Source: a virus
IMG/VR virus record: IMGVR_UViG_3300034092_002634
Location: 1-64,000 of that record
Length of the DNA stretch: 64,000 bases
Reading direction: 5' to 3' (one strand)
Shown: piece after piece, positions 1 to 64,000 of the stretch
How positions within the stretch are numbered: position 1 is the stretch's first letter
How the letters are laid out: each line of letters starts with the position of its first letter
Translations under genes and position numbers: made by a program
The notes under the pieces: model-generated
What the model saw: the letters and a program-made list of their open reading frames with translations, nothing else
Databases searched by the model: none
Told to the model about the DNA's origin: nothing

Positions 1-15
1 CGAGACAAGAGAGAA

Positions 16-891
16 CTAGTCGTCAAATAATGTGTCAGCAGCCGGCACAGCGGGAGTGCGTTCAGGTGTTGCGTTCATCTGCTTAGCAACAACCTGTGCA
101 ACTGTTTGTTCAGAGCGCTCAATTAGTCGCGGCATTGCCGAGATTTCATAAGCTTTCAAAACCTCGCTGTAATCCATACCCTTGAGCAAGTCCTTGATAG
201 CATCGGTTGGAAACGCCTTTGCAAACATGTCAATATCGTACAGAGGTAGTTTCAAAATCTCTGCAGGAATTGGATCACGATTGGCTCCGACGTACACAGC
301 CCGATTCGTATTAAGGCCCTTACCTCGTGTAACCAGCTCAATGTCTACCTTAGTAATAGGAACTAATTCGTTTGTGTCCTCGTCAAATACTGATTTGCTC
401 AGCTCTTCGATTTCATTCAACAAACCGTTCCGCCCCTGTCCCGAAGAAACACTTCCCTCAAGAACCATGATCTGCATGTTGCGGGCTGGTTTTCGGTCCG
501 TTACCGGAACAAGTTCACCGCTCTGAGAAACCATGAATTGATTTTGATTGTTTCCGTAAATCATCGAACCATCGTCAAGTTTTACAACCATGCTCTTGTC
601 GAGCACATTCATAAAGAAACGACGTCGAATCGCCTCGTTGTATTGCTTCGGGAGTACTGAGCGTGCCGAGTAATCGACGAAGATACGACGCATAACATCG
701 GCTTCACCCTTCTTCACGGTCATCCAAACAGAAAGAACTGTTTGACCCAACAGCGGTTCGTTAGGCTGAGCTGGATCTGGCAAAAACCGAACCACTCGCT
801 TACCTTCCCGAACGTCGATGAAAGGATTTTTCCCGTTACCCGAACTTCCATTTGCCTGCTGCTGCCCGCCAATCATTTTACCGAATGCCAT
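16..891 (-). CDS. Phage single-stranded DNA-binding protein (gp32-like)
   Basis: 291 aa; N-terminal 'KRVVRFLP' motif typical of gp32-like SSBs; acidic C-terminal tail (DTLFDD); has its own upstream promoter. Confidence 0.55.
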   Translation of the reverse strand: MAFGKMIGGQQQANGSSGNGKNPFIDVREGKRVVRFLPDPAQPNEPLLGQTVLSVWMTVKKGEADVMRRIFVDYSARSVLPKQYNEAIRRRFFMNVLDKSMVVKLDDGSMIYGNNQNQFMVSQSGELVPVTDRKPARNMQIMVLEGSVSSGQGRNGLLNEIEELSKSVFDEDTNELVPITKVDIELVTRGKGLNTNRAVYVGANRDPIPAEILKLPLYDIDMFAKAFPTDAIKDLLKGMDYSEVLKAYEISAMPRLIERSEQTVAQVVAKQMNATPERTPAVPAADTLFDD

Positions 892-971
892 CTTTCTTCT
901 CCTGCATTGTGGCGATTTCTCTCGCCATTGAATTTAGTTCATCAAGCACTGCTTTCCGAACTTCGTTGTTA

Positions 972-1000
972 ACAATACCATAGGTTTCCAGCCGTGTCAA
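972..1000 (-). promoter_or_regulatory. Sigma70-type promoter for the SSB gene
   Basis: Minus strand TTGACA (1000-995), 17 nt spacer, TATTGT (977-972) with TGn extension. Confidence 0.7.
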
Positions 1001-1037
1001 CAGTCGCTTTGCGTACTTCTTCGCCATCTGCTCTAAT

Positions 1038-2255
1038 TTATTTGAGAACTCCATTTATAATCTCCATGAATTGATTCGCAATCACAGGCCACTTGAATTT
1101 TTCTTTGTTCATATGTTTGTGACCTGCGTCTCCCAAGTTTTTACGGTATTCGTGATCAGTGTACAACTTGTGCAGAGACTCAATAGCACTTTCCATATCC
1201 GTAACGTGATGGATTGTATTTAGTCCCCGGTCAGTTAACTGCGGGAAAGGATACACATCCATGTAGTGTGCGTTGCCTTCTGGCCATTCAGCCAGAGCTG
1301 AGTGCTTAGGCAAGATAGTGGGTAGTCCAGTAGCCATTGCCTCAGAAGCAGGCAGACACCAACCCTCTGCAGCAGTCGTTGTAAAGAACACATCGGCGTT
1401 GTTGTAGATCATGTTAATCTGCTCGGAGGTCAATCCATTGTCTGGACGGATATCCGGAGACGAGATTGCGAGACGATCGACAATTCCCAAATACTCACAC
1501 CACTGCACAATGTCAATGCCGAAGTCTTGCAGCGCACCGTGGTAATAGATCTTCACGCTTGGTGGAAGATTGTAGCGCTTTACCCATTCAGCGAAGTAGA
1601 AAAATGTCAAGTCAAGTCGTTTTCTCGGTTGATTGCGTTGCAGACAGAGAACAATAAAGTCGTCTACGGCCATGTTTAACTGCTTTCTAAATGCAGTCCG
1701 TGTGTTTGATATTGGTTTAAACATCGCGTGATCAACGCCGTGTGGAATTACATGCAAGTTGTTCAGTTCAATAGGACTACCGTCGTTGTCGCGAACTGCT
1801 TCCAGCTGCGTCCGACCGAACTCCGTGTAGGTAATTACTGCGTCGTAAGCACTCAGTCCCTTGACGAACTCACGTTTTACATTCTCTGCGTCTACTGGAG
1901 TATACACAATGAACTTAGCCTTATACTGCGGGTTTTCTCCACAAAATTTAGTAAAGATTTCTGCGTACTCCATTGCAATCCAGGGATCATTAAGAACAAA
2001 CACGACATCCGGTTTAACCTTAACCAGCATCTCAGGAAGTCGAGACTTGCCCCAAATGTCACCGGTTCCGCCCGAAGCTGGGTATACTTTCAAACCTTCT
2101 AAGTTAGGGTGATAGTCACCGTGGAAGTTTACACCTAGTACGTGTACGTCGTAGTGCTGCTTGAATGTCTTAAGCAGATTGGCCGAAACAATACCGAATC
2201 CCGTAGGCACTGGAAAATCCCCGATGAACAACATCTTTGGTAAACTTTTACCCAT
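1038..2255 (-). CDS. Glycosyltransferase family 4 (GT-B fold)
   Basis: Motifs PTGFG, IPHGVD, RNQPRKRLD and ADVFFTTTAAEGWCLPASEAMATGLP (E-x7-E). Confidence 0.9.
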   Translation of the reverse strand: MGKSLPKMLFIGDFPVPTGFGIVSANLLKTFKQHYDVHVLGVNFHGDYHPNLEGLKVYPASGGTGDIWGKSRLPEMLVKVKPDVVFVLNDPWIAMEYAEIFTKFCGENPQYKAKFIVYTPVDAENVKREFVKGLSAYDAVITYTEFGRTQLEAVRDNDGSPIELNNLHVIPHGVDHAMFKPISNTRTAFRKQLNMAVDDFIVLCLQRNQPRKRLDLTFFYFAEWVKRYNLPPSVKIYYHGALQDFGIDIVQWCEYLGIVDRLAISSPDIRPDNGLTSEQINMIYNNADVFFTTTAAEGWCLPASEAMATGLPTILPKHSALAEWPEGNAHYMDVYPFPQLTDRGLNTIHHVTDMESAIESLHKLYTDHEYRKNLGDAGHKHMNKEKFKWPVIANQFMEIINGVLK

Positions 2256-2263
2256 ACATCCTC

Positions 2264-2848
2264 CTAGTACACTTTGGTACCAATCACAATATTCAGCGGC
2301 TGTCTTGTCGCTCTTGGTTGAGCTATTCTCGTCTTAAACAGGGTGTTTAACTCTGTCATAAGCGTGTCTAGAACTACCTTCATCGACTTACTTGACTCTG
2401 AATTTGTGTACTTAATATCTTCAGTCGACCACGAAACAAACGTGGACGAGCTCGAAGTCAATTTACCGAGATGAACTAGATATGCGGCTGCTAAGACAAT
2501 CGCATCTTCATCGTTTTGCTCTATAACCGGGGGCTCGGGTTGCTGAAACTCTAAGAAAGGATTACGAAACACATCGTTAATCTCAAATCCAGCATTGATA
2601 AACGAATACCCGTTAGTGGTACTTACCCACATATAACCCTGCTCGAGTAACCCACTTGGTTGAGGTGCGGACAACATACCCGAATTAAGAATCTGATACT
2701 TAGATCTCCAACGCTTTTGTAGAAACTTAACAGCGTTTACTAAGGCCGTTCGCACAAGTGCGTTTGAATAAGAAGTACCATCAAAGTCACCTAAACGCAT
2801 ACGAACTGGCTCAATTAAATAATCCATGTTATTTATAGCGGTTATCAT
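2264..2848 (-). CDS. Putative head-tail adaptor/connector
   Basis: N-terminal 'LIEPVRMRLGD...YSNALV' resembles head-tail adaptor N-termini; helical; lies within the structural operon. Confidence 0.4.
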   Translation of the reverse strand: MITAINNMDYLIEPVRMRLGDFDGTSYSNALVRTALVNAVKFLQKRWRSKYQILNSGMLSAPQPSGLLEQGYMWVSTTNGYSFINAGFEINDVFRNPFLEFQQPEPPVIEQNDEDAIVLAAAYLVHLGKLTSSSSTFVSWSTEDIKYTNSESSKSMKVVLDTLMTELNTLFKTRIAQPRATRQPLNIVIGTKVY

Positions 2849-2879
2849 CTATATCTCCAATATTATATTTTTATTTTTT

Positions 2880-3206
2880 CTATCTGTCAAGCGGCGGTTG
2901 CGGCCATGCAACGTTGCCCCACCCTGCGGTAGCAACCAGAGCTGGCAGATCTCTGAGAGCCTGTCGATACTCTCGCCATTCAAGTAATTTGTCAGCGGTT
3001 AATCCCGTATCCGGTAGCTGTGTCCAGTCGCTCTCGTATAAAAACATGTTGCGTCGTGCACGGAGTTCTCGCAGGGCCTGCACAAACGTGAAAGGTTTCT
3101 CTTGAACAACGCTACCCTCGGGCAGAGGGGCAGAGTATGGCGTACCATACTCATCCCAATAACCAAACGTAATTGTCTCTGGGTCATAAATTTTAAAAAT
3201 AATCAT
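2880..3206 (-). CDS. Tail fibre assembly chaperone
   Basis: 'LRARRNMFLYESDWTQLPD...EWREYRQALRDLP...WPQPP' is the typical signature; follows the fibre gene. Confidence 0.85.
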   Translation of the reverse strand: MIIFKIYDPETITFGYWDEYGTPYSAPLPEGSVVQEKPFTFVQALRELRARRNMFLYESDWTQLPDTGLTADKLLEWREYRQALRDLPALVATAGWGNVAWPQPPLDR

Positions 3207-5320
3207 TATACACCTATAGCCTGGAATATATTCATAATTGGGGATGGTGCTGCGAAGGCTTCATTACTGACATTCAAAGTTGTGTTTGATGATGGTGTAA
3301 GGGTGACTTTGTAGGTTGAGTTGGCTGAAGCCCAAAATCCAATGTTGAAGTTAAAAATGTAGCCCCCACCAGTACTTAAACCAGCCCCGTGTAAAGTACT
3401 TACGTAGTTAACAGTCCCTCGTGTCAAACTCATACGAAGACTTGTTAAGTTAGCCACTGTTGCAAAAGTTGCTGAAAACATATAATAACCAGCATTGTCT
3501 ATAGTAATGGTGTCGGTAGAGACTGATATATTATTAGAGCGAACTATACCACCCGATGTATCCCACACAATAGTTGTACCAGCAGTCGTGATGGCTAGCG
3601 TAGCAGTTCTTCTAACTGTGATATAACCCATGTTTTTAGTCGTTAATTTACCATCGCTGTTTACTTTAAATACATAATCAGAGCCTACCCAGGACGAATT
3701 AAACGCTGTGTAAGCGGTTACCTCGTTTAGGGCAAGCATGTCATAAGTTTCTATGTTTCCAACAGTGGTTATATTACCAGTGCTGTTGGATATAGTTACT
3801 GTATCTTGGGTAGCGTTGTTCAGTAGAATCTGGTCAGCACTTACCTCAAATCTTTTGTTAACATCACCATCCCACCCGTATATACCACCAGGCTTATATG
3901 TGGAACTGCCCCCTGGATTTCGTCTCATATTTATAGAGCCGTTGTAGACGTTCAATTCAGCGGGTGTGCTTGTAGCGGTAGTATCTGGAAAATTAAAGTT
4001 TATTATTCCACTAGCGGCTCTTTGCTCAATTTCAAGTGCATTTGTGGAGTCTAGTTGAATAACTGACTGCGGATTAACTGAGGAAAATGCGCCGTTGTAC
4101 ATAGCCATACCGACAATATTACCAGCAGCACCGCTCCCTTGAATACGTAGTGCATCACTTATTCCTAACAAACTACTGGTATTTCCTATAGTTAATCCAG
4201 TGCTATCTAATTTTACTTTGTCAGCTGTTAATCCAGAATTGTCTAAGATAACTGCGCCAGCACCAGCAAGAAGTCTACCATCACTTCCAATGTCTACCTG
4301 AACTACACCGCTACTAGCATAAGTTGTTAAGCGACTAATACCGCTTGTTGTATAAATTTTTAACCCTGTTTCTGGAGCCAAAGCAGTACCTGCTCCCGCC
4401 CATATAGTTCCATTTGTGCCTATGCTAATACCACTGTTTACTATCAGAGTACCCATATTAGCTGCTACTGCATCTAGCTGAGTTACCGTTAGTTTGCTTG
4501 CGTCAATGGTTCCCGCTAGAATCTTATCTCCGGTGATTGTACTACCTTGCAAAAGAACACCGCTGATTGTACCGGCGAGTACCTTGTTGCCCGTCACCGT
4601 ACCATCTCGAATAAGTACACCGGAAATAGTGCCATCAATAATCTTTGATCCGTCTATAGACTTCGCACCGATTAGTTCAGGACCAACCACAATACTATCG
4701 GCCACCTGCAGCGCTATGGTGTCAATCAGCGTAGCACTGACGTGGTACGCTCGAATTGCGTTAACGTCAATATCGTAACCGCCCACCGATTTGCGTGGGA
4801 GCATCTGACTGAAGATGTATGGGGATGATCCGGAGTGCGTTACAGTAAGTGCTGTACTGACCACAGGGTTAGGAAACACCACTTTATAAGTTCCCGGAGA
4901 AGGTAAGTTAATCCAGTAGTTTTCTGGATTATTTGGAGTATCTTCAACGTACGATGCAAGTATTAAATCAGTACCGCTTTCGCCTGAGAGAGTGTACGGG
5001 GCGGATATAAAAGCAGGATTGGGATCTGCAAAATACTCGGACGCTTGGATAAAAAGGTTGACTGATCCGCTGAGTAGAGTAAACGTCACACCACCGAAAC
5101 GATCGCGTTGCTGTATCTCTATTGCAGTTTTATTTAAACCTGAGGGATAATACATGTAAATAGAATTATCATCTGAATACAAGTCTCTGGGTGTTAATGA
5201 TCCCGTCATTGTTGGCCACGATATACCCAGCGGTAACTGCGTTTGATAGCGTCGAACGTTGTCTGCGTATTCAAATGGATTGCCTGTGTTAGATATTTCT
5301 TGAAAAAAATCGTCTGTCAT
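3206..5320 (-). CDS. Tail fibre / receptor-binding protein
   Basis: Repeats of the IxGxKIxxGTI type; Gly/Thr/Ser-rich beta structure; C1q-like C-terminal domain; adjacent to the fibre chaperone. Confidence 0.8.
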   Translation of the reverse strand: MTDDFFQEISNTGNPFEYADNVRRYQTQLPLGISWPTMTGSLTPRDLYSDDNSIYMYYPSGLNKTAIEIQQRDRFGGVTFTLLSGSVNLFIQASEYFADPNPAFISAPYTLSGESGTDLILASYVEDTPNNPENYWINLPSPGTYKVVFPNPVVSTALTVTHSGSSPYIFSQMLPRKSVGGYDIDVNAIRAYHVSATLIDTIALQVADSIVVGPELIGAKSIDGSKIIDGTISGVLIRDGTVTGNKVLAGTISGVLLQGSTITGDKILAGTIDASKLTVTQLDAVAANMGTLIVNSGISIGTNGTIWAGAGTALAPETGLKIYTTSGISRLTTYASSGVVQVDIGSDGRLLAGAGAVILDNSGLTADKVKLDSTGLTIGNTSSLLGISDALRIQGSGAAGNIVGMAMYNGAFSSVNPQSVIQLDSTNALEIEQRAASGIINFNFPDTTATSTPAELNVYNGSINMRRNPGGSSTYKPGGIYGWDGDVNKRFEVSADQILLNNATQDTVTISNSTGNITTVGNIETYDMLALNEVTAYTAFNSSWVGSDYVFKVNSDGKLTTKNMGYITVRRTATLAITTAGTTIVWDTSGGIVRSNNISVSTDTITIDNAGYYMFSATFATVANLTSLRMSLTRGTVNYVSTLHGAGLSTGGGYIFNFNIGFWASANSTYKVTLTPSSNTTLNVSNEAFAAPSPIMNIFQAIGV

Positions 5321-7728
5321 TATTTCACCTGATGCCTTATAACAAAGATAACTGATGTTTTTTGTTTACGCGTACCTTCAACTACTTCCGTTAAATTTGT
5401 AAATATGTTAGATTCTGTGTCGGGTACTTCATTTAAATTCATTATGTAGTAAAGAGAGTAAACTCCAGAGGAAAGCATAGTCTTTTTACCAATAATTTTT
5501 TTTATCATGTTTATTACATGTATCGGCGTAACCGTTACAGTAATTACGTTACCTTTAACATCGAGCGGATCGATAGCATTATGCATCTGATTGCTGTTAA
5601 CATTCACTCCGTCGCGTTCTTCAGTTATAGGAACTGCTAACGCCGGGTAAAATACAATAGGCCCGGCCACACCTCTTGTAACCGACTGGCTCGAGGCCAT
5701 AGCAACACCCTCAAGACAAAAGAAAGGTCGGCTGGGTTTGTTACGCCCCGTTTCTGAGCTGCTTAGCGCTATGTACGTTTGAGGTGAATACGAAAGCAAT
5801 GTGATTTTGTCTTTCTCCGTGCCTTTTAAGTTTGCAACAGTCACCACTTTACAAGATCTATTCGTCAATAAAAAAGCGCCGTTTGTAGCGTGTTTTATTA
5901 AGTTTATGTTGTCCTGCTCTGACTGAGTTATTCCCTTTACATCAGTTCTTGAGTAGCTTACACGGTAGTTTGCTCTCCAATTTGGTAAGTTTGTATACAG
6001 GGGATTATCGGCGTTATTCTCGTAGATGTCTGTAAAAGGCCTGCGGTAGCTACCCTCAGCCACTACTTGTTGAAGTACGTCGGATATGGAAAGACGAACA
6101 AATCGCGCTTTGATTAAATTATACAGGGCTTTTTTATCCAGGGTATCTGGCCAAGTGAGTGTTAGCCTGTATCTATAACTCGCGGCCGTCGCGCTGGTTG
6201 CAGGTATTGTACTCACCAAGTCAATAGATACTCTACATTGACCTAACAAATTGTTGTGATACAGGACATTGTCGTCCGACAATCTTTGAAAAACAGACAA
6301 AACTTTTCTTTCTTTGAGATGAACAGCGTTCACTCTGTAAACAGTAGTGTTTGTGCGAGAATGTTTACTAGATTTAATGTCGCGGTCCGCAGGCGCGGAT
6401 CCCCAAAAGTCACCGGCAATGCATGTTCTGTCTAGTGCAATGTCGGCAATTGGCGGAGAAATGTCTATTAAAGGTATGTTTACAGAACGCTTCTGTAGAA
6501 ATTCCAGTATAAACTTAAATCTTTCTTTAGCACTTTCTATATTTGATAATTTGCTAGTAAAAACGATATTCACAGTCATTGGATTCGCTTCGGCAGCGTT
6601 AATACGCTTCACTGAGTTTCCCACTTGCACTGAATTAATTGTTAAGTTGTTTGCAAGCTTAAAAGGGCTAGCCGTGAAAGTGTCAAAAAGGTCGTTACTT
6701 AATTCTGGTTTGTTGTCTGCGCTTACATACAGATCGTAAGTAAATTTCAAGTTTGGATATCTTACAGAAAAACCGCTGTGTTGTTGCACTATGTATGAAA
6801 ACGCGGAGAAGTCTGACAAATAACTAGCGTTATCTTGATCTTTAATTTCTCTTGTGGTGGTTTCCGCTTGTGACGAATTGGCTTCTCCTACAATTTCAGA
6901 TTTTACACGTATTCTTCCTGGTTGATTAGTTGAATACGTAAACTTAAACAAGTTAAAAGCAGTGCTGCTGTAGGACGGGTTGAATACAACTTTACTACTG
7001 GTTAGCTCAATCTTTTTGCGATACTGAGGCAGTATGCTGTTTAATGATAGCTCAATACCTACGTACCCACTTGCAATCTTTTCATCTATGTTGTAGTAGC
7101 GAAGTGTTGCGGGTATTTCCCAACGATACGCGCTATCTAAAAACTTCTCTCTAAATTCAACATCATCCATTTCGTATTCTGATTCTTCCGTATCTTGACC
7201 TGAAGCATCTGTGTAGTATCGCTTAGCTAGGGCGGCACGCTCTCCAAAAACATAATTAAAAATGCCTACAATTGCTCGTTTTGGAAACGTCACTGAGTAG
7301 TTAACGATGGGCGGTAACTTCTGTGCTTGAATTTCCGAGTTGTGTACGAGGTCAAGATTAAGGGTGCTGCCTCGTTTGAAGATATTGATTACTTTTGTAT
7401 TTTCTTCATCCGCCGGGTCTGTGCTTTGCAGAAAGTCAATTAGCAGTTCCATCTTCTCAACCATTTCAATTTCAGGATTGTAGCCGAACAGTTTAATGTC
7501 TGCTATCCAAACATTGACAAGACCCTTGTCCTCACCAACTGTAAACTGATCAAGTGCGATTGTGTTGGATATTGCTCTAAAATTAACTGTAGAGTTCCGT
7601 TGATTATCCGGATAATCCGTTAGATTAGATGCATACATGCTGTCTTTCAGGTAGTCATTAATGTCCGGATATTTTAATTCTTTTAAATAATCTAGGTCAA
7701 TACGCGTCATCGGTCTGTTTTTATTCAT
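5320..7728 (-). CDS. Putative tail/baseplate protein
   Basis: 802-aa ORF translationally coupled within the tail operon; no motif recognised. Confidence 0.5.
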   Translation of the reverse strand: MNKNRPMTRIDLDYLKELKYPDINDYLKDSMYASNLTDYPDNQRNSTVNFRAISNTIALDQFTVGEDKGLVNVWIADIKLFGYNPEIEMVEKMELLIDFLQSTDPADEENTKVINIFKRGSTLNLDLVHNSEIQAQKLPPIVNYSVTFPKRAIVGIFNYVFGERAALAKRYYTDASGQDTEESEYEMDDVEFREKFLDSAYRWEIPATLRYYNIDEKIASGYVGIELSLNSILPQYRKKIELTSSKVVFNPSYSSTAFNLFKFTYSTNQPGRIRVKSEIVGEANSSQAETTTREIKDQDNASYLSDFSAFSYIVQQHSGFSVRYPNLKFTYDLYVSADNKPELSNDLFDTFTASPFKLANNLTINSVQVGNSVKRINAAEANPMTVNIVFTSKLSNIESAKERFKFILEFLQKRSVNIPLIDISPPIADIALDRTCIAGDFWGSAPADRDIKSSKHSRTNTTVYRVNAVHLKERKVLSVFQRLSDDNVLYHNNLLGQCRVSIDLVSTIPATSATAASYRYRLTLTWPDTLDKKALYNLIKARFVRLSISDVLQQVVAEGSYRRPFTDIYENNADNPLYTNLPNWRANYRVSYSRTDVKGITQSEQDNINLIKHATNGAFLLTNRSCKVVTVANLKGTEKDKITLLSYSPQTYIALSSSETGRNKPSRPFFCLEGVAMASSQSVTRGVAGPIVFYPALAVPITEERDGVNVNSNQMHNAIDPLDVKGNVITVTVTPIHVINMIKKIIGKKTMLSSGVYSLYYIMNLNEVPDTESNIFTNLTEVVEGTRKQKTSVIFVIRHQVK

Positions 7729-10259
7729 TATGGTATACCCATAGACTCTGCTGCATAGTAGACGTCTCCTTGAATGTAGTAGCGCTCTCCGTACGTAAGC
7801 CCAGCGAGAGTGTCAAATCCAATAATCACCGTTTCAATGTCGCTCCCTGTCAAACTCTGTGAACTTGAGTATTCGAGCTCAAGTGGCTTTGGAAACAATA
7901 TGCTATCCGGGTTATCTCGATAGATTCGATTAAAGCCTCCCCAGCCAACTGTAATACTGCGTCCGCGAACAATAAGATAGTCCGCTTGTCGTATGTTACT
8001 AAAGTATATTGTGCTGAATTCCGCTTGGTAGAACAACTGGTCAGTGCTTGGGTCCTCTCCGTGCACTAAGACTTCGTGATGTCTTAACGAGCTTTTTGGC
8101 TTAGTCCAAAAAAGCGGTATATATTTATAGGTCGGATCTTGTGTGATGTATGTATAAACAGCGTTTTGACGGTTGTTCACAGCTTTTAAGTAACCCAACA
8201 CACCCGAGTATGGAACCAGGTCAAATGATTTAAAGCGCATCTCTGGTGCTGGTGGATCAATGGTAGTTTTGCGAGTAACCTCAGCTAAACGAAAAGTTGC
8301 TATGTAGCTGGCTTTATTAAACGCACGTGTATCAAAGGATTCAAGAATCAAACCGCTTGCTCCGCCGTAGTAGCCGATTGCGTTACTGTACGAAGGTGAG
8401 CTCTCTTTTAGAGTTATTGCGAAATCTGTGTAATCATCGCTGGCAGTGTAATAGTAGTTAGCGTGCCCATCAATGCCGGTGTAATCTCTGTAGATTTCTG
8501 GATAGTATTTTGAAGAGTTAGCAGTATGCTGCTGAAGAGAAAAGTTAAAGTTGTCCACGTAAATAGAAGCATCTCTAAACTCACCACTAACCGCGCGAGG
8601 TCCTAAAAACATATTTTCTTCAAGGCCCACAGGGCTACCTGTTTTTGCGTTGTAATAAGGAACTTTACCTGTAACAAAACTGGGCAGGATAAAGTAGAAC
8701 CCGTGCCATGACGACTGGCCCGCAGGTTGAGTGCCCGCCATATAAAGAAACTCTCTTGGATTTGGGTAACCGTTGGGCGTCGATAAGCCTGTCGGAAGTA
8801 TCGAAGTTGCCACGTCATTTGCAGTGTCTACCGAAAAATTACCCATAAAATTTGTCAGTCCTACGCGAGCCAGAAAGTTAGCATACTTTCTTCGGTTCTC
8901 TATTGACTGCGTTGTAAAATCTTGGTAGTTCATCCATCCGGCAGGAACAACCATGGGGTATGATGCTTTTGGTTTTCCGTTTACTACGGGGAAATTGTAA
9001 CTAATGATAAACGAGGGTGAGTTTTTTGTAGATTCATAGTACATAACTTTGCGCGTCATGTGCGGTGCAATTGCAGACTTGCTCAGAAGTCCCTGCAGAG
9101 AAAATGCCGTTCTCGTATTGACTGCTACATTATAGGACAAACTTATAGTGTTCTTTAGATTAAAACGTTTTGGTAAGTAATATCTTGCCTGAGATGCACT
9201 TGCGTCCATTACTGTGTAATCCTGAGCGTGTACAAGGCCCCAACTTGCAAGCTTTTGCAGAGCAGTTGCCATAAACCTACCGTAGTAGGGAAAGTGAGAA
9301 GTACCTGCCATTACTTGATCCCAGACTGCTGCTCGCAAGGGGATATCATACTTTGTAAAATAGTCAACAAGCATCCGTTGATTCTCAGCGACATTTACAA
9401 TTTTATCTAAAGTTGTAATCGAGTTTGATTCTAGAGCGCTCCACGAAAAGCTGCTTACATCATGAGCAATATTAGCGTAGACCATGCTAAAGTAAAACCT
9501 ACGCCCTAGTGAAAGCACCGGTTTGTTATCCCGTGTTTTTATCTTAAACTTAACGGAAACAATTTCCCCAGGAACAAACTTAAGATCCGCGATGTCCATG
9601 GTGAATTCATGATATCCCCTCACATTGAACCCATTAGGAGACCAAGTATCTTCGGGCAGCAGTGTCGCGGCAACGGTGTCGTCAAACACGTAAGAATTTA
9701 TTGTATCGTTTAGCGGCTGCTTGTACAGAGATTTTTTAGTAGAGTCGTACACCCAGGTTCTCGTATATTGTTTGTAACGAGCCGTGGCCTCTTTGACAGG
9801 TACGTCAGTATACTTCAGAATAAGCACGAGGCTTGTAGAAGGATTTACCCAGAGTGCGTTGCTCTCAATTTTATTGTAATTGACCTTAACTGCATCCTCT
9901 AAGTCAAGCGGCGTCTTACCCATACCGTCAAGTCGCTCTTTTAACGCGTACGTATTGAAAGCCAACCTCAACGTATGCATGCCCTCACGGTACATAAAGG
10001 AGCCTTCCCAAACATCGATTTCTGAAAGGCTCATAGCGAACGTGAGCCCTTCGAGTGTCTGCTTGTTACCTGGATCACTCTTTTGCTCAGTCAATTTAAA
10101 CACCGGGGGAGCTAATTTCCAGTCGCTTAGGAACAAGCGATCAGGGCCGCTGATAACCTGTTCAAGAATTTCAGCGTTTTGAGCAAGGTTGTTTAAATCC
10201 TGTGCCGAGACTTCCTGTCCCTTGAATAATTTCGGTACCTTACCAAGTGCAAAAATCAT
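7728..10259 (-). CDS. Putative tail/baseplate protein
   Basis: 843 aa; N-terminal 'GQEVSAQDLN' is typical of tail-associated proteins; operon position. Confidence 0.55.
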   Translation of the reverse strand: MIFALGKVPKLFKGQEVSAQDLNNLAQNAEILEQVISGPDRLFLSDWKLAPPVFKLTEQKSDPGNKQTLEGLTFAMSLSEIDVWEGSFMYREGMHTLRLAFNTYALKERLDGMGKTPLDLEDAVKVNYNKIESNALWVNPSTSLVLILKYTDVPVKEATARYKQYTRTWVYDSTKKSLYKQPLNDTINSYVFDDTVAATLLPEDTWSPNGFNVRGYHEFTMDIADLKFVPGEIVSVKFKIKTRDNKPVLSLGRRFYFSMVYANIAHDVSSFSWSALESNSITTLDKIVNVAENQRMLVDYFTKYDIPLRAAVWDQVMAGTSHFPYYGRFMATALQKLASWGLVHAQDYTVMDASASQARYYLPKRFNLKNTISLSYNVAVNTRTAFSLQGLLSKSAIAPHMTRKVMYYESTKNSPSFIISYNFPVVNGKPKASYPMVVPAGWMNYQDFTTQSIENRRKYANFLARVGLTNFMGNFSVDTANDVATSILPTGLSTPNGYPNPREFLYMAGTQPAGQSSWHGFYFILPSFVTGKVPYYNAKTGSPVGLEENMFLGPRAVSGEFRDASIYVDNFNFSLQQHTANSSKYYPEIYRDYTGIDGHANYYYTASDDYTDFAITLKESSPSYSNAIGYYGGASGLILESFDTRAFNKASYIATFRLAEVTRKTTIDPPAPEMRFKSFDLVPYSGVLGYLKAVNNRQNAVYTYITQDPTYKYIPLFWTKPKSSLRHHEVLVHGEDPSTDQLFYQAEFSTIYFSNIRQADYLIVRGRSITVGWGGFNRIYRDNPDSILFPKPLELEYSSSQSLTGSDIETVIIGFDTLAGLTYGERYYIQGDVYYAAESMGIP

Positions 10260-10268
10260 TTATTCCTC

Positions 10269-12011
10269 CTACCACGACAAATACTTTTCAGTAGTGCCTG
10301 TGTATGTTTCACCAATCACAAATAGTTCTTCGCGCGTTCGTATGTCTGAAACGTCTACGCAGGTTATATCCATGAATGCTCCCGAATTCTTTATAACTAT
10401 TTCAGTTACTTTGTGCTTTCCGGTAACCCCGTAATAAAGACTGTTCAGTGTAATTATATCGCCAATCTCTAACGCCGGGTTATATACCATGTCTATAATT
10501 CGGACAGCTGGTCTTGGCCGTTTGTGTAGATACTTGATTACGTCAATAAACCTCATTGCGTGTTCTTTAGACTGTATGTACGGGTTATCTCTTGCAGTCA
10601 CTTCCCTGAAACCACTTGGTACGATACCCGCGGTAATTAATCCAGTAAAGTCTAAAGGTATATCCCGTTTTATAGTCTGCGGTTCTCCGGCAATCACCGG
10701 TACACCAAATAGCGTAAGCTTAGACAAGTACAGGCTGCGCGCCTGGTCCACACTCTTAATAAGTAGCTTCATGTACTGGGCAGCTGTTTTCTTTACGTCA
10801 TGCTCGTAGTACCAGTAACTGGTGGCCGTGTTTCCTGTCCAATTGTACCTATGCCTTGGAAAATAAACTTCCGTAAGCGAGGGTACTCGCAGTTTTACAG
10901 TCGCAGTCTCACCGTTATAGTCGACAGCCTTTACAAAATCGCGACTCTCGATAAACTGATCAATACCGAAGTATCCGCCAGTTTGACCAAACGTAATACC
11001 AGAACCGAAATAGGTGTTGTTTGTAATCCGATCAACTGGCTGTGTAAACTCAGCCTCGTGCGTGTACTCCTCGTTGTACGGTAGATACACGCCCAGCGTT
11101 GAGTCAAGCACTGTCTTGTTTGCTCCTAGCATTCTCGGTGAGAATGTCACAGTCACTTTGCCATAGGTAGATGCCGAAACTTCTTCGACACTTAGTGATC
11201 GGAACATTGAATCCGTGACTGTGACATTTTTAGTAGCTGGTACAAATGAATGCGGGTTTATAAATTTCACTACCCCGTTACCAGCCTGAGTAATTTGACC
11301 GCCAGCACTGGAGACAAGCATTAAAAAATCGTCGTTAATGTTTTCTTGATTGAGCCAAGTAAAGCTGGGTGTAATGGGTGCGTGGTCGCAATCAAACCAG
11401 AATCTTGCTGTATCTCCTACTCGAGTGACTTCATCCCTTAGTTTGTAAGGCCTGCCGCCCATCAGCCAGAAAATAGTATTTACTGTGCCTGTAAAGGACC
11501 CGCTAAGTGTTGTCGGTTTCTGGTCGTTGTACATAAGTCGCCACAATCCGCTAGTAGTTGTACTCCATACCGGCGGATCGGGAATGTTAGTTGCCACTGG
11601 TTTATCTCGCCACACCGGTGTGGAATGTTTGTAGTAATCCATGTATCGTAAGTATCCAACACATCGGAAGGATACGGTGTTGAGATCTTCTGTGCGTCCA
11701 TCAATAAACCCTGCAAATGCGTCGTAAAAGTTAATACCGTCTATCGAAAACAGAACAGCTACGTTAGCCATGCGCCAGTCATACGTTCTCCCTGTAGCCA
11801 GGCTTTGATTGTTTTTGATCAGAGCTATAGTGGCTTCTGGAGGACTAGTTATGCCAAGTGTAATTCCTGCAACATAATCAATGCTGGTTGATTGAGAGGT
11901 GTCCACCGACTTCACTACCGAACTTGGAATAAGGTACTGAGAGCTCTTCACGGACAAAAGTGGAACAGTGATGGGTGCTATATATACTTTGTAAGCAAGA
12001 ACATAACTCAT
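10269..12011 (-). CDS. Baseplate hub / Tal-like tail protein
   Basis: Follows Dit; C-terminal 'NPYIQS...NPALEIGDIITL...KVTEI' hub signature. Confidence 0.7.
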   Translation of the reverse strand: MSYVLAYKVYIAPITVPLLSVKSSQYLIPSSVVKSVDTSQSTSIDYVAGITLGITSPPEATIALIKNNQSLATGRTYDWRMANVAVLFSIDGINFYDAFAGFIDGRTEDLNTVSFRCVGYLRYMDYYKHSTPVWRDKPVATNIPDPPVWSTTTSGLWRLMYNDQKPTTLSGSFTGTVNTIFWLMGGRPYKLRDEVTRVGDTARFWFDCDHAPITPSFTWLNQENINDDFLMLVSSAGGQITQAGNGVVKFINPHSFVPATKNVTVTDSMFRSLSVEEVSASTYGKVTVTFSPRMLGANKTVLDSTLGVYLPYNEEYTHEAEFTQPVDRITNNTYFGSGITFGQTGGYFGIDQFIESRDFVKAVDYNGETATVKLRVPSLTEVYFPRHRYNWTGNTATSYWYYEHDVKKTAAQYMKLLIKSVDQARSLYLSKLTLFGVPVIAGEPQTIKRDIPLDFTGLITAGIVPSGFREVTARDNPYIQSKEHAMRFIDVIKYLHKRPRPAVRIIDMVYNPALEIGDIITLNSLYYGVTGKHKVTEIVIKNSGAFMDITCVDVSDIRTREELFVIGETYTGTTEKYLSW

Positions 12012-12424
12012 ATCTCCACCAGCCTGAACGATACGTTGTAATAGGGTTTATTCGTCATTGTCACGCTTGTTGAAGCAAGCTCTGCCTGCCAACTGTTAGG
12101 CTCAAAAAATACCGGATATTCCTTCGATTCGAAGCAAAAAACAATGTTCGTCGATACGCTAGAAAACCCTTGATAGATACCGCGCAAATTCGCTACTGTT
12201 GCTAAGGGATAGCCTAAACTACCCGAGTACACAATCATGTTAAAAGTAACATTCCACATGCGTTTGTACGCTCTATGCAGATACGAACTCGTTCCATCAA
12301 TAGCCTGAAGCACCTCAGACACATTGTTCATTGTGGTACTTATTGAAGATGCTTTTAAATCTTGATAAAATCCATAACCATGTAAACTACCGCTTAGGTA
12401 GATAGGTTGTATTGTATATGTCAT
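12008..12424 (-). CDS. Distal tail protein (Dit-like)
   Basis: 138 aa directly downstream of the tape measure gene; 'AIDGT...YKRMWNVTF...VSFRLVEI'. Confidence 0.6.
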   Translation of the reverse strand: MTYTIQPIYLSGSLHGYGFYQDLKASSISTTMNNVSEVLQAIDGTSSYLHRAYKRMWNVTFNMIVYSGSLGYPLATVANLRGIYQGFSSVSTNIVFCFESKEYPVFFEPNSWQAELASTSVTMTNKPYYNVSFRLVEI

Positions 12425-12438
12425 ATTTTATTTATCCT

Positions 12439-12470
12439 TGCAGAGCAGGGGTTTAAACCCCTGCTCTGCA
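12439..12470. repeat. Perfect 32-bp palindrome between the tape measure and Dit genes
   Basis: tgcagagcaggggttt|aaacccctgctctgca; no U-tract; extended -10 (TGGTATAAT, minus strand 12478-12470) immediately upstream. Confidence 0.9.
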
Positions 12471-12482
12471 TTATACCATATT

Positions 12483-15400
12483 TTAACTAGATGTTGTCGG
12501 TGGTCCTGGTTGCGTCCAACCGCCTGGAGGTGGAGGAGTTGGAACAACTGGTGGTTTTTTCTCAAGTGCATAAGTAGGTTTAACTCTCAATGCCCAACCG
12601 TCTTCTGTGTTCACACCGAACTTGCCTAAGTCACCTTGAGGTACATCACGAGCTGCTACGTCAGCCATGTCTTGATAGTTTGCGCTGTATTTGTCGGCGT
12701 ATTCTTTACCCTGACCTTCACCGTACACGACCTCACCGAGCTTAAGCATGCCTTGATACGCTAGTGCATTTGCTTCGTCGGTCCTGCCAGATAACCACAG
12801 TAAGTCTGCTTGTCTTTGAGTATTCATAAACGCAGATGTTGCTGCCATTATCGGGACCATTTCTTCCGGAACAATTGATGCGATTTCAACTGCAGCGTCA
12901 GCAAACGCTTGAATCATGTCCAGTCTTTGATTATTGAAGTTTCTTAGAGCGTCTTCCATTTGTTGTTGAAACGAGGTTTCAAAATCATCAAGGCTGTAGA
13001 GAACTCCCTGAGTTGCGCTACCTGCAACATCCGCTATTTGTTTAAACGACTCAGTAGTGTTTGCTTCGAAAAGACTGCCTGTTCCTAATAATCCCGATAG
13101 ACTGTTCATAGTCTCAGCTAATCCAATATCAGATTGAGCAAACCCACGAGACATTGTTTGACTTGAACGACTAGCGTTAAGAAAAGCTAAAGGATCTTTT
13201 GACTTTGCTGCATCGGCTAGACTTGCAGCGTCATTTGCAATATCTAAAGGTCTAAACTGATTTTGAAACTGTTGATCGCTAATTTGTTGGCCCAATTGTT
13301 TTGCAGTTATTTTGTCTCCAAGAGTTTGTTGGAGCCATGTCTGGTTCGCATTTTGACCTGCTATTGTTTTTGATGCATCTGGGCTTAATCGCACAATTGC
13401 TGAGTCAATTGCGGCCAATTGCGTTGGGTCGGTCACAGTGCTTCGCATGTTGCGTAGTTTTTCTAAAATTGGCTCTATTTCACTTCTTTTTGCGTCCTGT
13501 AAAGCTTGCCTGTTTGGGTCTGTAATAGACGATGCTTCGTATGCGGCGTCTGCTGTTCGTAACGCATCAAAGTTTGCAGATAGCGAAGGATCAATTGCAA
13601 CAAGGGCGTCCATCGTCGCAGTATCTTTTGCAAGGAAATTTTTTGAATCACCCTGTCCTAGATGTTGAGAATACATGTCTTGCGCCCAATACTGTGATTC
13701 AACTGCTGCTTTGTCTGCTGGGTCAATGGCAGCCATGGCGATGCTTCTTGTAGCGTTTGCTCGTGTTACACCTTTAACAAGGTCGGCTTGCATGGTCATT
13801 TGTTGCATGGTTCGTGTGTAATTTAAATGAATGCTTTCTAATTGACGCATGCCGTTTCTTGCTATGTCTTCAAGATTACGTTGGTGATTCTTATTCAGAT
13901 CACGTTCTTGAATTGCATTACTCATTCCTCTTCTTTGAAGTTCGGCATTTGCATTTGTGGCATTTGATACAAACTGCTGCCACTGCGAAGGAGCAATGCC
14001 AAGCGCGTTTTCTCGAACGCCTTGCGCGTTTACTGCCATCATGTCTCTTGAGTATGCTATTGTTCCTCGAGGTCCTGATGTGTACGGCATAACCATCGGT
14101 CCGCTACCTGAGTAAGGCTGTCCGTTAAGACCGTTCAAACTCGATATTGGATTACCGTTTTCGTCGTTTCCTCTAGGACGCAGTTGCATTCCAATCATGC
14201 TGTCATAACTAAACCCTGTCATTTGCTGTGCTAAGTCCAGGCCATACCGTGGGTTCCCTTCGGACATTATATTCATAGTATCCATAAAAGAACGTCCAAG
14301 ATCTTGTGCAGTGGATCCTGCCAAGTTCATGTACATAGCAAAGTTAGTGAAGCCCGACTTTAGTAATTGAGCTTCGGGTGCATTAGCTAAGGCTATAGCG
14401 CGATTTGTACGTCCAATATCCTGCTGCTCTCTAACTGCTGCTCGTTGAGCCTCAGTTACCATCTGCACTGTGTCTTCTGCACCTGCGCGATTACGGGGCA
14501 TCAACCCGGAACGTTGTGCCATACGCACAGCTCTCGCTTCCGGAGTATTATCCATTACCAGGCCGGCGCTACCAGAACTTCCGTTAGCGTTAACTCCTGT
14601 TAAATTAGCTGTAGTTTGTTCCCCTAATCCCATAATTGATTGCCTTGCAAAGGCAGTTAGAGTAGTATCCACACGTTGTTGCCGTCTTTGAAAATTGCGA
14701 TCCATTGTGCCGTCAAAAAAGTTTTTTGCTTCTTGTTTGTAGTCAGTTGGATTAAGCCCCTGTTGGTAAGTTTGATCAGCTGCTAATCTTATCTCCTCTG
14801 CAGTCATATTATTAACTTCTTCAGCAGACATTATTAAATAACGCATAGCTTCAGGTACTTTATTCCACTCAACATCTGTGTATGTAATTTCTTCTATTTT
14901 AGCAGCAGCCTTATTAATTTGAGTTTGATATTTTTGACCTTCAGCTAAAGCTCCTGCTTCAAACGCGTCGTCTCTCTTTTTAGTTAAGTCTACGATGTCT
15001 GCTCGAAGTGGAGAAGCCTTGGCTTCAGCTAACGCTCGTTTGTCTAACCTGGTTCCATATTTAATGCCACGCTCAACTAATTTCTCATTTTCAATAAGTG
15101 CCCCAGTCTGCCCTATAGGCTTTAGTATTTCCTCACGCATTGAATCAAATTTTCTGTATGTGGTCGGATCTACGTCGGCTGTTTTTTTAAACGCAATAGT
15201 TTGAGCTTCGTAATCAACATACGACATCATGCTTTTCGATATTGGGTCGTATACCTGACGCTCTAGTATTCTCTTAGTTGCATCACCAGCTGTAGCAAAT
15301 CGCTCTTGCCCACTTTTCGCAGCTTCTTCGTAATTTGCCAAATAAACTGGTCCTAACGAAGCGATGCTCTCTTCCATAATTAGAGCAGTTGATTTTTTCG

Positions 15401-18400
15401 GGGTCCCAGTACCTGGAAGAACTGTAGCACCCGCTCCAAACCCAGGGGCAAGTACAATTTCCTTACTTGGCTTATCAGATCGATATTTAGAACCTCCGAC
15501 ATACTGACCGATCTGCTCAGCTTCTAAGTTTGCCTCAGCTGCAAAGCTAGTAAATACGTTCATTTTTGCATTTTGTTGATTTAGCTCACTTTGCATTCTA
15601 TACAATTCTCTCATTTTTTCAGGAGAACTATCTAACCGATCTGACACATAAGCCCCGCCTGCATATAAACCTACGGCCGCCACGGCAGGAAGTGCTACTG
15701 CAGCGGCTATCTCAGCGGCCATCAACCCACCAAGGCCCGCTAATCCAGCTGTACCAAGTGTGGCGTTGGTAGCAAGCGCTGCTCCGCCTAAACCGGCTGC
15801 CGATCCTGCGACTGCAGATCCGCCCAAGCCTAATCCATATTTATTCCAAAAATAGGAACTGCGTACTTCTTCCGAAATTTCGGGAGTTCCTCCAAGGTTT
15901 AAATCTCTAGCTACTCTGTTTTGTGGGCCTACTCCATTATCAGCAACTACCTTCTCTATGTATCCAAGACTATCTATAGTCTGTTTATCAAGTCCTTGCA
16001 TAAAAGCGGAAGATGCGTTTCCGGTCGCTATCATCTCGAGCGAGTAGTTTTTACCCTCGCTATTTAGCAGCTGAGCAACTACTCTATTGTTCTCGTCAAT
16101 GTTTTTTAAAGTCCCTACCAGTGTAATTTCCGGTCCTTCTCCGGATTTATATTCCCCACCAATCATGGCTCGGTCCATTCCTACTATATCAGCACCGCCA
16201 ACACGAGCTGCAAACTCATCTTGAGTTCCTTTTTCCTGTGCGTCTATAACACCCGTTCTCACCCTGACCAAATCTTCACGTCCTGGTATTTCTATATCAT
16301 ACGTATCAGCGTCAACTTGCTTTCTTATTCTCCCCTTAGTCATAAGAGGTTTGTCTTTTACAGGCTCGTCATTAAAGTTAATATAGCCCAAGCCCAGAAC
16401 GCTGAGATCTGTTGCACCTTGATCCGCTACAAGCAAACCAGCTTCGGCTTTTTTGTAAGCCTCTGCATACGCCGCGGGGTCAGCATTCACTTGCCTAGTT
16501 TTTAAAGACTCGCGCTGATTTAAAAATTCAGGACTTGAGTTGTAGTCACCAGGATTATTTCGCATAGCTCGCATAATTGCCTGAGTTGCATTCATTCCCT
16601 GTGCTTGACCAAGCAGTGCCTCAAACTGAATGTTTGCTCGTTCCTGGGGCTTCATATTACCGAGAAGTCGATAACCGGGAACTGACACAGACGCGCCGGT
16701 AGCGCTATTATATCTTCCCGCCTGGCCGGCCATTCTTCCGTTCGCTGTTGCTAAAATTGTATCCATTTGAGAAGTAAATGTGCTTAAGCTGCCACCTATG
16801 TTAACGCTATCTAACCCAGTTTCTGGATCACTTAGTACGTCGTCTCCATACGAAGTAATAGTTTCTTTAAGTACGGTATTAAGTGAACGCTCTTTTACGT
16901 TCTTACCAAAGTACGACTGCTCTCCAATTAAAGATTCAAGCGCCGGAGTGATAAAGTCGACTATCGCCGTAGTTGAGCTAATTTGCACACTTTCCAGATT
17001 ACCGATCATCTTGTCGTATTTAGTCGCCATAGAGTTTGCTTGCTCATCAATAAGTCTATCAGTAACGCCCATACTTGAAAGAAGCTGATCAAGACTATCA
17101 AGCATTTGTGTTGCATCGCCGGTATTAATTTTAGAAAGCGCGGATCGATTAATTTCAAATCGACGTGAGAGAGACGAAACGTTACCAGATAGAAATTCTT
17201 TGATTGCTATGCCAGCACCTTCCATACCTTGAGCTGGGTCAAACGCGGCTAATTTTCTAGCTACTTTTACAGACTTTCCAATATCTACACCGTACGCGTT
17301 TGACAAAGGAATAAAGCTAGTAACTTGACCTAGATTTGAAGTTAATGAGCCGCCGAATTGCTTTCTCTGCATATCAGCCGCATTTAATGCGGCTGTATAA
17401 TTCTCTGGATCAAGTGCTAACCCTCTTGCAGTCGTCATTACCCTGTTAGATCCTGTAGCACTACTCGCAAACTGCTGAATCATTCCTCCGGCCATTTGCG
17501 GTATGTTTGCTAGACTAGTAACAGTATCAACTGCCGCTTGAACTACACTCTGCGTGTCTCTAATTTTTGACGCGGCATAGAATAACTTATCGCCCATCGG
17601 TGCAGATCTTTTTGTCTGTTCGACTCTGCCGGACATTCGTGCTATACCTGTCATATCTTCGGCAGTAATATTAATACCTTGTTTTTGTAATCGTTCAACT
17701 GTGTCTCGCTGCTCTTGTACAGTTGCTTGCGCCATGTCAACACGTTTTCCTGTTGCTGTATATGCTCTTATTCTTCCTCGGTGCATAAGGGCGTCTAGTC
17801 CTTCCTTACCGAAAGTGTCTCTTATGTATCCCTCTTGTATCTGCCTCATTTCTCTTTCACGTCTGCCGCCGGCAAAAAATCCAGGTCTACTTGCTGCTGC
17901 TTGCATTTGTTCTTCGACAAGCGAAACTTTCTTTCGATTGTCCGTTTCAATTACACCTGCAGTTCCCCGCTGTTCTTTTCCAGCCGCACTTGTTTCGTCA
18001 ATAGCAGTTTGAACAACCGCCAAAGCTGCTGCTGCTTGAGGAGAGGTAGCTGCTATAGGAGTAAGCGCCGCTTTCAGCTTCTCTAATCCAGAAACTACAG
18101 TAAATAAGTCGTCAGCGACGTCTGTAATTGTACCGCCAACTTTTCCACTAAAATCTGTTAAACTTTTAGCTGCATCATCATAAGCTGACTGTACTTCGGG
18201 ACTTGTTGCTGCAATCGCTGCAATATCGGCGGCCATTCCCGGAGCTTGTATTCCCGAACTGTTAATCATTGTCGTTGCAGTACTGCGCGTAAGGTCTGTT
18301 AAAAATTTACGAGAATCGGCCGTTGTTCCGCCCGCAATACCCATAGACCCCGCTGATTGATCGAATGAGTTTCGCGCTAACTGTAGAAATACCTGCTCGT

Positions 18401-21400
18401 CTTCTTTCGCTTTTCTTGAGTAGTATTTACTTGCTGATGTTCCCGTACCAGTTCCGGATGTAGTACCGTACGGACTGTTTACATTGCGTGTACCACTTGC
18501 CGATCCAACGCGTTGTTCTATAGCGTTTAATTCGGTCAGTGCATTAATGAGCTCCTCAACCGCGGCTATTTCTGCTTTTAATCTTTCAATCTCTGTATCT
18601 CTTCCGCTTGTACCTTCAGGCAGTGCCTCTTGTGTAGCCAATTCGGTTGAGAGATTATTGAGATTATACTGGGCCATTTCATTGTAAGAGACTAGTGCTT
18701 CTTCAGGACCCATTGGCAAAGCCGAAAGCGCCGCAAGCTGCGTCGGATTTAATACCTTCGCCGCTTTAGGTTTAATAACTTCGTTAATAGCCCGCTCGCT
18801 TGCATTTACAAGACTCTGACGCAGCGCGTCACGTGCTGCTGAATCGGTCTCATCTCTCAGTCTTGCGGATACCTCATTTTTTGTAGATTCCAGAACATTA
18901 AAAGAAGCCTGGTCCGCAAACGAAACTTTTCTATATTTGTTAGCTCCTGCACGCGGATCTGCAGTTGGTTTTGGTCCGTAAGGACTTTCAGCATTACGTG
19001 TTGCACCAGCTGCACCAACTCGTTGCTCAGCCTGATTAAGCTCGGTCAAAGCGTCTATAAGCTCGTGGACTTGCTGTATTTCTCTTTTAGTTCTCTCGAT
19101 TGCTTCTTCACGACCCGGAGCATCTTCTCGCTCGCTCTCGATCATAAACAATCTACCGTTTAATTCGCTAAGTTTGCTCTGCGCCGCCTGACTATAGTTA
19201 ACTAATGAGTCTTCTGGAGATGTTGATAAGGCGTCGACAGTATTTACAAAACCATAGCCAAGTAGCTTTGTTGCTTTCGGTTTAATAATATCTGCAATTG
19301 CTTTTTTGCTCGCACCGGTTAGTGTTTCTTTTAATCTTGCCCTGGCTTCTGGATCTTGCTCAGTTCTCAGCTGCTCGCTTATTGAATTTTTTGTAGCGTC
19401 GAGTACGGCTAATGAAGCACGATCTTCTGGAGACAACTTTCGATAACCGCTATTATTCGTAGGATATGCTGGTTTTTTTACTTCAGTAGGATCAACAATT
19501 GCTCTAGTTGAAGTTGCACTACCTACACGCTGCTCTGCTTGATTAAGTTCTGTAAGCGCATTGATAAGTTCCTCAACTAACGATATTTGCTTTTGTATTC
19601 GCTGAATTTCTTCATCTCTTCCGTCAGTTCCTTCTGGAATTGCCTGTTGAGCTTCAAGTTGTGTAGTGAGGTCTTGATGTGCCTGTGCCACCGCGTCATT
19701 GTAATATGTCAACGATTCTTTAGAATCTGTTGTTTCATCCCCGTAGTAAAAACGTTCGTTGACGTAAGGTTCCATACCTTCGCTATCAATTGCTTTTACC
19801 TTAGGCTCAATAATGGCGCGAATTGCTTGCCTGCTGACCTCATTGAGGTTACCGCGCAACCGTTCTCGTGTTGCTGGGTCAGTTTCTGTTTGAAGTTGCC
19901 CAGCTATCTGGTTTTTTGCTGCGTCAAGTTGATTTAATATAGATCTGTCAGCAACTGACACCCGTCGATAGCCACCGCCACCACCGCCCGTACCTACACT
20001 AGTGACATCGCCGTTTACGTTCATACCATCTTTATTTGATATGTACACTAACGATTTTTGCATTTTCTCTGCAGCGCCTGCACTGAAGTTGGCATCTATA
20101 GTAACGTTACCACCATGAATGTTTATCTCTACCGCACCGGCATGCAACGTGTCGATAGTAGCCGAAGCTATTGTAGTAATACCGCCGCCAGGACCACCAC
20201 GCTCGCCAGAGTCCGCGTCGTCTGAGAAAGTAACTGGTGGTTCTCTTGGGGGTTCTTTTGAGCCGCCGTCCGAAGTACTTGCAGTTACCGATGGTGCAGA
20301 TCCGGGAGTTTTCACTTTTGTCGGTCTTTCAGTTGCTAATGATATATCTTCAATTGCATCGCCCACTGTTTCTTTACTTATGGCAGGACCAACTGTAACA
20401 GGCGACAAATCTGCAGTTGCAACTACATCCTCAATTGTTTTACCTTTAATGTCAGCAACACGTGCATCTTTTGCGCGAAAGTCACGAAACGACATACCTC
20501 CGCCTACTTTTTCTTCCAGCAGTCTTTTCATTCCGCCAAAATCTCCACCTACTGCGGCATCTGCATTGGGTTCTAAGTATTCTGTATTTATTTTTTTAAC
20601 AAACTCTCCTAATTCCTCAGGGTTAAGTTCTTCTATTTTTTTCCCTTTGAGATCTCCTGCAAACATACTGTTCATTCGATCGAATAAACTAGATTTCTCA
20701 GATGCACTCATATCGTACCAGTCTTGTTCAGCAGCGACTGTTCTATCGGCGTCCCTCAATATTGTTTTATCGCCGCGTCTTGCGATACGACGTGTAAATT
20801 CCTGCATGTCTGCCAATGGTCGGTAGAAAGAATGCGCGGCCGCCACTCGACTAGTCGCTTTCTTTCGTTCTTCCGCATCCGCAATGTCTTCTAACTTAGG
20901 CGTAGCAACAAGCTGACCAACAGTAGAATCCACTGCAATTCCGTGTTTTGCTAAGTATGCTTCTGTTACTTTTGCACGTTCCTCTGGATCTGAAACTTGC
21001 GGAAATATTCTTTGCACTGCTCGCGTGTCGACTGCAGCATCGTGAGCGTCAACTAACGGATCTCCAGTAACTGCTTCGTATGTTGCACCCAACGTATGTG
21101 ATCCGGGATACATATCACGGCTCATCAACAAAGTGTCTTCTGTCTTTGCCTTTACTGCATCCGGAACGGCCATGGTACCGCCGTACACTGTTGGTAAGTC
21201 AAATTTTTGAATATTATGCCCTGCTACAGTAGTAGCACCTTCTATCTGCAGTTGTAAATTTTTACGTATTTGACCTTGAGACATTATCTGACGACCTGAC
21301 ATTGCGGTATCAACTAACTTGTCGATGACTCCAGAACTAACGTCATTACCGCTTGCTCTACCCTCAACTAACGGAAGTTTGCCCTCTCGTTTAAGAGCTA

Positions 21401-24400
21401 ACGCTCTAATTAGTTTTCTCTTCTCGTCATCGGGAATTGTGGGATCCGCTGCTATTCTGTTTATTTCTTCAGCACTCGAATCTAACGGAACTGCGTACAT
21501 ATCGGTAACCGCCCCGTCGTTAACACCCGTAGCCGCTTGAAAGATTAGTCGATCTTCCGGTTTTTTTGCAATATTTGTTTCTAAGTCAAAAAACAATCGC
21601 TTTGCCTCAGCAGCTGTCGAGGTCGTTGGTTCGTCCGGTTCAGGAACAACTATACGTTCCCTTGCTCCTTTAATTGCCCCTAACAATCCCTTTGCTTCAT
21701 CATATTCTGTTGTACCCGATCTAAATTTAAGAACAGATTCGATATCTTGGTCAGCCAGCATCGCCATAATAGGCTGCAAGGCCGGATCTCTAGAAAGTAT
21801 GTCCATTTGCACTGGATTTGTTAAATCCGCATCTTTTAGTTTTGCCAATTGTATTGGTTTTAAACTAGCCATTGCTTGTGATATTGCCGAAACACGGGCA
21901 CTCTGCACGTCATCTTTTGCCCAATCGGGAGGAGTTAAACCGGCAACTACGTTTGCAATTTGCATCACGCCTTTGTTGTCCCCGAAATTAGTCGTCAACC
22001 GCTTCATTGCATAATTGTGTAATTTTTTTCTTGCTTCGCTTAATTGTCTTTTTTGTTCGGCTGTGAGGTCGGTTCTGCCAGCTAAAGCCCTTACCTGTGC
22101 TCGAGCATACTTTAACTGATTCTCAGTGTAAGGTTGTTCAACGTCTGCAACTACATCAGCCGGGGCTCTTCTAGGTCTTCTCGGTGCTCTATCAGTAGAG
22201 CCTTTAATTTCAGGTATTCCCCCTTCAAAGCTTGAAATAGTTTTGTCCAATGCTACCGCTGTTTCTGCAGATCCAGCTGGAGCGCTATCTACTTCGGCTC
22301 TTGCGGAAGATGCTAAGAGCTCGTCCATTACCTCGCGCGCACTAAACGCAGGCTCTACTCCAAATTCTGTTTCATACGCTCTGACTGCTGCACGAGACGA
22401 TCTGAATAAACGAGCGGCGAGTTGTAGAGGAGAAGCTGAAGATTCGGCTGCCGCAACTGCGGGAGCTGTCAAAGCAGCACGAGATGCGTCATGCTGAATT
22501 ACTAAATTTTCTTGTTTTTGAATTTCATCGACAATTGTTTTAAGTTCCGGATGAGTTTTCAAAAGTTCGTCTTTGCGATCTCCACTTGGAGTCCTATAGT
22601 ATTCTTTTATTGCCGCAGATATCGGTCCCTCTGTGTTATACAACCTGCTGGCATAGTTCTGTGCTTCTCTTGATTTTCTTTTCAATTCATCATCGATTGC
22701 TTGATCTTCTGGCGATAATGTAGCTCGAGGCATTTTGACAGCAGCGAGATCGGCATCGGACATTTTACTGATTTCGTCCATTAACTCGGCGGTTGGCTTG
22801 ACTGCTTCTGCTTGATCTACGATATCTCTAACATTCAAATTAGAAACAAATCCTGATTCACCAGTGTCATCAACAGTCATTTTTGTCCGCACTAGCGGAC
22901 GCAAAGAAGTTCGGTCAATTACCTGCTTATCTTCGTAACTTACCGGAATGCCTGTATTGTCAACAACAAAACGAATGTCGCTATCTTCCGTGTCTAAACC
23001 CTGGGCCTGTCTTTGCATTAACTCTATAACCTGTTGTGATTGTGCTACAGCTTGTTCGGCTTCTGCTATTTTTGCATCTACGTCTGCTTTTCTTTTTTGA
23101 ATTTCTTCAGTAGGTACTTTGATGTCGGCGCTAACTTTTACGGTTTCATCTGCGACTCTTTTTGATTCTTCAGTAACTGCTGTAACATCCACACTTGGTG
23201 TTGAAGCTGCGGCTGCTTCTTGTTTGAGCGCTTCTGATCTTGCTTTTAAAGCTTCTAATTGCTGTTTTTGTTGTTCTAGTTGACTTTGAAGTTCTTGTGC
23301 TCTACGCTCAGTCTCGCTGTATTTTGCTTCTTCTCTAAGTGTTGGTTCTACCTGCAACGATAAAGATTCGCTACCTAGGTGTTTTGCAGTGTTGGGAATA
23401 ACTGGGTCAAGAACAAGTGCAGTAGCCGCAGCATTAAACAAGTTTAAATGAACCGGTGTGTTAGGATTGTGCTCGGCTCTGTATCTTATTGCGTCGTAAC
23501 CCATGGCTACGGCTAACTCATCCGGTTTCGGTGCAGCAACAAACTCTTCGTGAAGGGCTTGAAGACGAGTCTGTACCTCTTCAGGAACATCTGTTCTTCT
23601 ACTTACTGGGTAGCTTTTGACGCCGAGGTTAATGTTACTGCTTCCGCCACCATATGGTAACATTAGCATGTCAGCTTCATTTAATATGTCAGATTGCAAT
23701 CTTGCAGTGGGATCTACTTTTTCTCTGTACAACTCCTCCATAACATCTTCTACACCGCCACGCATAGCCGAAGCTGTGTCTTTGGGCAAGGGAGTCAATC
23801 CTAGGGCTATTCGCCGTTCGTCAACACGTTGCTGAGCTTTTTGAATCATTTCTGAATCAGCATCTAAAAGAGAGGCCGTTGACAGTAAAGCGGATACATT
23901 CACACTAGATCTTATTTCCCCTTCTACGCTTTTCGATCTGTATCCGTGCGCGACTTCTCTACTTGTATCTGGTGATTGTTCCTCATCAGTTTCACTGCCT
24001 GTTCTGGTTGACGTGTGATAAAGACCCTCGCCATAGCGGCTTCCGCCACCCATAGCCATCGGAAACTCTGACGGAAACACAGCCAGTGGGTCTCCTTCCC
24101 TTTCAACGGCTTCGTAGGCTAGCGGAGTTTCGCCTTGTTTCGCTGCCACTTGATCTTCGTCTTCCCCACGATAAATGAGTATAGGCTGACCGTCTTTATC
24201 GAGCAGTAGTTGATCTTTGTTTGCTAGTAGCCCCGCCAAAGTAGGTACTGTAATAGCAGGACCAGTCATCCCTTGTGTTCTTCTAGCAGATTCAAATCCA
24301 ATCGTCTCTCGCAGAGTATTTTTGTTTCCGGCTAAACCCACATCAAGAATTTCTTCAGGAAGTTTATGTAATTCTTCATTTCTGCCTACCCTCAACTCGT

Positions 24401-27400
24401 CAACAGACAGTACAGGTCGATCCGCAGAAGGTGCTCGATCTTCCAGAATCATACGAGCGATCTCGGTTGAAGCAGCATTTAGCACACTGGTAGTTACAGA
24501 TTCAGATGAATCTGTAGGAGACACGGTTACTCCTAAATCTTGAAGAATTGCCTTATCTTCTTCAGCTAGCTTGTCTATTTCCTCGATTTTTTGAAGTCTT
24601 GCAGCAACATCTTCATTTTTTGCACGTATTCCTTGGTTAACTCTTCGCGCACGCTGTATATCCCACGATGGCTGGTGCATTTCGGGAGGATTGGACTCAT
24701 CCTCAATTGCAAAATCCTCAAGCATCGCCCGCTTAAGTTTTAAACGATCTCTTTTTTTACTTTCTTCTGATTTTTCCTTAGAAGCTGGATCAGACGCAAG
24801 TAAATTGGCGCGCTCTATCAGCGCTTGAGCTGCTTCAGGGTTTTCGGCTGCGTTGTTGAGTATAGCCGTAAGATCTTCCGGATTCCAAGAATCTCTATCT
24901 TTTTCGTCTTCCGGTGCCATAGATATGGCAGCACCTATAATATTTCCAAAGTCTAACCCAACGAATGGTGAATCTGTTGAAATTTCGCCATTTTCCATGT
25001 CCAGACCAAGTCTAGCAAACGCATCTAGAAGCGGCGGCATTCCGCTTTCTTGAGTGCCTTCTTTAATACCGCGATTTGCTCTTTTTTTGAGCGGTTCAAA
25101 ACTCTCTATTTCTGCTTGTCTTTTTTCTTCTTCGGGTTTTAGTAAACTATCTAATTTTTCTATTTCAGAGTCTAATTGTGCTATGTATTCTTCTGAGGGC
25201 ACGCTATCAAAAAGTTCTTCTACAAGTTCGTCAAAAACAGATTCTTGTTCTGCTCGGGACCCAGGTGCCTCATATGAGTATGCAAAGTTTGGCCGCTGGT
25301 ATTCTTGTATAGTTACAGGGCCGGTAACAGATTGCTTCTCAATTTGTCTTTTTTTAGATCTTATTGTAACTTCTTGAAGTGTTTTTAGTTTTTCAGTACG
25401 TTGTATTTCCTGCTCAAGCGCTGCTACTTTTTCCTCCCCTGCAGCTATTTCCTGATCTACTATTGTTTGTGCATCTTCTCCGGTTATTGCTGCTTTTTTC
25501 TTTGCTTCTAGCTCAGTCAACTCAGCAGTCAATTCGATCATTTTTTGCGTTTGTTCGTTGCTAATTGGAGTTTCTTCTTGATCGTTTGTAATTTCCCCTG
25601 ACGCTACCATTGCCTGCAGTGCTACTAAAGCTTCTCGACCAGCAGCCACGTCTCTTTGAGTACTCATTCTACTAGCGTCTATCTGACCAATTGCAGCGGA
25701 AAGCGGCAGTATTTGAACTCCTTGAGTTTCAAAATGAGTTGCCGCAGGTGATACGCTTTGAACTCTACGCATGTAAAACGCATCAGTTGTTGTTGGAGAA
25801 ATTGCAACAGGCACGTCAGCTTTAGGGTCGAACACCACTCCGAGTTCTTCTTGCGCCTCTCTTTCAGCGGCTTGCCATTGTGTTTGACCAGGATCAACAG
25901 TACCCATTACCGGAATGGCTACTCCTCTCCCTTTGTACGATTTTGTAGACTGCCCGACAACAACCATTGGCTCGGATTGACCTGGTACAAAGAAATAAGG
26001 TACTGCTCCTGCAGAAGCTCGATTACTTGCAGAAGTATCGGGTACATTATCTGGTGTAATTGCCGAAACCTCCGGCATTACCTCAGGACCGACAGAAAGA
26101 CCTAAAGTTTCGGCTACTGCAGCGTTTACAACTCTTGATGCATCACTGCCAGGAACTTCTGGAGAAATATCAATTCTACCCGTTTTTGCAAATCTTTCAC
26201 TTATCTGCTCTGGATAATCTGCGGTCAGCGGTAAAGTGCTGCGTCTTGACATGTACGTAAGCTCACCGTGTGATACATCTGGGTGAACATACGTTCGTCC
26301 TGCTACTTGACCTTGGCCCGTTACTCCTCTTTCTGCTGCTTCTCTTGCAAGTTTAGTTGCGGGAGATTCTAATGCTGCTATCTCTCCTTGTACTCTTGCT
26401 ATTTCTTCGTCTATTGTTTCTGGTGTTGAAATTACTGATACTGGAGTTTCTGGTGTTGCAGTTTCCGATGCGGTAGTCAATATTCCCCGTTTTACAAGTT
26501 CTCCCTCAATTGCCTGAATATTAGCTTCTGTAACTACTTTAGCTTTTCTTGCACTTATTGGCCGAGTTTGCTCAGCTGCTTCATACTCTTTTTGAGCTCG
26601 ATGCGCCTCGTCTCTTGCTTTGAAAACTTTTTGCATTTCCGGTGTTTGTTGCAATCTTTGTAACGTGGCTTTATTTTCTTCAGCTTCCTCGTAACTTAGG
26701 GAATTTCTTTTTAAGCGTGCCTGTAATGCTGCATCGTATTCATCGACAATATCTTTATGTGTTAGTTCAATCAGATTTAAAAGCGATTTTTTTCGCTCAA
26801 ATTTATCTTTAGCTCTTTCTATATCTTCTTGACGTTCTTTTTCTAATCTTTCATCTATGTCTGGCTCGTCAGTCATCGCTTGCTTTATCTGACTTAGTTT
26901 ACGTTTTTCTTGTGCTAAAGACGCCTCTAAATGCTCGGTAGATTGAGTTTCGCTAAATGATTCTTTAACAAGTCCGCCAGTCTTTACTACAGGACCTATT
27001 TGCTCGCTTCCCGTAATACCTATAAAACTTCGGTCGTCTTGCAAAGTACCCAACTCCCCCTCGTCAAGAAGCAGTCTTTCACCTAAGCCAACAAAACCTT
27101 CGGTATCGACCTCTGGATCTAGTTTACTAAATTGTCCGCTATGACTGTATGCATCGGACGCTAAGAAAACACGTGCCGGAGTTTTTGATTCAACTGCCAA
27201 AACCCTGCCTTCATGCATAATTCCGCTTTCAGTAGCCCCAATTGCCGCAGTCGAAGGTCCTGTATATCCACCTTTATCTTCGCCCAGCGTTTCTTTAGAA
27301 ATACCTAGGTCAGCTGATTCTATTAAAGCGTCTCCGGCAGTAACAAATTCATGCTTGTAGCCTTCTGAACTTCTTGTTCTGCGGTAAGCCGCGAACGTAG

Positions 27401-30400
27401 CACCAGCAATTTGTCCGGAATCTTTTTTATCTTGCCTACTATGTAAATATTTTATAAGTTCGCCAACAGTTGGGCTTGTTCCGGCTTCTTCAAATGGTTT
27501 TAAAAATTCTATAAATTGGTTTCTTGATTCATCCGTTTTCTGCAAACCTGCGCGGTTTAACATAAGTCTAGCAGTCGAATCTTTGTCATCTGCTGCAAAA
27601 AGTTGTAAAAGGTCGTTTACTTCGGTTTGTGCTGATCTATTATTGACTCTTGCTAGAATTGATTCGGTTGTAAACGGCTCGTCTGCGGGTAAATTAGCAG
27701 CTTCCTGTACCAGCATTTCTGCTAAATGTGTAGAAAACCAAGCTTTACTGACTCCATCAGCCACTGCTGCAGTAAGTGTACCTGTTTCCGCATTTTGACG
27801 GATGGCTAGTCTATCTTGATTTCCTTTTGCTTCTTGTTCTTCCTTAGAAGCTAAAAACGCGACAAAGGCCGGAGATTCTATAAGTTGATCTTCTCCAGTA
27901 GTCGAGTGTACAAAAACTGACTCATCCTCGGCTGTAACATCTTCGGTAATATTTTTTCTTTCTGTAAGATTTATTCTAGGGATTTTTAAAGGTACGGCGT
28001 TTTCGTCTATTGCTATTTCTTCATCTATTGTATCAGCATAAGATAAAACATCAATCGCTTTTTCTGAACCCGCACCTTCTGACCTCATGTCACTAATGTC
28101 TTTTTTAACTGCTGCAATTTCCCCGTCAACGTCTGATTCTTTAATTACAGCTTCAACTGCCTTAGCGGGACCATCTCCAGGTAATTCTGCTTCTAACGCT
28201 GCTCGTTCTTCTCTTAGTTTTTGCAGATTATCTAGCTTAGCTTTATGAGCCATCAAGTTAGTAAGGCGTTGCTCTTGAGTACCAGTTCCGTATCCTTGAG
28301 ATTCGTCAATCTGGTATCGGCCAGTTTGATTAAAAATTTCCTGCATGATGCCTAAATCGTAAATTGCACCACTTCTCGTCGCGGGGTCAATATTGTCCAT
28401 TTGGGCAATTGTGGAAAGATATTCAAATTTTTGAGAAATAGGATCTGGTTCCGATGCTTTGTAAGTAGCAAGTTTTTGCTTAAGGATCTTTAGTTGATTG
28501 TTTTTTTGATCTATAACCGGAAGTATTTTATCTGCTTCGTGAGGTGCTAAAGCTATTCTGCTTCGCATTTCTTCTATTTCTGCAGTTAATTGCTCAAACT
28601 CACGCATTGCTTCTTGAATTTTTATTTCATTTTCTACGTTGCGGCCATACGCACCACCGACAACTTGACCAGACTCTTGGTTTGCAACTTCTGCACCCTT
28701 GCCCAACAAGCTGTAAGACGCTCCTTGATCAGGAACGGCTGCAGCTACATCCGGACCCGTACCAACTAGTCGGTCCTGTCTTCCTAAAACTCGGGCTGCA
28801 AACTGAGGCATACCTTCGCCTGACTGCACGTTGTCAGTTAATAAATTGCTGAACAACGAAAGCGATCGGTTAACCGCTGCAGATACATCGGTTGTGTTTA
28901 TGTTAGCAGGATCAAACATCGCTAAAGCGCGAAATTCATCTTGAAACCCTGCTGGAGCAACCCCGGCTGTTTCGTAATCCGAAATCATTTGAGTGACTTC
29001 ATCAACTCCCATGCCGGCAGCGCCACCTCGTCGCCTAATTGAAGCAACTATTTGATTTTTTATTGCTGGGGCTGCCAAAGTCAACACGCGTTTAATTAAT
29101 TCTTTGGGATCCATCGACGTGTCTAACTCAGCAAGTTGCTTAAGTGATTCAGAATCTATCGCTTGCAGATGCGGAAGTTTAGCTTGCACCTCTTGAAATA
29201 GACTCTGCTCTTCTGCGTCAAGGTCGGTTGAAGTTGCTAACTTAGCATACTCAATTAAGGGAATACCGCCAGAGCCGTAACTACCCATTTCTGCGGATGC
29301 TTGAACAATTGATTGCAAACCTTTCTTTGTTCTGTAGCCACCACCAAGCGATTGATCAAGCTCTTCTCCCTCAAGCATTTTACCGCTGGCGTCTGTCGCA
29401 CGTGCTGCATGATACATACCAGTAATGACATTACCCGCAGAAGCAGACTGTCGAGATAAACCAAAAGCATCACTTATAATTTCGATAAACTCTCGATTTT
29501 GCTGACCTGACGATACTGTGCCGGCTGAGTCTAACTGCTGCGTAATTGGCGTAGTTTGATAGCGGTCTAGTGCCATAGACTGACCGGACGTCATATACTC
29601 TACTAACGACTGTACGGGACTAGTTCCATAAGAGGGCCTTGCTGGAATTGTGAGTCCCGATTGTGCAAGTCCCGCAGAAACTTCCTGAGCCTTGCTCATA
29701 ATCGGCGCTACCGCATCAGGTGTTGCAGGAATGGATCCAATAGACTGTTTAAATAAAACAGTTAGTGCTTGATCTCGCGTTAACGCCGGAGCTGTGTTAC
29801 TGCCCGGAAGTGCTATCTGTCCACGTCTTTGCGCTAACTTTTTTTCCTCTTCTGGATTTTCAGATTCAGCCAGAATCTCATCCAGTAACTGTATCTCTTT
29901 GCCAAGCTTTGCCGACTCAGTTCTGTAGCGATTAGCCATTGCTGGAGCCGCAGTTACCATACTGAGATCCGCCTGATCTCTCTGATAAACAAGTCTTTCG
30001 CGCAAACGTTTTGCGTGAGTTACTGCCAACGTAACTTCCTGTTCTTGTTCCGGAGCAACTGTCTGCTCTACAAAACGACTAGCGGACTGATCTGAAACAG
30101 CCCCTGTCGAAGTATATTGATTTATTAAATCGCCCGCAAACAAAGCAACAAACTTTCGTACTGGATCTCCAGTAACTATCGCCCCTCTAGGTCCCCGAGT
30201 TCCAGCCATTCTACCAAAAGCTGTTGTGTGTTCTGACAAAATTGAACTAGATTGAATCGCCTCCACAACCATTTTTGCAAGAGATTCAGGCAAGTCTACA
30301 GTCTGCCCTGCGATCGAAGCGGGCCTTATGTTTCCTTCTTCTATGTCCTGCATAACGGTTGAAAAGAGCGCGTCAACCGCCTTTTGTACTTCGGCGTCCA

Positions 30401-31916
30401 TGCCCCCACCGAAAACGGCGCTTGAGCTTCCGGCTACTACTTGGGAACCGGCACGAACGTCTACGCCTTGCGCTTCCGAACTGTAACGACGCGTAGGATT
30501 TAGTGAAGCTTTAAGTGATTGAATATACTTTGAAATGTTAGCACCAATTCTGGTTACCTGTCCCGGAAATACTCGGCTACTCCGTAAAGCGTCTACTACT
30601 TGAGGACTACCGTCTTCTCCGGCATTTTGTATGCTAAAGTCAGTTCCCAAAAATAACGCAGAAGAATCTACTTCTTCTGCAGTACCTGGATCGACTGTTC
30701 GGCTTCTTGGTATTACCGGTCGAGTCGTTGCTTCTGCAACTACCGTTTTCAATCTTTTCAGCAACTGATCAAAAGCCGCCGGACGTAAAAACTCAAAACC
30801 TTCAGTACTTAAAGCTGTTTCTCCTACTCTTCCTGCTGCACCATTCTCAAGTCTAGTTACCAACATTTCAACGGCTCTGGTTAGAGCGGACTCAATTTCA
30901 GAACTGCTAGCTACTGGAGACATTGCCGCATTAAGTATAGGGTCGTCTAATTTTACTGCCCGCAATGCTTCAATAATTGGGGCAATAATTGATTCTTGTG
31001 CCGTTTGTCGCTGTGTGTTGCTTACTGTGCCAGAAGATTGATTTATCTTTTTGAATGCTTGCTTAATTTGCTGATTTATTCTATTTTTGTCCGCAGGAAC
31101 AGTTGCCTCTTCTCGGTCTTTTACAAGTTTTTGAAGTTCGGCGACAATCGGGGCAATTTCCGGACGAGTTTCGGCTGGATTTTCGTGACGCAGTTGAGTA
31201 TTCACATATTTAACAATTGCCGAAACGGAGGCGTTTTCGGGAGGCCTTGCTCCGCCCGATTGAGCTACGCTGACTCGTCCTCCTCGATTCGGTGTAACAG
31301 CATAACTTGTAGCGGAACGAGTATCCGGTGTAGTAAGTGCCCATTTCATGTCTGCGTACTCAGGATCCGCAACTGGTGAACTTGATTGAGAGCTTCTTAC
31401 CGAAGTTCTCATCTTAGCTTGTGTTCTTCTAACCATATCCCTAAGAGTATCTTCTCGTTCATCTATTTGCTGATCTAGTTGTGCGAGCAAAAGTTCAAAG
31501 TTAATGCTTCTGTCTGTATGTCTTTTTACAACCGCTGGCCTGTTCTCACCACGAATCTCCTGTACTCTTGCTCTTCTCTCTTCGTCTAGTTTGTCTTGTA
31601 CTTCCTTACGCCTACGTGCTGCATCCGAAACTACAGGTGTTGAACGAACACCGCCCGAGACAGGACTTTCGTCAGCTGATGATTTTACTGAAAGTGAGCT
31701 TACAACTTTAATCTCATTTTCTAACTCGTTGATAACTTTGCTAGCTATTTTAGCATCTGCTGTAATTTCTTTTAAATATCCGGCTAAACCACCTTCGTGT
31801 GCGTTTGCTTTGCTTTGTATAACCTTCTCAAAAACAATAGCGGCTTCCTCACTAGTACTTTTTAAAAGCGTTAGTGTTTCAATTAACTCTACTAATTGTT
31901 GTATTTTAACTGACAT
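12483..31916 (-). CDS. Giant tape-measure protein fused to multiple enzymatic domains (polyvalent protein)
   Basis: 6477 aa, positioned between the tail chaperones and Dit; tape-measure-like segment (VARKLAAFDPAQGMEGAGIAIKEFLSG); hydrophobic Gly/Ala segment near 15650-15840; coiled coils; embedded enzyme motifs listed separately. Confidence 0.85.
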   Translation of the reverse strand: MSVKIQQLVELIETLTLLKSTSEEAAIVFEKVIQSKANAHEGGLAGYLKEITADAKIASKVINELENEIKVVSSLSVKSSADESPVSGGVRSTPVVSDAARRRKEVQDKLDEERRARVQEIRGENRPAVVKRHTDRSINFELLLAQLDQQIDEREDTLRDMVRRTQAKMRTSVRSSQSSSPVADPEYADMKWALTTPDTRSATSYAVTPNRGGRVSVAQSGGARPPENASVSAIVKYVNTQLRHENPAETRPEIAPIVAELQKLVKDREEATVPADKNRINQQIKQAFKKINQSSGTVSNTQRQTAQESIIAPIIEALRAVKLDDPILNAAMSPVASSSEIESALTRAVEMLVTRLENGAAGRVGETALSTEGFEFLRPAAFDQLLKRLKTVVAEATTRPVIPRSRTVDPGTAEEVDSSALFLGTDFSIQNAGEDGSPQVVDALRSSRVFPGQVTRIGANISKYIQSLKASLNPTRRYSSEAQGVDVRAGSQVVAGSSSAVFGGGMDAEVQKAVDALFSTVMQDIEEGNIRPASIAGQTVDLPESLAKMVVEAIQSSSILSEHTTAFGRMAGTRGPRGAIVTGDPVRKFVALFAGDLINQYTSTGAVSDQSASRFVEQTVAPEQEQEVTLAVTHAKRLRERLVYQRDQADLSMVTAAPAMANRYRTESAKLGKEIQLLDEILAESENPEEEKKLAQRRGQIALPGSNTAPALTRDQALTVLFKQSIGSIPATPDAVAPIMSKAQEVSAGLAQSGLTIPARPSYGTSPVQSLVEYMTSGQSMALDRYQTTPITQQLDSAGTVSSGQQNREFIEIISDAFGLSRQSASAGNVITGMYHAARATDASGKMLEGEELDQSLGGGYRTKKGLQSIVQASAEMGSYGSGGIPLIEYAKLATSTDLDAEEQSLFQEVQAKLPHLQAIDSESLKQLAELDTSMDPKELIKRVLTLAAPAIKNQIVASIRRRGGAAGMGVDEVTQMISDYETAGVAPAGFQDEFRALAMFDPANINTTDVSAAVNRSLSLFSNLLTDNVQSGEGMPQFAARVLGRQDRLVGTGPDVAAAVPDQGASYSLLGKGAEVANQESGQVVGGAYGRNVENEIKIQEAMREFEQLTAEIEEMRSRIALAPHEADKILPVIDQKNNQLKILKQKLATYKASEPDPISQKFEYLSTIAQMDNIDPATRSGAIYDLGIMQEIFNQTGRYQIDESQGYGTGTQEQRLTNLMAHKAKLDNLQKLREERAALEAELPGDGPAKAVEAVIKESDVDGEIAAVKKDISDMRSEGAGSEKAIDVLSYADTIDEEIAIDENAVPLKIPRINLTERKNITEDVTAEDESVFVHSTTGEDQLIESPAFVAFLASKEEQEAKGNQDRLAIRQNAETGTLTAAVADGVSKAWFSTHLAEMLVQEAANLPADEPFTTESILARVNNRSAQTEVNDLLQLFAADDKDSTARLMLNRAGLQKTDESRNQFIEFLKPFEEAGTSPTVGELIKYLHSRQDKKDSGQIAGATFAAYRRTRSSEGYKHEFVTAGDALIESADLGISKETLGEDKGGYTGPSTAAIGATESGIMHEGRVLAVESKTPARVFLASDAYSHSGQFSKLDPEVDTEGFVGLGERLLLDEGELGTLQDDRSFIGITGSEQIGPVVKTGGLVKESFSETQSTEHLEASLAQEKRKLSQIKQAMTDEPDIDERLEKERQEDIERAKDKFERKKSLLNLIELTHKDIVDEYDAALQARLKRNSLSYEEAEENKATLQRLQQTPEMQKVFKARDEAHRAQKEYEAAEQTRPISARKAKVVTEANIQAIEGELVKRGILTTASETATPETPVSVISTPETIDEEIARVQGEIAALESPATKLAREAAERGVTGQGQVAGRTYVHPDVSHGELTYMSRRSTLPLTADYPEQISERFAKTGRIDISPEVPGSDASRVVNAAVAETLGLSVGPEVMPEVSAITPDNVPDTSASNRASAGAVPYFFVPGQSEPMVVVGQSTKSYKGRGVAIPVMGTVDPGQTQWQAAEREAQEELGVVFDPKADVPVAISPTTTDAFYMRRVQSVSPAATHFETQGVQILPLSAAIGQIDASRMSTQRDVAAGREALVALQAMVASGEITNDQEETPISNEQTQKMIELTAELTELEAKKKAAITGEDAQTIVDQEIAAGEEKVAALEQEIQRTEKLKTLQEVTIRSKKRQIEKQSVTGPVTIQEYQRPNFAYSYEAPGSRAEQESVFDELVEELFDSVPSEEYIAQLDSEIEKLDSLLKPEEEKRQAEIESFEPLKKRANRGIKEGTQESGMPPLLDAFARLGLDMENGEISTDSPFVGLDFGNIIGAAISMAPEDEKDRDSWNPEDLTAILNNAAENPEAAQALIERANLLASDPASKEKSEESKKRDRLKLKRAMLEDFAIEDESNPPEMHQPSWDIQRARRVNQGIRAKNEDVAARLQKIEEIDKLAEEDKAILQDLGVTVSPTDSSESVTTSVLNAASTEIARMILEDRAPSADRPVLSVDELRVGRNEELHKLPEEILDVGLAGNKNTLRETIGFESARRTQGMTGPAITVPTLAGLLANKDQLLLDKDGQPILIYRGEDEDQVAAKQGETPLAYEAVEREGDPLAVFPSEFPMAMGGGSRYGEGLYHTSTRTGSETDEEQSPDTSREVAHGYRSKSVEGEIRSSVNVSALLSTASLLDADSEMIQKAQQRVDERRIALGLTPLPKDTASAMRGGVEDVMEELYREKVDPTARLQSDILNEADMLMLPYGGGSSNINLGVKSYPVSRRTDVPEEVQTRLQALHEEFVAAPKPDELAVAMGYDAIRYRAEHNPNTPVHLNLFNAAATALVLDPVIPNTAKHLGSESLSLQVEPTLREEAKYSETERRAQELQSQLEQQKQQLEALKARSEALKQEAAAASTPSVDVTAVTEESKRVADETVKVSADIKVPTEEIQKRKADVDAKIAEAEQAVAQSQQVIELMQRQAQGLDTEDSDIRFVVDNTGIPVSYEDKQVIDRTSLRPLVRTKMTVDDTGESGFVSNLNVRDIVDQAEAVKPTAELMDEISKMSDADLAAVKMPRATLSPEDQAIDDELKRKSREAQNYASRLYNTEGPISAAIKEYYRTPSGDRKDELLKTHPELKTIVDEIQKQENLVIQHDASRAALTAPAVAAAESSASPLQLAARLFRSSRAAVRAYETEFGVEPAFSAREVMDELLASSARAEVDSAPAGSAETAVALDKTISSFEGGIPEIKGSTDRAPRRPRRAPADVVADVEQPYTENQLKYARAQVRALAGRTDLTAEQKRQLSEARKKLHNYAMKRLTTNFGDNKGVMQIANVVAGLTPPDWAKDDVQSARVSAISQAMASLKPIQLAKLKDADLTNPVQMDILSRDPALQPIMAMLADQDIESVLKFRSGTTEYDEAKGLLGAIKGARERIVVPEPDEPTTSTAAEAKRLFFDLETNIAKKPEDRLIFQAATGVNDGAVTDMYAVPLDSSAEEINRIAADPTIPDDEKRKLIRALALKREGKLPLVEGRASGNDVSSGVIDKLVDTAMSGRQIMSQGQIRKNLQLQIEGATTVAGHNIQKFDLPTVYGGTMAVPDAVKAKTEDTLLMSRDMYPGSHTLGATYEAVTGDPLVDAHDAAVDTRAVQRIFPQVSDPEERAKVTEAYLAKHGIAVDSTVGQLVATPKLEDIADAEERKKATSRVAAAHSFYRPLADMQEFTRRIARRGDKTILRDADRTVAAEQDWYDMSASEKSSLFDRMNSMFAGDLKGKKIEELNPEELGEFVKKINTEYLEPNADAAVGGDFGGMKRLLEEKVGGGMSFRDFRAKDARVADIKGKTIEDVVATADLSPVTVGPAISKETVGDAIEDISLATERPTKVKTPGSAPSVTASTSDGGSKEPPREPPVTFSDDADSGERGGPGGGITTIASATIDTLHAGAVEINIHGGNVTIDANFSAGAAEKMQKSLVYISNKDGMNVNGDVTSVGTGGGGGGYRRVSVADRSILNQLDAAKNQIAGQLQTETDPATRERLRGNLNEVSRQAIRAIIEPKVKAIDSEGMEPYVNERFYYGDETTDSKESLTYYNDAVAQAHQDLTTQLEAQQAIPEGTDGRDEEIQRIQKQISLVEELINALTELNQAEQRVGSATSTRAIVDPTEVKKPAYPTNNSGYRKLSPEDRASLAVLDATKNSISEQLRTEQDPEARARLKETLTGASKKAIADIIKPKATKLLGYGFVNTVDALSTSPEDSLVNYSQAAQSKLSELNGRLFMIESEREDAPGREEAIERTKREIQQVHELIDALTELNQAEQRVGAAGATRNAESPYGPKPTADPRAGANKYRKVSFADQASFNVLESTKNEVSARLRDETDSAARDALRQSLVNASERAINEVIKPKAAKVLNPTQLAALSALPMGPEEALVSYNEMAQYNLNNLSTELATQEALPEGTSGRDTEIERLKAEIAAVEELINALTELNAIEQRVGSASGTRNVNSPYGTTSGTGTGTSASKYYSRKAKEDEQVFLQLARNSFDQSAGSMGIAGGTTADSRKFLTDLTRSTATTMINSSGIQAPGMAADIAAIAATSPEVQSAYDDAAKSLTDFSGKVGGTITDVADDLFTVVSGLEKLKAALTPIAATSPQAAAALAVVQTAIDETSAAGKEQRGTAGVIETDNRKKVSLVEEQMQAAASRPGFFAGGRREREMRQIQEGYIRDTFGKEGLDALMHRGRIRAYTATGKRVDMAQATVQEQRDTVERLQKQGINITAEDMTGIARMSGRVEQTKRSAPMGDKLFYAASKIRDTQSVVQAAVDTVTSLANIPQMAGGMIQQFASSATGSNRVMTTARGLALDPENYTAALNAADMQRKQFGGSLTSNLGQVTSFIPLSNAYGVDIGKSVKVARKLAAFDPAQGMEGAGIAIKEFLSGNVSSLSRRFEINRSALSKINTGDATQMLDSLDQLLSSMGVTDRLIDEQANSMATKYDKMIGNLESVQISSTTAIVDFITPALESLIGEQSYFGKNVKERSLNTVLKETITSYGDDVLSDPETGLDSVNIGGSLSTFTSQMDTILATANGRMAGQAGRYNSATGASVSVPGYRLLGNMKPQERANIQFEALLGQAQGMNATQAIMRAMRNNPGDYNSSPEFLNQRESLKTRQVNADPAAYAEAYKKAEAGLLVADQGATDLSVLGLGYINFNDEPVKDKPLMTKGRIRKQVDADTYDIEIPGREDLVRVRTGVIDAQEKGTQDEFAARVGGADIVGMDRAMIGGEYKSGEGPEITLVGTLKNIDENNRVVAQLLNSEGKNYSLEMIATGNASSAFMQGLDKQTIDSLGYIEKVVADNGVGPQNRVARDLNLGGTPEISEEVRSSYFWNKYGLGLGGSAVAGSAAGLGGAALATNATLGTAGLAGLGGLMAAEIAAAVALPAVAAVGLYAGGAYVSDRLDSSPEKMRELYRMQSELNQQNAKMNVFTSFAAEANLEAEQIGQYVGGSKYRSDKPSKEIVLAPGFGAGATVLPGTGTPKKSTALIMEESIASLGPVYLANYEEAAKSGQERFATAGDATKRILERQVYDPISKSMMSYVDYEAQTIAFKKTADVDPTTYRKFDSMREEILKPIGQTGALIENEKLVERGIKYGTRLDKRALAEAKASPLRADIVDLTKKRDDAFEAGALAEGQKYQTQINKAAAKIEEITYTDVEWNKVPEAMRYLIMSAEEVNNMTAEEIRLAADQTYQQGLNPTDYKQEAKNFFDGTMDRNFQRRQQRVDTTLTAFARQSIMGLGEQTTANLTGVNANGSSGSAGLVMDNTPEARAVRMAQRSGLMPRNRAGAEDTVQMVTEAQRAAVREQQDIGRTNRAIALANAPEAQLLKSGFTNFAMYMNLAGSTAQDLGRSFMDTMNIMSEGNPRYGLDLAQQMTGFSYDSMIGMQLRPRGNDENGNPISSLNGLNGQPYSGSGPMVMPYTSGPRGTIAYSRDMMAVNAQGVRENALGIAPSQWQQFVSNATNANAELQRRGMSNAIQERDLNKNHQRNLEDIARNGMRQLESIHLNYTRTMQQMTMQADLVKGVTRANATRSIAMAAIDPADKAAVESQYWAQDMYSQHLGQGDSKNFLAKDTATMDALVAIDPSLSANFDALRTADAAYEASSITDPNRQALQDAKRSEIEPILEKLRNMRSTVTDPTQLAAIDSAIVRLSPDASKTIAGQNANQTWLQQTLGDKITAKQLGQQISDQQFQNQFRPLDIANDAASLADAAKSKDPLAFLNASRSSQTMSRGFAQSDIGLAETMNSLSGLLGTGSLFEANTTESFKQIADVAGSATQGVLYSLDDFETSFQQQMEDALRNFNNQRLDMIQAFADAAVEIASIVPEEMVPIMAATSAFMNTQRQADLLWLSGRTDEANALAYQGMLKLGEVVYGEGQGKEYADKYSANYQDMADVAARDVPQGDLGKFGVNTEDGWALRVKPTYALEKKPPVVPTPPPPGGWTQPGPPTTSS
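15960..16345 (-). other. SNase (thermonuclease)-like domain in the giant protein
   Basis: KQVDADT...VRVRTGVIDAQE...IDENNRVVAQL...EMIATGNA follows the SNase pattern DGDT / RLxGIDAPE / DxYGRxLA / LVxxGxA; boundaries approximate. Confidence 0.7.
18498..19971 (-). repeat. Three tandem ~172-aa helical repeats in the giant protein
   Basis: Units begin YRRVSVADRSIL / YRKLSPEDRASL / YRKVSFADQASF and end ELI[ND]ALTELNxxEQRVG[SA]A. Confidence 0.9.
21005..21600 (-). other. DEDDh (DnaQ-like) 3'-5' exonuclease domain in the giant protein
   Basis: ExoI FFDLET, ExoII GHNIQKFD, EDTL and ExoIII AHDAAVDT; all catalytic residues present. Confidence 0.9.
23430..24190 (-). other. ADP-ribosyltransferase-like (ART-PolyVal-type) domain in the giant protein
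   Basis: IYRG...YGEGLYHTS...VAHGY...MGYDAI...LNLFN motif order; boundaries approximate. Confidence 0.6.
25620..26025 (-). other. Nudix hydrolase domain in the giant protein
   Basis: ASAGAVP followed by Nudix box G-TVDPG-Q-TQWQAAE-REAQEELGV (Gx5Ex7REUxEExGU with the first E replaced by Q). Confidence 0.85.
27015..27850 (-). other. PP2C/PPM-family protein phosphatase domain in the giant protein
   Basis: NQD...AVADGVS...GATF...AGDA...FLASDA...QDDRSFI; the PPM metal-binding motifs appear in order. Confidence 0.8.
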
Positions 31917-31926
31917 TTAGCACCAC

Positions 31927-32301
31927 CTACATAAATAATTTGAACGTCTCCGCCTCCTCCTTCAAGTCTTTTTCTTCCTGTTTCTTTATTTGTTGAAGTT
32001 TGCGGCGGACGCTAGCTTCTAAAGATTTTTGTTTAATGGCAATAATAGCAGCCATGTCACCGTAACTTAGCTTACCAAGTTTCTTAGCGTTGAGTGCTGT
32101 GTACTGCGTCGAATTGAGAAAGTGATCAATCCACATTGCGAGCTCGTCTTTTGTTGACGTGGCTGTCGCAAGCAGTTGACCCGCCGCGTTATTCTTGGAC
32201 GGGCTCCTGTACAGTGGCGTCCTTTTCAAGTGTCTCGAGGTATTTTTCGAAAGCATCTTTTGATATTTTTCCAAGAGTCCAAATATTTTCCGCGAGTTCA
32301 C
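31927..32301 (-). CDS. Tail assembly chaperone C-terminal extension (GT-like ORF)
   Basis: Overlaps the chaperone ORF in the +1 frame and directly precedes the tape measure gene; no convincing start of its own. Confidence 0.5.
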   Translation of the reverse strand: MNSRKIFGLLEKYQKMLSKNTSRHLKRTPLYRSPSKNNAAGQLLATATSTKDELAMWIDHFLNSTQYTALNAKKLGKLSYGDMAAIIAIKQKSLEASVRRKLQQIKKQEEKDLKEEAETFKLFM

Positions 32302-32590
32302 GTACTACCTCCCCATTCGCGTCAAGCAACTTCTTGGCCTGCGCTGAGTTCATTTTTGGTCTGATTAGCCCTTCGACAATAGTATTAATAGTGAATTCGG
32401 AGTTGTCCATTTCTCCATTTTTCTGCGACAGTTGATTAATCTTTTCCATCTGTGCGAAGCTTAGTGCGCGAATGCGTAATCTTTTTTTCAGCCCCTTAAT
32501 AGTCAAGTCAACCTCTAACATCGAATCATCCGTCAATAAATCATCTACGTTATCGTAGTATTCTCCGGATCCGAATGCGTAATCTAACAT
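32189..32590 (-). CDS. Tail assembly chaperone
   Basis: Between the tail tube and tape measure genes; 'LRIRALSFAQMEKI...IVEGLIRPKM...V.ELAENIWTL'. Confidence 0.8.
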   Translation of the reverse strand: MLDYAFGSGEYYDNVDDLLTDDSMLEVDLTIKGLKKRLRIRALSFAQMEKINQLSQKNGEMDNSEFTINTIVEGLIRPKMNSAQAKKLLDANGEVVRELAENIWTLGKISKDAFEKYLETLEKDATVQEPVQE

Positions 32591-32609
32591 CTTGTTTTCT
32601 CCTTAAATT

Positions 32610-32655
32610 TAAAAAAAAGTGACCCCCTCTAATAGTAATCTATCAGAGGGGGTGC
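32610..32655 (-). terminator. Intrinsic terminator after the tail tube gene
   Basis: Hairpin (accccctct...agagggggt) followed by a long T-run on the minus strand. Confidence 0.8.
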
Positions 32656-32670
32656 ATTAACTACTTAATA

Positions 32671-33108
32671 CTAAGCAGGGTAATCGCCGTTGACTGCCGT
32701 GGTGACCGAGAAACCGCCGTTGTCCATGAAGTCAAACGAAACAGTAACCTGGTCGTTTGCAGCATTGGTCAACTGGTAACCGGTGATGATTGCCGAAGGA
32801 ATGGTCATGGTGTAGCCACCCTTGGAAACCAACGAAACACCGATGTATTCACCGGAGTTCGAGATGTTGATCAAGCGGGTGTGCGTGTCCTGTTGTGCGA
32901 TTGGCAACGTGACTTGGAATGAACCATTGACACGCTTCGTGGTGGTGAAGGTGTACATCTTGCCGTTGTCGTTCAAGAAAGGACCAGCATCGACCTGCTG
33001 GGTCTGGAGGCTGGCCTGCCACTGCGATACAAACTTAACATTGTCGTAACCAGTGTCAGCTGCGTTACGAATCTTCAAATACCCTTCAATACCTTTTACG
33101 ATACTCAT
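32671..33108 (-). CDS. Major tail tube protein
   Basis: 145-aa beta-rich protein 'VKGIEGYLKI...W...V.GSF...AIITG....A.DQVTVSFDF'; strongly biased codon usage; position. Confidence 0.8.
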   Translation of the reverse strand: MSIVKGIEGYLKIRNAADTGYDNVKFVSQWQASLQTQQVDAGPFLNDNGKMYTFTTTKRVNGSFQVTLPIAQQDTHTRLINISNSGEYIGVSLVSKGGYTMTIPSAIITGYQLTNAANDQVTVSFDFMDNGGFSVTTAVNGDYPA

Positions 33109-33247
33109 TAACGTAATTCTCCTAAATTAAATTTGATTGGGTGCGGTTATAAATCCGGCTTACTTTTAATAAGCCGAACAGAAGAGCGGAGAAAATAAGC
33201 GTGCTACATCCTCCGCGACTTTTTAATATAAAGCCAAGAACTGATAC

Positions 33248-33676
33248 TTACCTCGGGGTTATAAAAGTTTCAACACCAATAGCCGATGTATAAATAGCTG
33301 TGCTATTTAATCGCTCTACCGGATAAGAGTACACTTTATACGGGTAAAACTGAACGTCGTACGGTATCGAAATATTTGCAATACCTGAAACAACGAAAGG
33401 AACAGTGAAGTTGTTGGCCAGTTGAGCAAGGGAGTCTGATGCTCCGGCTAATGTACTGTCGACGGAACGCATCGTTATAATGCCTTTCCAGGCAGACATG
33501 TTAAGCATGCTGTAACTGTAACCAAGACTGCTATCACTTTGATATATTAAATAGGGATAGGGCGCTTCTGGCGGAGCAGCATTGAAAAATACGCGACCGC
33601 TGTACTGTCCAGATATCTGCACTAATGCCCTGGATACTATGCGCCAAATGTTTGGGTAGAGTGCGTTTATAATCAT
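33248..33676 (-). CDS. Tail terminator/completion protein
   Basis: 'GRVFFNAAPPEAPYPYLIY' signature (DUF3168-like); upstream of the tail tube gene. Confidence 0.75.
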   Translation of the reverse strand: MIINALYPNIWRIVSRALVQISGQYSGRVFFNAAPPEAPYPYLIYQSDSSLGYSYSMLNMSAWKGIITMRSVDSTLAGASDSLAQLANNFTVPFVVSGIANISIPYDVQFYPYKVYSYPVERLNSTAIYTSAIGVETFITPR

Positions 33677-34305
33677 GCGGTACCTTTACCAGATAATACA
33701 CTATCTATTAATGTAGTTATATATTTGTCAATTTCCGGATCTAGCTCTTTCATAAACTTGTCAAAATACAATGTTTGTACGCGATCTACTAACTCAGAAA
33801 GCATGTCTTCTATCTCAGGCATCGACGCGTCTCTTACTGCGCTATCTACGGCTTTTTCGACAATAACGTCTAGGCCGGGTCCATCGATTTTTCCATTTTT
33901 GATTAAAAGCACAATTTCGTTTGCTAGCTTGTACAGCTGCATAATTGAGTCGTCTAGCAGAGCTGTTTTTAAAGGATTCTCAAGTGTTTCTAAACTAAGA
34001 GAATCTTCTAAAGGATTTTTGAGGTTTTCTAAACTAAGCACAGGCTGACCTGTGTTTTGTTTTATTTCTTTATCTGTATCTTTAAATGAATTAAGTCTAT
34101 CTCTAAATTTTTTATTATTTGTTACATCGGACTGCCGCAAGGTTCGACCGTACATTTTTGCTTCTTCTTCAGGACTAATGTCCGCCAAAGTATCTAAGTA
34201 CTCTTCGACATTCCTCTTTACAAGACTGTTAATAACTTGACCAATCTGGGAATTGAGGTTATCTAACGTAGTAACAAATGACTTAATCCGATCGATTACG
34301 TCCAT
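33673..34305 (-). CDS. Putative tail completion / neck protein
   Basis: Synteny between head-closure and terminator genes; internal duplication LSLENLKNPL / LSLETLENPL. Confidence 0.4.
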   Translation of the reverse strand: MDVIDRIKSFVTTLDNLNSQIGQVINSLVKRNVEEYLDTLADISPEEEAKMYGRTLRQSDVTNNKKFRDRLNSFKDTDKEIKQNTGQPVLSLENLKNPLEDSLSLETLENPLKTALLDDSIMQLYKLANEIVLLIKNGKIDGPGLDVIVEKAVDSAVRDASMPEIEDMLSELVDRVQTLYFDKFMKELDPEIDKYITTLIDSVLSGKGTA

Positions 34306-34676
34306 TACTTCTGCTTCTCAATAGAAACAATAAAGGCACCCATTAAGGAGTGCTTTTCGGGGACACTTGTTACGTCGTATACCACAGAGTTAAAAACAAT
34401 CTTATCTCTCGTATTAATTACAGTCGTGTACGGTAGTTGAATACGCAGTGCAGACTGACTAATTAAAATTTGAAGATTATCCTGAGAGTTTTGAGAAGCA
34501 TTTATTTTTCCGGATTTATTGATAATGCGGCAGGGTGTGGCTGCAGAGTCTGTAAAGGACTCTGCATACTCACCGTCAATTGTGTTGAACCCGTTAAAAA
34601 CTTTAATAATACAGGTATCAACCAGAAACAATTCTGACTGCTCCCGTATATATAAAGCGTTACTAATCAACGACAT
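34305..34676 (-). CDS. Head closure (stopper) protein
   Basis: 'DTCII...TPCRI...IQLPYTTVINTRDKIVFNSVVYDV'; start placed at the MSLIS ATG. Confidence 0.7.
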   Translation of the reverse strand: MSLISNALYIREQSELFLVDTCIIKVFNGFNTIDGEYAESFTDSAATPCRIINKSGKINASQNSQDNLQILISQSALRIQLPYTTVINTRDKIVFNSVVYDVTSVPEKHSLMGAFIVSIEKQK

Positions 34677-35175
34677 CCTGCACCGCCTTAATTCGAGCCT
34701 CAATGGCCTGAACTTTCTTTACCGATTTATTTTCGGAGACGGCATAATCTTTAATTCTTTCCAGAGTGGAAACAGAGTCGAACTTTTCCAGACGCGATGT
34801 AAACTCAACCATGGACCGCAAATCTACAATTTCTGCGACTTCCGAGTCAGATATAAAGTTTCTCGTGTCAATGGGGAGCTGCGACTCATGGTAATCTTTT
34901 AACAGCCCTTTTGCAAAAAGACCTTTGTTTAGGCGCCGAAACATCTTGTCTTCTATTTCTGAATAGATTTCAATTACCTCGTCTTCGTACACAAAAGCTT
35001 TTCTACTGTTTGACGATAAATCGAAATTCTCTTCGTCGGTACTCAGTAACCACCCAACGTTGACTTTTGTGTCGGTGGGATCAACACGAAGACCGGCAAG
35101 CATGTTGATTGGCACCTTTGCGTATTTTTTATACGCCTCTTCCGCAACTGTTGGGTAAATGTTGTTCATTGCCAT
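34663..35175 (-). CDS. Hypothetical head-associated protein
   Basis: Follows the major capsid gene; AAGGA RBS before MAMNN; helical C-terminus. Confidence 0.55.
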   Translation of the reverse strand: MAMNNIYPTVAEEAYKKYAKVPINMLAGLRVDPTDTKVNVGWLLSTDEENFDLSSNSRKAFVYEDEVIEIYSEIEDKMFRRLNKGLFAKGLLKDYHESQLPIDTRNFISDSEVAEIVDLRSMVEFTSRLEKFDSVSTLERIKDYAVSENKSVKKVQAIEARIKAVQDVVD

Positions 35176-35186
35176 AGTTAATTCCT

Positions 35187-36140
35187 TTAAGAAGTAATCT
35201 TGATTACACCGATGTTTTGTGGCATGTCGACAACCAAACCGTAAGACATCCAAGCGTGAAGCGTGTAGTCTGCTGGTTGAATGTTCATGTCGACACTTTC
35301 TTGATATTCAGTACCGCCGTACAACAAGACCTCTCCTGCGTTGTTACCAACGAGAATAATCTTGTCTTCTGGAATGAGTGCTGCCCGTGGATTTGGGAGG
35401 TCGTTCTTGAACACCTGTGGAAGTTCAATCAACGGTACGCCCATGTAGTACGAAACACGATTTGTGTTGAGGTATTCGAGCAACTTCTCGTTAACCGGGT
35501 ACGCAATTGTGTTCGATGTGCCACTGTAAATGTACTCGCGGAAAGCAGCAAACTTATAAATAGGAAGCAATGCTTTACGAGTCCCAATGATAGCTTTGAC
35601 ACCGCCTGCGGTGTACATGACATTCTCCATCAACGTATCCAATGCCGTGTAGGTCAAGGCAGCGGTTTCGACGTAGTGTGAAGGCGTGTTGGCTGTGGTC
35701 CATACCGAGGACAGCAAGTTGAACACACGGTTCACCAAATTGTCGGTAAGGTCGAACGCAAGCTGCTGACGCATCATTTCGACCGTGATCATGTTGCCCT
35801 GCTGCACGTTCCAAAGACTCTCACGCACACCGCCGATCAAGCGATCGAACACATATGAATGATAATCCTGGACAGTGGTTGGCTGACTGACTAAATGACT
35901 GGTGCCTGGTACCATCGACTGAACCGAGTACTTACCACGACGAAGACGTCGGATAATCGGGTCGCCGATGTTAGCTTGGCGGGTGGGCATAAATGTATTG
36001 AAAAGATCCAGTGTCAAGTGATTTGGCTCAACCATCTGTACAATCAATTCTGCGAATGCGGACTTACCTGAAAGAGTAGTCCCGGCCGTTTTTGCCGTCT
36101 CAGCCAGGGCTTTCTGAAATTTCTCTGTTTCGTTCATCAT
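35187..36140 (-). CDS. Major capsid protein
   Basis: 317 aa; HK97-fold-like C-terminal features (YMGVPLIELPQ...IPEDKIILVG...YGLVV); highly biased codons; follows the protease/scaffold gene. Confidence 0.8.
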   Translation of the reverse strand: MMNETEKFQKALAETAKTAGTTLSGKSAFAELIVQMVEPNHLTLDLFNTFMPTRQANIGDPIIRRLRRGKYSVQSMVPGTSHLVSQPTTVQDYHSYVFDRLIGGVRESLWNVQQGNMITVEMMRQQLAFDLTDNLVNRVFNLLSSVWTTANTPSHYVETAALTYTALDTLMENVMYTAGGVKAIIGTRKALLPIYKFAAFREYIYSGTSNTIAYPVNEKLLEYLNTNRVSYYMGVPLIELPQVFKNDLPNPRAALIPEDKIILVGNNAGEVLLYGGTEYQESVDMNIQPADYTLHAWMSYGLVVDMPQNIGVIKITS

Positions 36141-36150
36141 CTACTCCTAA

Positions 36151-36681
36151 TTAATGCATAATAATGTACAACATCTCAGTGTCAGGCTGATAACGCTCGA
36201 CAGTGGCGATGGTGTGACTATTAGTGGTGGTGTAAGTAAGCAAGCCGGATGCGCCGACGGCAACGCGAGCGCCTGGGACCTTGATATCGGCCGAATTGAC
36301 AAAACAACCCGAAGTGACGCCGATCTTACCGCGATGCATTGCAACGAGTTCGCCGGACACAATGAGTGGTTCTTTCCACATGGAACGCTTTACCAAGTAT
36401 TGCTTTTTGTGGAAGACTGGATCTCCGTAGAGACCACCGTCATTCAAATTGTAGTTTTTCGTTCCTGGAACAGTGTACCAATCCTCATAAGTTGGGGACG
36501 GAAAATTGTCGGGTGGGAAGAATGCGATGAAAACGCCGTGCTGAGTCTCCGCTGCTGCGTACGAAACAGTAGGCAAATCTTCACGCACACCAGAAGCGCC
36601 AACAACAACGGCGCGCCCTTCAACGATTGTTGAAGATGCAACACCCTGCCGGCTGTGTAACGTGGTTACAATAACTGCCAT
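36151..36681 (-). CDS. Capsid decoration/cement protein
   Basis: Between scaffold and capsid genes; 'IVEGRAVV...PGARVAVGASGLL...IATVERY'. Confidence 0.6.
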   Translation of the reverse strand: MAVIVTTLHSRQGVASSTIVEGRAVVVGASGVREDLPTVSYAAAETQHGVFIAFFPPDNFPSPTYEDWYTVPGTKNYNLNDGGLYGDPVFHKKQYLVKRSMWKEPLIVSGELVAMHRGKIGVTSGCFVNSADIKVPGARVAVGASGLLTYTTTNSHTIATVERYQPDTEMLYIIMH

Positions 36682-36755
36682 TTTTAGTTACCTCATTTAA
36701 AATTTAGACTAATTCCGTAGTCTTCGGTCTATTCGTCTTACAAAGAAGAAAAAGG

Positions 36756-38324
36756 CTAGGCCTTGTTACCCTTCTTTAGAAAGTCTGCCAAAGCTTTGGC
36801 ACTGACTGATTCAGTTCCAGAGCTCTGGGGTTCTGGAATTGAAATAGGTTCCTTAACGCTTGAATTTGATTTCACAGGAGCTGCTTTACGAAGATCCCCG
36901 ATAATCTTACTCAACACGTCGTCAGTCAAAGACAAGTAGAATTCCAGTTTCTGCTCAATCTCACTCTGACTAAACACCGATGAAAGCTCGGCAATTACTT
37001 CGTTTTTCCGGGCTTCGGCTTTGGCATGCTGCTCGGCTTCTTCGAAGGCTTGGATTTTGGTCCGTAAGTCATTTGCTTCCTTCTCCTTCTCAGCCAAGGA
37101 GGCTGTAAGTTCTTCAATCTGTTTTTTCAGTTCTTCCATTTCTTCCTTCTCTTCTGCTACTGAAAGTAGCGGAGTTCTATTTCCATAGGCGGGATTGTCT
37201 ACGATACAGGTGCCTGCAAAGACTACGTCTTTTAGCCACCTAATACCATCAATCTCCTCAGCGGAGGAGTAGTACACTTCCCAGGAGGTTCCAATAAACT
37301 CACTATCATCTGCGCGCGATTTAAGCAGTTCGTATACTGCTGGGTACTGATCCTTCCAAATGAAAGCCCGTCCCATAATTACGTCACGCCCTTGATACGT
37401 GTCTACAAAAGCCTCTGTGATGGCTCCTACAGGATGTGCTCCTGTATGACCACCGTAGCCATTTTCCGATACCGAAATCTTTATCGGAGTAAGCTTAGAA
37501 GTGCGAATTACGTTGTCAATTTCAGATCTGCTAATACCCTCACTGTTTGAGTTGGGTTCAAAGTCTGTCAGGACAACTTCGATTTCTTTTATGAATGGGT
37601 GGTTAATATCCGAGCTTCGCGCAAGGCGTAAACCACCTTTCACAGATGCCGAACTTTTTTTGTCAGCTGCGTTCATTTGTTTTACAAGACGAGCAAACCA
37701 CCCTCTGCCAGATGCTCCACCCCAAAGCAACCAGGAAACCCAAGCTGGGGAATCCTTAGGTGCGTTCGCGAACCGAGCATTTCGACCGTAAAACCTGTTA
37801 CCCATGCGGGCTCTTTCAGGACTTACAGAGTCACCGGACACGTACTTCCGTGCCCACGCAACTGTTGCAGGCTCTAAACCATTCCCGCTCAACCCTTTCT
37901 CGTGTAGAGCTAGGCCACGTTTTGCGGCTGAGCGTACACCAGCAGGAGGAGAAAAGTTAATATTAGCATAGCGGCCAGCAGAGTAGGATTCACTCGGATC
38001 TTCCTCTTCTTTATTATTTGAGTCGGGAACCGGTATAAAATCGGGAATGTTTAAATCTTCGTTTTCAATAACCCAGAACTTACAGATTGCGTCAGGTTCG
38101 ATAACTCCTTCTACAACCGCACAGCTATTGCTGTCTTTTGCAAAGAAGGCACAATTGAAACACACAAGGCCCTCGGCTTTAAATGGGTTACTTTCTGCCG
38201 GAGTATAATGCGATCCCTCGCTATCTGTACCCCATCCAAATTTTCCGTATTCGTCAGTTATTTGAATTAGCTCCTCAACAAGATCCTCTTGTCGCGGAGA
38301 AAGGTATTCTGCTGTTTCTTCCAT
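36756..38324 (-). CDS. Prohead protease-scaffold fusion with extra N-terminal domains
   Basis: Protease-like core (PNSNSEGI...GH...PVGAI...FIWK...GTSWEV...FAGTCIVDNPAYG), C-terminal coiled-coil scaffold; N-terminal four-Cys domain and a 'VSWLLWGG' domain. Confidence 0.75.
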   Translation of the reverse strand: MEETAEYLSPRQEDLVEELIQITDEYGKFGWGTDSEGSHYTPAESNPFKAEGLVCFNCAFFAKDSNSCAVVEGVIEPDAICKFWVIENEDLNIPDFIPVPDSNNKEEEDPSESYSAGRYANINFSPPAGVRSAAKRGLALHEKGLSGNGLEPATVAWARKYVSGDSVSPERARMGNRFYGRNARFANAPKDSPAWVSWLLWGGASGRGWFARLVKQMNAADKKSSASVKGGLRLARSSDINHPFIKEIEVVLTDFEPNSNSEGISRSEIDNVIRTSKLTPIKISVSENGYGGHTGAHPVGAITEAFVDTYQGRDVIMGRAFIWKDQYPAVYELLKSRADDSEFIGTSWEVYYSSAEEIDGIRWLKDVVFAGTCIVDNPAYGNRTPLLSVAEEKEEMEELKKQIEELTASLAEKEKEANDLRTKIQAFEEAEQHAKAEARKNEVIAELSSVFSQSEIEQKLEFYLSLTDDVLSKIIGDLRKAAPVKSNSSVKEPISIPEPQSSGTESVSAKALADFLKKGNKA

Positions 38325-39101
38325 TTACGTACCTCTCACTAAGTGAACTTCAAATGTTCCTGCAGCAGTTTCTGAAGGACTGAAAGAAATAATAATCCCG
38401 TTTACCGCACTCGCTAACAGCGGAATGCTGGTAATAATTCCTGTCGCTGGTACAGATTCGGGAATAAAGCCGTAACGCACATTAGGGCTTAAAGACTTAC
38501 TAAGAACACTCATATCGGCTGTGAGCGAGCCCAAATCGGCAAAAACGGTAACTACACCCGCGGATGCTGACTTAATAGAGAACGATAGCTTTCTCCAGCC
38601 AGAACGTATCATCGGCACATAAATAAATCGACCGTTCATATACGAAGTGTCAAAGAATGTTCCGTAAGGGTCAATAACCTCTAACGATTCAGGTGAAAAA
38701 GAGTCAAGACATACAAAAATGTCGTCGTACCCATCTGCAATTGTCGAGATCAGTTCGTTAACTCTGCCGTCTCCGGCAGTTTTCAACCCACCCTTAGCAG
38801 TTACTCTAAGAACAGAAATCTCGTTGTCAACTAACTCAGCATTTGAATTGTTGAGCGTCTCGCTATAAAAAGTACCCGCACTCGGGAATAGAGTGTCGTT
38901 AGCGTTAAACGCTTGTGTGAATGAACCAGTTAAGTTCATTGATACGGGAATAGGATATTCCTCACTCCCTAAAGAAACACCGCTGGGACTAGTTATTACA
39001 AACTGCTGATAATGCGTTGTTGCTTCGTCGTTCAGTATTTCAACTGTACCCAATGTAGTCGGTGTTGTTGACGGAATATTAATAGGCATGTAACCCTCCA
39101 A
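38325..39101 (-). CDS. Hypothetical (likely virion) protein
   Basis: 258-aa beta-rich ORF near the head of the structural operon. Confidence 0.5.
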   Translation of the reverse strand: MEGYMPINIPSTTPTTLGTVEILNDEATTHYQQFVITSPSGVSLGSEEYPIPVSMNLTGSFTQAFNANDTLFPSAGTFYSETLNNSNAELVDNEISVLRVTAKGGLKTAGDGRVNELISTIADGYDDIFVCLDSFSPESLEVIDPYGTFFDTSYMNGRFIYVPMIRSGWRKLSFSIKSASAGVVTVFADLGSLTADMSVLSKSLSPNVRYGFIPESVPATGIITSIPLLASAVNGIIISFSPSETAAGTFEVHLVRGT

Positions 39102-39122
39102 AAGTATCCTCTAACAGTATAC

Positions 39123-39530
39123 TTATTTTTCTGTCAGTTTTATTTTGTTAATGATCATTCGGACGCTCTCTCTTGAGACTGTTAACCCCGTCATATTACA
39201 AATTTTAGTCAGTTTCCGCACAGATAAATTTTTCTCGTAAATGCTTTTAATAAAAGATTCAATTATGTCTGTAGTTTTGGGTCTGCCTCTTGGTCTGGAA
39301 GATCCCCAAAATCTTTCAGGCTCTTTCGATAAATAATCAACTTCATAATTTGTTGATTCAATTTTTGTTATACGCCGTTGACGGCGCTCCATTGCAACTA
39401 ATTCTAAAAACCATTCTGACGAAGAGTAAGGCCCATATAAAGAGCGGCAACTCAAACAGAGAAAATCTCCACTCTTTCTCCGATCATCACAGAATAAACA
39501 ACGAACATACCTCATAAAATCACCTGACAA
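39123..39530 (-). CDS. Zn-finger / HTH DNA-binding protein, possible late regulator
   Basis: CxxC-x9-CxxC, AT-hook-like RPRGRPK and C-terminal HTH (LSVRKL...VSRESVRMII). Confidence 0.55.
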   Translation of the reverse strand: MSGDFMRYVRCLFCDDRRKSGDFLCLSCRSLYGPYSSSEWFLELVAMERRQRRITKIESTNYEVDYLSKEPERFWGSSRPRGRPKTTDIIESFIKSIYEKNLSVRKLTKICNMTGLTVSRESVRMIINKIKLTEK

Positions 39531-39776
39531 GTAAATTTGGGTATAATTACCCCGTTAGTATCTTACCACGAAAACAAGATGTCTCTGCTTTCTTAGTCTC
39601 TAACGGAATTCTAATACAAAGGAGTTGACAGGATTGTTATAATCCCTACAGAAGAAAAAAAAAGAATCGCATATAACATATGTTTACATATTAGATATTA
39701 AGTCTAATATGTTTTTGTATTTTGAAGAAAAATATGATATATTGTTCATGTGTTTAATATTATCTAGGAGGGGTAG
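39531..39776. promoter_or_regulatory. AT-rich divergent control region
   Basis: Strand switch; extended -10 boxes (minus TGGTAAGAT at 39568-39560; plus TGATATATT near 39735); palindromes ggatt-gttat-aatcc and atattaga-N7-tctaatat. Confidence 0.6.
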
Positions 39777-40115
39777 ATGGAAAAGGAATTGACTTGGTCT
39801 GAGTATCAAGAGTTTGTGGTGTCTACTAAGCGGTATTCCGAAAACTATCGATTGTTATACCCAGTTCTTGGTCTTGCTTCTGAGGCAGGTGAAGTTGCTG
39901 GTAAGTTAAAGAAGATTCTCCGCGATAACAACGGAGAAATTTCTGAAGAGCAGGCTGGAAAATTATTTGACGAACTTTCCGATGTACTTTGGTACGTCAC
40001 CTGCTGCCTAGATGATCTTGGATTGAGTCTTGAGGCATTGGCGCACTACAATGTCGCAAAACTAACATCCCGTGTAGATCGCGGAGTTATCCAAGGTGAT
40101 GGCGATAATCGATGA
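39777..40115 (+). CDS. mazG: MazG-like nucleotide pyrophosphohydrolase
   Basis: LGLASEAGEVAGKLKKILRD...DELSDVLWY...GVIQGDGDNR. Confidence 0.9.
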   Translation: MEKELTWSEYQEFVVSTKRYSENYRLLYPVLGLASEAGEVAGKLKKILRDNNGEISEEQAGKLFDELSDVLWYVTCCLDDLGLSLEALAHYNVAKLTSRVDRGVIQGDGDNR

Positions 40116-40393
40116 GGTTCCGCATTGTTGACTGGGCTGAGTCAGAGGGAATTTTTTCTGTTAGGTTTGTAGTGTCATCTAACAAAGACGATCGACTTGA
40201 GTCCTATGTTGTGAGCATCCCGTTTAACGGAGAAGACCCTCAGTTGTTTATGAATAAGCTACGTAACAATATGGTTAGTTACGTAGCTTATCTCGATAAT
40301 ATGAAGTCAGTTAAGAGTGTTATGACTGACTTTGCGTTTACAGACCCGACCGTTCATTATTATGAGAATATAGGAGTAAGTGATGTTACTTAG
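40112..40393 (+). CDS. Hypothetical protein
   Basis: 93-aa ORF coupled to both neighbouring genes. Confidence 0.6.
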   Translation: MRFRIVDWAESEGIFSVRFVVSSNKDDRLESYVVSIPFNGEDPQLFMNKLRNNMVSYVAYLDNMKSVKSVMTDFAFTDPTVHYYENIGVSDVT

Positions 40394-42533
40394 CAAATCG
40401 TTCCTAAACAAATTTGAAGACAATCCACAATGGCCGAGCTTGCTCGGTCAATTTGTCTACCTGCGTACTTATAGCCGCTACCTGCCAAACAAAAAACGCA
40501 GAGAAACTTGGAAAGAGACTGTTACTCGTGTTGTCGAGTACAGCATGGGCTTGGATACTATAACTGATCGAGTAAAGCAGGAAGCAGAAGCGCGCAAACT
40601 TTTTGAATCAATGTACAATCTTTCAGTATTCCCGGCCGGCCGCACTTTGTGGACTGGCGGAACTGAAGCCGCTAAAAAATACCCGCTGTCAAATTTTAAC
40701 TGCTCGTTTATGATTGTAGACGACGTGCAAGCTTTTCTTGACGCGTTTTACTTAATGATGCTGGGAACAGGCGTAGGTTTTCGTGTACTTCCTCAAGATG
40801 TAGTTCAGTTTCCGCCAATTATTACTGGTGTGGCTATTGAGCATAAAGAATACACCGCTAAACGCAAAGCAGATCGTGAAGAGAACTCACGCTACGCCAT
40901 TGACAGCGACGTAATGTATCTTTCGGTAGGTGACAGCAAGGAAGGCTGGGTGTGGGGCTTAGAAGCCTTGTTTGAAGCTTTCTTTAAGGGTTACAAAAAG
41001 ATTGTTGTCGATTACGACAGCGTTCGTCCTGCTGGCGAGCAACTTAAGACTTTTGGCGGTCGCGCTAGCGGTCATGTAGCATTGCGGGATATGTATGAGA
41101 AGATTGTCAAAGTGCTTAACGAGGGCACTGACCGCCTTTCGACGCTGCAGGCTATGGATGTAATGAATTTAATTGGCGAGGCAGTTGTTGTCGGCGGTGT
41201 TCGACGGTCTTCCGAAATTACGCTGTTTGACATTAATGATACTGCTGTTCTCGATGCAAAAGTCGACCTCTGGTCCGATCCCGCCAAAGAAGACAAGCGG
41301 TTTCGCTCAATGAGTAACAATTCTGTTTACTTCACTGAGAAACCAACCAAAGAGCAGCTTACACAGCTTTTCAGCCGCATCTTGAACAATGGTGAGCCGG
41401 GTTTCATTAATGCCGAAGCTGCTTCAAAACGCCGTCCTTGGTACGCTGGTACAAATCCTTGCGCTGAAATTCTTTTGGCCGACAACGGTGTTTGTAATTT
41501 AAGCGAGATCAACGTTCGCAACTTCGTCAAGAATGACGAGTACGGCGGGTATCTTGATATGATTGAGCTCGAAGGAGCAGTCGTTCAAGCTACGCGCCTT
41601 GGAGTCCGCATGGCTACACTTGAGCTTGAGCTGCCTCACTGGAATAAAGTGCAGCAACGAGATCGATTAACAGGAGTTAGTTTAACCGGTTATGTTGAGG
41701 CGTTTGACGCCCTTGGTGTCTCAACTACTGAAGAAGACTTGAACGCTATTCGCGTTATCGACCGAGATGGTGGAGGCCGTCCACGTTTGCGGTTTTACAC
41801 ATTGCGCGATGTCTTGGCAATTATCGGTTCAGTTGCTCAAGAAACAGCTTTAGGATACTCTGCCGAACTTCGTATCCCAGCCCCACTTCTGGTAACCACT
41901 GTAAAGCCGTCTGGTACAATTGCACAGCTTCCTACGGTATCGAGCGGTGCACACGCCTCCTACGCCCCCCTGTACGTCCGACGCGTGCGTATCTCGTCGA
42001 AAGACCCGCTGGCTCAGGCTATGCGCGAGTCAGGGTATCCGATCTTCCCAGAAGCCACCTCATGCATGCCTGAAGTTTTTGCATCTATGAGCGACGCAGA
42101 CAAAGAAGAGACACTCAAGAATGCGCTGACTTGGGTTGTCGAATTCCCAATTAAAACGTCAGCAAAGAAGGCGTCTGCGGAGGAAAGTGCTGTCGAGCAA
42201 CTTAACCGATACTTTATTTTGCAAAAATACTGGACGGACCACAACACGTCGATTACGGTGACGTTCAGCCCTGAAGAGGTTGACGACATTATTGAGTTGC
42301 TGCTCCGCAAGTGGGAGAATTATATTGGCGTTTCATTCCTTCCGAAGTTTACAACTGCTTACCCACTTATGCCTTATCAAGCGATTGACGAGGAAGAGTA
42401 TCAGCGGCGGCTTGCAGAAGTCTCGGGCGTGACAGGGAAATCTATTATTGAACTTCTCGAAAAACACGAGAACGTAGAGGTAGACGACGATCTAGGTACC
42501 GACTGTGAAGGCGGCGCATGCCCCATACGCTGA
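40380..42533 (+). CDS. nrdJ: Class II (adenosylcobalamin-dependent) ribonucleotide reductase
   Basis: PAGR, NCSF, GTGVGF, TFGGRASG, GGVRRSSEI, TNPCAEI, CNLSEIN, TTVKPSGT and C-terminal CEGGACPIR. Confidence 0.95.
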   Translation: MMLLSKSFLNKFEDNPQWPSLLGQFVYLRTYSRYLPNKKRRETWKETVTRVVEYSMGLDTITDRVKQEAEARKLFESMYNLSVFPAGRTLWTGGTEAAKKYPLSNFNCSFMIVDDVQAFLDAFYLMMLGTGVGFRVLPQDVVQFPPIITGVAIEHKEYTAKRKADREENSRYAIDSDVMYLSVGDSKEGWVWGLEALFEAFFKGYKKIVVDYDSVRPAGEQLKTFGGRASGHVALRDMYEKIVKVLNEGTDRLSTLQAMDVMNLIGEAVVVGGVRRSSEITLFDINDTAVLDAKVDLWSDPAKEDKRFRSMSNNSVYFTEKPTKEQLTQLFSRILNNGEPGFINAEAASKRRPWYAGTNPCAEILLADNGVCNLSEINVRNFVKNDEYGGYLDMIELEGAVVQATRLGVRMATLELELPHWNKVQQRDRLTGVSLTGYVEAFDALGVSTTEEDLNAIRVIDRDGGGRPRLRFYTLRDVLAIIGSVAQETALGYSAELRIPAPLLVTTVKPSGTIAQLPTVSSGAHASYAPLYVRRVRISSKDPLAQAMRESGYPIFPEATSCMPEVFASMSDADKEETLKNALTWVVEFPIKTSAKKASAEESAVEQLNRYFILQKYWTDHNTSITVTFSPEEVDDIIELLLRKWENYIGVSFLPKFTTAYPLMPYQAIDEEEYQRRLAEVSGVTGKSIIELLEKHENVEVDDDLGTDCEGGACPIR

Positions 42534-42604
42534 CAAATTATTAGATACATTGATGAGAGATAGTCTGCACTTTAGCGGACTATCTCTCGCAAATTGGAGG
42601 AAGA

Positions 42605-43255
42605 ATGGCAAGAAATCGAAGGTTTGATGAGATTTTGAAGGATTATTCCGACAAGTATGACCTTGCTACGCTTTCATCTCCAAATGACAAAGCTAATTTG
42701 GAGATGCTTATTAACAATCAAATTATTGTTGAAAGCGTTCAGGCCAAACTTCAAGAACTTACGCAGGATGATCCTGTTGACAACATCGATATGATTCAGC
42801 GACTCAGCTCTTCCCTTAAGGACATTATTGAGCGTAATCTTCAATTAGAACGCGCACTAGCTCTGGACCGCAAAACAAGAAACCAGAACTCTTCAGAATC
42901 AGTCGCTGAATACATTGTCCATCTTAAGCAAACAGCACAGGAGTTTTTAGAGAAACGTCTTGTTCGTATGTATTGCCCTAACTGTAAGATCTTGCTGGCT
43001 CGTTTTTCAATTATGCACGATCACAGCGCGTTTGCTCTAAAAGTAAACTGCAATCAGTGTAACAAGTCGGTAAGTGCAGAACGTGAGGAAAAAGACATCT
43101 TTTTTGACATTAAAGATTCGGGCTGGAGAAAGAAACATAAGTACTCAGTTAAAAGTGCTAAATCTTCTGGATCGAGCAGCTCGGACATAGAAGATGACAT
43201 TGTTCTTGAAGACGAGGACCAGGAGGAAAATTTAAATGCTGAAAGCGAAGATTGA
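42605..43255 (+). CDS. Putative terminase small subunit with Zn ribbon
   Basis: Directly upstream of and overlapping the large terminase; helical core, CPNC...CNQC, acidic tail. Confidence 0.5.
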   Translation: MARNRRFDEILKDYSDKYDLATLSSPNDKANLEMLINNQIIVESVQAKLQELTQDDPVDNIDMIQRLSSSLKDIIERNLQLERALALDRKTRNQNSSESVAEYIVHLKQTAQEFLEKRLVRMYCPNCKILLARFSIMHDHSAFALKVNCNQCNKSVSAEREEKDIFFDIKDSGWRKKHKYSVKSAKSSGSSSSDIEDDIVLEDEDQEENLNAESED

Positions 43256-45830
43256 CGACGCAGAGTTGGCGTTAATTGAGGTTTTGGAGGATCCTGTGTG
43301 GTTGAACGAATTCCTTCGCTCTACAAATAACGGCGATATGAACCGTTCAAACTGGCCTTCCGAGGAATTCACTTTTCGCCCTTATCAAAAAGAAATCTTG
43401 ACCGACCAGACACGACACGTAGTAATCACTGGTGGCCGAGCAATCGGAAAATGCCAACCAGCCTCCGCTAAGGTTTTTACAAACGAGGGGTATAAAACAA
43501 TTACGGATCTTCTTAAGAAGCCATCTTTTGTTACCTATGGTTATTCCGTGAACGGTGATTTTACACAACGGCGTGCTTTTGTGCGTAAAGACAGGTGGAA
43601 GAAGTGCTACTCAATTACTACTAAATCAGGACATATGCTTAAGGCAACGGACGTTCATCCTGTAATGACTCCAAAAGGATTTATCTTAATGGCGGATCTT
43701 CAAGTCGGTGATTTAGTTGCGGTTATGAATAAATTGCCAACTGATCACTGCGTCAGTAACACACTGAGTTGGGCGGAACTTCGCATACTTGGTTATTTAG
43801 CAGCAGGTAGTATTTACTTCAAGCCCGCAGGAGGCATTGTCCCTCGTTACAAGAGAATAGATGCCGAGATTAAAGAGATAGCAAACTCACTGTACCTCAA
43901 CTATCGTAAAGACAGCGAAGGTCGCGTTTATATAGAGCGCATGAAGGCTGGCGGAGTCCGTCACTATCTGAATCAGCTCAAGATTGAACTTGGGGCTTAC
44001 GGCAAAGACTATAGACGAGTTTTTAAACTTGACTGGCTAAAGACGCAGCGCACTGAAAACATAAAAACGTTTCTCGAGGCTGCTTACGCTCAGCACGGTG
44101 AGCTGACTCTCGATCGCGTGGCTATTAAACTGCACAACTGGAAATACGTGCAGGACTGGCAAGAACTTCTGCTTTACTTCGGCGTAAAAACGCGATCGTA
44201 CAAGGTTGCTGATCACGCAGACGAGCATCACATATTTGACATAGACGACTCACAATGGATTGTTGAATCGTACGACAAAAACGCCGCTCACGTTTTTTGG
44301 AACCAGTTCAAAGTTCCCGGAGTTTCGGCATCCATAAAGGATCCCGCTTTGGTATCGAGTGACTGGTACTGTTGGGAGCCCATTAGTAGTAAGCAGCGCC
44401 ACGGAATGCAGCTGACATACTCTGTTCATGTTTACCACGACGAAACATACATCAGTGAGAATGTTGTTGTGCACAATTCTGTAATTTTAGAAGATCTAAT
44501 AACTTATCAGGTTCTAAACTCTGCAATCGAGTTTCCAAAAACTCCAGAACAGCTTATGGTTACGCCTAACAGCAACCAATTGAATCCTATTCTAGACAAA
44601 GTTATTTTAAAGTTTACAATTTCCCCGCTGCTTAAGGACTTTTTGAACAATAACGTAAACCGATCTAAAGGTACGTTAGACTTTCAAATGGGTACTCGAA
44701 GACATCGGTTAAATGCGCGTATTGCAGGCAGTCGCGGTGAAAATAACTTGGTTGGTCTTCACATTCCCAAAATTATGGGAGACGAGTTTCAGCTGTTTCC
44801 CATGCCTGCATTTGATCAAATGCAGCCAACGCTAAATACCTGGGAACCGAAAGTGGAAGAACGATACTTCGGTGTTCCTAACGGAATGAGAAATACGGCT
44901 TTGTATGTCTTAGACGTAAAAACACCAAAGTTTAAGAAGTACCGTATTCCCGCACCAAATAACCCTTACTTTACAAAAGAGGACTGGGACGATGCTTTGT
45001 CTAAATACGGTGGTGAATCTGCAGATATCTTTCAGCAGTTAATTCTGGGTAAGCACGGATCTCCCTCGTTCCAGGTTATTTCTCGTGATCAAATGAAAAT
45101 ACTGCCGTTTGATTTCTACACGTATCGATACAGTTCCAACGAAAAAGATAAAGGTAGAACATATCAAGAGGCTTTGCCAGTCGTCAAGATACCCAAGTGC
45201 GACAGCGTTATTTTCGCAATAGACACCGGCTTTAGCGATCCGACAATTATACAAGTAATTGGATTGATTGATAATGTTTGGCATTCGCTGGTTCGTTACA
45301 GAATACAGCGTATTGACTATCCGGAACAAGAAAAAATTATAGACTACCTCGCGCGCGGGTACAACGCAAGCAGAATCGCCATCGACGTAGGAGCTGGCGG
45401 CGGAGGGGCAGGAATTGTACAGAGTCTTAAAACTCGTCCCGAATTCGCCTCAAGTAATTACGCAGCCAGAATAGAAGCAATTCAGTTCAACGAAAAGGTG
45501 GGCGTAGGCTCTATCTCCGACGAACAGGAAATAACTGAGTCGTTTAAAGCTTGGGCAACCACTGAGTTAATTCGTCAAATTACCAACGGGAATCTTGTAT
45601 TTTCCGAGGTAGACGCTGAGGGTATTTCACAGTTAGAGCGCGTAGCTCGACAACGCAGAGCTTCAGGACACATGCACTACTACGTCGTATCCCCACGCGG
45701 ACACGGTGAGAGTAATGATGACCACATCTACGCAAGCTATCTTTGTTTTATTGGCGCACTTCGTCTTCCGGTGGTTGCTCCTAAAAGCAACACATTGGCA
45801 CGATCAGCAGCCTATCACACAGTGAGGTGA
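43236..45830 (+). CDS. terL: Terminase large subunit, intein-containing
   Basis: FRPYQ (adenine-binding motif), Walker A GGRAIGK|S split by an intein, Walker B IMGDE, nuclease FAIDTGFSDPT...NDDH. Confidence 0.9.
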   Translation: MLKAKIDDAELALIEVLEDPVWLNEFLRSTNNGDMNRSNWPSEEFTFRPYQKEILTDQTRHVVITGGRAIGKCQPASAKVFTNEGYKTITDLLKKPSFVTYGYSVNGDFTQRRAFVRKDRWKKCYSITTKSGHMLKATDVHPVMTPKGFILMADLQVGDLVAVMNKLPTDHCVSNTLSWAELRILGYLAAGSIYFKPAGGIVPRYKRIDAEIKEIANSLYLNYRKDSEGRVYIERMKAGGVRHYLNQLKIELGAYGKDYRRVFKLDWLKTQRTENIKTFLEAAYAQHGELTLDRVAIKLHNWKYVQDWQELLLYFGVKTRSYKVADHADEHHIFDIDDSQWIVESYDKNAAHVFWNQFKVPGVSASIKDPALVSSDWYCWEPISSKQRHGMQLTYSVHVYHDETYISENVVVHNSVILEDLITYQVLNSAIEFPKTPEQLMVTPNSNQLNPILDKVILKFTISPLLKDFLNNNVNRSKGTLDFQMGTRRHRLNARIAGSRGENNLVGLHIPKIMGDEFQLFPMPAFDQMQPTLNTWEPKVEERYFGVPNGMRNTALYVLDVKTPKFKKYRIPAPNNPYFTKEDWDDALSKYGGESADIFQQLILGKHGSPSFQVISRDQMKILPFDFYTYRYSSNEKDKGRTYQEALPVVKIPKCDSVIFAIDTGFSDPTIIQVIGLIDNVWHSLVRYRIQRIDYPEQEKIIDYLARGYNASRIAIDVGAGGGGAGIVQSLKTRPEFASSNYAARIEAIQFNEKVGVGSISDEQEITESFKAWATTELIRQITNGNLVFSEVDAEGISQLERVARQRRASGHMHYYVVSPRGHGESNDDHIYASYLCFIGALRLPVVAPKSNTLARSAAYHTVR
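43452..44477 (+). mobile_element. Intein (342 aa) with degenerate LAGLIDADG endonuclease
   Basis: Starts CQPASAKV; block B KATDVHPV; ends ENVVVHN followed by +1 Ser; inserted in the P-loop. Confidence 0.92.
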
Positions 45831-47263
45831 TTATGAATAAATCCTTTTCAAGTAAAGCCGTGGCGGGTTTTTCGCCAAATCCAATTTTTACTTACAATTT
45901 AAATGTAGTAGGTTACTACGATCCACTTAATCAACCGTTCGATAATACGAAGCGGTATACGTATCACGAAATGATTGTTTTTTGTCGGTACTTTTATGAG
46001 CGAGACACAATCGCACGTACGGTTATTAACCGACTAGTCAATCTAGGCGTCACTAAACTTCGAAATAAGAAAACAAGTGATGACGTTAACGCCCTATTTT
46101 TTGATGCAGTAGCCGAAAAAATACAACCTTTTCTGAAGCTAATGGCGACTGAGTATTTTGTACACGGTTTAGTTGTCCCAGGGATTACTTACAAAACAAT
46201 TATGATGAATAAACTTAATCCAGCACTCGGTCGAAAAAGAGTAGAAGTACCGGACGAGATGTGGGTGCGGAACGTAGCAAATATTAAACTGCGTAAGCGG
46301 CCAACCGGTATGCAACGTGGGATTTACTTACAAATACCTGAAGAGGAAGCTACCTTTATCCAGCATAAGGGAAAGCGCTTAGACGGTACAGACGACACGG
46401 AAGCATACAAAGAGTTACTTCGACAATCACCTGAATATGTACGCGCTGTGCAGAACGGCCAGCGTATATTCCCGCTTACCGATAGTAGAGCTATTTACGG
46501 AGATTTGACTTCGTACACAGACTATCCAGTACCTTATCTTCAAAATGCGCTTTCGGCCATGCAGCACAAAGAATACTTGAAAATAATGGACCGCACGATT
46601 GTCTCCAGATCTATTGAGCTTCTGCGGCAGGTTAAGATAGGCAGCGACGAGTATCCGGCTACCGACGATGACATCGAGGCCACTCAAAAGGCAATCGCGC
46701 AGGCATCGGCATCGGGAGATCGAGTTTTTAATTTATTTACCAATCACACGGTAGATATCCAATGGGTGCTACCGCCACTTGACGCGTTGCTTAATGAATC
46801 TAAGTATGCGGAACCAAACGCAGACATTTTTCTCGCTATGGGTTTTCCCCGTATTCTTACAGTCGGCGAATCTCTGCGTAGTAACTCTTCAGATAGCCGA
46901 ATAGCTACCTTAGGTCCGATGTCAACACTTACGGAAGTTCGCGAACGCATTCTGAGTTGGATTGAGTGGTTCTACGAAGATCTTGCCGAAAGAAATAACA
47001 TGGCAACCTGGCCCAAACCTTACTTCAGTCCAATTCAATTTCAGGACATGACCGCTCTAACCCAATTTGCTATTCAAGCTCAGCAGATTGGCGCTATTAG
47101 CAAGGATACAATCTCCCAACTTTACGGGACGACTTACGAGGAAGAGCAGCAAAAAATAAGTTTTGAGGTACAAGCTGATGACACAAATCAACAAGAACCC
47201 GGAACACCAGAAGAACCTGGTAATGTCCCCGGGACAAGGGTACAGCCTCCGGAAGAGCAATGA
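45827..47263 (+). CDS. Portal protein
   Basis: 478 aa directly after terL; 'CRYFYERD.IARTVIN...YPVPYL...IFLAMGFPRIL'. Confidence 0.8.
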   Translation: MIMNKSFSSKAVAGFSPNPIFTYNLNVVGYYDPLNQPFDNTKRYTYHEMIVFCRYFYERDTIARTVINRLVNLGVTKLRNKKTSDDVNALFFDAVAEKIQPFLKLMATEYFVHGLVVPGITYKTIMMNKLNPALGRKRVEVPDEMWVRNVANIKLRKRPTGMQRGIYLQIPEEEATFIQHKGKRLDGTDDTEAYKELLRQSPEYVRAVQNGQRIFPLTDSRAIYGDLTSYTDYPVPYLQNALSAMQHKEYLKIMDRTIVSRSIELLRQVKIGSDEYPATDDDIEATQKAIAQASASGDRVFNLFTNHTVDIQWVLPPLDALLNESKYAEPNADIFLAMGFPRILTVGESLRSNSSDSRIATLGPMSTLTEVRERILSWIEWFYEDLAERNNMATWPKPYFSPIQFQDMTALTQFAIQAQQIGAISKDTISQLYGTTYEEEQQKISFEVQADDTNQQEPGTPEEPGNVPGTRVQPPEEQ

Positions 47264-47891
47264 TCCCTACAAATCGTTTGTTGTGCACACCACGAACGGT
47301 GCACCGAATTCACGCAGCCTGGCTGAGCTTTCCTTTCTTGTCAAATCCCCTAACGTGTCTGCTCATTACTTAGTTGGAAAAGACGGCACCATTTATCAAA
47401 TACTGGCGCCAGAAAACTATGTAGCATGGCATGCAGGTGAGGTTAGTAAGGACGCATACAGTAATTTTAGTTCAATAGGTGTGGAAGTGCATTTTACTCC
47501 TAAAGAAATTAGTTGGAACGGGTTTATGTACGCGGGGTTAACACGTTTAGCACGCGTTTATTCCAATCTCGAGATGGTGACACATCGATTTATTGCTCGC
47601 CCGGCCGGTAGAAAAATTGATCCTTCCGGATTTACAGACGCACAGTTTAAGCAGTGGTCATCTAACTTAAACAAGGAATATCGATTAGCCAAACTGACTG
47701 TTAACTGCAATGTACGAAGCCGGGCAGAATTTGGTAACAATATTATTGGAGTTTATCCGAAAGGCTCGGTTGTTGTTGTAGACAAGAATCCAACTGAAGG
47801 GGCAAGTTACAATAACAACAATTTGTGGTATAATGCTAACTGGGCTGGATACATACACGCATCTCTAATTGAATTAGGAGAAACTGTATGA
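47178..47891 (+). CDS. Endolysin: N-acetylmuramoyl-L-alanine amidase with SH3b-like domain
   Basis: VVHTT, SAHYLVGKDGTIYQ, AWHAG, SIGVE, THR, RKIDP; C-terminal NVRS...IGVYPKG; GAGGT RBS 8 nt before the ATG at 47178. Confidence 0.9.
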   Translation: MTQINKNPEHQKNLVMSPGQGYSLRKSNDPYKSFVVHTTNGAPNSRSLAELSFLVKSPNVSAHYLVGKDGTIYQILAPENYVAWHAGEVSKDAYSNFSSIGVEVHFTPKEISWNGFMYAGLTRLARVYSNLEMVTHRFIARPAGRKIDPSGFTDAQFKQWSSNLNKEYRLAKLTVNCNVRSRAEFGNNIIGVYPKGSVVVVDKNPTEGASYNNNNLWYNANWAGYIHASLIELGETV

Positions 47892-48214
47892 GCGAAGAAA
47901 GCACAATGCCTGCAATTGTTAGCGCACTTGTAACGCTGCTTCTCGCCTGGGTTGGCTTTAAGAAAAGCAGTCAGGACGCAAACACAAAGTTTCAAGAAAG
48001 CTTACTCTCTCGTATAGAGTCGCTTGAAAATGATAACGAGTCTCTTCGGAAAAAGAACGAAGAACTACTTAGCGACAATCTGCAAGAGCGCCAAAAACAA
48101 ATGGAACTTGAGCAGAAGATACAGCAGATGGAGCACGAAAAATTACGAATGCTCGATCGTATTCAAGACTTGGAGATGAAAGTTAAGAATCTTATTGACT
48201 CGCGAACGAGTTAA
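47888..48214 (+). CDS. Membrane-anchored coiled-coil lysis accessory protein
   Basis: One N-terminal TM helix and a long coiled coil, between endolysin and holin. Confidence 0.55.
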   Translation: MSEESTMPAIVSALVTLLLAWVGFKKSSQDANTKFQESLLSRIESLENDNESLRKKNEELLSDNLQERQKQMELEQKIQQMEHEKLRMLDRIQDLEMKVKNLIDSRTS

Positions 48215-48267
48215 TTAGTTCAATTTTCACTTAAGTATATTTTATTCGGTTATAGGAGAACATCTTT

Positions 48268-48705
48268 ATGGAATCTCAATCAATGGAAAACCTGTACACA
48301 GTTCTTATCGGTATTGTCATCCCTGTGTTTGTTTCGCGGCTTAAGAAGACATCCTGGTCCAGTCAGTTTAAGTTTTTGGTGGCTTTTCTGTTTTCAATTG
48401 CAGCTTCTGCGGTTGTACCAATGGCTCAGCTTTTGGCAGTCGGTACATTTGACTTCGGTAACTTGCTTACGTCGCTCACTGTGATTTTTACAACTTCTCA
48501 GGTTGTGTATCAAGGTGTATTTAAGATGCTGCATGCCGAGGAGATTGTTAATCCGCAGGCGGCACTTCTTTCACTGATTAAGGAAGAGGTTTCAATGTAC
48601 ATTGACACCCTTGATGAGCGCGACGTTAAAAATGTGCTTAATCCGGCTACTTCGGCTTCGCTGGAGATTGACATTAAGCAAGTCGACGATTCAGAAGACG
48701 CGTAA
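48268..48705 (+). CDS. Holin
   Basis: Three predicted TM helices and an acidic C-terminus, within the lysis cassette. Confidence 0.7.
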   Translation: MESQSMENLYTVLIGIVIPVFVSRLKKTSWSSQFKFLVAFLFSIAASAVVPMAQLLAVGTFDFGNLLTSLTVIFTTSQVVYQGVFKMLHAEEIVNPQAALLSLIKEEVSMYIDTLDERDVKNVLNPATSASLEIDIKQVDDSEDA

Positions 48706-48754
48706 ACACGACAGACAACGACAAAGTGATCTGAGGCACGTTCCGCATAGCTAG

Positions 48755-48783
48755 TTGCTTTGCTTTTACCGCTGTGATATACT
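48755..48783 (+). promoter_or_regulatory. Sigma70-type promoter
   Basis: TTGCTT, 17 nt spacer, TATACT with TGn extension; AGGAGG RBS follows. Confidence 0.65.
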
Positions 48784-48801
48784 CCGTTAATAGGAGGTGA
48801 C

Positions 48802-48993
48802 ATGGACTACTCAAAAGCGTGGTTGGTGACGAAGCGAGATGGAACACAGTGTGTGATGAGGACTTTCTCCCCATCAGCGACTCTGTATAATGCGGATGGT
48901 TCTCTGGCAAAAGAAGTATCTGAGGAAGAAGCAAAAGCACCAAAAGCAAAAAAGCGAGGGCGGCCCAGGAAGGACAAGGATAATGGTGCTTAA
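48802..48993 (+). CDS. Small basic protein with AT-hook-like motif
   Basis: AGGAGG RBS; KKRGRPRK. Confidence 0.6.
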   Translation: MDYSKAWLVTKRDGTQCVMRTFSPSATLYNADGSLAKEVSEEEAKAPKAKKRGRPRKDKDNGA

Positions 48994-49414
48994 ACTACTA
49001 ACAATAATTACACTGGCCTGCAGCATGGAATGCTCAACAATTGAGGTAACCCCGCAGGCGGCCGCGATAGCCGCCTGCGAGTCAGGAAACACAAAAACTC
49101 TGGGCAGCGTGTCGTGGAGAGCTTCAAACTTTAACGACAACGGCACAGTCGACACCGGTGCGTTTCAATTCAACTCCTACTGGATGTGGAATTTGGAAAA
49201 ACCGTGGATGCTGAAAAAAGCGTTCGGTGAGCAATGGGAAGATGTGATCTGGGAATACAGGTCTGCCGGATCGGCCCCTGAGCATATTCAGTATGAAATG
49301 TTCAGATCTGTCTGGAACGACGGTAAAGGGTGGAAGCATTGGAAGGCATCGCAGAAGTGTTGGTCACAGTGGATGTACATAAATTCGGACGGTATTGCAA
49401 CATGGAGGGATTGA
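48983..49414 (+). CDS. Secreted lysozyme-like/Rpf-type transglycosylase
   Basis: Signal-like N-terminus; AIAACESG...GAFQF...APEHIQ...GWKHW. Confidence 0.7.
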   Translation: MVLKLLTIITLACSMECSTIEVTPQAAAIAACESGNTKTLGSVSWRASNFNDNGTVDTGAFQFNSYWMWNLEKPWMLKKAFGEQWEDVIWEYRSAGSAPEHIQYEMFRSVWNDGKGWKHWKASQKCWSQWMYINSDGIATWRD

Positions 49415-50185
49415 GTGAAGATACGGTACTGCATACTTACTCTTAATCAGTTTGAATGGGTAGTGGACCAACACTTACCCAGTCTGGATCCGTCACTAAT
49501 TGACGGCGTGCACATTCACATTAGTGAGGTAGGTGCACTGACGTACAACAACGCGGAGATTGCCGATCCCTTCGATGTTCCCGAGTTGATTACACAGATG
49601 AACAGGTTCTCGGAATGTAAAGTCTCTGTGTCTTTAAACAACTTGGGAGTTGCTAATGGATGGAATCATTTTATCAAAGAAGCAGCACGCGACGGTTTTG
49701 ACGCAGTTGTTGTCGCTAACGATGACATTATTCTTTATCCCGGCGTACTTGATCGATTTGTAGAGCAGATGAGAGAGCACGACTTTGTGTGCTTTTCCGG
49801 TCAGAACGCGTTTTCTTTCTACGGTATGCACACACGTCTTTTTGAAAAGGTGGGGGAGTTTGATGAGAACTTTTGGCCAGCTTATTTTGAAGACAACGAC
49901 TATCACTATCGAATGAAGTTAATGGGTTTGCCTACTGCTTACGTAGAAGATCCTTCCTACTTTCATCGTGTAAGCGCCACGCTTACGGCTTTTGATTTTC
50001 AGCGGAAGATGATGCATCATCACAACTTCCGAAAGAACACAGAGTACTTTGTAAGAAAATGGGGAGGAATGCCGCATGAAGAAACCTACACAATCCCCTT
50101 TGGTTATCAAGACGCTGATAACTCTGAAAGCGAATTTGCTCAAGCAGCCTTTGACCGATTTAAATCGTCTTCTGCTGAAGATTGA
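49415..50185 (+). CDS. Glycosyltransferase family 2
   Basis: NLGVANGWN, VVANDD, VGEFDENFWPAYFEDNDYHYR. Confidence 0.85.
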   Translation: MKIRYCILTLNQFEWVVDQHLPSLDPSLIDGVHIHISEVGALTYNNAEIADPFDVPELITQMNRFSECKVSVSLNNLGVANGWNHFIKEAARDGFDAVVVANDDIILYPGVLDRFVEQMREHDFVCFSGQNAFSFYGMHTRLFEKVGEFDENFWPAYFEDNDYHYRMKLMGLPTAYVEDPSYFHRVSATLTAFDFQRKMMHHHNFRKNTEYFVRKWGGMPHEETYTIPFGYQDADNSESEFAQAAFDRFKSSSAED

Positions 50186-50358
50186 AAGATCGCTAGGAAG
50201 TGTTGGATTCACCACAGTTTCCGATAATACGCTTATTTGGCAAATTTATGCGGATAACTATGATAAAAACCTGTGGGATACAGTTTCTTTAGGAAACGAC
50301 GTCGAAGTTTATGTACAGCAGATCGATCGAGTTTGGTAAATTAGCTAAGGAGACTACT

Positions 50359-50616
50359 ATGAGTAACGTCTACTACGAAGAAATTCCGGGAACTCCTTTT
50401 GGTGTTTTGGTACTACCTGATATTTCCGGTGGTTACCGCTGGTTTATTGCTCAGGGGGATGTAGATTTGTCAGACAATGAGTTTATTATGGAATGTCAGG
50501 AAACCTACAGCACCCCGTATGAGGCAGTTGAGGCAGCGCTTAAAGAAGCAGCTGCGGGATACGCTCGGTGGTCCGGAATCTTTGAGACTAAGCTTAAAGA
50601 ATGGGTCTCTAACTAA
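50359..50616 (+). CDS. Hypothetical protein
   Basis: AAGGAG RBS before MSNVYY. Confidence 0.6.
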   Translation: MSNVYYEEIPGTPFGVLVLPDISGGYRWFIAQGDVDLSDNEFIMECQETYSTPYEAVEAALKEAAAGYARWSGIFETKLKEWVSN

Positions 50617-50626
50617 TAGGTAAGGG

Positions 50627-50663
50627 AAGAGGGTGTAGCTGCATAAGCTACACCCTCTTTTTT
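50627..50663 (+). terminator. Intrinsic terminator between convergent genes
   Basis: 14-bp stem aagagggtgtagct/agctacaccctctt followed by a T-run. Confidence 0.85.
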
Positions 50664-51006
50664 AGTTTGGATGTTCGGCAGTAACTAAATAAACATCCTC
50701 AGCAAGCACTGCTTTAAGCTTTTTCTGAATGCTCTCGCGGTTGCCCCAATACTTTAAAGCAATCCTTGCGGATTCTTCGTCGTACAAAATAACTTTAAAT
50801 ACGTTCAGCGGGTCGTTAAATAAAACGTATTCAGCGAGTACCGGCAAAATGTCAATCTTCCAATGTTGAGGCAGTCCTGGTGCCGTAAAACTAGCGGTCC
50901 AGCCAGGAAACGCCCAGTTCTGCGAATCGGCTTTCGACAGCTTGTCAGTCAAAAAAAGTGTACGTTCGAGCGGTATGATCAAAGTAGACTCAAAATAATC
51001 AGTCAT
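50662..51006 (-). CDS. Hypothetical protein
   Basis: Lone minus-strand ORF with a G-rich RBS, flanked by a terminator and a promoter region. Confidence 0.65.
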   Translation of the reverse strand: MTDYFESTLIIPLERTLFLTDKLSKADSQNWAFPGWTASFTAPGLPQHWKIDILPVLAEYVLFNDPLNVFKVILYDEESARIALKYWGNRESIQKKLKAVLAEDVYLVTAEHPN

Positions 51007-51053
51007 ATTTCCCCCCTTTCCGGTAACTCCGGTATTCTTTAGTATAGCACGAC

Positions 51054-51082
51054 TTGATTTTATTGTAGGATTGACGTATTAT
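51054..51082 (+). promoter_or_regulatory. Sigma70-type promoter
   Basis: TTGATT, 17 nt spacer, TATTAT, upstream of the 51.1-55.5 kb operon. Confidence 0.55.
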
Positions 51083-51123
51083 CTTATTGGTTAACTTGCG
51101 CGTTTTGCACAAAGGAGTAAGTA

Positions 51124-52589
51124 ATGCAGTTTGATCAGAATCTGCCAAACCCATGGCCCGACGATTTGTACTGGTTTGACCTGTACGATCGGTTCCCTTT
51201 ACTCGTCAGGTACAGAAGTTTTTACTCGACTGACTTTCAAAGTAGAGAGGACAACGTGCAAGTATGGTATTACGGTAAGTATGCCAGTATGGATGCAACT
51301 CCGGAAAATCATATTGACGTAGTGAATCGACTTCTGGTACACTTGGAAGCGAGTGAATTCTTACAGTGAGGTGTTTTATGGAAGAGAATGTATTGCCACA
51401 GGGCGAAGTACGGATTGAATATCCGTTTCCATCCTGCCCGTTGGGATTCGCGCTATTTACTCACGCGGTAAACAGCTATGAATTGTGTCTTGTTGAAGTC
51501 ATAACCACGCAGATCTTGCTACGAATTGGCACTTTCGAAACGATAGCCGAGGTGCAAGAAGAATACAGGAACTTTGTCGACACGTTTGCAGTTTCTATGC
51601 GCCAGATTGATTGGAACGATTAAGGCGATTACGCTGAAAGGAACAGGAATGACGTACTATTCTTCAGTTCGGGAAAAAGGAGTGTGGGTAGCATGGGGTT
51701 TCTACGATCAAGCACCTTCCAGCATCTTCACGTTTCTTGAGGAGACCGTCCGCACCTCGACAGTGTTTCGCATGTCTGGTGTTGTCAAAGTGTGGTGTGT
51801 GGGTCACAAGCACAGGCAGCATTTGGCGTTGGTGCTCTGCTCGAATCCTGAGGTTGCTCGCGACTACAAATATTGCGTATTCTGGTGGAACGAGGAGAAT
51901 CGTTCAAGCATTGACGGTATGGTTTTGCCTGAGTGCGAGAACAACGCGCAAGCCTTTTACCGAATCGGTATGTGCGAGCACAGAGAACCGATTACACAAG
52001 TGTACGAAGGCACATCGGTTGGCGAACATGTTGTAGTTTGGTACCGCTGGACATCCGAGAAGGAGCTTGCAAGCTATGAATGAATTTACATTAGAATGGG
52101 TACAGGTGAGTCCTATTGACTCACCTCTCCTTTTTGGATCGACACAACTTGAGCGGTACAAGCTTATGTACGGTTTTATGCCTCGAAACATTGAGTTGGT
52201 TTTCTGGCATCATGATGGCGAGATTCAGAATTTTATTGTTCCACTTGAGGACAAGGAAGACTCTTACACAATCGAGCTCAGTGTTACACGGTTTGACGAT
52301 TATAACCTGCTTATTAGCCGCACTGACACCAAGGATCTGGCATCTGCTCGGGCCTGTGTCGACTTCTACAAGAAACTCTGCACGCGAGGACTAGACGATG
52401 AATTTGAATAGATATGATACAATAAAAGAGCCACACAGTGGCCGCTCGAAAATTTTTGAATGGTATAGGAGTTTACGTATGGAGCATCTTGTTGGACTGA
52501 TTATGAGTGGCGTTTTTATTGTTCTTGTTGTTTCTAGCGCGTGGTACATGCTCACACTCTCCGAGCGCGGAGAGTCTGTTGATGAGTAA
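51124..52589 (+). CDS. Run of five small coupled hypothetical genes (51124-51369, ~51378-51623, ~51649-52083, ~52076-52411, 52398-52589)
   Basis: Overlapping stop/start codons and RBSs; no motif recognised; the last has one TM helix. Confidence 0.55.
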
Positions 52590-53976
52590 TGAAGATATTC
52601 CAGCATTTTTAGGTATTATGCCACGGTGGGTTGTCTATCAACTTCACACAGCGGATCACCAGATTGACGACTTGTTCGAGGTTGTTTTGGACTTGGGACG
52701 TGTTCCCGAGGCACGCTACCGAAACGCAACAATTCTTTTAGGCGACCGGGAGGTCACTGACTGGGATCTTGAAGAGTCGGTTAAAATGCTGAAGTTCGGT
52801 GAAGACAACCGTGCAGGCCTTCCCCGCATGCTTCACCGCATTTCAGCTATTCGCAGCCGCTCTGGCAAGATTGTGGGTCTTACGTGTCGATTTGGGCGAG
52901 CTATTACCGGTACGATCTCCCTGATTGAGGACTTGGTGGCATCTGGCAAGAGCGTGCTCATTCTTGGCCGCCCCGGTGTTGGTAAGACAACCATGCTTCG
53001 CGAGACCGCCCGTGTGTTGGCCGACGAGATGAAGAAGCGTGTCATTATTGTCGACACGTCGAACGAAATCGCAGGTGATGGGGATATTGCACATGATGGC
53101 ATTGGTCGCGCTCGCCGTATGCAGGTGCAGCGCCCAAGCGAACAGCACGCAGTCATGATTGAGGCAGTGGAAAACCACATGCCTGAGGTTATCATCATTG
53201 ATGAGATTGGCACTGAACTGGAAGCGCTGGCCTCGCGTACCATTGCTGAACGCGGTGTTCAACTCATCGGTACGGCTCACGGTCAGTTACTCGAGAACCT
53301 CATGGCCAATCCGACGTTGTCGGATCTGGTGGGTGGTATCCAAAGCGTCACTCTTGGGGACGAGGAAGCTCGTCGTCGGGGCACGCAGAAGACCGTTCTC
53401 GAGCGTAAGCAACCACCGACGTTCGATGTCCTTATCGAGATCCGTAGCTGGGATGAAGTCCTTGTCTATGACAACGTGGGTGAGGCAGTCGATTCCTTGC
53501 TTGCTGGCGAGGCTCCAGAGGGCGAGCAGCGCACAAGGGGTACCGATGGTACCATTACGGTAGAACGCGTCGTCTCAGAGGCAGCTGAGGGCCTAGCTGG
53601 GCAATCTGCGCAAAGCGTTCGTCGAGCACACAACAAGGCGCCTACCGCGAAAGGTCAGCGTCAGCGGGGAGACGGTCTTTCCGAGGTTACCAGCTTTCCC
53701 AAGATCAAGACTGTACCGGTGACGCAGCGCATCTACGCGTTTGGCTTGAACCGGAACAAGTTGGAGAAGGCGATTCAAGTGACTGGCGTACCTGCTACAA
53801 TTGTGCACGACATCGAGGAGGCCACGATGATCTTTACGCTGAAGAGCTATTATCGTCAGGGCTCGACTCGGCTTCGCGGGGCACGGCAAAAGAACATTCC
53901 GGTGCACGCGTTGCGTTCTCCGAGTGTGAATCAGATTGAACAGTCTCTGCGTAAGGTATTTCAGATAGAGTACTAA
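52582..53976 (+). CDS. Ycf45/SpoIIIAA-like AAA ATPase, lacking the C-terminal R3H domain
   Basis: EVVLDLGRVPEARY, LHRISAIR, GLTCR.GRA, GRPGVGKTT, VDTSNEIAGDGD, EAVENHMPEVIIIDEIG, GVQLIGTAHG. Confidence 0.88.
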   Translation: MSNEDIPAFLGIMPRWVVYQLHTADHQIDDLFEVVLDLGRVPEARYRNATILLGDREVTDWDLEESVKMLKFGEDNRAGLPRMLHRISAIRSRSGKIVGLTCRFGRAITGTISLIEDLVASGKSVLILGRPGVGKTTMLRETARVLADEMKKRVIIVDTSNEIAGDGDIAHDGIGRARRMQVQRPSEQHAVMIEAVENHMPEVIIIDEIGTELEALASRTIAERGVQLIGTAHGQLLENLMANPTLSDLVGGIQSVTLGDEEARRRGTQKTVLERKQPPTFDVLIEIRSWDEVLVYDNVGEAVDSLLAGEAPEGEQRTRGTDGTITVERVVSEAAEGLAGQSAQSVRRAHNKAPTAKGQRQRGDGLSEVTSFPKIKTVPVTQRIYAFGLNRNKLEKAIQVTGVPATIVHDIEEATMIFTLKSYYRQGSTRLRGARQKNIPVHALRSPSVNQIEQSLRKVFQIEY

Positions 53977-53987
53977 GGAGAATAGCT

Positions 53988-54305
53988 ATGTATGTAAACA
54001 AAGTAGCGGAATCAGTCGAACTGTTTGAACGGGTGCAGCATGCGGTCCAGAATCCGCGTTCGACGACGATTGTGATGTCGAAGCCGGTGTACATGTCTAC
54101 CTTGGTGTACCCACTGTACAATTATGCAACTGTGCACGTGGGTACACTCCTTCAGATTTACATACATAGCATTCGCCGGGCTGAGAAGGTGTATTTTGGC
54201 CTGATCAGTTTTGAGGATGTTGACCTCTTGCTGTTCAAGGCACTGAAGGTATACAATCGCGCAGAACTTGTGGAGCGTGAAACTCGTTCTACGCTCCACA
54301 AATAG
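53988..54305 (+). CDS. Hypothetical protein
   Basis: AAGGAG RBS; 105 aa. Confidence 0.55.
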   Translation: MYVNKVAESVELFERVQHAVQNPRSTTIVMSKPVYMSTLVYPLYNYATVHVGTLLQIYIHSIRRAEKVYFGLISFEDVDLLLFKALKVYNRAELVERETRSTLHK

Positions 54306-54349
54306 CGTAGAGTAAATCTCACGCTCCGCAAATAATAGGAGACTGTAAA

Positions 54350-54979
54350 ATGGCAACACTTAACGCGAACTTACCTTACGTAGACGCCTACATCCGTAAG
54401 GAATACACGGGGCATACGGAGCACCTCAGTGGGTACATCTTTGGGGTAAAGTCGTGGCTTAACCGCCCGATGCACTTCCACTTCCTGTCGTCGATCGGGG
54501 CGATTTTTTGGAACATGCCAATTTCCGCGTTTGTGCACGACTTGGAATTTGATAAACTGTCGGACGTCGAGCAGACACGGCTATCGTTGCTGCAGACATG
54601 GGATTGCCAGTCAAACCACATCGCCGTGACGGTGTTTGCATTCTTGCAGAATCGTCGTGTCGATGTGCACTGCCGGGACGATGTTTGGCGAAGTGGTATA
54701 TATCAGTTCACCATTGACGACTATGATGGTGATCTTAACGAGACGCCTCTCGGGTATGCCAATCACCAGGATAGTAAGTGCTACCAGTTTATTCGCCTGG
54801 ATGATGGCAACTTTGGCATTCATCCGAACAACTTGTTACGCTGGCACAACCCTGACTTCATCGTACCGTATGATAAGAACAACAAGCCTCGGCTTCACGT
54901 CTACAGCGAGGAGATGTCGAGTGAGGACATCGATCGCACCTATGGCAACAGTCCGTATTACTTCTACAGCGCCGAGTAA
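54350..54979 (+). CDS. Hypothetical phage protein
   Basis: AGGAG RBS; 209 aa; MATLNANLP...IRKEY...PNN. Confidence 0.7.
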   Translation: MATLNANLPYVDAYIRKEYTGHTEHLSGYIFGVKSWLNRPMHFHFLSSIGAIFWNMPISAFVHDLEFDKLSDVEQTRLSLLQTWDCQSNHIAVTVFAFLQNRRVDVHCRDDVWRSGIYQFTIDDYDGDLNETPLGYANHQDSKCYQFIRLDDGNFGIHPNNLLRWHNPDFIVPYDKNNKPRLHVYSEEMSSEDIDRTYGNSPYYFYSAE

Positions 54980-54988
54980 GGAGAAAGT

Positions 54989-55342
54989 ATGAACACGAAC
55001 GCACGAACAGAATTCTTGGAGCACGTTGGCAACCGCATCGTGGTCGCCGCCCGCATGGCACCGACTGACTATGGTATAGAAAGCGACCGCATCGATTTGC
55101 AGGAGAAAGTCTATCTTAAGTTTGGTCTTTACCTCCCCGGTGTCGAGGGGCAAACCGAGTACGAGGAGTTTCTCAGCAAGCTGGAATTCCTCTATTACAA
55201 CGGGTACGGCCTGCAGTACATGGACGGTGTGATTTGGTACGAGGATGGCAGTTGGTCGGACCGCGACGAGTACGATGGCGCTGAGTGGTGGGTGCACCGT
55301 TCGCGGCCACGCATCCCCGATGAGTGTATGAAGGATCTGTGA
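54989..55342 (+). CDS. Hypothetical phage protein
   Basis: AAGGAG RBS; YYNGYG.Q...G.IWYEDGSWSDR.EYDGAEWW. Confidence 0.7.
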   Translation: MNTNARTEFLEHVGNRIVVAARMAPTDYGIESDRIDLQEKVYLKFGLYLPGVEGQTEYEEFLSKLEFLYYNGYGLQYMDGVIWYEDGSWSDRDEYDGAEWWVHRSRPRIPDECMKDL

Positions 55343-55434
55343 TGAGTAAGATCGCTATGGCTCTCTTGTGTGCTGTTCTCCTGTCGCTGGCGTTGCGTTT
55401 GCTTTATTATGTATTTGACTGGAGGTGGTATTAA
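55342..55434 (+). CDS. 30-aa membrane peptide
   Basis: MSKIAMALLCAVLLSLALRLLYYVFDWRWY; start overlaps the upstream stop; below the ORF-track cutoff. Confidence 0.5.
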   Translation: MSKIAMALLCAVLLSLALRLLYYVFDWRWY

Positions 55435-55438
55435 TGAT

Positions 55439-55531
55439 ATGGATAATCTCATTATTGCTGTGTTCTTCGGTGTATTACTGGCGTTCGTAGGGCTGATGTG
55501 TTACTTCGCACTCGGATGGTCTTGGTTTTAA
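55439..55531 (+). CDS. 30-aa membrane peptide
   Basis: MDNLIIAVFFGVLLAFVGLMCYFALGWSWF; GGAGGT RBS; below the ORF-track cutoff. Confidence 0.55.
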   Translation: MDNLIIAVFFGVLLAFVGLMCYFALGWSWF

Positions 55532-55620
55532 CGAGATCGAGGCTTGCATTTTGTTTTGAGTTGGTGTAGACTACGTATGTGCTACTAAGCATGTGTTGTT
55601 TCCCAGACGACACCACCTGG

Positions 55621-55677
55621 GACCCCCTCACGTTACGGCAGAACACGTGAGGGGTTCTTTTTTTTTTATTTTTTTTC
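55621..55677 (+). terminator. Strong intrinsic terminator
   Basis: Stem cccctcacgt...acgtgagggg followed by two long T-runs. Confidence 0.8.
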
Positions 55678-55875
55678 TGGCGTCTGCTGGCACTCTGGGG
55701 CTTTCTAGGGAGCATTGAACATTATGTTCAGTTGTCGAAACGGGTTGATGCTTTTTGAAATTTTTCAGTATGACAAAGGTATGGAAGGTGTAGGTATGTA
55801 TAGGGTTTTTGACTACCTACCATCTACTGCTTGTGTAAGTAGTAGTAATCAACTGTCTTTGAAAGGACAAACATC

Positions 55876-56040
55876 ATGTCGAGCATCATCATCATCACCG
55901 TCGTCGTCATCGTCGTCACCATCGTCGTTATCATCGCTATCCCTCAGTTGATCATGAAGGGTGCAAAGACGTCTCATGAGCTGTGGGTTGAGCGCAACAA
56001 CGAGGCAATCGCTCAGAACAATGCAGCGCGCCGCAAGTAA
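55876..56040 (+). CDS. 54-aa single-pass membrane protein
   Basis: AAAGGA RBS; MSSIIIITVVVIVVTIVVIIAIPQLIMKG...RRK; not in the ORF track. Confidence 0.7.
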   Translation: MSSIIIITVVVIVVTIVVIIAIPQLIMKGAKTSHELWVERNNEAIAQNNAARRK

Positions 56041-56042
56041 CC

Positions 56043-56108
56043 ACAGCGAAACAATCTACTCAGTAATGAGTAGGTTGTATGCAGTTTATAACTGCACTGA
56101 CGAGCTGT
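56043..56108 (+). ncRNA. Type II hammerhead ribozyme
   Basis: Stem II strand acagc, GAAA, stem III caatctactc/gagtaggttg (10 bp), UA cleavage after 56079 (GUA triplet), stem I tgcagtt/aactgca, core CUGACGA, stem II strand gctgt; the full conserved core is present. Confidence 0.93.
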
Positions 56109-56150
56109 TCGTTAGTAATCAGTATTGTCTCTTTGAAAGGACAAACAACC

Positions 56151-56633
56151 ATGTTCGCAGTCATCATCACCGTCTTCGCAGTCATCGTCGCCATCCGCAT
56201 CATCAGCAGCATCACCGTCGAGATCACCACCCACCAGTACGATGTCGAGTGTGAGTGTGTCAAGTGTCAGCAGACCAGCAAGGAGATTCGCAACATGAGT
56301 AAGTTGAACGTCAAGTCCATCGAGGAATACGCAGCCATCTACGCTCAATGGGTATCAGTCGACACCTCAGTCGAAGAGTACTCGGCAGCTGCAGTTGACG
56401 TCATCATCACCACAACCGGCACTTGGAAGATGACTTACGTCGTCAACAAGTCGGTTAAGTTCACTGGCCGCACGTCATACACCGGCAAGACTTCGGGTTG
56501 GTTGTTCGAAAACGTCAACACCGGTGCAAGCGACATGTACCTCCAGATCAGTGGTAAGTCCTCCGCATGGGAAGCTCGCAACTGGTTCGGTAACGGTAAC
56601 TTCGCTGTCAACACCAAGGTCGCTGTCAAGTAA
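56151..56633 (+). CDS. Membrane-anchored protein with HxYDVECECxxC motif
   Basis: RBS; N-terminal TM helix; HQYDVECECVKC. Confidence 0.75.
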   Translation: MFAVIITVFAVIVAIRIISSITVEITTHQYDVECECVKCQQTSKEIRNMSKLNVKSIEEYAAIYAQWVSVDTSVEEYSAAAVDVIITTTGTWKMTYVVNKSVKFTGRTSYTGKTSGWLFENVNTGASDMYLQISGKSSAWEARNWFGNGNFAVNTKVAVK

Positions 56634-56642
56634 CTAACCAAC

Positions 56643-56672
56643 TAGCAACGCTCACCTGCTACAGGATGTGAG
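56643..56672 (+). ncRNA. Pseudoknot class A, copy 1
   Basis: S1 tagca/tgcta, S2 ctcac/gtgag, linkers acg, c, caggat. Confidence 0.75.
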
Positions 56673-56715
56673 AATTATCAACATTGCCCAATAAGGGCTA
56701 GAGAGAGTGACTACA

Positions 56716-57030
56716 ATGGAGAACATGCTCAACATCACCGCAATCGCCGCCAACGACTGGAACGTCTGGACCTGTGCTCACTGTGAGTCGTGCAACTTCG
56801 GTGACACGAAGGTCTGCATCGTGTGTGACATGGGCCGCTGGACCAGCTGTGACATCGAGTGCGAGCACAACCGGCCAGCACCTGCTTCGGTAGCGGTATA
56901 CGTCAACTTGGATGAGGTTGTCCAGGTGCCGTTGCCATACACCAACATCCATCAGGTGCCTGCTAATTACAAGGAACTGATGGACATGGAGCGCGAAGGT
57001 GCTCTGCAGTTGGAAATGCGCTTGTCGTAG
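56716..57030 (+). CDS. Cys-rich Zn-finger protein
   Basis: WTCAHCESCN...VCIVC (RanBP2-like spacing). Confidence 0.7.
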   Translation: MENMLNITAIAANDWNVWTCAHCESCNFGDTKVCIVCDMGRWTSCDIECEHNRPAPASVAVYVNLDEVVQVPLPYTNIHQVPANYKELMDMEREGALQLEMRLS

Positions 57031-57040
57031 TCTTGTTCAC

Positions 57041-57072
57041 CTGCAACGCTCACCTGCAGTAATGGATGTGAG
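57041..57072 (+). ncRNA. Pseudoknot class A, copy 2
   Basis: S1 ctgca/tgcag, S2 ctcac/gtgag, linkers acg, c, taatggat. Confidence 0.75.
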
Positions 57073-57130
57073 ATGTCCGTATGTCCGTATGTGTGTTTAT
57101 TATTATGTTCTTTGAAAGGACAAAACTACC

Positions 57131-57496
57131 ATGAAGTCAGTCATCAACGCAGTCATCGGCATGTTCGTGTTGGTCGTCAGCCACTTGGTCATCTACTTCG
57201 TTCGCAACCTGAAGATGGGCTTCATCTTCGGCGTCGTCATGCTCACCTTGCTTGGCTTGGGCATCAGCGGCGAATTGCCTTCTATCGACATTGTCACCGC
57301 TAAGTGGGTAGGCATTCTGACCGTTGGGTACGCAGCTGTCGTTGCTGTATTCGGTGTGTTCGTAACCGCTTACGAGATTCGTAAGTACATGGCCAAGGAA
57401 GCAAAGGGCCAAGACACCTGGATTGAGCGGATTAACCTTCTTAAGGTTGTCTACAATGTTCCAGGATACAGCTTCCGCAACAACATCACCAAGTAG
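57131..57496 (+). CDS. Three-TM membrane protein
   Basis: RBS; three hydrophobic helices. Confidence 0.75.
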   Translation: MKSVINAVIGMFVLVVSHLVIYFVRNLKMGFIFGVVMLTLLGLGISGELPSIDIVTAKWVGILTVGYAAVVAVFGVFVTAYEIRKYMAKEAKGQDTWIERINLLKVVYNVPGYSFRNNITK

Positions 57497-57501
57497 TCAA
57501 C

Positions 57502-57535
57502 ACCGGAGTGGGCGGCAACCGGTCAACTTGCCCAC
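57502..57535 (+). ncRNA. Pseudoknot class B, copy 1
   Basis: S1 accgg/ccggt, S2 gtgggc/gcccac. Confidence 0.8.
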
Positions 57536-57538
57536 CAT

Positions 57539-57576
57539 TGGAGAAGTGATGCATCTCCAGCATAGATCAGCATCCT
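57539..57576 (+). ncRNA. Tandem pseudoknot class D, copy 1
   Basis: S1 tggaga/tctcca; loop ag-t-gatgc pairs with gcatc-ct. Confidence 0.55.
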
Positions 57577-57607
57577 TGCTGCGTTTGCAGCTAGAGGGGT
57601 ATTACCA

Positions 57608-57790
57608 ATGGGTAAGTACTATCGGTCCTCGGTGGTTGTTCGTTGGTTGGTGCACAGTCTGAGCGATTGTGCTATGAGACTGATGCCAATTGGTTTGTCT
57701 GATGTCGAGGACGGTAGTCTTCGGTGGAAAGCAGCCAACTGGCTGATGCGCAAGACTAGCGACTGGGCTGTCGCGCTTAAGAAGGTCTAG
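57608..57790 (+). CDS. Hypothetical protein
   Basis: 60 aa; RBS; fits the cassette pattern. Confidence 0.6.
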   Translation: MGKYYRSSVVVRWLVHSLSDCAMRLMPIGLSDVEDGSLRWKAANWLMRKTSDWAVALKKV

Positions 57791-57795
57791 TCCAC

Positions 57796-57834
57796 CGTGG
57801 AGTAAGCGGATAACCACGTTAAAAACTTGCTTAC
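57796..57834 (+). ncRNA. Pseudoknot class B, copy 2
   Basis: S1 cgtgg/ccacg, S2 gtaagc/gcttac. Confidence 0.8.
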
Positions 57835-57837
57835 CAT

Positions 57838-57875
57838 TGGAGAAGTAATGCAACTCCAGCATAGCACTGCATTCT
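57838..57875 (+). ncRNA. Tandem pseudoknot class D, copy 2
   Basis: S1 tggag/ctcca; loop ag-t-aatgca pairs with tgcatt-ct. Confidence 0.55.
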
Positions 57876-57932
57876 CGGATGACAATCATCTGAGCTATAG
57901 CTGCCATTGCAGCTAGAAAGGTACGCCTTACC

Positions 57933-58415
57933 ATGGGTAAGAAGTACAACACGTCCGCAGTCACCGTTCGTCCGATTGCCACCGGGGAGCTTGCCTTCCT
58001 GGTCGAGGCATGGGAGGGCATCAAGCCTTCCCGCAAAGCCGCGGTGACGGTGCGGATTGCTCGGGAGACCGAGCGTCCGGCCAACTGGCGGCCAAAGACC
58101 GACAAGATCGGTCGCCGTCCTCGGATTGAGGCGGTGGTGGCTGAGCGAGAAGTGGAGGAAGGGCCGCACGAGTGCGACTTCTCGATCAGCCGGTGGGAGG
58201 ATGTCATCTACCACCATAGCGGGTGGATTGACGTAACTATCGCACGGTGTGAGTGCGGTAGTTACAACATCACTCCGGAAGACCCGGAGATCCACATCTC
58301 CGAAGACGACCACGCTCACCAAGTGTGGATTATTAAAAAGTATAGGTGTAATCCTGTGGCGTACGTTTCCGAGTCGTACGAGGGCAGTTCGCCCTTCAAG
58401 AAGCTCGACCGGTAG
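57933..58415 (+). CDS. Hypothetical protein
   Basis: 160 aa; RBS; HEC...CECG possible metal site. Confidence 0.7.
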   Translation: MGKKYNTSAVTVRPIATGELAFLVEAWEGIKPSRKAAVTVRIARETERPANWRPKTDKIGRRPRIEAVVAEREVEEGPHECDFSISRWEDVIYHHSGWIDVTIARCECGSYNITPEDPEIHISEDDHAHQVWIIKKYRCNPVAYVSESYEGSSPFKKLDR

Positions 58416-58419
58416 TCAC

Positions 58420-58459
58420 ACGTGGAGTCAACGGATAACCACGTTAAAAACTTGTTGAC
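58420..58459 (+). ncRNA. Pseudoknot class B, copy 3
   Basis: S1 acgtgg/ccacgt, S2 gtcaac/gttgac. Confidence 0.8.
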
Positions 58460-58512
58460 CATTGTATATACATAATTCTGTGTATATACTAGCTCTCGAA
58501 AGGAGCACGGCT

Positions 58513-58737
58513 ATGGAATTCCTTGAGGTATTAGTTCGCGGTAAGACGGTCAAAGATGTCAGCGTCGAGCAGATCGCGCGCAACATCTACGAAGTCACGG
58601 TGGGCCATGGCGGCGGGGAAGAGGGCCCCGACGGTGAATGGCGTGGCTACGTAATCGGTCGTAGCCAAATTATCATCGCCAGTAGCATGTACGATGCGTG
58701 CTACAAGGCGCATCACTTAGCCAAGATAATTGGCTAA
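58513..58737 (+). CDS. Hypothetical protein
   Basis: AAGGAG RBS before MEFLEV. Confidence 0.7.
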   Translation: MEFLEVLVRGKTVKDVSVEQIARNIYEVTVGHGGGEEGPDGEWRGYVIGRSQIIIASSMYDACYKAHHLAKIIG

Positions 58738-58743
58738 GTGTGT

Positions 58744-58777
58744 TGCAGAGTGGGCGGTAACTGCATAACTTGCCCAC
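58744..58777 (+). ncRNA. Pseudoknot class B, copy 4
   Basis: S1 tgcag/ctgca, S2 gtgggc/gcccac. Confidence 0.8.
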
Positions 58778-58831
58778 CATTGCATACAGTATAATTCGGT
58801 ATTGTATGCTAGCTCTCGAAAGGAGCATATC

Positions 58832-59113
58832 ATGCATAAGTATGATGTAGAGTGTGAGTGTGTAGTGTGTGTGGCGTGGACCGACCGGATCGGGCATAAG
58901 TTGGAAACTGTGGCAACATACGTTGACAACAGTGGACACGATTACGACATTGAGTGCGAATGCACTGAGTGTCAGAAGATCACGGTGGCCGAGCGCGAAA
59001 TCCAGATGTATGTCCTGGGGGAACCAATCTCTGTCCCGGTTACGATCAATCCAGAGGTTCAGGAATTCGCTGACAAGAAGTTGTCGGATAGTATTCGGTT
59101 CGATCAGCACTAA
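58832..59113 (+). CDS. Protein with two HxYD[VI]ECECxxC motifs
   Basis: MHKYDVECECVVC...HDYDIECECTEC. Confidence 0.75.
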   Translation: MHKYDVECECVVCVAWTDRIGHKLETVATYVDNSGHDYDIECECTECQKITVAEREIQMYVLGEPISVPVTINPEVQEFADKKLSDSIRFDQH

Positions 59114-59122
59114 TCAGCACTA

Positions 59123-59153
59123 GAGCTCTCGGCAAAGCTCGTTAAACACCGAG
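59123..59153 (+). ncRNA. Pseudoknot class C, copy 1
   Basis: S1 gagc/gctc, S2 ctcgg/ccgag, L3 gttaaaca. Confidence 0.75.
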
Positions 59154-59162
59154 TAGAAGGGA

Positions 59163-59753
59163 ATGTCTATGTATGACATTCTGGTTGTGACGGTGTTGGC
59201 ATTCGTGATGATGGCCGTGTTATTGAAAGGTGGTCGGTAATGAGTCCTGCAGAACAACTATACGTCGAGAAGTTGTGTCGCCAGTACTATCAGGCGCTCT
59301 ATGGCGTAGATTACGTCGTAGAGTTCGGGCATATCTTGCTGTTTCCGCATAAGCATGCGGAGGCTGTGGTCAAGCTCGAGAAACTCATGGAGAATGTCGG
59401 TTACCAGGTAGTTCGCCTGGTAGAAATTCGGAAAGGGTAAACTAGTGCACAAGATCACCCTGTTAGACGTTCGGCATAGTGCTGCCGAAAAGCTGGCCAA
59501 AGAGAAACTGCGGGTAGAAGTACCCGCAGAATACAACGGGGATTGGTTCCCCGCTGTCATGTACGTACCTGCGTATCCCCGTCAGGAGGATCACAGCGTG
59601 GATGCTTACACGTTCAAATGTGTGAGCGTCAACGCTAGCCTGAAACGTCTTAGACGGCTCTACACGGCCCTTGGTGGACGCGCAATGCCTCCGTGGTCCG
59701 GTATATTGGTTGACGGCGTCGAGGTCAACGGGAACGTCAAGGACGGCGAGTAG
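59163..59753 (+). CDS. Three coupled small genes (59163/59169-59240 membrane peptide; 59240-59440; 59445-59753)
   Basis: TAATG coupling and a 4-nt gap; no motif recognised. Confidence 0.6.
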
Positions 59754-59758
59754 TCCAC

Positions 59759-59792
59759 CTGGAGTGAGGGGTAACCAGTATAACTTCCTCAT
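59759..59792 (+). ncRNA. Pseudoknot class B, copy 5
   Basis: S1 ctgg/ccag, S2 gtgagg/cctcat. Confidence 0.75.
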
Positions 59793-59823
59793 GTACTAAT
59801 TTAGCTCTTGAAAGGAGCGTGTC

Positions 59824-60075
59824 ATGCACAAGTATGACGTTGAGTGCGAGTGTGTCGAGTGTCAGAAATCCTGGAGGGTGGAGCACATCTGGGAGACCGT
59901 CAACTCCCAGGCGGAAGCAGACTGGACTTTCTCGGGTGACACCGAGGACGAGGTCGTCGCCGCTGCGTACAAGCGCAAAGAGACTCTTCGCCCCACTGAA
60001 GAAGAGTGGATGGCTGTGGAGGACAAGTTCTTTCTCTACAAAAAGGGGAAGTTCTTGGGAGAGTTTTCCCTTTAG
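59824..60075 (+). CDS. Protein with HxYDVECECxxC motif
   Basis: MHKYDVECECVECQK; AAGGAG RBS. Confidence 0.75.
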   Translation: MHKYDVECECVECQKSWRVEHIWETVNSQAEADWTFSGDTEDEVVAAAYKRKETLRPTEEEWMAVEDKFFLYKKGKFLGEFSL

Positions 60076-60081
60076 TAGTCC

Positions 60082-60115
60082 ACGTGGTAGTCGGATAACC
60101 ACGTTAAACACCGAC
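60082..60115 (+). ncRNA. Pseudoknot class C, copy 2
   Basis: S1 acgtgg/ccacgt, S2 gtcgg/ccgac, L3 taaaca. Confidence 0.8.
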
Positions 60116-60149
60116 ATCATTTTATGTGCAAAAGCACAAGGAGAATCCA

Positions 60150-60626
60150 ATGCCTAATTGGTGCAGTAACGTTGTTCAACTCAGCAAAGACGGGTACGAC
60201 TTTACGAGCATGGAAAAACGCATCCCTACCGAGGGACTCTATGCGCAATTCCTTCCCGCACCCGAGGGACTTGACGACCACCAACTGACGGATTGGTGCT
60301 ACGAGAATTGGGGCGTTAAGTGGGACACCCAGAACGCAGATGCCGGCGTCGATGGCGACCGCATTCAACTGTGTTTTGATAGCCCATGGAGCGCACCACG
60401 GCAGTGGCTCGCCTATATGGTGAGCATCGGGTTCGATGTCCGAGGTGCATTCTGGGAGCCAGGCATGGCCATGGGCGGTGTCTACACTACCTTGCACGAT
60501 GGAGCACTAGTTGCTCCAGCATTGGAGTGGACGCAGGACAACCTCGTCGAACGGGGTAGCGAAATGTACGAATATCTCATCAGTTACGGACTGATCTCAG
60601 AAGATGATGAAATGATCAACGACTAG
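60150..60626 (+). CDS. DUF1281/YubB ferredoxin-like fold protein
   Basis: MPNWCSN...DWCYENWGVKWD...FDSPWSAP...FWEPGM. Confidence 0.8.
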   Translation: MPNWCSNVVQLSKDGYDFTSMEKRIPTEGLYAQFLPAPEGLDDHQLTDWCYENWGVKWDTQNADAGVDGDRIQLCFDSPWSAPRQWLAYMVSIGFDVRGAFWEPGMAMGGVYTTLHDGALVAPALEWTQDNLVERGSEMYEYLISYGLISEDDEMIND

Positions 60627-60631
60627 CTCGC

Positions 60632-60665
60632 ACGAGGTAACCGGCAAACCTCGTTAAACACCGGT
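60632..60665 (+). ncRNA. Pseudoknot class C, copy 3
   Basis: S1 acgagg/cctcgt, S2 accgg/ccggt, L3 taaaca. Confidence 0.8.
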
Positions 60666-60695
60666 ATCTTTTTATGCTCACGAAAGGAGCACGGT

Positions 60696-60965
60696 ATGTT
60701 GTATTGCATGATGGCGGTGTCTCGATGGCTTACTGGTGACCCGGACTTCGGGTACGATGGGGAGATGATCCCCAAGGTCACCGCGGTGATCTACATCCGT
60801 GAACAGCCCTTTGAGGACTGGGAGCGGGAGGAAGGCAGGAATATCTGGAAAATCAAGCTCGGTGAGTCTACTGTTGTGTCAATGCATAGGTGGACAACTG
60901 ATCTCTCTCCAGTGGAGATCAGTACCAAGCATGACTGCGAAGTCATTGACTGGTCCAAGCGGTAA
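60696..60965 (+). CDS. Hypothetical protein
   Basis: AAGGAG RBS; 89 aa. Confidence 0.65.
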   Translation: MLYCMMAVSRWLTGDPDFGYDGEMIPKVTAVIYIREQPFEDWEREEGRNIWKIKLGESTVVSMHRWTTDLSPVEISTKHDCEVIDWSKR

Positions 60966-60974
60966 GTGGAGATC

Positions 60975-61008
60975 TCGGAGTGAGGGGATAACCGATGTAA
61001 CTTCCTCA
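60975..61008 (+). ncRNA. Pseudoknot class B, copy 6
   Basis: S1 tcgg/ccga, S2 tgagg/cctca. Confidence 0.75.
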
Positions 61009-61041
61009 ATAGTTATATTAGCTCTTGAAAGGAGCAACGCT

Positions 61042-61670
61042 ATGCAAGTACTGCAAGCACGGGGAATTATCCTGGAAAATCTGGAAGCGCTTCGCGAGTT
61101 CAAGCCCGAGGACTTGCGGCTGGTTGCGTTATACAACGCAGCAGCAGGGCAGTCCTGGGCCGAGTTCAACCTTATCCGCACAACGTGTGCGGACTGGGAC
61201 GAGCTCACCTACAACAACTTTGAGGAGGAAGACCTCAAGAATTTGTGGGACGAACTCTCTGAGCATTTCAGCAAAATCTGGGAAGGAACCAAGTAATGCG
61301 AGTACGTGGCAAGCAGCCGCATGTCTATCGTGAGTCAGAAACGGCTACGATAGCGCGGTACACCAACTTGCTCCCTCCTGTGTACGAGGCAAGTGCACAG
61401 GAGTGGAAGGTGTTTGGCCGTCAGGATACCATTGTCCGTGTTGGTACGCGGGCGACTATGCTGACGTATCTCAAGGGTAGGCGCGATCAGTATACTCGTA
61501 TGCACGGATACGAGGATTTGACTGACCCCTGCCTCAGGCTGAGGTGGGATACTAGTCTGCGGTGCTTTCACGTGACAGAGCCGCAGTTGGACCTACCCGT
61601 GTTCTCAGGTACTAAGTACATGTGTACGTGGTATCTGGTTGGCCGGTCGGACGAGTTCCAAGGCCTGTAG
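61042..61670 (+). CDS. Two coupled hypothetical genes (61042-61296; 61296-61670)
   Basis: AAGGAG RBS; TAATG coupling. Confidence 0.65.
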
Positions 61671-61673
61671 TGT

Positions 61674-61704
61674 GTTGACAACGCTCACCTGTGTCGGATG
61701 TGAG
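61674..61704 (+). ncRNA. Pseudoknot class A, copy 3
   Basis: S1 aca/tgt (or gaca/tgtc), S2 ctcac/gtgag, L3 ggat. Confidence 0.7.
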
Positions 61705-61746
61705 AAAGTAATTATAGCCCTGAGGGGCAAGAAGGAGAGTGTGACT

Positions 61747-62025
61747 ATGGGTAAGGTTATCACCGCAGCGGTCTTCATCAGCATGTTCAACAGCTCATTC
61801 CGGGACAGGCTCGAGTGGATGAGTGAGGAAGTTCGCGACCTCACGGTGGACGCGCTCACCCGGGAAGGCTACGACGAGGACGATTTGCGTCGGATGTCGG
61901 ATGCCTTTGCCAAGCTGGAGGAAAAGTCCAGCGACTTGATCGAGACAGACTACGCCAACGATCTGCTGAACGTGGACGAAGAGAGTCTCGATGAGGGTTA
62001 CTACTCGGATGGTGAAGACGAGTAG
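61747..62025 (+). CDS. Highly acidic small protein
   Basis: AAGGAG RBS; D/E-rich. Confidence 0.7.
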   Translation: MGKVITAAVFISMFNSSFRDRLEWMSEEVRDLTVDALTREGYDEDDLRRMSDAFAKLEEKSSDLIETDYANDLLNVDEESLDEGYYSDGEDE

Positions 62026-62034
62026 TAGGTAGCG

Positions 62035-62067
62035 GACTGGCAACTCTCGCCTGCGTCGGATGCGAGG
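62035..62067 (+). ncRNA. Pseudoknot class A, copy 4
   Basis: S1 gac-(tg)-gca/tgc-gtc, S2 ctcgc/gcgag, L3 ggat. Confidence 0.75.
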
Positions 62068-62109
62068 AAGTAATGTATAGCCCTGAGGGGCAAGAAGGAG
62101 AGTGTGACT

Positions 62110-62571
62110 ATGGGGACTCAGCATTGCGTCTTGATCCAGGACCGTTTCGACAACGAGGCCAAGTTCAACTTGGTCATCACCCACGACGTACCCTTCCACC
62201 CGGAAGCGGTCTTGTGGATTGCTCAGCTGTACACGGCAAAGCGTTGGGGGTCACAGCCCGACGTGTACCGCACTGCCGAGCTCGATGTCAGCGTCGACTG
62301 GAACGACATCGTGTACGTTCCGGCGCTAAATGTCCTGGACTTCGAGTCCTCGGACTACTGGCCAACACAGAAGCAGCTGAGGTTGGCTCGGATGGCGTTG
62401 GATTCGTACCGTATGTTTTATGACGAGTTGGCAAGGCAGGAGAAGATTATCTCCGGCTATGTCCGTCAGGAGATGCACAAGCAGTACGGTGAGGACACCG
62501 TCGCTATGCGTCTTCCCACCTTCCACAGCCGTGCTTCGGCATTGGACATCCTAGTTCATCTGGCACGGTAA
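62110..62571 (+). CDS. Hypothetical protein
   Basis: AAGGAG RBS; about 153 aa. Confidence 0.7.
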   Translation: MGTQHCVLIQDRFDNEAKFNLVITHDVPFHPEAVLWIAQLYTAKRWGSQPDVYRTAELDVSVDWNDIVYVPALNVLDFESSDYWPTQKQLRLARMALDSYRMFYDELARQEKIISGYVRQEMHKQYGEDTVAMRLPTFHSRASALDILVHLAR

Positions 62572-62577
62572 GTCCAC

Positions 62578-62611
62578 ACGAGGTAGCCGGCGAACCTCGT
62601 TAAACACCGGT
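62578..62611 (+). ncRNA. Pseudoknot class C, copy 4
   Basis: S1 acgagg/cctcgt, S2 gccgg/ccggt (G-U), L3 taaaca. Confidence 0.8.
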
Positions 62612-62648
62612 ATAGTATTATAAGTGCAAGAGCACAAAGGAGAGCAAG

Positions 62649-62975
62649 ATGCGTTACTCAATCAAGTTCGTGGCGAGTGCGAAGAAGTCCGTTCCCTTCG
62701 GCCTGGGTATGAGCAAGAAGTTCCACGACGCTGTGTGGAAGGGTGGGTGTAAGCGCCAGTGGCACGACATTGGTATCAAGGCCACGGAGTACTGCCTGCG
62801 GACACGTTCGTGCATGATCGACGTCGAGGCCTCGGACGCTGCTGAGTTGTCGTTTAAGCAGGAGGTGTGCCAGAGCCTGGTCGACTACATCTGGCAGGCA
62901 AGCAACAAGCCCTTTACAAGCGTAGAGGTGTTCGAGACGTGGAGTCACAAGGTTATCTACAAGGCTGATCTCTAG
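62649..62975 (+). CDS. Hypothetical protein
   Basis: AAGGAG RBS; 108 aa. Confidence 0.7.
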   Translation: MRYSIKFVASAKKSVPFGLGMSKKFHDAVWKGGCKRQWHDIGIKATEYCLRTRSCMIDVEASDAAELSFKQEVCQSLVDYIWQASNKPFTSVEVFETWSHKVIYKADL

Positions 62976-62979
62976 GAAT

Positions 62980-63011
62980 GTCTGGCAACTCCCACCTGCG
63001 ACGGATGTGGG
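62980..63011 (+). ncRNA. Pseudoknot class A, copy 5
   Basis: S1 gtc-(tg)-gca/tgc-gac, S2 cccac/gtggg, L3 ggat. Confidence 0.75.
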
Positions 63012-63050
63012 CAAGCAAAGCAATGTGCAAGTGCACAAAGGAGCAACAGC

Positions 63051-63911
63051 ATGTCTGATGTCAAAGTCCCTGCAGCAGAGCGTATTGGGTCCGCGATGGT
63101 TGAGAAGCTGATCGAGTCACTCGAAGCGGGAGTGGCAAACGGTCAATGGAAGCAGCCGTGGACAACGTCAAAGCAGATCAATGCGGTCACCGGGGCTAGC
63201 TACTCCGGTGCCAATGCGATCAACTTGATGTTGATTGGCGCGGAATGCCCTTACTGGGCTACCTTCAATCAGTGGTCGACAGCCGGTTACCGTATTCCAC
63301 AGGGTACGGAATCCAGCGGTTTTGTCCACACCCCTCCGAGACGGAACAAGAAGACGGAGAGCGGCGAAGAGATCACCATATTCGTCCCATCAAAGACGTT
63401 TGTGGTGTTCAACGGTTCACAAGTCGTTGACGCCGATGGCAACCCGTTCACGTGGGAATCTTCGCCACCTGTTCCGGTTCTTCCAGAGATCGAGGCCTTC
63501 TTCGCCAAGCACAATCCAACGATTGTGCATGACGATCCCAGTAGTGCATATTATCATCCGTCGAAAGACTTGATCAATATGCCGCCGATCAACTCGTTTG
63601 TTGACAATGTTTCATACTATGGAACGTTAGCGCACGAGATGATTCACTGGACTGCACACAAGGACCGGCTGGATCGCGATCTGTCTCAGTATGGCCGTGA
63701 TCGTAAAGTACGCGCATTCGAAGAACTCATAGCTGAGTTCGGCGCGGCCATTATCGGTAGTGAACTTGGTCTAACTACTGAGGTGAGAGATGACCATCTG
63801 CAGTATCTAGCTTCTTGGCTATCCTCCCTTAAGGAGGATAAGACGGTACTGCGGCGGGCGGTTACCGAAGCAGGTAAGGCTTCAGCCTACGTCAGCAGAG
63901 ATGCTGAGTAG
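63051..63911 (+). CDS. ardC: ArdC-family antirestriction protein (ssDNA-binding domain + zincin metallopeptidase)
   Basis: WKQPW, N..TG..YSGAN, WATFNQW, VFNGSQV, AYYHPSKDLINMP, LAHEMIHWT, EELIAE, YLASWL. Confidence 0.92.
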   Translation: MSDVKVPAAERIGSAMVEKLIESLEAGVANGQWKQPWTTSKQINAVTGASYSGANAINLMLIGAECPYWATFNQWSTAGYRIPQGTESSGFVHTPPRRNKKTESGEEITIFVPSKTFVVFNGSQVVDADGNPFTWESSPPVPVLPEIEAFFAKHNPTIVHDDPSSAYYHPSKDLINMPPINSFVDNVSYYGTLAHEMIHWTAHKDRLDRDLSQYGRDRKVRAFEELIAEFGAAIIGSELGLTTEVRDDHLQYLASWLSSLKEDKTVLRRAVTEAGKASAYVSRDAE

Positions 63912-64000
63912 TTTACATATACCGGTTAGCTCTCACAGAAAGGGGGTGATTACCACTTGCCACCATTCGGATTCATGGTGTTAGTTTTCTTCCATCTCCG

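Follow-up and report, generated by a model that had tools for sequence, protein, structure and literature searches.

A 6,477-residue protein in the tape-measure slot of a freshwater phage carries several probable enzyme domains

[quoted passage not shown] The window that we analyzed comprises the first 64,000 nucleotides of this record (IMGVR_UViG_3300034092_002634). The gene occupies positions 12483..31916 on the minus strand, as do all of the features described below, and its open reading frame (ORF), P0001, runs uninterrupted from an ATG start over 6,477 aa. An initial annotation, made from the letters of the window, had described the product as a tape measure loaded with five enzymatic domains. 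We asked whether such a gene is real, whether the slot is that of a tape measure, which of the domains hold up, and what the protein might do.

The gene is real and a single giant ORF, as shown by its uninterrupted frame, by identical independent contigs and by conserved relatives. Identical copies of the protein are on record from five contigs. Two lake-water runs (2020 and 2024; depths 13 and 23) each yielded a single Logan contig, 49.3 kb and 22.1 kb long, that spans the interval 12441-32000 with 0 differences and 0 indels, and a third sequencing run covered every bin of the interval at at least 99%. The stretch turns up again in many lake-metagenome studies dating from 2016 to 2024 (no RNA run is listed among the sequencing runs that hold it), and the frame stays open over 12-19 kb in divergent relatives. 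An assembly chimera, which would have undone the annotation, or a set of separate genes joined by sequencing errors, is therefore extremely improbable: two independent Logan assemblies reproduce 19.5 kb identically. The one observation on its side, with no other support found, is a low-depth contig (run X9) with a joint that skips 21215-29371. One side of this joint measures 21 bases, and the joint contains 24 foreign letters and breaks the frame; we judged it to be an artifact or a foreign contig.

The surroundings of the gene resemble those of a tail operon. Upstream lie two overlapping ORFs of 133 and 124 aa in the position of tail assembly chaperones (31927..32590; the second in the +1 frame), preceded by a gene for a 145-aa tube-like protein (32671..33108). 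The order of tube-like gene, two small overlapping chaperone-like ORFs and giant ORF is kept in eight related loci, and the overlap and relative frame of the small ORFs are also kept in L002, L009, L013 and L019. The 133-aa ORF matched the XkdN-like family phrog_389 (E = 2.6e-4); a PHROG scan of 38 neighboring proteins from nine loci returned XkdN-like only, in two members. The tube-like protein gave no match with the PF06199 HMM or in a PDB-profile search. In the language-model Atlas, it is a look-alike (score 0.96; 195 of 256 features) of a viral cluster in which 25% of the members carry PF06199 (Phage_tail_2). On the other side of P0001, three presumed tail-tip genes of 138, 580 and 843 aa (7728..12424) keep their order in eight loci. 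The initial annotation had called the position exactly that of a tape measure, which overstates the case: behind it stand the conserved order, one weak XkdN-like match and the tube look-alike, and the downstream genes that it named Dit and hub found no match in Pfam, PHROG or PDB-profile searches. No sheath-sized gene lies upstream of the giant ORF, no other ORF of TMP size or character occurs elsewhere in the complete genome, and the lineage probably has long non-contractile tails.

Sequence searches placed the protein in no TMP family. Known TMP families (PF10145 PhageMin_Tail, PF20155 TMP_3, PHROG and NCBIfam) matched neither P0001, searched whole and in windows, nor anything else in the genome. 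Megablast and tblastn (with the C-terminal 1,997 aa) found no match among 50,697 phage records of INPHARED, a search of genome contigs found no relatives of P0001, and single-sequence phmmer against the PDB returned a weak Nudix match and coiled-coil noise only. About 80% of the 6,477-aa protein has no assignable fold. None of the TMP models of Pfam, PHROG and NCBIfam matches, so “tape measure” is here a label of position only. P0001 also has TMP-like traits, namely a single Gly/Ala-rich hydrophobic segment and internal repeats of varying copy number.

We found more than 15 related phage contigs with ORFs of 3,991-6,357 aa and the gene order of P0001, and all verified members of this family are single ORFs. 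Short database members were considered as a minimal form of the protein and rejected: P0010 and P0011 begin inside conserved motifs and are fragments of giant ORFs, and P0015 belongs to an ORF of 4,476 aa. Residues 4570-5190 (16347..18209) form a family-wide core, with the motifs FGGSLTSN and KEFLSGNVSSLSRRFEI, that is present in all of the ~20 relatives at 34-97% identity. The “tape-measure core” proposed earlier thus exists as a strongly conserved region, but it fits no known TMP family, with no match to PF10145, PF20155, the PHROG or NCBIfam TMP models or PDB profiles. P0008 and P0009 are normal-sized proteins that share this core. A hydrophobic Gly/Ala-rich segment at residues 5361-5425 (15642..15836) is the sole membrane-like stretch of the protein, with a Kyte–Doolittle maximum of 1.96 and no other window above 1.4; its composition is conserved in relatives, and it agrees with the transmembrane segment of the initial annotation. 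The C-terminal region (residues 5430-6477; 12486..15629) is conserved in all relatives at 24-82% identity and matches no Pfam, PHROG or NCBIfam family.

This module of core, SNase domain, membrane segment and C-terminal region (the last of ~1,050 aa) is universal in the family, and the C-terminal third that it makes up can be viewed as a chassis. Upstream of the chassis come one to three ~170-aa repeats, the DEDDh domain, two conserved regions and a variable zone at residues ~1250-2900. P0001 itself has three tandem repeats (residues 3979-4497; 18426..19982) that are 42-46% mutually identical, in line with the three repeats noted before; relatives have fewer copies, and no tandem repeat was found at the DNA level. 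One of the conserved regions is the N terminus (residues 1-1240; 28197..31916), which is 46-94% identical in near relatives and 25-28% identical in distant ones and has no match in Pfam, PHROG, NCBIfam or PDB profiles. The other (residues 2907-3430; 21627..23198) has no PDB-profile match.

Four of the five proposed enzymatic domains stood up to profile and motif analysis (Nudix, SNase, DEDDh and, as a probable case, PP2C), whereas the ART-like one had no HMM match. The N-to-C order given for the domains was correct, and the series PP2C-Nudix-ART-like-DEDDh recurs in L021, a metagenome contig that is 44% identical. The Nudix hydrolase domain (residues ~1960-2090; 25647..26039) scored 28.1 bits against PF00293, above the gathering cut-off of 21.1, over HMM positions 14-63 only, and the corresponding domain of L021 scored 29.2 bits. 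Compared with the consensus Nudix box GX5EX7REUXEEXGU, the box of P0001 reads G-x5-Q-x7-REAQEELGV, so that the first Glu is replaced by Gln and the RExxEE part is intact. The box is kept in four of five members, with the EE pair lost in P0004.

The SNase domain (residues ~5190-5330; 15927..16349) occurs in almost every family member. A family profile (A4) matched PDB thermonuclease with E = 1.3e-11, the match running from residue 10 to residue 120 of the 143-residue chain. P0001 scored 16.6-18.9 bits against PF00565, below the cut-off of 21, and the aligned domains of relatives scored 22.3-44.8 bits (including 33.6 and 44.8). The motif-aligned residues (DxDT, the Arg before DAPE, the D and E of DAPE, and D...R) are invariant in eight members; DAPE reads DAQE in P0001. 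We take these residues to correspond to the catalytic and Ca-binding D21, R35, D40, E43 and R87 of SNase numbering.

The DEDDh 3′-5′ exonuclease domain (residues ~3435-3640; 20997..21614) matched phrog_192 (E = 1.4e-6), and its family profile (A5) matched PDB entry 9mrc (E = 1.1e-6). The sequence of P0001 itself has no match to PF00929 (RNase_T), for which a ~100-aa insert that separates ExoI from ExoII is the probable reason; the aligned domain of L018 passes this model with 36.7 bits. The motifs FDLET, GHNxxxFD and HxAxxD, which supply the D, E, D, H and D residues, are invariant in six members. Invariance of catalytic residues between members that are 25-35% identical argues for selection on activity.

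A PP2C/PPM-like phosphatase domain is probable at residues ~1350-1640 (26997..27869), in the variable zone. Three members scored 16.8-17.5 bits against PF13672, below its cut-off of 24; PP2C_2 was the sole Pfam match when the domain segments of two relatives were scanned alone and one of two weak matches in the corresponding part of P0001. On residues 2-300 of a partly confident AF2 model of PP2C and Nudix, every VIA-align match was a PPM phosphatase, at Z scores of 7.2-8.2 that are rated middling: RsbX (8.2; rmsd 3.6 over 147 aa), PppA (7.8), Lem3 (7.8) and SpoIIE (7.2). Foldseek with this model, in which the Nudix part was unusable, found nothing at E ≤ 0.001, although numerous PP2C chains appeared at weaker values (E = 0.02-0.5). 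The Asp motifs NQD, ADG, GD, SDA and DD are kept in six members at 25-71% identity, and the late DG motif reads DA.

These weaknesses in score and motif would also be expected if the enzyme-like domains were inactive relics, kept as spacer that lengthens the ruler. P0001’s own scores fall below the Pfam cut-offs for PP2C, SNase and RNase_T, and to the substitutions in Nudix (E to Q), PP2C (DG to DA) and SNase (DAPE to DAQE) is added the lost EE pair of P0004. Neutral spacers would, however, lose the metal-binding and catalytic residues that are invariant in SNase, DEDDh and PP2C at 25-35% identity, and we consider the relic explanation very unlikely.

The ART-like module (residues ~2570-2830; 23427..24209) was a lead from the Atlas feature search, in which ART-PolyVal clusters took ranks 2-3 with scores of 0.84-0.85, and as an ART domain it was not supported. 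The segment has no Pfam match in P0001 or L021, and phmmer against 1.84 billion representatives found only the family member P0007. An AF2 model built from a two-sequence alignment had a mean pLDDT of 48, too low to use. Conserved residues comprise an R, GG..YG.G.Y...T, GYD..R and an N. The catalytic Glu expected on the last core strand is not conserved: the aligned position holds H, F, Q, Q and Y in five members, and no Glu is conserved nearby.

The PP2C, Nudix and ART-like modules all sit in the zone (residues ~1250-2900) that relatives swap, and P0001 has all three. P0002 is without residues 1848-2907, which hold the Nudix and ART-like modules; P0003 and P0007 are without PP2C; and the distant IMG/VR relatives L003-L019 show none of the three. 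The linker just C-terminal of the ART-like module is 100% identical between P0001 and L021, whereas the flanking domain is ~45% identical.

Such shuffling of many unrelated enzyme domains on one giant chain is shared with the polyvalent proteins of phages and conjugative elements, reportedly described by Iyer, Burroughs, Anand, de Souza and Aravind in 2017. Polyvalent proteins are believed to accompany the DNA into the recipient, and as a rule they are associated with head (MuF-type) or conjugation modules. P0001 could be a polyvalent or internal virion protein, or a cleaved polyprotein, encoded in the tail operon, with tail length set by the chassis alone or by another protein. The failure of every TMP family to match would fit, as would the great variation of the ~4,500 residues that precede the universal core (ORFs span 3,991-6,477 aa), and giant multi-enzyme polyvalent proteins of phages are, since Iyer et al. 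in 2017, said to be an established class. We nevertheless regard this as quite unlikely. P0001 lies in a slot after tube and chaperones that is conserved, and the genome offers no other candidate ruler. The polyvalent marker domain went undetected (the ART-PolyVal HMM, PF18760, has no match in the P0001 genome or in the records of four relatives), and the verified family members are single ORFs, the shorter database entries having proved to be fragments of giant ORFs.

With four enzyme domains supported in the tape-measure slot, the phage probably brings ready-made enzymes into its host by way of the tail. Our preferred reading, to which we give a probability of roughly 0.55, is that P0001 is a protein of the tape-measure slot turned enzyme carrier, in an uncultured freshwater phage lineage with genomes of 78-84 kb. 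Like other TMPs, it would be built into the tail and expelled at infection, when the membrane segment may help to form the entry channel. The attached enzymes could then arrive in the periplasm or cytoplasm ahead of all phage gene expression. Host nucleic acids or nucleotide signals might be the targets of the two nucleases, and host phosphoproteins or nucleotide derivatives those of the phosphatase and Nudix domains. Anti-defense roles such as kinase reversal or signal destruction are purely inferential.

Several observations count against this reading. Folded PP2C or nuclease domains would be too large for the lumen of a tail tube. We also counted against it the Nudix Gln, the PP2C DA and the sub-cut-off scores of P0001’s own PP2C, SNase and RNase_T regions, as well as the missing TMP family match, the ~80% of the protein that can be assigned no fold, and the identities of tube, Dit and hub, which come from a language-model lead or from nothing.

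Enzymatic domains on tape measures are familiar from the muralytic domains of T5 pb2 and mycobacteriophage TM4. P0001, unlike these, carries phosphatase, Nudix and nuclease domains rather than cell-wall hydrolases, and, unlike classical TMPs, it matches no TMP HMM. It also differs from polyvalent proteins with their ART-PolyVal markers in its place in the TMP slot.

The initial annotation knew of no precedent for its domain combination, but a TMP fused to an enzyme has been published: gp96 of Thermus phage P23-45 (also in P74-26, G20c and TSP4) is a 5,002-aa TMP with a virion RNA polymerase (Chaban et al. 2024, PMC10770324). The polymerase is active and was detected in virions, and its authors propose that it acts at entry (PMC10770324). 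P0001 resembles gp96 in exceeding 5,000 aa, in its TMP slot, in a siphophage genome of ~80 kb and in combining membrane segments of TMP type with a catalytic domain. It differs in showing no detectable sequence relation and no counterpart of the metallopeptidase domain of gp96, and in its four or five enzyme domains, which are small, belong to other classes, are partly swappable and are known from sequence alone. A TMP-polymerase of the P23-45 type was ruled out for P0001, in which the DxDxD metal-binding motif of two-barrel RNA polymerases is absent from all 6,477 residues.

The precedent bears on what delivered enzymes might be for. The enzyme fused to the P23-45 tape measure serves phage transcription rather than counter-defense (PMC10770324), and P0001 might likewise be an ejected tape measure whose enzymes serve the phage’s own entry and genome handling instead of attacking host defenses. 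DNA ends could be trimmed or protected, nucleic acid in the envelope or periplasm cleared, or the first transcripts prepared. The placement of the nucleases in the conserved part (SNase in nearly all members, DEDDh in many) fits housekeeping better than arms-race cargo, and the SNase domain adjoins the membrane segment. Against this, the PP2C, Nudix and ART-like modules are present in some close relatives and missing from others, as is typical of conflict-driven accessory cargo, and none of the three has a known function in DNA entry. On balance, a role confined to the phage’s own entry seems unlikely to us.

Our preferred reading of an enzyme carrier can be taken further in a tentative proposal, in which the TMP would be a modular injection vehicle across a lineage of freshwater siphophages. 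A fixed chassis would receive cassettes (PP2C, Nudix and a new kind of ART-like domain) exchanged by recombination at conserved linkers, and the enzymes would refold in the host and disable immunity based on phosphorylation or nucleotide signals before phage expression, as a counterpart of polymorphic effector delivery.

That tails carry pre-made enzymes is an idea with one published precedent. If the enzymes of P0001 are delivered, the pre-made catalysts that phages pass through their tails would extend past the RNA polymerase that is the single known case, and the tape measure would be a second route of takeover or counter-defense ahead of expression, besides head-packaged proteins. The family would provide a compact test bed, with genomes of ~80 kb, a conserved gene and naturally occurring variants, having or lacking each module, that recur in lake metagenomes over eight years. 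P0001 also bears on how a tail tube holds a protein with globular domains and on whether tails of ~1 micron occur in lakes.

On this last point, the initial annotation had argued that a pure ruler of this length would imply a tail near 1 micron and that much of the protein was probably cargo. The recognized enzyme domains amount to ~770-1,030 of the 6,477 residues (12-16%), which does not bear out so large a share. A ruler near 1 micron is conceivable for P0001 because 540-nm tails have been documented for Gordonia phages Hotorobo and Monty, whose 9,984-bp TMP gene encodes 3,327 aa (PMC4982279). P0001 is like long TMPs of this type in standing behind presumed tube and chaperone genes, in its internal repeats, in hydrophobic Gly-rich sequence and in how much of the genome it takes up. 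It differs in its gene of about twice the length, which fills 23.5% of the genome compared with ~13%; the TMP genes that in 2016 were counted with the longest reach about half of its 19.4 kb (PMC4982279).

The giant gene is a single ORF of 6,477 codons with an ATG start (12483-31916, minus strand), occupying 23.5% of a source virus genome of 82,652 bp that is rated complete by CheckV and of which the window covers bases 1-64000. We found that the ORF is real and no artefact. A protein identical to its product is recorded from five contigs, and two Logan contigs, 49.3 and 22.1 kb long and each from a different sequencing run, span 12441-32000 with zero differences and zero indels, which disposes of an assembly chimera. 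In a third run, all bins of the region were covered at ≥99%, and the central 8-kb stretch of the gene occurs in metagenome runs of lake water and freshwater spread over many studies (2016-2024). Long open frames are kept in relatives: six database proteins have 5,424-6,357 aa, and complete ORFs in related IMG/VR loci have 3,991, 4,476, 4,666, 5,041, and 5,521 aa. Two related records, G002 (locus L015) and G003 (locus L018), are complete with direct terminal repeats (78.0 and 79.9 kb). Apparent short family versions (1,000-2,600 aa) proved to be fragments of giant ORFs in the cases that could be checked. One low-depth contig from run X9 joins 21215 to 29371 out of frame, with 24 foreign letters between them and a shorter side of only 21 bases; we regard it as probably an artefact or another organism's contig. 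The 6,477 residues include 15 tryptophans and no cysteine.

The protein begins with a region conserved within the family (residues 1-1240), followed by a variable zone (residues ∼1250-2900) that contains a PP2C-like domain (1350-1640), a Nudix domain (1960-2090), and an "ART-like" module (2570-2830). A conserved region (2907-3430) leads into a DEDDh exonuclease (3435-3640), three repeats of ∼170 aa with 42-46% mutual identity (3979-4497), and the family's most conserved part, the core (4570-5190). An SNase domain (5190-5330) then precedes the protein's sole hydrophobic stretch, which is Gly/Ala-rich (5361-5425), and a conserved C-terminal region (5430-6477).

The initial annotation had assigned five enzymatic domains to this protein, and the Nudix, SNase, and DEDDh assignments were borne out. 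The Nudix model PF00293 scored 28.1 bits in the giant protein (cut-off 21.1) and 29.2 bits in L021, a metagenome contig 44% identical to it; the Nudix box (G-x5-Q-x7-REAQEELGV) is kept in four of five members. For SNase, the protein's own PF00565 score (16.6-18.9 bits) lies slightly below the Pfam cut-off of 21, aligned relatives reach 33.6 and 44.8 bits, and most fragmentary family members bear PF00565 as a precomputed Pfam label. An eight-member family profile matched staphylococcal thermonuclease with an E value of 1.3e-11, the match extending over residues 10-120 of the 143-residue chain, and the motif-aligned residues (DxDT, R...DAxE, D...R) are invariant in the family alignment. The RNase_T HMM gave no match on the giant protein's own sequence, probably owing to an insert of ∼100 residues that separates ExoI from ExoII. 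The DEDDh domains of L015 and L018 are without this insert and match Pfam directly, that of L018 clearing the PF00929 cut-off with 36.7 bits. The domain also matched phrog_192, "DNA polymerase exonuclease subunit" (E 1.4e-6), the family profile matched PDB 9mrc (E 1.1e-6), and all five catalytic residues are invariant in the family alignment.

The fourth assignment, a PP2C/PPM fold at residues 1350-1640, is probable. PP2C_2 reached only 17 bits in the giant protein (cut-off 24), where it was one of two weak matches in the phage's own segment; it was the only Pfam match when the domain segments of two relatives were scanned alone. The AF2 model was confident for part of the domain only and had no significant match with Foldseek. 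With VIA-align against 48,161 chains, all matches covering model residues 2-300 were PPM phosphatases (Z scores: RsbX, 8.2; PppA, 7.8; Lem3, 7.8; SpoIIE, 7.2), and the Asp-bearing PPM motifs are kept in six members at identities as low as 25%.

The fifth, an ADP-ribosyltransferase, did not hold up and stays a lead only. The module had no Pfam match in the giant protein or L021, the ART-PolyVal HMM had none in five records searched, and the family alignment has no conserved Glu at the position required of an ART. A search of 1.84 billion representatives found one family member and nothing else, the AF2 model was unusable, and the lead itself comes from an Atlas feature search in which ART-PolyVal clusters ranked 2 and 3 (score 0.84). 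At the sequence level, R / GG..YG.G.Y...T / GYD..R / N is a genuine pattern and the signature of a conserved module.

The variable zone differs among members, and the core-SNase-membrane-C-terminal module is found in all of them. Among the related proteins, P0002 is without residues 1848-2907 (the Nudix domain and the ART-like module), P0003 and P0007 are without PP2C, and P0005 and P0006 have PP2C without the Nudix domain and the ART-like module. All three are missing from the distant IMG/VR relatives, and L021 carries them all, arranged as in the giant protein. A coiled-coil linker after the ART-like module (23217-23321, minus strand; residues ∼2866-2900), ending in QLEQQKQQLEALKARSEALKQE, is 100% identical between the phage and L021, whereas the module before it is only ∼45% identical. 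The linker is found in P0004 too and may be a joint at which recombination exchanges cassettes. A direct repeat of 40 aa, weak in its match (45% identity, E 0.001), flanks the PP2C cassette at residues 1263-1302 and 1803-1840 (28011-28127 and 26397-26510, minus strand), near breakpoints of relatives. Judged from these sequences, the identical linker and the flanking repeat look like cassette exchange at conserved joints.

We then considered whether the giant protein is a tape measure protein (TMP). In favor of this, eight loci share the upstream order and the three genes downstream, and a 133-aa XkdN-like protein precedes the giant gene; a 124-aa ORF, also upstream, overlaps the XkdN-like ORF. 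The two chaperone-position ORFs (31927-32590, minus strand) overlap by 113 nt, with the frame of the second shifted by +1 (not −1) against that of the first, and this arrangement is repeated in four related loci (L002, L009, L013, and L019). The nearest Atlas cluster to an upstream 145-aa protein (0.96) has Phage_tail_2 in one-quarter of its members. The genome has no sheath-sized gene and no other candidate ruler among its genes, and the protein has TMP-like traits, namely a membrane segment rich in Gly and repeats whose copy number varies. However, no TMP model in Pfam, PHROGs, or NCBIfam matched it, tblastn against 50,697 phage genomes gave no match, and no profile identified the tube, Dit, or hub labels given to its neighbors. 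The TMP assignment is therefore positional, with a probability of roughly 0.7. The tube-like gene and the first chaperone-like ORF are separated by a GC-rich hairpin, a T run behind it, and then a strong RBS (32620-32665, minus strand), a terminator-like arrangement that may reduce how strongly the giant gene and the chaperones are expressed.

On the model of other TMPs and of P23-45 gp96, drawing on established TMP knowledge and PMC10770324, the giant protein would become part of the tail during assembly and be expelled at infection, the hydrophobic segment would anchor it in the envelope, and the enzyme domains would arrive in the host ahead of phage transcription. It is speculation that their targets include kinases involved in defence, signalling nucleotides, or the nucleic acids of the host. 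The initial annotation's suggestion that much of the protein is probably cargo stays a hypothesis: recognized enzyme makes up only 12-16% of the chain and 540-nm tails are documented for a 3,327-aa TMP (PMC4982279), so a ruler near 1 micron is possible. A TMP-enzyme fusion is already published (PMC10770324); in P23-45 gp96 the enzyme is an RNA polymerase, whereas here it is PP2C, Nudix, DEDDh, and SNase, a combination that our literature search did not turn up in any tape measure. New are this domain set, the protein family itself, and the protein's size relative to its genome.

Elsewhere in the genome, the genes for a terminase-like protein (864 aa, with weak PHROG matches) and a portal (phrog_2739) at 43236-47263 (plus strand) are opposite in strand to the capsid and tail genes (32671-39530, minus strand), and an endolysin/amidase gene (47163-47891) directly follows the portal. 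A strong match to the "anti-restriction protein" family phrog_7245 (63051-63911, plus strand; E 5e-61) indicates that the phage has conventionally expressed counter-defence too. A ribonucleotide reductase (40380-42533, plus strand; phrog_367, E 1e-172) and two glycosyltransferases (1038-2255, minus strand, phrog_2170; 49415-50185, plus strand, phrog_29879) are also encoded.

Follow-up and report, generated by a model that had tools for sequence, protein, structure and literature searches.

The window analysed here is a stretch of 64,000 nucleotides from the 82.6-kb genome of a lake phage, and it contains an array of ~19 small ORFan genes (55876..63051), all encoded on the + strand. According to gene calls, the array ends at the start of an anti-restriction-type gene (63051-63911) with a match to phrog_7245. 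Among ten array proteins searched, none presented Pfam matches, and only one had weak PHROG matches, of unknown function. Upstream lies an intrinsic terminator (55624..55676, + strand), consisting of a 10-bp GC-rich stem followed by U10AU8, which closes the preceding unit; the early operon's promoter region and leader come next (55680-55875, + strand). The array makes up the front part of a single transcription unit that reaches ~66.9 kb, with terminators near 66.95 kb.

Excluding three coupled junctions (59240, 59440/59445 and 61296), gene calls delimit 16 spacers with non-overlapping flanking genes between 56040 and 63051. As a sequence-only reading of the locus had proposed, every one of them (16/16) holds a structured element shortly past the stop codon. 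These elements, located 3-12 nt from the stop, are one type II hammerhead and, all of H-type, five class A and ten class B/C pseudoknots. When relatives are included, hammerheads begin 0-3 nt, class A elements 5-12 nt and class B/C elements 3-11 nt past the stop codon, leaving aside a small number of wrongly called ORFs and a single 37-nt distance in an unrelated phage, whereas anything from ~15 to 100 nt separates the elements from the start codon. Each knot is followed by a linker of ~12 unpaired nt (68% AU, versus 41-48% for the arrays) and then, in this order, by a hairpin that coincides with or adjoins the SD, by the ribosome-binding site and by the start codon. One recurrent hairpin, GCUCUYGAAAGGAGC, encloses the SD (e.g. 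58492..58506, + strand), with further + strand copies ending near 58826, 59818, 60690 and 61035. TGA accounts for none of the ~41 stop codons preceding elements, compared with ~40% elsewhere; the stop codon seems to be part of the module.

The type II hammerhead motif (56044..56108, + strand) starts 3 nt past the TAA stop at 56038-40 and comprises stem II (56044-47 with 56104-07), GAAA (56048-51), stem III (56051-62 with 56067-78), stem I (56080-96) and CUGACGA (56097-103), with predicted cleavage after A56079. Its catalytic core is complete (GCGAAAC, GUA, CUGACGAG, G10.1-C11.1 and A15.1-U16.1) and its minimum-energy fold is a three-way junction (z = -5.2). Ten distinct hammerhead copies in relatives share one consensus fold, with compensatory changes at 7/22 pairs; no tertiary loop contact was identified in the hammerheads. 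The earlier designation of this element as a hammerhead is borne out, even though it falls below the Rfam cut-off: no match reached the gathering score, and a 96-nt search yielded 18.8 bits versus a cut-off of 37.

Architecture scanning and covariation identified six class B pseudoknots on the + strand (57502..57534, 57796..57833, 58420..58458, 58744..58776, 59759..59791 and 60975..61008), the third of which marks, at its 5' edge (58421), the end of a gene replacement in lake variant X8. The same evidence applies to the class C pseudoknots at 59123..59153, which lacks L1, and 60082..60115. Two further class C pseudoknots lie at 60632..60665, where the joint of lake variant X11 (62575 to 60630) falls at the 5' edge, and at 62578..62611, which has one G-U pair and is kept in the relative G001; all four are on the + strand. 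All ten sites fold as H-type pseudoknots, in agreement with the initial reading. Elements are 31-40 nt long, with an L1 of 0-2 nt, an L2 of 3-6 nt, an L3 of 6-11 nt and a stem 1 of 4-6 bp crossed by an A-rich loop. On the whole 82.6-kb genome, the B/C architecture scan returned these ten sites and one overlapping extra on the + strand, and no matches on the - strand. The scanner likewise gave no antisense-strand matches in 159 kb of related metagenome loci.

Pairing in these elements is maintained despite sequence change. In eight class B copies, 95.5% of cells are paired, as opposed to 73.7% in shuffles (as high in 0/500; slid controls <=52%), and two-sided changes occur at 8/11 pairs. Across 18 B/C copies from four genomes, both stems covary, with 14 distinct sequences per stem, and the 181 pairs comprise 175 Watson-Crick and 6 G-U pairs without a single mismatch, compared with 54 +/- 5.5% pairing in a partner-shuffle control. 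All six G-U pairs are valid on the sense strand alone and would read as A-C mismatches on the opposite one. The G-U pairing on the plus strand noted earlier stands in its orientation, but only one such pair is found in the window's own B/C copies, the other five being in relatives.

The five class A pseudoknots are also on the + strand. Those at 56643..56672, which lies 9 nt past the stop, and 57041..57072 are supported by the core motif and covariation, and that at 61676..61704 by the covariation alignment; at 62038..62066, stem 2 is a compensatory variant (CUCGC/GCGAG), and at 62983..63011 it reads CCCAC/GUGGG. On the + strand, the core motif is found at these five sites only. In 16 copies, stem 2 is 100% paired and two of its pairs covary. 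The class A pseudoknot is less secure than its B/C counterpart because the three inner pairs of stem 1 are nearly invariant, one of them covarying once, and its two outer pairs, which covary, are broken in 4-5 of the 16 copies. The class A and B/C scans agree with the earlier remark that no such elements were seen in the rest of the window; a second hammerhead is present at genome position 66839, outside the window.

The intergenic location of the elements, the U-rich runs found 3' of two class C copies and the TANNNT-like hexamers in some linkers would all suit transcriptional pause, termination or antitermination signals, or per-gene promoters. The terminator scan, however, calls neither U-rich run, and the two weak terminator-like matches that it returned on the + strand of 55-64 kb each fall within a gene. 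Clear intrinsic terminators are confined to the ends of the unit, linker hexamers are inconsistent, and no sigma-70-like promoter was called on the + strand in 55-64 kb, making a transcriptional role highly improbable. The initial statement that no element has a U-tract applies to most knot copies, but not to the two followed by U-rich runs.

The relatives compared were two complete phages of 78-80 kb and 23 contigs from lake metagenomes. They have hardly any array genes in common with this phage, and the three element types are still interspersed in the same slot. G006 and G007, whose core proteins present ~35-70% identity with those of this phage, have almost no array genes in common with it, and their class A copies are nearly identical despite this turnover. 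That a hammerhead fills the same slot as the knots, as first pointed out for this locus, proved to be a recurrent arrangement: G006, G007 and 11 metagenome contigs show hammerheads, 0-3 nt past stops, in alternation with knots of class A and B/C, and a hammerhead occupies the slot in four related genomes in addition to those contigs. The downstream leader AGUAUUGUCU is common to one hammerhead spacer and one class A spacer. Structure, covariation, placement, conservation and interchangeability with hammerheads are shown by the present data. Selection at the RNA level, which had been suggested on the grounds that stems vary yet stay paired, is supported by the covariation of the stems, by G-U pairs compatible with just the sense strand and by elements that persist as array genes turn over.

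This turnover, complete between relatives while elements stay, could also be expected if the repeats were mainly DNA-level recombination modules that shuffle cassettes, like T4-type PeSL or integron attC, with RNA folding being secondary. Cassette differences do fall at elements (the 58421 replacement end and the 62575 to 60630 joint), G001 is devoid of two cassettes and has a class A copy that is a hybrid, and the stop codon appears to belong to the module. In lake variants, the knot travels with the downstream cassette, which would suit a function for the downstream gene, whereas its anchoring to the stop codon would suit one for the upstream gene. In 2010, Arbiol et al. reportedly described, for the hyperplastic regions of T4-type phage genomes, cassettes termed PeSL (promoter-early stem-loop), which resemble the present elements in being repeated intergenic motifs beside small early ORFans at which genes are shuffled. 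Here, in contrast, the motif has no accompanying sigma-70-like promoter and folds into a pseudoknot with covariation, not into a plain stem-loop. Moreover, interleaved two-stem compensation, an A-rich crossing loop and G-U pairs limited to the sense strand are properties of RNA, simple recombination repeats require sequence identity and not covariation, and the slot is shared with a ribozyme. We deem a primarily DNA-level function very unlikely; recombination may be a by-product of repeat similarity.

The explanation we favor, with a probability of about one half, is that the knots are RNA-level boundary elements, acting in mRNA processing, stability or insulation beside hammerhead cleavage. 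A single long early transcript would begin past the 55.65 kb terminator and finish at the terminators near 66.95 kb, with a compact cis-acting RNA module within ~12 nt of the stop at each boundary of independently translated genes. Following the known chemistry of its class, the type II hammerhead module would cut the RNA, so that the upstream piece would end in a 2',3'-cyclic phosphate and keep the hairpin of stem III, while the downstream piece would begin with a 5'-OH and keep that of stem I. As mechanically robust H-type knots, class A and B/C elements would do the same job without catalysis, serving as roadblocks to exonucleases, 5'-end-dependent RNase scanning or post-termination ribosomes. 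The unpaired AU-rich linker would be the likely place at which a host endonuclease (RNase E or RNase Y, for instance) enters; once it had cut, the knot would cap the 3' end of the upstream gene and the SD-proximal hairpin the 5' end of the downstream gene. We infer the cleavage, the blocking and the choice of nuclease in this scheme. Each gene would become a portable cassette expressed independently of its neighbors, which would account for the mapping of inter-strain cassette exchange to the elements. The initial proposal that they cut or protect a polycistronic mRNA fits the location of the array inside one terminator-bounded transcription unit.

In phage T7, RNase III processing sites lie between early genes, and cutting leaves a protective structure on message ends. 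The resemblance lies in a polycistronic phage transcript whose early-gene boundaries are each marked by a structured RNA; T7 sites, however, are long hairpins with imperfect pairing that span about two helical turns, whereas the 30-40-nt knots, with ~10-12 stacked pairs, are too short for RNase III.

Loop letters strongly conserved across unrelated phages (AG, GGAUAA and AACUU) suggest a more specific interaction than that of a passive roadblock. Such single-stranded letters would suit sequence-specific binding of a host (e.g. S1) or phage protein to knots acting as operators that control downstream translation. The protein would nucleate on the knot, as on the T4 gene 32 pseudoknot with its AU-rich leader, where the order of knot, unstructured AU-rich stretch and RBS is identical, and three element types could provide differential control. 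It is nonetheless the stop-codon distance that is fixed while the start-codon distance varies, and a hammerhead in the same slot is ill-suited to an operator role. In addition, the phage G004 presents a B-type knot although BLAST detects no protein that it shares with this phage; no shared phage protein is thus needed for the knots, and a phage-encoded partner is unlikely. On balance, operators are unlikely.

Compact H-type pseudoknots are well known from the T2/T4 gene 32 leader, luteovirus frameshifters and the preQ1-I aptamer, the latter with a 5-bp P1, a short L1, an A-rich 3' loop and a short P2. The similarity of the B/C architecture to preQ1-I could point to a small-molecule riboswitch, but the knot is clear of the SD, ten copies precede unrelated ORFan genes in one operon, and a search of 361 nt gave no score for any riboswitch model of Rfam, even under lax filters; we give this notion almost no credence. 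The knots share size, topology and an A-rich loop in the stem 1 minor groove with the gene 32 leader, BWYV (PMC10321173) and preQ1-I, and differ from them in lacking a slippery site, a conserved read-through product or SD overlap. No Rfam family matches any knot, so that the search for a known family proposed earlier leaves them uncatalogued.

The notion of a categorically new system was nevertheless overstated, since hammerhead punctuation of phage operons has been known since 2011 (PMC3088659) and the B/C knots are coremin-like (PMC10520033, PMC10321173). Perreault et al. (2011) reported clustered hammerheads flanking single prophage genes, including an ardA gene, and proposed that they convert long transcripts into gene-length mRNAs (PMC3088659). 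Like those clusters (RF02276, type II), the present system has a complete-core type II hammerhead, set among small early genes with an anti-restriction gene close by, multiple copies per operon in relatives and the same proposed role. Unlike them, most boundaries carry non-hammerhead pseudoknots, and hammerheads score below the Rfam cut-off (18.8-28.9 bits versus 37).

The closest published analogue of the B/C knots is the plant-virus coremin xrRNA, of a type that stalls Xrn1 and ribosomes (PMC10520033, PMC10321173). Both coremin (xrRNA-C)/xrRNA-WCC and B/C elements have a small hairpin whose loop pairs just downstream (PMC6546385, PMC10520033, PMC10321173), a further hairpin downstream and a conserved (C)GUUAAAC segment directly 3' of stem 1, CGUUAAA occupying this position in 6/10 B/C copies. 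The A-rich loop over stem 1 resembles both coremin and luteovirus knots. In contrast to coremin, the B/C stem 1 loop of 11-13 nt breaks the YGAD/YGNNAD rule, stem 2 has 5-8 Watson-Crick pairs instead of three or non-canonical ones, the next hairpin is 9-13 nt away instead of adjacent, and the host is bacterial, without Xrn1. Class A knots contain no coremin-like letters.

The alternation of knots and hammerheads in exactly the same slot, across several phage lineages, raises the question of whether class A and/or B/C knots are themselves new, very small self-cleaving ribozymes with a hammerhead-equivalent job. The same guilt-by-association logic led to twister-sister, pistol and hatchet, unrelated phages show strong conservation of the loop nucleotides, and the lack of Rfam matches means that the knots are of no known class. 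Against this, the plastic length and loops of the B/C knots are unusual for a catalytic core, these variable loop lengths arguing against self-cleavage, and no unpaired dinucleotide is conserved in a manner that would mark a scissile site. Furthermore, we know of no natural self-cleaving class as small as a simple 31-40 nt H-type knot, which would undercut every one of them in size, and the B/C elements resemble a non-catalytic roadblock RNA. Self-cleavage by the knots is accordingly quite unlikely, and we retain the boundary-element interpretation. A knot is also present in an unrelated podovirus fragment (G002), where it lies between capsid-region genes and the tail tubular gene, a capsid/tail-gene junction being a typical place for setting message ends.

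The genes of the array, a run of small early ORFan genes on the plus strand (55876-63051), were re-called by stop codon, SD and start, and this returned the 16 spacers and three coupled junctions that the sequence-only reading had counted between 56040 and 63051. The structured RNAs proposed for these spacers were also recovered, with all five class A pseudoknots identified by their core motif and all ten class B/C pseudoknots (class C being a B-like subtype) by a scanner specifying a stem 1 of 4-6 bp, an L1 of 0-2 nt, a stem 2 of 5-6 bp, an L2 ending in AA, an L3 that includes AAC and no more than one G-U pair. The absence of such elements from the other 56 kb of the window, as first read, held as well for the knots: over the whole genome the scanner added one overlapping plus-strand B/C match and found nothing on the minus strand, the class A core has no plus-strand site besides those five, and the array is also the only place where the linker and RBS motifs occur.

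The elements begin 0-3 nt (hammerheads), 5-12 nt (class A) or 3-11 nt (B/C) after the stop codon, and their distance to the next start codon varies from about 15 to 100 nt. Immediately 3' of each knot, 12 nt are unpaired in the predicted fold and are 68% AU, versus 41-48% for arrays, and they are followed by a hairpin that often encloses or abuts the SD. An AU-rich single strand flanked by two structures is the classic setting for cuts by RNase E or RNase Y. The stops ahead of the elements, in the window (56040-62975) and in the arrays of two related phages, G006 and G007, are TAG (about two thirds) or TAA, with TGA in none of ~41 cases; elsewhere in these phages TGA ends about 40% of long genes. 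The absence of TGA, together with the extra out-of-frame stops that often lie between this stop and the knot, suggests that the module includes the stop codon and serves to let ribosomes leave before they reach the fold. Two class B spacers (57536-57600 and 57834-57925) share extra hairpins between knot and SD, UGGAGA...UCUCCA and then GCUGC...GCAGC, which make them, at 73 and 99 nt, the longest spacers of the array.

The first element of the array, at 56044-56108 (+), is a type II hammerhead motif with every core nucleotide present. CUGACGA (56097-56103), GAAA (56048-56051) and a GUA ending at 56079 correspond to C3U4G5A6N7G8A9, G12A13A14 and NUH, respectively, and the motif further displays GCGAAAC, a 12-pair stem III closed by A15.1-U16.1, a 7-pair stem I and CUGACGAG. 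Stem II begins with G10.1-C11.1 and is built from the two ends of the element, as in the type II topology. Minimum-energy folding yields exactly this three-way junction (z = -5.2), and cleavage is predicted after A56079. At the gathering score, Rfam reported no hammerhead match in the window; the RF02276 model aligns to this motif end to end with 18.8 bits, below its 37-bit gathering threshold, and copies in the genome of the window phage and in G001 (a close relative), G006 and G007 score 25.6-28.9 bits. The long stem III and the odd stem I loops lower these scores. Ten distinct hammerhead copies share the same core and the same RNAalifold consensus fold, in which 7 of 22 pairs are compensatory. 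No obvious loop-tail complementarity was seen that would provide the tertiary contact of loop I with the 3' tail or stem II. We accept 56044-56108, as judged from its sequence, as a genuine hammerhead motif, and from its class it would be expected to cleave itself. A sub-threshold 'freshwater-2' match (25 bits, E = 1.9) that overlaps the hammerhead hairpins and SD was dismissed as noise.

Both stems of the B/C knots covary. The proportion of paired cells across eight class B copies, two of which come from unrelated phages, is 95.5%, compared with 73.7% after shuffling, and changes on both sides are seen in 8 of 11 pairs; none of 500 shuffles attains such values and a slid partner yields at most 52%, although many copies are paralogues or close orthologues and the shuffle statistics overstate their independence. 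With G006 copies added, parsed by structure, 18 B/C copies present 14 distinct sequences per stem and 181 pairs, made up of 175 Watson-Crick pairs, 6 G-U pairs and no mismatch, while swapping partners between copies leaves 54 ± 5.5% paired (maximum 76%). Because each G-U pair would turn into an A-C mismatch on the opposite strand, the fold is assigned to the sense strand of the mRNA. The covarying stems and the sense-strand fit of the G-U pairs bear out the earlier suggestion that selection acts on the transcript and not on the DNA. In class A, stem 2 is always paired in 16 copies from four genomes and contains two covarying positions. In stem 1 of these copies the three inner pairs hardly vary, with a single covariation at one of them; the two outer pairs show covariation (CUGCA/UGCAG, CCGCA/UGCGG, UAGCA/UGCUA, UUGCA/UGCGG) but are broken in a TGGCA...GCGTC subfamily. 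Judging from this comparison, we regard the class A hairpin as secure and the class A pseudoknot as probable.

The two knot families also passed the comparison with Rfam on which their novelty had been made to depend. At the gathering score, the window and 98 kb of relatives' arrays returned only tRNAs, and lax scans (E up to 10) of a 9-kb region and of a 361-nt stretch with two class B copies returned nothing for the knots. The covariance model of the preQ1-I riboswitch gave no match in the same scans, and the reading of the knots as riboswitches has little support, no riboswitch model scoring on the 361-nt stretch. The pistol ribozyme, considered for the fold and the likeness to CGUGG...CCACGUUAAA, was rejected for want of P2, P3 and a model match, no P2 strand fitting the 6-10-nt L3. 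A tRNA-like or RNase P substrate was discarded as well, CCA following four class B copies and being absent from the other six, as was stop-codon read-through or -1 frameshifting, there being no slippery heptamers and the read-through products being short and not conserved.

G006 and G007, found by searching with the recurrent SD hairpin, are complete relatives of 79,945 bp and 78,041 bp, respectively. Their core genes show roughly 35-70% amino-acid identity to those of the window phage, and almost no array genes are held in common. Nevertheless, the array of G006 (13.0-24.5 kb) contains one hammerhead and a second, degenerate one, along with five class A and six B/C knots, and that of G007 (71.4-75 kb) two hammerheads and four class A knots. 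The claim that a hammerhead fills the same slot as the knots, just after the stop codon, is therefore true of the relatives too, where hammerheads lie 0-3 nt after the stop and are followed by leader, SD and ATG. The leader that follows the window hammerhead has AGUAUUGUCU in common with one that follows a class A knot of G007, and the structured element has therefore been exchanged ahead of a homologous leader. The hammerhead copy at 14487-14555 of G006 has a destroyed CUGANGA strand (CUGACUUCG) but intact stems III and I; here the slot apparently retains a ribozyme that has decayed. G001, 95% identical to the window phage where alignable, lacks two cassettes (an array gene with its boundary element) and carries a hybrid class A copy.

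Scanning metagenomes with the class A pattern yielded 23 true loci (159 kb), with mixed arrays of class A knots, B/C knots and hammerheads on one strand and no knot matches on the opposite strand of these loci; hammerheads are present in 11 of the 23. A further 32 matches, from gut metagenomes, proved to be conserved unrelated sequence with a broken stem 2. The B pattern, in turn, recovered knots with both stems intact in two viral lineages unrelated to the window phage, one a podovirus fragment (G002) in which the knot separates the tail tubular gene from a gene situated behind that of the major capsid protein, the other a single phage represented by a 25-kb and a 48-kb record (G003/G004). 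As a control, pairing of stem 2 was found in none of the 120 matches listed from prokaryote genomes versus 5 of 38 in viral contigs; a match in G005, inside a 176-codon open frame, is likely due to chance. Roughly 60 copies were recovered in all. G004, besides a longer B-type knot, has a compact 28-nt H-type knot on its minus strand (~36032-36059 in the coordinates of that strand), with 5-bp stems, AG in L1 and UAAAC in L3, as in B/C. Because of this small knot, B/C are probably an expanded form within a wider family of small knots. The distribution also bears on the idea that the knots are protein operators of the T4 gene 32 type. A knot followed by an AU-rich leader would suit such an operator, but the distance to the start codon is variable, a hammerhead occupies the same slot, and G004 has no BLAST-detectable protein in common with the window phage, so that this explanation is unlikely.

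The array is preceded by an intrinsic terminator at 55624-55676 (+), a 10-bp GC stem followed by U10AU8, and downstream of it lie AT-rich DNA and the leader belonging to the first small gene (55876). Plus-strand genes continue beyond the window to genome position 66835. A second type II hammerhead candidate (genome 66839-66910, plus strand, outside the window; 28.9 bits) lies 3 nt past the last gene of this unit and directly 5' of a strong hairpin with a U-tract, and true terminators occur after genome position 66.9 kb. Given the position of this candidate at the end of the unit, the operon appears to be bracketed by hammerheads. Within 56-63 kb, the promoter scan called no plus-strand sigma-70-like promoter, and the two plus-strand terminator-like matches are weak and both within genes. 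With terminators at its ends, no internal promoter and internal terminator matches only inside genes, the array is most simply part of a single polycistronic unit of roughly 11 kb. An intrinsic terminator, with GC-rich hairpin and U-tract, was called at none of the 15 knots, and the promoter and terminator scans lend little support to the view that the elements are transcription signals. A sigma-54/sigma-70 reading of the class A 5' half (TTGACA/CTGGCA) was rejected, the spacing to a -10 or -12 element being wrong and the scan calling none.

Lake and subsurface metagenome contigs contain strain variants of the array in which all junctions fall at the 5' edge of a knot. In one, the gene body at 57952-58421 is swapped for 429 other bases, ending exactly at 58421; in another, the cassette order differs and the rearrangement links 62575 to 60630. 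Such shuffling at motifs is shared with T4-type PeSL cassettes, which consist of an early sigma-70 promoter and a stem-loop between ORFans, but no plus-strand promoter-like site accompanies it in 55-63 kb. A purely DNA-level role in recombination would explain both the cassette junctions and the stop-codon bias; it leaves the interleaved compensatory changes and the sense-strand G-U pairs unexplained and is thus very unlikely, recombination at the elements being probably a by-product. A short 5' flank of (G)UCCAC, UUCAC or UCCGC (e.g. 57791-57795, 59754-59758 and 62572-62577) recurs in about half of all knot copies of classes A, B and C, independently of the stem 1 sequence, and could be a recognition or crossover site.

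Together, these results support well the interpretation of the elements as RNA-level cis elements under purifying selection that mark the cistron boundaries of a polycistronic early transcript, and in whose slot knots are interchangeable with a self-cleaving ribozyme, the hammerhead. Cleavage by the hammerhead would leave hairpin-capped ends, one of them bearing a 5'-OH, and 5'-OH ends are poor substrates for 5'-monophosphate-dependent RNases. The knots may instead act as roadblocks joined by a host cut in the AU-rich linker, giving each gene its own protected ends and making cassettes portable. We place a probability of about 0.5 on this reading of the knots as non-catalytic boundary elements. 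That class A, B/C or both are new classes of natural self-cleaving ribozymes of 30-40 nt, interchangeable with hammerheads for cutting phage operons, appears distinctly improbable, since loops and stems of such variable length speak against a catalytic core.

A less radical proposal than new ribozymes, which we put forward only tentatively, is that the knots are the first bacterial or phage exoribonuclease-resistant RNAs and structural cousins of the coremin of eukaryotic viruses. The compact H-type fold of B/C places an A-rich loop along stem 1, as in luteovirus and coremin knots, where this arrangement is the source of mechanical strength. In B/C a pseudoknot between loop and downstream sequence is present and covaries. 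The loop rule of coremin (xrRNA-C/xrRNA-WCC), however, is YGAD or YGNNAD on an hp1 of ~4 bp or, in WCC, G plus three pairing nucleotides, whereas the B/C stem 1 of 4-6 bp carries an 11-13-nt loop that reads AG-stem 2-GGAUAA or UA-stem 2-NNAA and departs from YGAD/YGNNAD. Directly 3' of hp1, coremin has a conserved spacer, GUUAAACUAC; at this junction six of the ten window B/C copies have CGUUAAA, class C has (G)UUAAACA and the other class B copies only UAAC or AAC, the CUAC part of the spacer being replaced by the 3' strand of stem 2. The second hairpin of coremin follows immediately, while that of B/C comes, in most spacers, after an unpaired linker of 9-13 nt. Coremin elements (GUCCGAAGACGUUAAACUAC) cause Xrn1 and scanning ribosomes to stall and also promote frameshifting; in the Watson-Crick variant, loop and spacer join in a canonical pseudoknot, with a hairpin after it (PMC10520033, PMC10321173).

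That hammerheads punctuate the operons of phages and prophages, in one case around an ardA gene, is already known from a 2011 study, which also proposed that long transcripts are cut to gene-length mRNAs (PMC3088659). The two pseudoknot families in the same slot were not found in Rfam or the literature searched, and the system is distinguished by the use of hammerhead, class A and expanded class B/C side by side with every spacer filled. What self-cleaving ribozymes are for in the genomes of bacteria and phages has long been debated, and this phage group constitutes a natural experiment in which one slot has held a hammerhead or either uncatalogued pseudoknot family while genes turned over. 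Each of the two families is a good candidate either for a new class of ribozyme or for a bacterial counterpart of the exonuclease-resistant RNAs of viruses. If self-cleaving at 30-40 nt, they would be the smallest known natural self-cleaving ribozymes; if protein-free cistron insulators, they would provide useful parts for operons with predictable expression.

The IMG/VR phage record holding the window spans 82,652 bp, and DNA identical or near-identical to the window is present in many lake-water metagenomes; megablast against the INPHARED phage collection gave no match, and a WhiB search, as a clue to the host, found nothing. Pfam gave no match for the ten array proteins tested, one of which has weak PHROG matches of function unknown, and the array ends with a gene matching phrog_7245, annotated as an anti-restriction protein. 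Structural genes occupy the minus strand in the left 40 kb of the window, and plus-strand genes from ~40 kb on encode ribonucleotide reductase, terminase, portal and a ferredoxin-like protein, with G+C rising from ~44% to 51-53% past 52 kb. An H-x-Y-D-V-E-C-E-C-V-x-C motif lies at or close to the N-terminus of three array proteins (56238-56262, 58832-58870 and 59824-59862), in one copy after a membrane helix, and these proteins make up a small family of cysteine-rich paralogues that Pfam does not match. The tail module contains a single 6477-aa ORF on the minus strand (12483-31916), with counterparts of ~5100 aa in G006 and ~5000 aa in G007 at 25-37% identity.

What the first reader, a model, noticed from the sequence alone, without database searches (positions are those of the whole stretch)
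56043..56108. Type II hammerhead ribozyme 2 nt after a stop codon in a phage operon
All conserved core nucleotides are present (CUGANGA, GAAA, UH) with three well-formed stems; stem II is open, which makes it type II. Predicted cleavage is after A56079. Established chemistry: this leaves a 2',3'-cyclic phosphate on the upstream 54-aa gene's message and a 5'-OH on the downstream RNA. Hammerheads are known in phages, but here it is the first member of a regular array of RNA elements, which suggests a function in mRNA processing.
Basis: partly seen in the sequence, partly recalled or inferred. Interest (0 to 1): 0.75.

Follow-up and report, generated by a model that had tools for sequence, protein, structure and literature searches.

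The report
Hammerhead ribozyme between two phage genes
A genuine self-cutting RNA (type II hammerhead ribozyme) sits just after the stop codon of the first gene in a block of small genes of an uncultured lake phage; this kind of element is well known and common in phages, though this copy has flanking sequences that can mask it.

Summary
Window 56043-56108 (+) carries every conserved hammerhead nucleotide and three clean helices, with stem II open (type II). The predicted cut is A56079|U56080, and the motif starts 2 nt after the TAA of a 54-aa gene. Shuffled genomes never produce such a motif (0 of 300). A covariance model trained on 101 other viral type II hammerheads, with this copy held out, scores it 41.1 bits (E about 1e-9). 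Rfam's own model gives only 18.8 bits, below its cut-off of 37. A paralogue (HH2) lies after the last gene of the same roughly 25-gene block, outside the window, and differs by compensatory changes in all three stems. Position flush against a stop codon is typical of the family (71 of 101 copies), and arrays of up to 24 copies occur in other phage contigs. This scan has already reported many such cases on other DNA, so this is a new member of a known kind. Two points are specific to this copy. A related contig lacks it and has a pseudoknot element at that position. Both flanks can pair with and mask the ribozyme, which is an outlier within the family. Self-cleavage and function are untested. 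The most likely role is cutting the polycistronic message into pieces with hairpin-protected ends.

The parts
55876..56040 (+). Gene 1: 54-aa predicted single-pass membrane protein, stop TAA at 56038-56040, no family match
   Evidence: Same RBS module as the next genes.
55980..55986 (+). GCUGUGG inside gene 1, complementary over 7 bp to 56041-56047. It could act as an anti-stem-II mask.
   Evidence: Minimum-energy fold of the 191-nt context. Flank-shuffling test.
56043..56047 (+). Stem II, 5' strand (ACAGC)
56048..56051 (+). Conserved G12 A13 A14 and A15.1
56051..56078 (+). Stem III hairpin, 12 bp, loop GUAA, closed by A15.1-U16.1
56079..56080 (+). Cleavage site: H17 = A56079, scissile bond to U56080 (position 1.1)
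   Evidence: Follows from the hammerhead numbering applied. Not shown experimentally.
56080..56096 (+). Stem I hairpin, 7 bp, loop UAU
56097..56103 (+). Catalytic core C3 U4 G5 A6 C7 G8 A9 (CUGACGA)
56104..56108 (+). Stem II, 3' strand (GCUGU)
56109..56116 (+). 3' tail UCGUUAGU, complementary over 8 bp to 56096-56103 (the core), with stem II's 3' strand as the loop. This is an alternative core-masking hairpin.
   Evidence: (222 of 200,000 random genome 30-mers do as well)
56123..56153 (+). Leader module shared with genes 1 and 3: hairpin holding the Shine-Dalgarno AAAGGA (56136-41), then ATG 56151
   Evidence: family D17
56151..56633 (+). Gene 2: 160-aa protein with N-terminal membrane anchor, no family match. 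Absent from relative contig L130.

Best explanation
Window 56043-56108 encodes a genuine type II hammerhead ribozyme (HH1). When the plus-strand block of small genes (55.9-66.8 kb of the phage) is transcribed, the RNA folds into the three-way junction. It then cuts itself by internal transesterification between A56079 and U56080. The message of gene 1 is left with a 39-nt tail that ends in the 12-bp stem III hairpin and a 2',3'-cyclic phosphate. The downstream message starts with a 5'-hydroxyl one nucleotide before the stem I hairpin, 71 nt ahead of the gene 2 start codon. After the cut only the 5-bp stem II holds the halves together. Each half can refold on itself: GCUGUGG with CCACAGC upstream, and core with tail downstream. 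The cut is therefore effectively irreversible, and both new ends are buried in hairpins. The result is two messages whose decay and translation are uncoupled. The motif, its family membership and its placement are shown. The cleavage, the end chemistry in vivo and the effect on stability are inferred.
For: All invariant core nucleotides and G10.1-C11.1 are present. The minimum-energy fold equals the hammerhead fold, z = -5.35. The strict descriptor gives 0 hits in 300 shuffled genomes against 2 observed. A model built from 101 non-redundant viral type II hammerheads, with HH1 and HH2 held out, scores HH1 at 41.1 bits, E about 1e-9. The next best hit in the window is 10.6 bits. HH1, its paralogue HH2 and two HH2 orthologues pair in 99 of 99 cells, with 5 pairs changed on both sides. 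Slid controls pair in 26-47% of cells. All genes from 55.9 to 66.8 kb are on the plus strand. Placement right after a stop codon is typical of the family: 71 of 101 copies against 8% of random positions. Clustered prophage hammerheads cut 2-kb polycistronic transcripts in vitro and in E. coli (PMC3088659). Three type II hammerheads near phage-like genes cleave in vivo in Desulfovibrio vulgaris (PMC8782182). The predicted 3' product folds into two adjacent 5'-terminal hairpins.
Against: No cleavage or expression data exist for this phage. Rfam's Hammerhead_II model scores HH1 at only 18.8 bits against a cut-off of 37. I found no loop I to 3' tail pseudoknot, which most type II copies use for fast cleavage at physiological Mg2+ (PMC3088659), so cleavage may be slow. 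In its native 176-nt context (65 nt upstream and 45 nt downstream of the motif) the nearest-neighbour model disfavours the active fold by 9.5 kcal/mol, so a large share of transcripts may stay uncut. The close relative L130 does without HH1, so it is dispensable for the gene block.
Confidence: 0.62

Rival explanations
1. Gated (bistable) hammerhead. HH1 is catalytically competent but is normally held in an inactive fold by its own flanks. The coding segment 55980-86 sequesters stem II's 5' strand, and the tail 56109-16 sequesters the CUGACGA core. Cleavage would then occur only in a kinetic window during transcription, or when ribosomes translating gene 1 melt the upstream mask. The share of cut transcript would then report on translation or timing.
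For: The native flanks cost 9.5 kcal/mol against the active fold, compared with 2.2 +/- 1.8 for shuffled flanks (0 of 300 as high). Each flank alone costs about 4.5-5 kcal/mol. This is not a family habit: among 60 other viral copies the median z is -0.27 and 2% exceed z = 2, and HH2 is ordinary. The 8-bp core-tail helix starts at the first tail nucleotide, and 0.11% of random genome 30-mers do as well.
Against: I noticed this post hoc, from a thermodynamic model that ignores hammerhead tertiary energy and ribosomes. The only other copy found (L136) is identical, so there is no covariation test. The upstream mask is coding sequence that L130 also has without any hammerhead. Across the family, tail-core complementarity is not enriched. 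The same pairings fit equally well as refolding after cleavage.
Confidence: 0.2
2. Cassette passenger. HH1 is an active or recently active ribozyme that came in with the gene 2 cassette. It marks a recombination junction and has little effect on phage fitness.
For: L130 carries the whole gene block and an HH2 orthologue but neither HH1 nor gene 2. Its single first gene joins an N-terminus like that of gene 2 to a C-terminus like that of gene 1, and is followed directly by the pseudoknot element that follows gene 2 in this phage. The leader and the N-terminal coding segment are duplicated on either side of HH1.
Against: The core is intact at every invariant position. The copy is identical in a second, mosaic genome (L136) and in contigs of three metagenome runs from two studies. 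Every other gap in the block also holds a conserved RNA element, which argues that such boundary elements are selected.
Confidence: 0.1
3. Bracketing pair for excision or circularisation. HH1 and HH2 cut out the 10.8-kb block RNA. Its 5'-OH and 2',3'-cyclic phosphate ends could then be rejoined by the reverse hammerhead reaction or by a host RtcB-type ligase.
For: The two hammerheads occupy the first and last gaps of the block, in the same orientation. HH2's 5' stem II strand ACGGC can pair with HH1's 3' strand GCUGU with one G-U pair. The ends of the excised RNA could therefore rebuild a complete hammerhead core (read). Perreault et al. raised circular products as a possibility (PMC3088659).
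Against: L130 keeps the block and HH2 without any upstream hammerhead, so the bracket is not conserved. Perreault et al. looked for spliced or circular products and found none (PMC3088659). Stem II compatibility rests on one variable position.
Confidence: 0.04
4. Not a ribozyme: a chance or decayed look-alike whose hairpins act only as ordinary stabilising or terminator-like structures.
For: There was no Rfam hit at gathering threshold. No tertiary contact was identified. No orthologous variation is available for HH1 itself.
Against: The held-out model gives 41.1 bits. The strict descriptor gives 0 hits in 300 shuffles. All 13 invariant family columns match. HH2 differs by compensatory changes.
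Confidence: 0.04

Closest known systems
Type II hammerhead ribozymes clustered between genes of prophages and phages (Rfam RF02276; Perreault et al. 2011, PMC3088659)
   Same: Same core, same permutation (stems I and III capped, stem II open), same U1.1-A2.1/UGC...GCA base of stem I. It is intergenic in a phage operon, with a second copy flanking a block of genes.
   Different: Stem II is 5 bp (family mode 2 bp) and stem III is 12 bp (mode 7 bp). H17 is A rather than C. No loop I to tail pseudoknot was found. It scores below the Rfam cut-off. The other gaps of the block hold pseudoknot elements rather than hammerheads.
Three type II hammerheads of Desulfovibrio vulgaris shown to cleave in vivo by cyPhyRNA-seq (PMC8782182)
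   Same: Type II architecture, near hypothetical and phage-like genes. Products are a 2',3'-cyclic phosphate and a 5'-OH.
   Different: Those copies have direct evidence of in vivo cleavage. HH1 has none.
Large hammerhead arrays in uncultured phage contigs
   Same: One structured RNA per gap between small plus-strand genes, starting at or just after the stop codon.
   Different: Here only the first and last gaps hold hammerheads.
Engineered ribozyme insulators such as RiboJ (an sTRSV hammerhead plus hairpin placed ahead of an RBS; from my own knowledge, not checked here)
   Same: Cleavage removes upstream RNA context and leaves a 5'-OH followed by a hairpin ahead of the ribosome-binding site.
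   Different: RiboJ is synthetic, is not type II, and is placed after a promoter rather than between cistrons.
Hammerheads in 5' UTRs of fungal and plant RNA viruses that enable translation (PMC13725137)
   Same: A viral self-cleaving ribozyme just upstream of an ORF, where cleavage sets the 5' end of the translated RNA.
   Different: Those are eukaryotic hosts, type I ribozymes and cap-independent translation, none of which applies to bacteria.

Membership tests
Hammerhead ribozyme, type II (RF02276) | Core C3 U4 G5 A6 N7 G8 A9 | tested here: met
   CUGACGA at 56097-56103. It aligns to the model core.
Hammerhead ribozyme, type II (RF02276) | G12 A13 A14, the A15.1-U16.1 pair, and H17 not G | tested here: met
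   GAAA at 56048-51, A56051 pairs with U56078, H17 is A56079.
Hammerhead ribozyme, type II (RF02276) | G10.1-C11.1 closing pair of stem II | tested here: met
   G56104 with C56047. This pair is invariant in 101 of 101 family members.
Hammerhead ribozyme, type II (RF02276) | Three helices around the core, stems I and III capped by loops, stem II open | tested here: met
   The minimum-energy fold gives 7, 5 and 12 bp for stems I, II and III.
Hammerhead ribozyme, type II (RF02276) | Helices supported by covariation | tested here: met
   HH1 against HH2 and two HH2 orthologues: 99 of 99 cells paired, 5 pairs changed on both sides, slid controls 26-47%. Family: 14 of 16 pairs have compensatory changes. 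No orthologous variants of HH1 itself exist.
Hammerhead ribozyme, type II (RF02276) | Score at or above Rfam's gathering cut-off (37 bits). This is a curated threshold of one model, not a biochemical feature. | tested here: not met
   HH1 scores 18.8 bits, full model length, E = 0.062 in a 96-nt scan of all families. HH2 scores 28.9 bits. The Rfam consensus has a 2-bp stem II, a short stem III and a pseudoknot tail. A model from 101 viral copies with HH1 held out gives 41.1 bits, E about 1e-9.
Hammerhead ribozyme, type II (RF02276) | Pseudoknot between loop I and the nucleotides 3' of stem II. This is frequent but not universal (PMC3088659). | tested here: not met
   By inspection, loop I varies (UAU, CAC, CUA) while the tails of the HH2 group stay constant. 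At most 3-4 bp are possible for HH1.
Hammerhead ribozyme, type II (RF02276) | Site-specific self-cleavage giving a 2',3'-cyclic phosphate and a 5'-OH | not testable with these tools
   No RNA data were available (see Tried and rejected).
Clustered phage and prophage hammerheads (Perreault 2011) | Intergenic, same strand as the flanking genes, multiple copies flanking genes or gene blocks | tested here: met
   HH1 follows gene 1 and HH2 follows the last gene of the plus-strand block. The distance from stop codon to G12 is 7 nt, within the family's 2-12 nt mode.

The most novel reading that the evidence does not exclude
HH1 is a translation- or folding-gated hammerhead. Two flanking segments have been shaped to mask stem II and the catalytic core: one inside the upstream coding sequence, the other the first 8 nt of the 3' tail. 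The phage would then cut the message only after ribosomes have passed through gene 1, or only in a short co-transcriptional window. That would make it a natural ribozyme switch without a ligand.
Probability: 0.15. Interest if true: 0.65.

Novelty: new member of a known kind. Interest (0 to 1): 0.3.

Why it matters
The biological role of bacterial and phage hammerheads is still unproven fifteen years after their discovery (PMC3088659, PMC6765202). This copy adds little as a ribozyme. The locus is nonetheless a convenient test bed, for three reasons. One phage uses hammerheads at both ends of a gene block and a different RNA fold at the internal boundaries. A near relative has that other fold exactly where HH1 sits. 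And HH1 carries two potential self-masking pairings. Swapping these elements in a two-gene reporter would test directly whether cleavage and non-cleaving folds do the same job of insulating and stabilising messages.

Tried and rejected
- **Rfam scans.** The gathering scan of the whole window gave 0 hits. An E-value scan of 55300-64000 gave 0 hits at E <= 1. The hammerhead model appears only when 96 nt are scanned.
- **freshwater-2 RNA.** A weak match (RF02980, 25 bits against a cut-off of 49.9) is driven by the hairpins and the RBS. I rejected it.
- **Relatives by sequence search.** GenBank phages by blastn gave no match. IMG/VR with the gene 2 protein gave no relative. A DNA search of the two related IMG/VR records for the HH1 region found nothing. 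One of those contigs ends inside the gene block, so its lack of HH1 says nothing.
- **Tool limits.** Relatives cannot be drawn for a virus record. The metagenome loci are not held as whole records, so the 84-kb relative behind L132 could not be scanned.
- **Sequencing runs.** No RNA holder is listed. Contigs of four DNA runs were laid; three cover HH1 and show no differences there, so there are no natural variants to test pairing.
- **Loop I to tail or leader pseudoknot.** None is convincing (inspection).
- **Tail-core complementarity across the family.** It is not enriched (25 of 103 with at least 5 bp, against 26.5 when tails are permuted). Permuting tails is a poor null for the position-specific test because the cores are nearly identical.
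- **A decayed hammerhead copy upstream of gene 1 (about 55790-55815).** Local alignment score 18, reached by 91 of 2000 shuffles. This is too weak.
- **Promoter scan of 54800-57300.** Nothing on the plus strand. The minus-strand terminator-like hit at 56073-56056 is simply stem III read backwards.
- **Pfam and PHROGs on genes 1 and 2.** No family.

Full report
**What is there**

The window is the first 64 kb of an 82,652-bp IMG/VR virus record that CheckV rates 100% complete. It encodes ribonucleotide reductase and terminase- and portal-like proteins, and it holds a 6477-aa ORF. DNA contigs of lake, freshwater and subsurface metagenomes hold the same sequence.

From about 55.9 to 66.8 kb there are roughly 25 small plus-strand genes, mostly separated by gaps of about 60-140 nt. 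The finding lies in the first of these gaps.

**The motif**

Read directly, the layout is:

| Feature | Sequence | Coordinates |
|---|---|---|
| Stop codon of the 54-aa gene | TAA | 56038-40 |
| Spacer | CC | 56041-42 |
| Stem II, 5' strand | ACAGC | 56043-47 |
| G12 A13 A14 and A15.1 | GAAA | 56048-51 |
| Stem III | 12 bp, GUAA loop | 56051-78 |
| H17 | A | 56079 |
| Stem I | 7 bp | 56080-96 |
| Catalytic core | CUGACGA | 56097-103 |
| Stem II, 3' strand | GCUGU | 56104-08 |

Every invariant hammerhead position is present, including G10.1-C11.1 and A15.1-U16.1. Stems I and III are capped and stem II is open, so this is type II.

The 66-nt RNA folds into exactly this shape: -27.5 kcal/mol, z = -5.35, and no shuffle out of 200 does as well.

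**Is it more than chance?**

- A descriptor search finds this motif and no other in the window on either strand.
- In the whole genome it finds two. Three hundred dinucleotide-preserving shuffles of the genome give none under the strict settings and 0.2 on average under loose ones.
- Rfam does not report it at gathering threshold. In a 96-nt scan the Hammerhead_II model aligns end to end at 18.8 bits, against a cut-off of 37. The second copy reaches 28.9 bits.
- The Rfam consensus has a 2-bp stem II, a short stem III and a pseudoknot tail, and these copies have none of those features.
- I therefore collected type II hammerheads from IMG/VR with a consensus pattern.
- I kept 101 non-redundant copies and aligned them. 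The classical structure has compensatory changes in 14 of 16 pairs.
- I built a covariance model without HH1 or HH2. HH1 scores 41.1 bits (E about 1e-9) and HH2 48.7 bits. The next best hit in the window is 10.6 bits.

Membership of the viral type II hammerhead family is therefore secure on sequence and structure.

**The paralogue (HH2)**

- HH2 lies at G000 66838-66905, outside the window. It also starts 2 nt after a stop codon, that of the last gene of the block, and it is followed by terminator-like hairpins.
- HH1, HH2 and two diverged HH2 orthologues from metagenome contigs (L130, L132) pair in 99 of 99 cells of the three helices. Five pairs are changed on both sides. Slid controls pair in 26-47% of cells.
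- HH1 itself occurs only as identical copies. These are L136, which is a mosaic relative with two replaced genes, and contigs of three DNA runs. HH1 therefore has no orthologous covariation of its own.

**Context and comparison**

- The gaps downstream of HH1 hold several families of repeated, apparently structured elements. One example is five copies of GCAACGCUCACCUGC...GGAUGUGAG in which the arms change together (CUCAC/GUGAG, CUCGC/GCGAG, CCCAC/GUGGG). There are also stereotyped Shine-Dalgarno hairpins. The "regular array" is real, and hammerheads occupy its first and last positions.
- Position against a stop codon is a habit of the family. In 71 of 101 viral copies the stop of an upstream ORF of at least 40 codons ends 2-12 nt before G12, against 8% of random positions. 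For the 89 copies where a downstream gene start could be called, it lies a median of 23 nt after the ribozyme.
- Arrays can be very large. One 57-kb contig has 24 copies in 7.5 kb.
- Perreault et al. described clustered type II hammerheads flanking genes in prophages. They showed cleavage of polycistronic transcripts in vitro and in E. coli, and proposed processing into single-gene messages (PMC3088659).
- Three type II copies cleave in vivo in Desulfovibrio (PMC8782182).
- The function is still described as unproven (PMC6765202).
- Earlier notes of this scan report many such cases on other DNA.

**What the nearest relative shows**

Contig L130 carries the whole block at roughly 33-97% protein identity, together with an HH2 orthologue. 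It has neither HH1 nor gene 2.

Its first gene has the N-terminus of this phage's gene 2 and the C-terminus of gene 1. It is followed by the pseudoknot element, which starts about 19 nt after the stop codon; in this phage that element follows gene 2.

Relative to L130, "HH1 + leader + gene 2" is therefore an insertion or deletion cassette. The leader (UAGUAAUCA...UGUCU...UUGAAAGGACAAACA) and the start of the coding sequence are duplicated on both sides of HH1.

Three things follow:
- HH1 is dispensable for the block.
- The bracket formed by HH1 and HH2 is not conserved.
- A hammerhead and a pseudoknot can occupy the same post-stop position.

**A feature specific to HH1**

In its native context the predicted fold is not the hammerhead. 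Two alternative pairings replace it:
- GCUGUGG (55980-86, inside gene 1) pairs with CCACAGC (56041-47).
- The first eight tail nucleotides, UCGUUAGU (56109-16), pair with ACUGACGA (56096-103), looping out stem II's 3' strand.

The native flanks cost 9.5 kcal/mol against the active fold, compared with 2.2 +/- 1.8 for shuffled flanks (0 of 300 as high). HH2 is ordinary at 3.1. Sixty other family members have a median z of -0.27. An 8-bp helix at the start of the tail occurs in 0.11% of random genome 30-mers.

Across the family, tail-core complementarity is not enriched. It fits two readings: refolding of both products after the cut, or gating before it.

**Most likely mechanism**

- **Shown:** a complete type II hammerhead on the coding strand, between two cistrons.
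- **Inferred from the chemistry of the class:** cleavage at 56079|56080, which leaves a 2',3'-cyclic phosphate on a gene 1 message ending in a 12-bp hairpin. It also leaves a 5'-OH one nucleotide before a hairpin on the gene 2 message.
- **Inferred by analogy with known decay pathways (my own knowledge):** such ends resist 3' exonucleases and 5'-end-dependent decay, so the two messages acquire separate lifetimes.

No tertiary contact between loop I and the tail is visible, so the rate at cellular Mg2+ is uncertain.

**Verdict**

This is a real hammerhead, correctly read by the first stage, and ordinary in kind and placement. The modest extra interest comes from the masking flanks and from the interchange with a pseudoknot element in a relative.

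Noticed in passing
G000 66838-66905 (+), outside the window; locus L004:1500-1567: A second type II hammerhead (HH2) lies 2 nt after the stop of the last gene of the block and is followed by terminator-like hairpins. It is conserved with structure-preserving changes in L005, L129, L130 and L132.
   Followed up: yes
G003 = IMGVR_UViG_3300017605_000570, about 9.9-17.5 kb (L014, L126): Twenty-four type II hammerheads in 7.5 kb, about one every 300 nt. IMGVR_UViG_3300047317_000073 (L074) has 7 by the model and 12 by my descriptor.
   Followed up: partly
L130:10940-11240 (-): The relative's first gene fuses an N-terminus like gene 2 to a C-terminus like gene 1. It is followed by the class-A pseudoknot element instead of a hammerhead, so HH1 plus gene 2 is an indel cassette.
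   Followed up: partly
window 56640-56675, 57040-57075, 61675-61711, 62037-62073, 62982-63018: Five copies of an element GCAACGCUCACCUGC...GGAUGUGAG, in which the two arms change together. Other repeated intergenic families occur (for example CACGNGG...AACCNCGUUAAACACCG at 57788, 58413, 60073, 60631 and 62577). None matches Rfam.
   Followed up: partly
window 55740-55875: The non-coding leader upstream of gene 1 is almost identical in the diverged relative L130, so it is better conserved than the gene itself. It is probably a promoter or 5' UTR. No sigma-70 consensus was found.
   Followed up: partly
window 56056-56153 (+): A weak sub-threshold match to the Rfam freshwater-2 RNA motif (25 bits, cut-off 49.9), driven by two hairpins and the RBS.
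   Followed up: no
window 12483-31916 (-): A single 6477-aa open reading frame.
   Followed up: no
window 56232-56272, 58832-58870, 58937-58977, 59824-59867: A repeated coding motif H-x-Y-D-[VI]-E-C-E-C-x-x-C in three otherwise unrelated small proteins, seen as direct-repeat families D2 and D6.
   Followed up: no
window 52507-53976 and 54350-54979 (+): A P-loop ATPase fused to a C-terminal PTPase domain (PF25516, 81 bits), and a protein matching phrog_3704, annotated as ferredoxin. Both lie just upstream of the small-gene block.
   Followed up: no

Follow-up and report, generated by a model that had tools for sequence, protein, structure and literature searches.

To our knowledge, only ribozymes, at first hammerheads and later other kinds as well, have been found since 2011 as structured RNAs between phage genes, with their purpose still unsettled. 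In T4-type phages, PeSL cassettes, reportedly described by Arbiol and co-workers in 2010, combine a repeated early promoter with a stem-loop between small early genes. The element described here, class A, likewise is a repeated module at the boundaries of small shuffled early genes, with the repeats serving as recombination points; unlike the promoter and simple hairpin of PeSL, however, it is a pseudoknot and not promoter-like. Among its closest described counterparts are the clustered type II hammerheads that flank single genes of phage and prophage operons, for which a role in dividing long transcripts into gene-length mRNAs has been proposed (Perreault et al., 2011, PMC3088659; Rfam RF02276). 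Class A shares with these the niche after stop codons on the coding strand, both occur in the gene array studied here, and the two are interchanged before orthologous genes. In contrast to the hammerhead, class A has neither the CUGANGA/GAAA core nor a three-way junction, and is about half the size.

Class A copies and their surroundings

The window, a stretch of 64,000 nt within an 82,652-bp genome, belongs to an uncultured phage in which class A lies in the gaps between small early genes. Five copies had been claimed from the sequence alone; all were found in their places on the + strand, and a scan of the whole genome with a covariance model (R1) returned exactly the same five (E 3e-11 to 4e-8, whole genome). 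Below, the body of a copy covers everything from S1 through S2', and the longer interval of each copy is given in brackets.

56044..56113, + strand: type II hammerhead (Rfam RF02276) in a post-stop spacer, opening the gene array of the class A copies
56643-56672, + strand: class A copy 1, body (with flank 56637..56672; 47.6 bits, E 1.8e-9); flank 56637-42, S1 TAGCA 56643-47, L1 ACG, S2 CTCAC 56651-55, L2 C 56656, S1' TGCTA 56657-61, L3 CAGGAT, S2' GTGAG 56668-72; TAA ends at 56633, 9 nt before the copy; next start 56707/56725
57041-57072, + strand: class A copy 2, body (with flank 57035..57072; 55 bits, E 3.3e-11); flank GTTCAC, S1 CTGCA 57041-45, S2 CTCAC 57049-53, L2 C, S1' TGCAG 57055-59, L3 TAATGGAT, S2' GTGAG 57068-72; TAG ends at 57030, 10 nt before the copy; next start 57131
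61676-61704, + strand: class A copy 3, body (whole copy 61670..61704; 45.3 bits); S1 weak (ACA/TGT or GACA/TGTC), S2 CTCAC 61684-88, S2' GTGAG 61700-04; TAG ending at 61670 upstream; next gene start 61741/61747
62038-62066, + strand: class A copy 4, 'TGGCAACT' subtype, body (whole copy 62032..62066; 45.7 bits); S1 just GCA/TGC, S2 CTCGC 62046-50, S2' GCGAG 62062-66; tandem stops TAGTAG upstream, ending at 62028
62983-63011, + strand: class A copy 5, 'TGGCAACT' subtype, body (whole copy 62977..63011; 41.8 bits); S1 GCA/TGC, S2 CCCAC 62991-95, S2' GTGGG 63007-11; TAG ending at 62975 upstream; ArdC-like gene 63051-63911 downstream
Genome 66839-66910, outside the window: second type II hammerhead (Rfam RF02276), closing the array

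The two hammerheads of the array scored 18.8 and 28.9 bits, both under the RF02276 gathering score of 37, and both alignments are full-length with an intact core. Hammerheads are also present inside the arrays of relatives. Before orthologous downstream genes, class A in one phage is replaced by a hammerhead in another (clusters 13 and 174) or by a class B pseudoknot (clusters 25 and 30). The view that class A is unrelated in sequence to classes B and C, and yet holds the same post-stop position, is borne out.

Placement is strict on one side and loose on the other. Every one of 96 copies from the related contigs described below lies on the coding strand of its array, and 80 of 91 begin 5-10 nt past the stop that closes an ORF of 35 codons or more; in this phage the distance from stop codon to knot is 4-10 nt in all five copies. 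Between the knot and the next start the interval is mostly 29-90 nt (median 56). As for linkage, the 9 of 12 clusters for the upstream gene against 11 of 19 for the downstream gene, counted once gene-call artefacts had been removed, show a trend only. Hybrid copies are seen in relatives and reflect past recombination between copies.

Among isolated phages, megablast of the region from 56 to 64 kb found no match, and the only relatives of the portal protein are those of Bacillus phages Slash and Basilisk (23-24% identity). The strict class A pattern had no match in bacterial and archaeal species genomes and so gave no prophage or host lead, while looser patterns in viral contigs returned mostly lone chance matches. 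No phage RNA polymerase was detected when 32 proteins (the large ones, the giant protein split into two pieces that overlap, and the products of ten small genes of the array) were compared with Pfam and PHROGs. The ten array proteins matched no Pfam family naming a partner protein and showed no RNA-binding domain.

Fold and conserved nucleotides

Class A has the layout of a classical H-type pseudoknot of 30-32 nt, or ~35 nt as a whole element: S1 of 5 bp, L1 of 3 nt, S2 of 5 bp, L2 a single C, and L3 of 4-9 nt ending in RGAU. Contigs of related uncultured phages contributed 96 further copies, 75 of them distinct. S1 was absent from both the search pattern and the covariance model. Across the distinct copies, all 75 of them, pairing reaches 100% of cells in S2, with seven complementary versions and 4 covarying pairs, and 91.7% of cells in S1, with 3 covarying pairs; slid controls pair at 20-47%, and none of 500 shuffles attains the observed level. 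One S1 column pair reads UA 30, CG 24 and AU 5, another GC 54, UA 14 and AU 6; U-G pairs also occur in S1. A smaller set of 20 copies from 6 phage genomes gave 95.5% of cells paired, with 6 of 10 pairs changing on both sides, against slid controls of 21-47% and none of 500 shuffles matching the observed pairing. Because both stems pair and covary in relatives far above the slid controls, we take the pseudoknot to be real: judged by comparison of the copies, class A is an H-type pseudoknot in the order S1-S2-S1'-S2', with compensatory changes in both helices. The nested folding energy of the copies is no better than that of shuffles (z -0.55 to +0.87), and the support is therefore comparative, not thermodynamic; by nearest-neighbour energy the two 5-bp stems are only modestly stable.

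The central claim of the sequence-only reading, a family of pseudoknots whose two interleaved stems covary, is accordingly upheld by independent copies from related phages, which retain the S1 complementarity whose loss it had named as counter-evidence (91.7% paired in the 75 distinct copies). Its S2 series (CTCAC/GTGAG, CTCGC/GCGAG, CCCAC/GTGGG) was correct, as were the S1 assignments TAGCA/TGCTA in copy 1 and CTGCA/TGCAG in copy 2. It had also lengthened S1 of copies 4 and 5 by GAC..GTC and GTC..GAC across a 2-nt bulge. The swap is present in this phage, but we dropped the extension because relatives carry GTC..GTC or TGT..GTC and do not keep the pairing; the conserved part of S1 in these two copies is GCA/UGC only, and S1 of copy 3 can pair only as ACA/UGU or GACA/UGUC. 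A switch pairing between UUCAC of the 5' flank and GUGAG of S2' was rejected as well (75% paired against 76% in shuffles, no covariation).

Of the unpaired residues proposed as invariant (AC, a single C and GGAU), the single C is invariant, while AC is A followed by C, U or G, and GGAU is RGAU, with AGAU replacing GGAU in 8 of the 75 distinct copies. The motif extends into a 5' flank with the consensus (UA)GUUCAC, present in 32 of 54 class A spacers compared with 30 of 230 other spacers. The conserved unpaired set at the helix junction comprises the A of L1, the C of L2, GAU of L3 and the flank GUUCAC; by their sequence conservation, these positions suggest a specific tertiary pocket or partner, beyond the needs of a passive block. 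Downstream of the knot, an A/U-rich linker recurs (AGUAUU, AAGUAAU), and a conserved hairpin comes after it. GUUCAC-CUGCA...UGCAG resembles type I-F CRISPR repeats, and CUCACCUG / GGAUGUGAG the anti-SD/SD pair; both likenesses are undermined because the S1 and S2 sequences are free to change as long as they stay paired.

Known RNA families and alternative readings

Class A matches no family of the RNA catalogue: every copy was compared with the 4227 models of Rfam 15, including a 1.1-kb scan spanning two copies, with nothing at E<=10. The hammerhead models RF02276, RF00008 and RF00163 do not match class A, whereas the neighbouring hammerheads are matched; the pistol, twister, twister-sister, hatchet and HDV-like models and the riboswitch models for preQ1-I, SAM-II/V, fluoride and guanidine-III are likewise without a match in class A. 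An intrinsic terminator scan flagged no copy, and the sequence after S2' is A/G-rich or mixed with no U-tract.

The slot that class A has in common with hammerheads, and the swaps before orthologous genes, would fit a new and very small self-cleaving ribozyme doing directly what the slot-equivalent hammerheads do, as would invariant unpaired nucleotides at a helix junction, which recall catalytic cores; twister-sister, pistol and hatchet were reportedly discovered by Weinberg and co-workers in 2015 through a search near known ribozymes. We nevertheless regard this as unlikely, given that we know of no natural self-cleaving class as small as ~33-39 nt with two 5-bp helices, that no Rfam 15 ribozyme model matches, and that ribozyme-adjacent motifs often prove negative in cleavage tests. 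Pistol (RF02679) is similar in being a small phage-associated RNA around a hairpin-loop pseudoknot, but class A lacks P2 and P3 as well as the G-U cleavage junction, and the pistol covariance model gives no match. It is similarly doubtful that class A might be the smallest natural self-cleaving or nuclease-guiding RNA (<40 nt), within a clade-wide mixed ‘punctuation code’ of hammerheads and unrelated pseudoknot ribozymes cutting the early transcript into single-gene messages. The conserved loop and flank could also point to an operator for an RNA-binding protein, encoded by the phage and made early or else supplied by the host (CsrA, for example), in the shut-off or timing of early-gene translation, with the loop nucleotides as the surface to be recognised: as in CsrA/RsmA sites, GGA lies in an exposed loop (CAGGAUG in copy 1), and the hairpin of the RBS, 40-70 nt further on, contains a second GGA. 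A CsrA/RsmA site was the alternative offered by the sequence-only reading, and it is disfavoured because of the AGA variants (8 of 75) and the S1 covariation, which a hairpin-loop site leaves unaccounted for. Operators of any kind appear quite unlikely, since hammerheads and unrelated pseudoknots lacking the GGA motif take the place of class A, the knot is anchored to the stop codon and not to the next RBS, and the ten array proteins have no RNA-binding domain.

A function primarily at the level of DNA, as a promoter, a protein-binding site (e.g., a stoperator) or a site for recombination of gene cassettes, is very unlikely, as compensatory changes in interleaved helices are useless to recognition of double-stranded DNA. 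With an 18-nt spacer between them, TTCACC of the flank and the TAGGAT that L3 has in some variants do resemble -35 and -10 boxes; however, the TAnnnT hexamer is missing in most L3 variants, the spacer length shifts over a range of 5 nt, and sigma-70 promoter scans flagged none of the copies, so that this promoter reading, which suits some variants only, was rejected. A clean TTGACG-18-TATAAT is found in a separate spacer, not in class A. The hybrid copies would agree with a recombination site, but any repeat recombines, and this is an expected side effect. In size and loop order class A comes close to preQ1-I (RF00522), whose structure is a compact ~34-nt H-type pseudoknot with a 5-bp S1, short L1 and L2 and a lone junction C, and one might imagine a ligand-sensing aptamer of this type in which the invariant C of L2 reads a purine-like ligand and gates the next gene. 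Yet class A differs in having a longer S2 and an L3 that is not A-rich, no riboswitch model matches, no expression platform overlaps the RBS (30-90 nt downstream), many copies per operon are atypical, and a riboswitch is not expected to swap with a hammerhead, all of which leaves an aptamer highly improbable. The gap of 5-10 nt between stop and knot, together with the H-type geometry, is that of viral recoding pseudoknots, for which the spacing from the A-site codon is well established in -1 frameshifting and MuLV-type readthrough. That class A stimulates readthrough or frameshifting, or modulates termination, by acting on the ribosome at the stop is nonetheless extremely improbable: it has no slippery site, in 40% of copies a further in-frame stop is reached before the knot ends, the extensions have a median of 17 codons and give no consistent fusion in any of the frames 0, -1 and +1, and tandem stops TAGTAG precede copy 4. 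Recoding is therefore unlikely, as the downstream frames are not open.

A possible boundary mark on the early message

The best explanation, which we hold about evenly for and against, is that class A acts in cis on the polycistronic early mRNA, as a module marking the cistron boundary for processing, stability or insulation. Host RNA polymerase would transcribe the small + strand genes of the array into a long early mRNA, on which class A would fold as near the stop codon as a terminating ribosome permits. It would be one of several interchangeable ‘punctuation’ modules lying flush with stops in this phage clade, the others being type II hammerheads and the class B and C pseudoknots, and would most likely mark a cistron's 3' boundary. 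Were the transcript cut in the A/U-rich linker 3' of the knot, the upstream message would end in a compact fold and the downstream message would start with its own hairpins, each small gene thus becoming an independently stable and independently translated unit; a slot-equivalent hammerhead would reach the same outcome through self-cutting. The fold, the strand, the placement, the spread through the clade and the exchange with hammerheads are observed; we infer the action of class A as RNA on the polycistronic transcript, the position of the cut (beside the knot, not inside it) and the identity of the nuclease. The modest stability of the stems is weak for a simple nuclease block and counts against this boundary module, as do the conserved junction nucleotides, which exceed the needs of a passive block, and the linkage to the upstream gene, which is a trend only.

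These observations place in the slot of the hammerhead a compact pseudoknot that no catalogue lists and whose evolutionary support is unusually clear, the two being swapped before the same genes. A clean dichotomy follows: either the knot also cuts, or the slot does not require cutting. If class A cuts, it would be a new and very small class of ribozyme. If it does not, the common need would be for a compact structure lying flush against the stop, and the real function of ribozyme-punctuated phage operons may be stabilisation or insulation of the message. Either way, a natural insulator part of ~35 nt would be of interest to operon engineers.

Conservation and fold of class A

Direct re-reading of the window confirmed exactly the positions at which the sequence-only reading had placed five copies of class A, a family of H-type pseudoknots with elements in the order S1-L1-S2-L2-S1'-L3-S2'. 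All five lie on the coding strand and start 4-10 nt 3' of a stop codon.

Class A copies in the window, first base of S1 to last base of S2'
56643-56672, + strand, copy 1
57041-57072, + strand, copy 2
61676-61704, + strand, copy 3
62038-62066, + strand, copy 4
62983-63011, + strand, copy 5

These copies are the sole matches of a class A covariance model in the whole genome. Pattern scans of IMG/VR recovered five more phage contigs with 1-6 copies apiece, and a scan of one metagenome added 21 contigs; the pattern had 0 matches in 185,579 bacterial and archaeal species genomes. A covariance model of S2 only, run on 325 kb of related loci, yielded 96 copies, 75 of them distinct.

The proposal of two covarying, interleaved stems was borne out by these data. 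In an alignment of 20 copies from six genomes, 95.5% of cells are paired and both sides change in 6 of 10 pairs, while none of 500 shuffles equals this and slid partners pair in 21-47%. S2 occurs in seven versions, each with its exact complement (CUCAC, CCCAC, CUCGC, CCCGC, CCUAC, CUUAC, UCCAC). Since S1 was absent from both the search pattern and the model, its pairing provides an independent test: 91.7% of S1 cells are paired, and the three outer pairs vary between U-A, C-G, A-U and G-C (CUGCA/UGCAG, CCGCA/UGCGG, CCUCA/UGAGG, CCACA/UGUGG and UAGCA/UGCUA, with UUGCA/UGCGG pairing through two wobbles). The S1 pairs adjoining L2 (C-G, A-U) are near-invariant, the sole exception among the 75 distinct copies being a C for U at L153:121. 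Nested energy folding of the five window copies was no better than shuffles, and the case for the fold is therefore one of covariation; support for the pseudoknot is as strong as comparative data can make it.

Relatives revise several details first read from the window. The single unpaired C of L2 is indeed invariant, and of the supposedly fixed GGAU the GAU is kept, while the first G varies (RGAU at the end of L3, 8 of the 75 distinct copies having AGAU). The fixed AC in L1 is not kept, L1 being A-[C/U/G]-[G/U]. Relatives that read GUC..GUC or UGU..GUC contradict the reported swap in an S1 extension (GAC/GUC to GUC/GAC), and for the 'UGGCAACU' subtype (copies 4 and 5 with their relatives) the conserved S1 is GCA/UGC only. 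The 5' flank has the consensus (UA)GUUCAC in 32 of 54 class A spacers as opposed to 30 of 230 other spacers; its pairing with S2' was examined and rejected.

The gene array and its spacers

Approximately 35 small + strand genes are arrayed at about 55.7-67.3 kb of the 82,652-bp genome, of which the window covers the initial 64 kb, with a G+C of 0.51-0.54 compared to 0.40-0.47 across the first 52 kb. Every array gene has a strong Shine-Dalgarno sequence, often within or adjoining a short hairpin.

Other features of the array and of related loci
window 56044-56113, type II hammerhead at the array head (Rfam RF02276, 18.8 bits)
genome 66839-66910 (L150:3839-3910), type II hammerhead at the array end (Rfam RF02276, 28.9 bits)
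window 57497-57540, 57791-57840, 58416-58462, 58738-58780, 59754-59795, 60966-61005, class B pseudoknots
window 59114-59150, 60076-60115, 60627-60670, 62572-62615, class C pseudoknots
window 56240-56275, 58838-58870, 58940-58975, 59830-59865, YDVECECxxCQ motif
L144:7712-7735, L145:12116-12139, L148:812-833, examples of the GCGG...CCGC hairpin in related loci

Class A starts 5-10 nt past the stop codon in 80 of the 91 copies whose upstream ORF could be called. These stops are TAG in 69 cases, TAA in 22 and TGA in none, a bias not specific to class A because TAG predominates in all array spacers. Across 284 distinct spacers of all arrays we counted 202 TAG, 69 TAA and 13 TGA, usually with T next (TAGT), a bias unusual in a bacterial virus. 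The distance to the next start codon is loose (median 56 nt). In this interval there is usually an A/U-rich linker (AGUAUU, AAGUAAU), in many cases then a conserved hairpin, and after these the RBS hairpin. In relatives the conserved hairpin is GCGG-A-CUACA-CAG-UGUAG-AU-CCGC, found 3' of class A and also of some class C copies; it is missing after all five window copies, three of which (1, 3 and 4) have GCCC-NNNN-GGGC there.

Pfam and PHROGs searches covered 32 proteins (the large proteins, the giant protein divided into two parts that overlap, and the products of ten small array genes). They matched a family A DNA polymerase, DnaB, RecA, ThyX, a Cas4-like nuclease, ribonucleotide reductase and lysins, along with a terminase large subunit apparently interrupted by an intein (window 43236-45830; Intein_splicing and Terminase_6C). 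None of the 32 matched an RNA polymerase, and the host enzyme therefore presumably transcribes the array. The giant protein is a 6,477-aa ORF (window 12483-31916, - strand) with NUDIX as its sole Pfam match, and the YDVECECxxCQ cysteine motif, common to several unrelated small array proteins, matches no Pfam family. The stretch immediately before the array (window 55541-55670) combines a promoter-like TTGCAT-17-TAGACT with a strong intrinsic terminator (GGGGTT and a T-run) no more than 80 nt further on; the pair could be a small RNA or attenuator.

Exchange with hammerheads and other modules

The two bracketing hammerheads align to RF02276 over its full length with intact cores, at scores under the gathering score, and hammerheads also occupy the same post-stop spacers inside relatives' arrays. 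A weak Rfam match to freshwater-2 RNA (window 56056-56153; 25 bits, the gathering score being 49.9) shares sequence with both the first hammerhead and the RBS after it, and this family may be related to the hammerhead-plus-leader arrangement. The ten class B and C pseudoknots, likewise post-stop, are built on covarying stems of their own, with conserved loops (GAG...UAAC...AACUU; ...UUAAACA...); class B-type copies number dozens per relative genome, often in 55-63-nt spacers.

Proteins of all loci were clustered and the modules before orthologous downstream genes compared. Class A in one phage is replaced by a hammerhead in another in clusters 13 and 174, by a class B-type pseudoknot in clusters 25 and 30 (the latter the window's ArdC-like gene), upholding the claim that classes A and B occupy the same position, and by yet another hairpin in cluster 95. 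Where neighbouring genes differ, the upstream gene tends to keep its class A copy (9 of 12 clusters) more than the downstream gene does (11 of 19), in small numbers after removal of two gene-call artefacts. Hybrid copies, to which copy 3 contributes the flank and copy 4 or 5 the body, occur at L147:643 and L170:11042, and the gene at 61741-62025 is absent from the related phage G002; together these show that gene cassettes have been moved or deleted by recombination between class A copies, the repeats acting as crossover points for cassette gain and loss.

Candidate roles

No Rfam 15 family matched class A, and permissive filters applied to a 1.1-kb stretch with two of the copies made no difference; this excludes membership in the hammerhead, pistol, twister, twister-sister, hatchet and HDV-like families and in the small pseudoknot riboswitch families. 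Promoter and terminator scoring flagged no class A copy in the window, nor did promoter scoring in the related phage G001, where a clean TTGACG-18-TATAAT stands in a separate spacer; the host thus seems to rely on ordinary promoters, of which class A is not one. A double-stranded DNA site would leave the compensatory changes across two interleaved helices unexplained. Stimulation of readthrough or frameshifting is unlikely, given that in 40% of copies the frame runs into a further stop before reaching the end of the knot, and that no frame is consistently open. We regard ligand sensing, recoding and DNA-level roles each as very improbable. The alternative that GGA is a CsrA site does not survive three observations: AGA variants, selection for S1, and exchange with GGA-less modules.

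Established ribosome footprint geometry underlies the argument from distance: class A is tied to the stop codon at what would be the shortest spacing that keeps the knot folded beside a terminating ribosome. The module is interchangeable with a self-cleaving ribozyme and is followed by A/U-rich single strand and then hairpins. A hammerhead in the slot gives the upstream message a hairpin at its end and the downstream message one at its start. The products would be the same for class A if the linker were cut, and class A is for this reason read as a boundary module of the polycistronic early mRNA, supporting the processing of each cistron, the protection of its ends or its insulation, a reading to which we give roughly even chances. 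The conservation of nucleotides at the junction suggests a role beyond that of a passive block and therefore keeps two further candidates in play, a self-cleaving ribozyme, which we consider improbable, and a protein operator, which we consider slightly more so.

Clustered hammerheads flanking single phage genes have been known since Perreault et al. (2011; PMC3088659), who proposed that their cleavage splits long transcripts into mRNAs of gene length, and a 2019 review still lists their purpose as open (PMC6765202). No description of class A was found in Rfam or the literature searched; it is an uncatalogued RNA family within this niche of ribozyme punctuation. Its value lies in very clean covariation, small size and direct exchange with hammerheads, through which the long-open purpose of such modules becomes testable at the bench.
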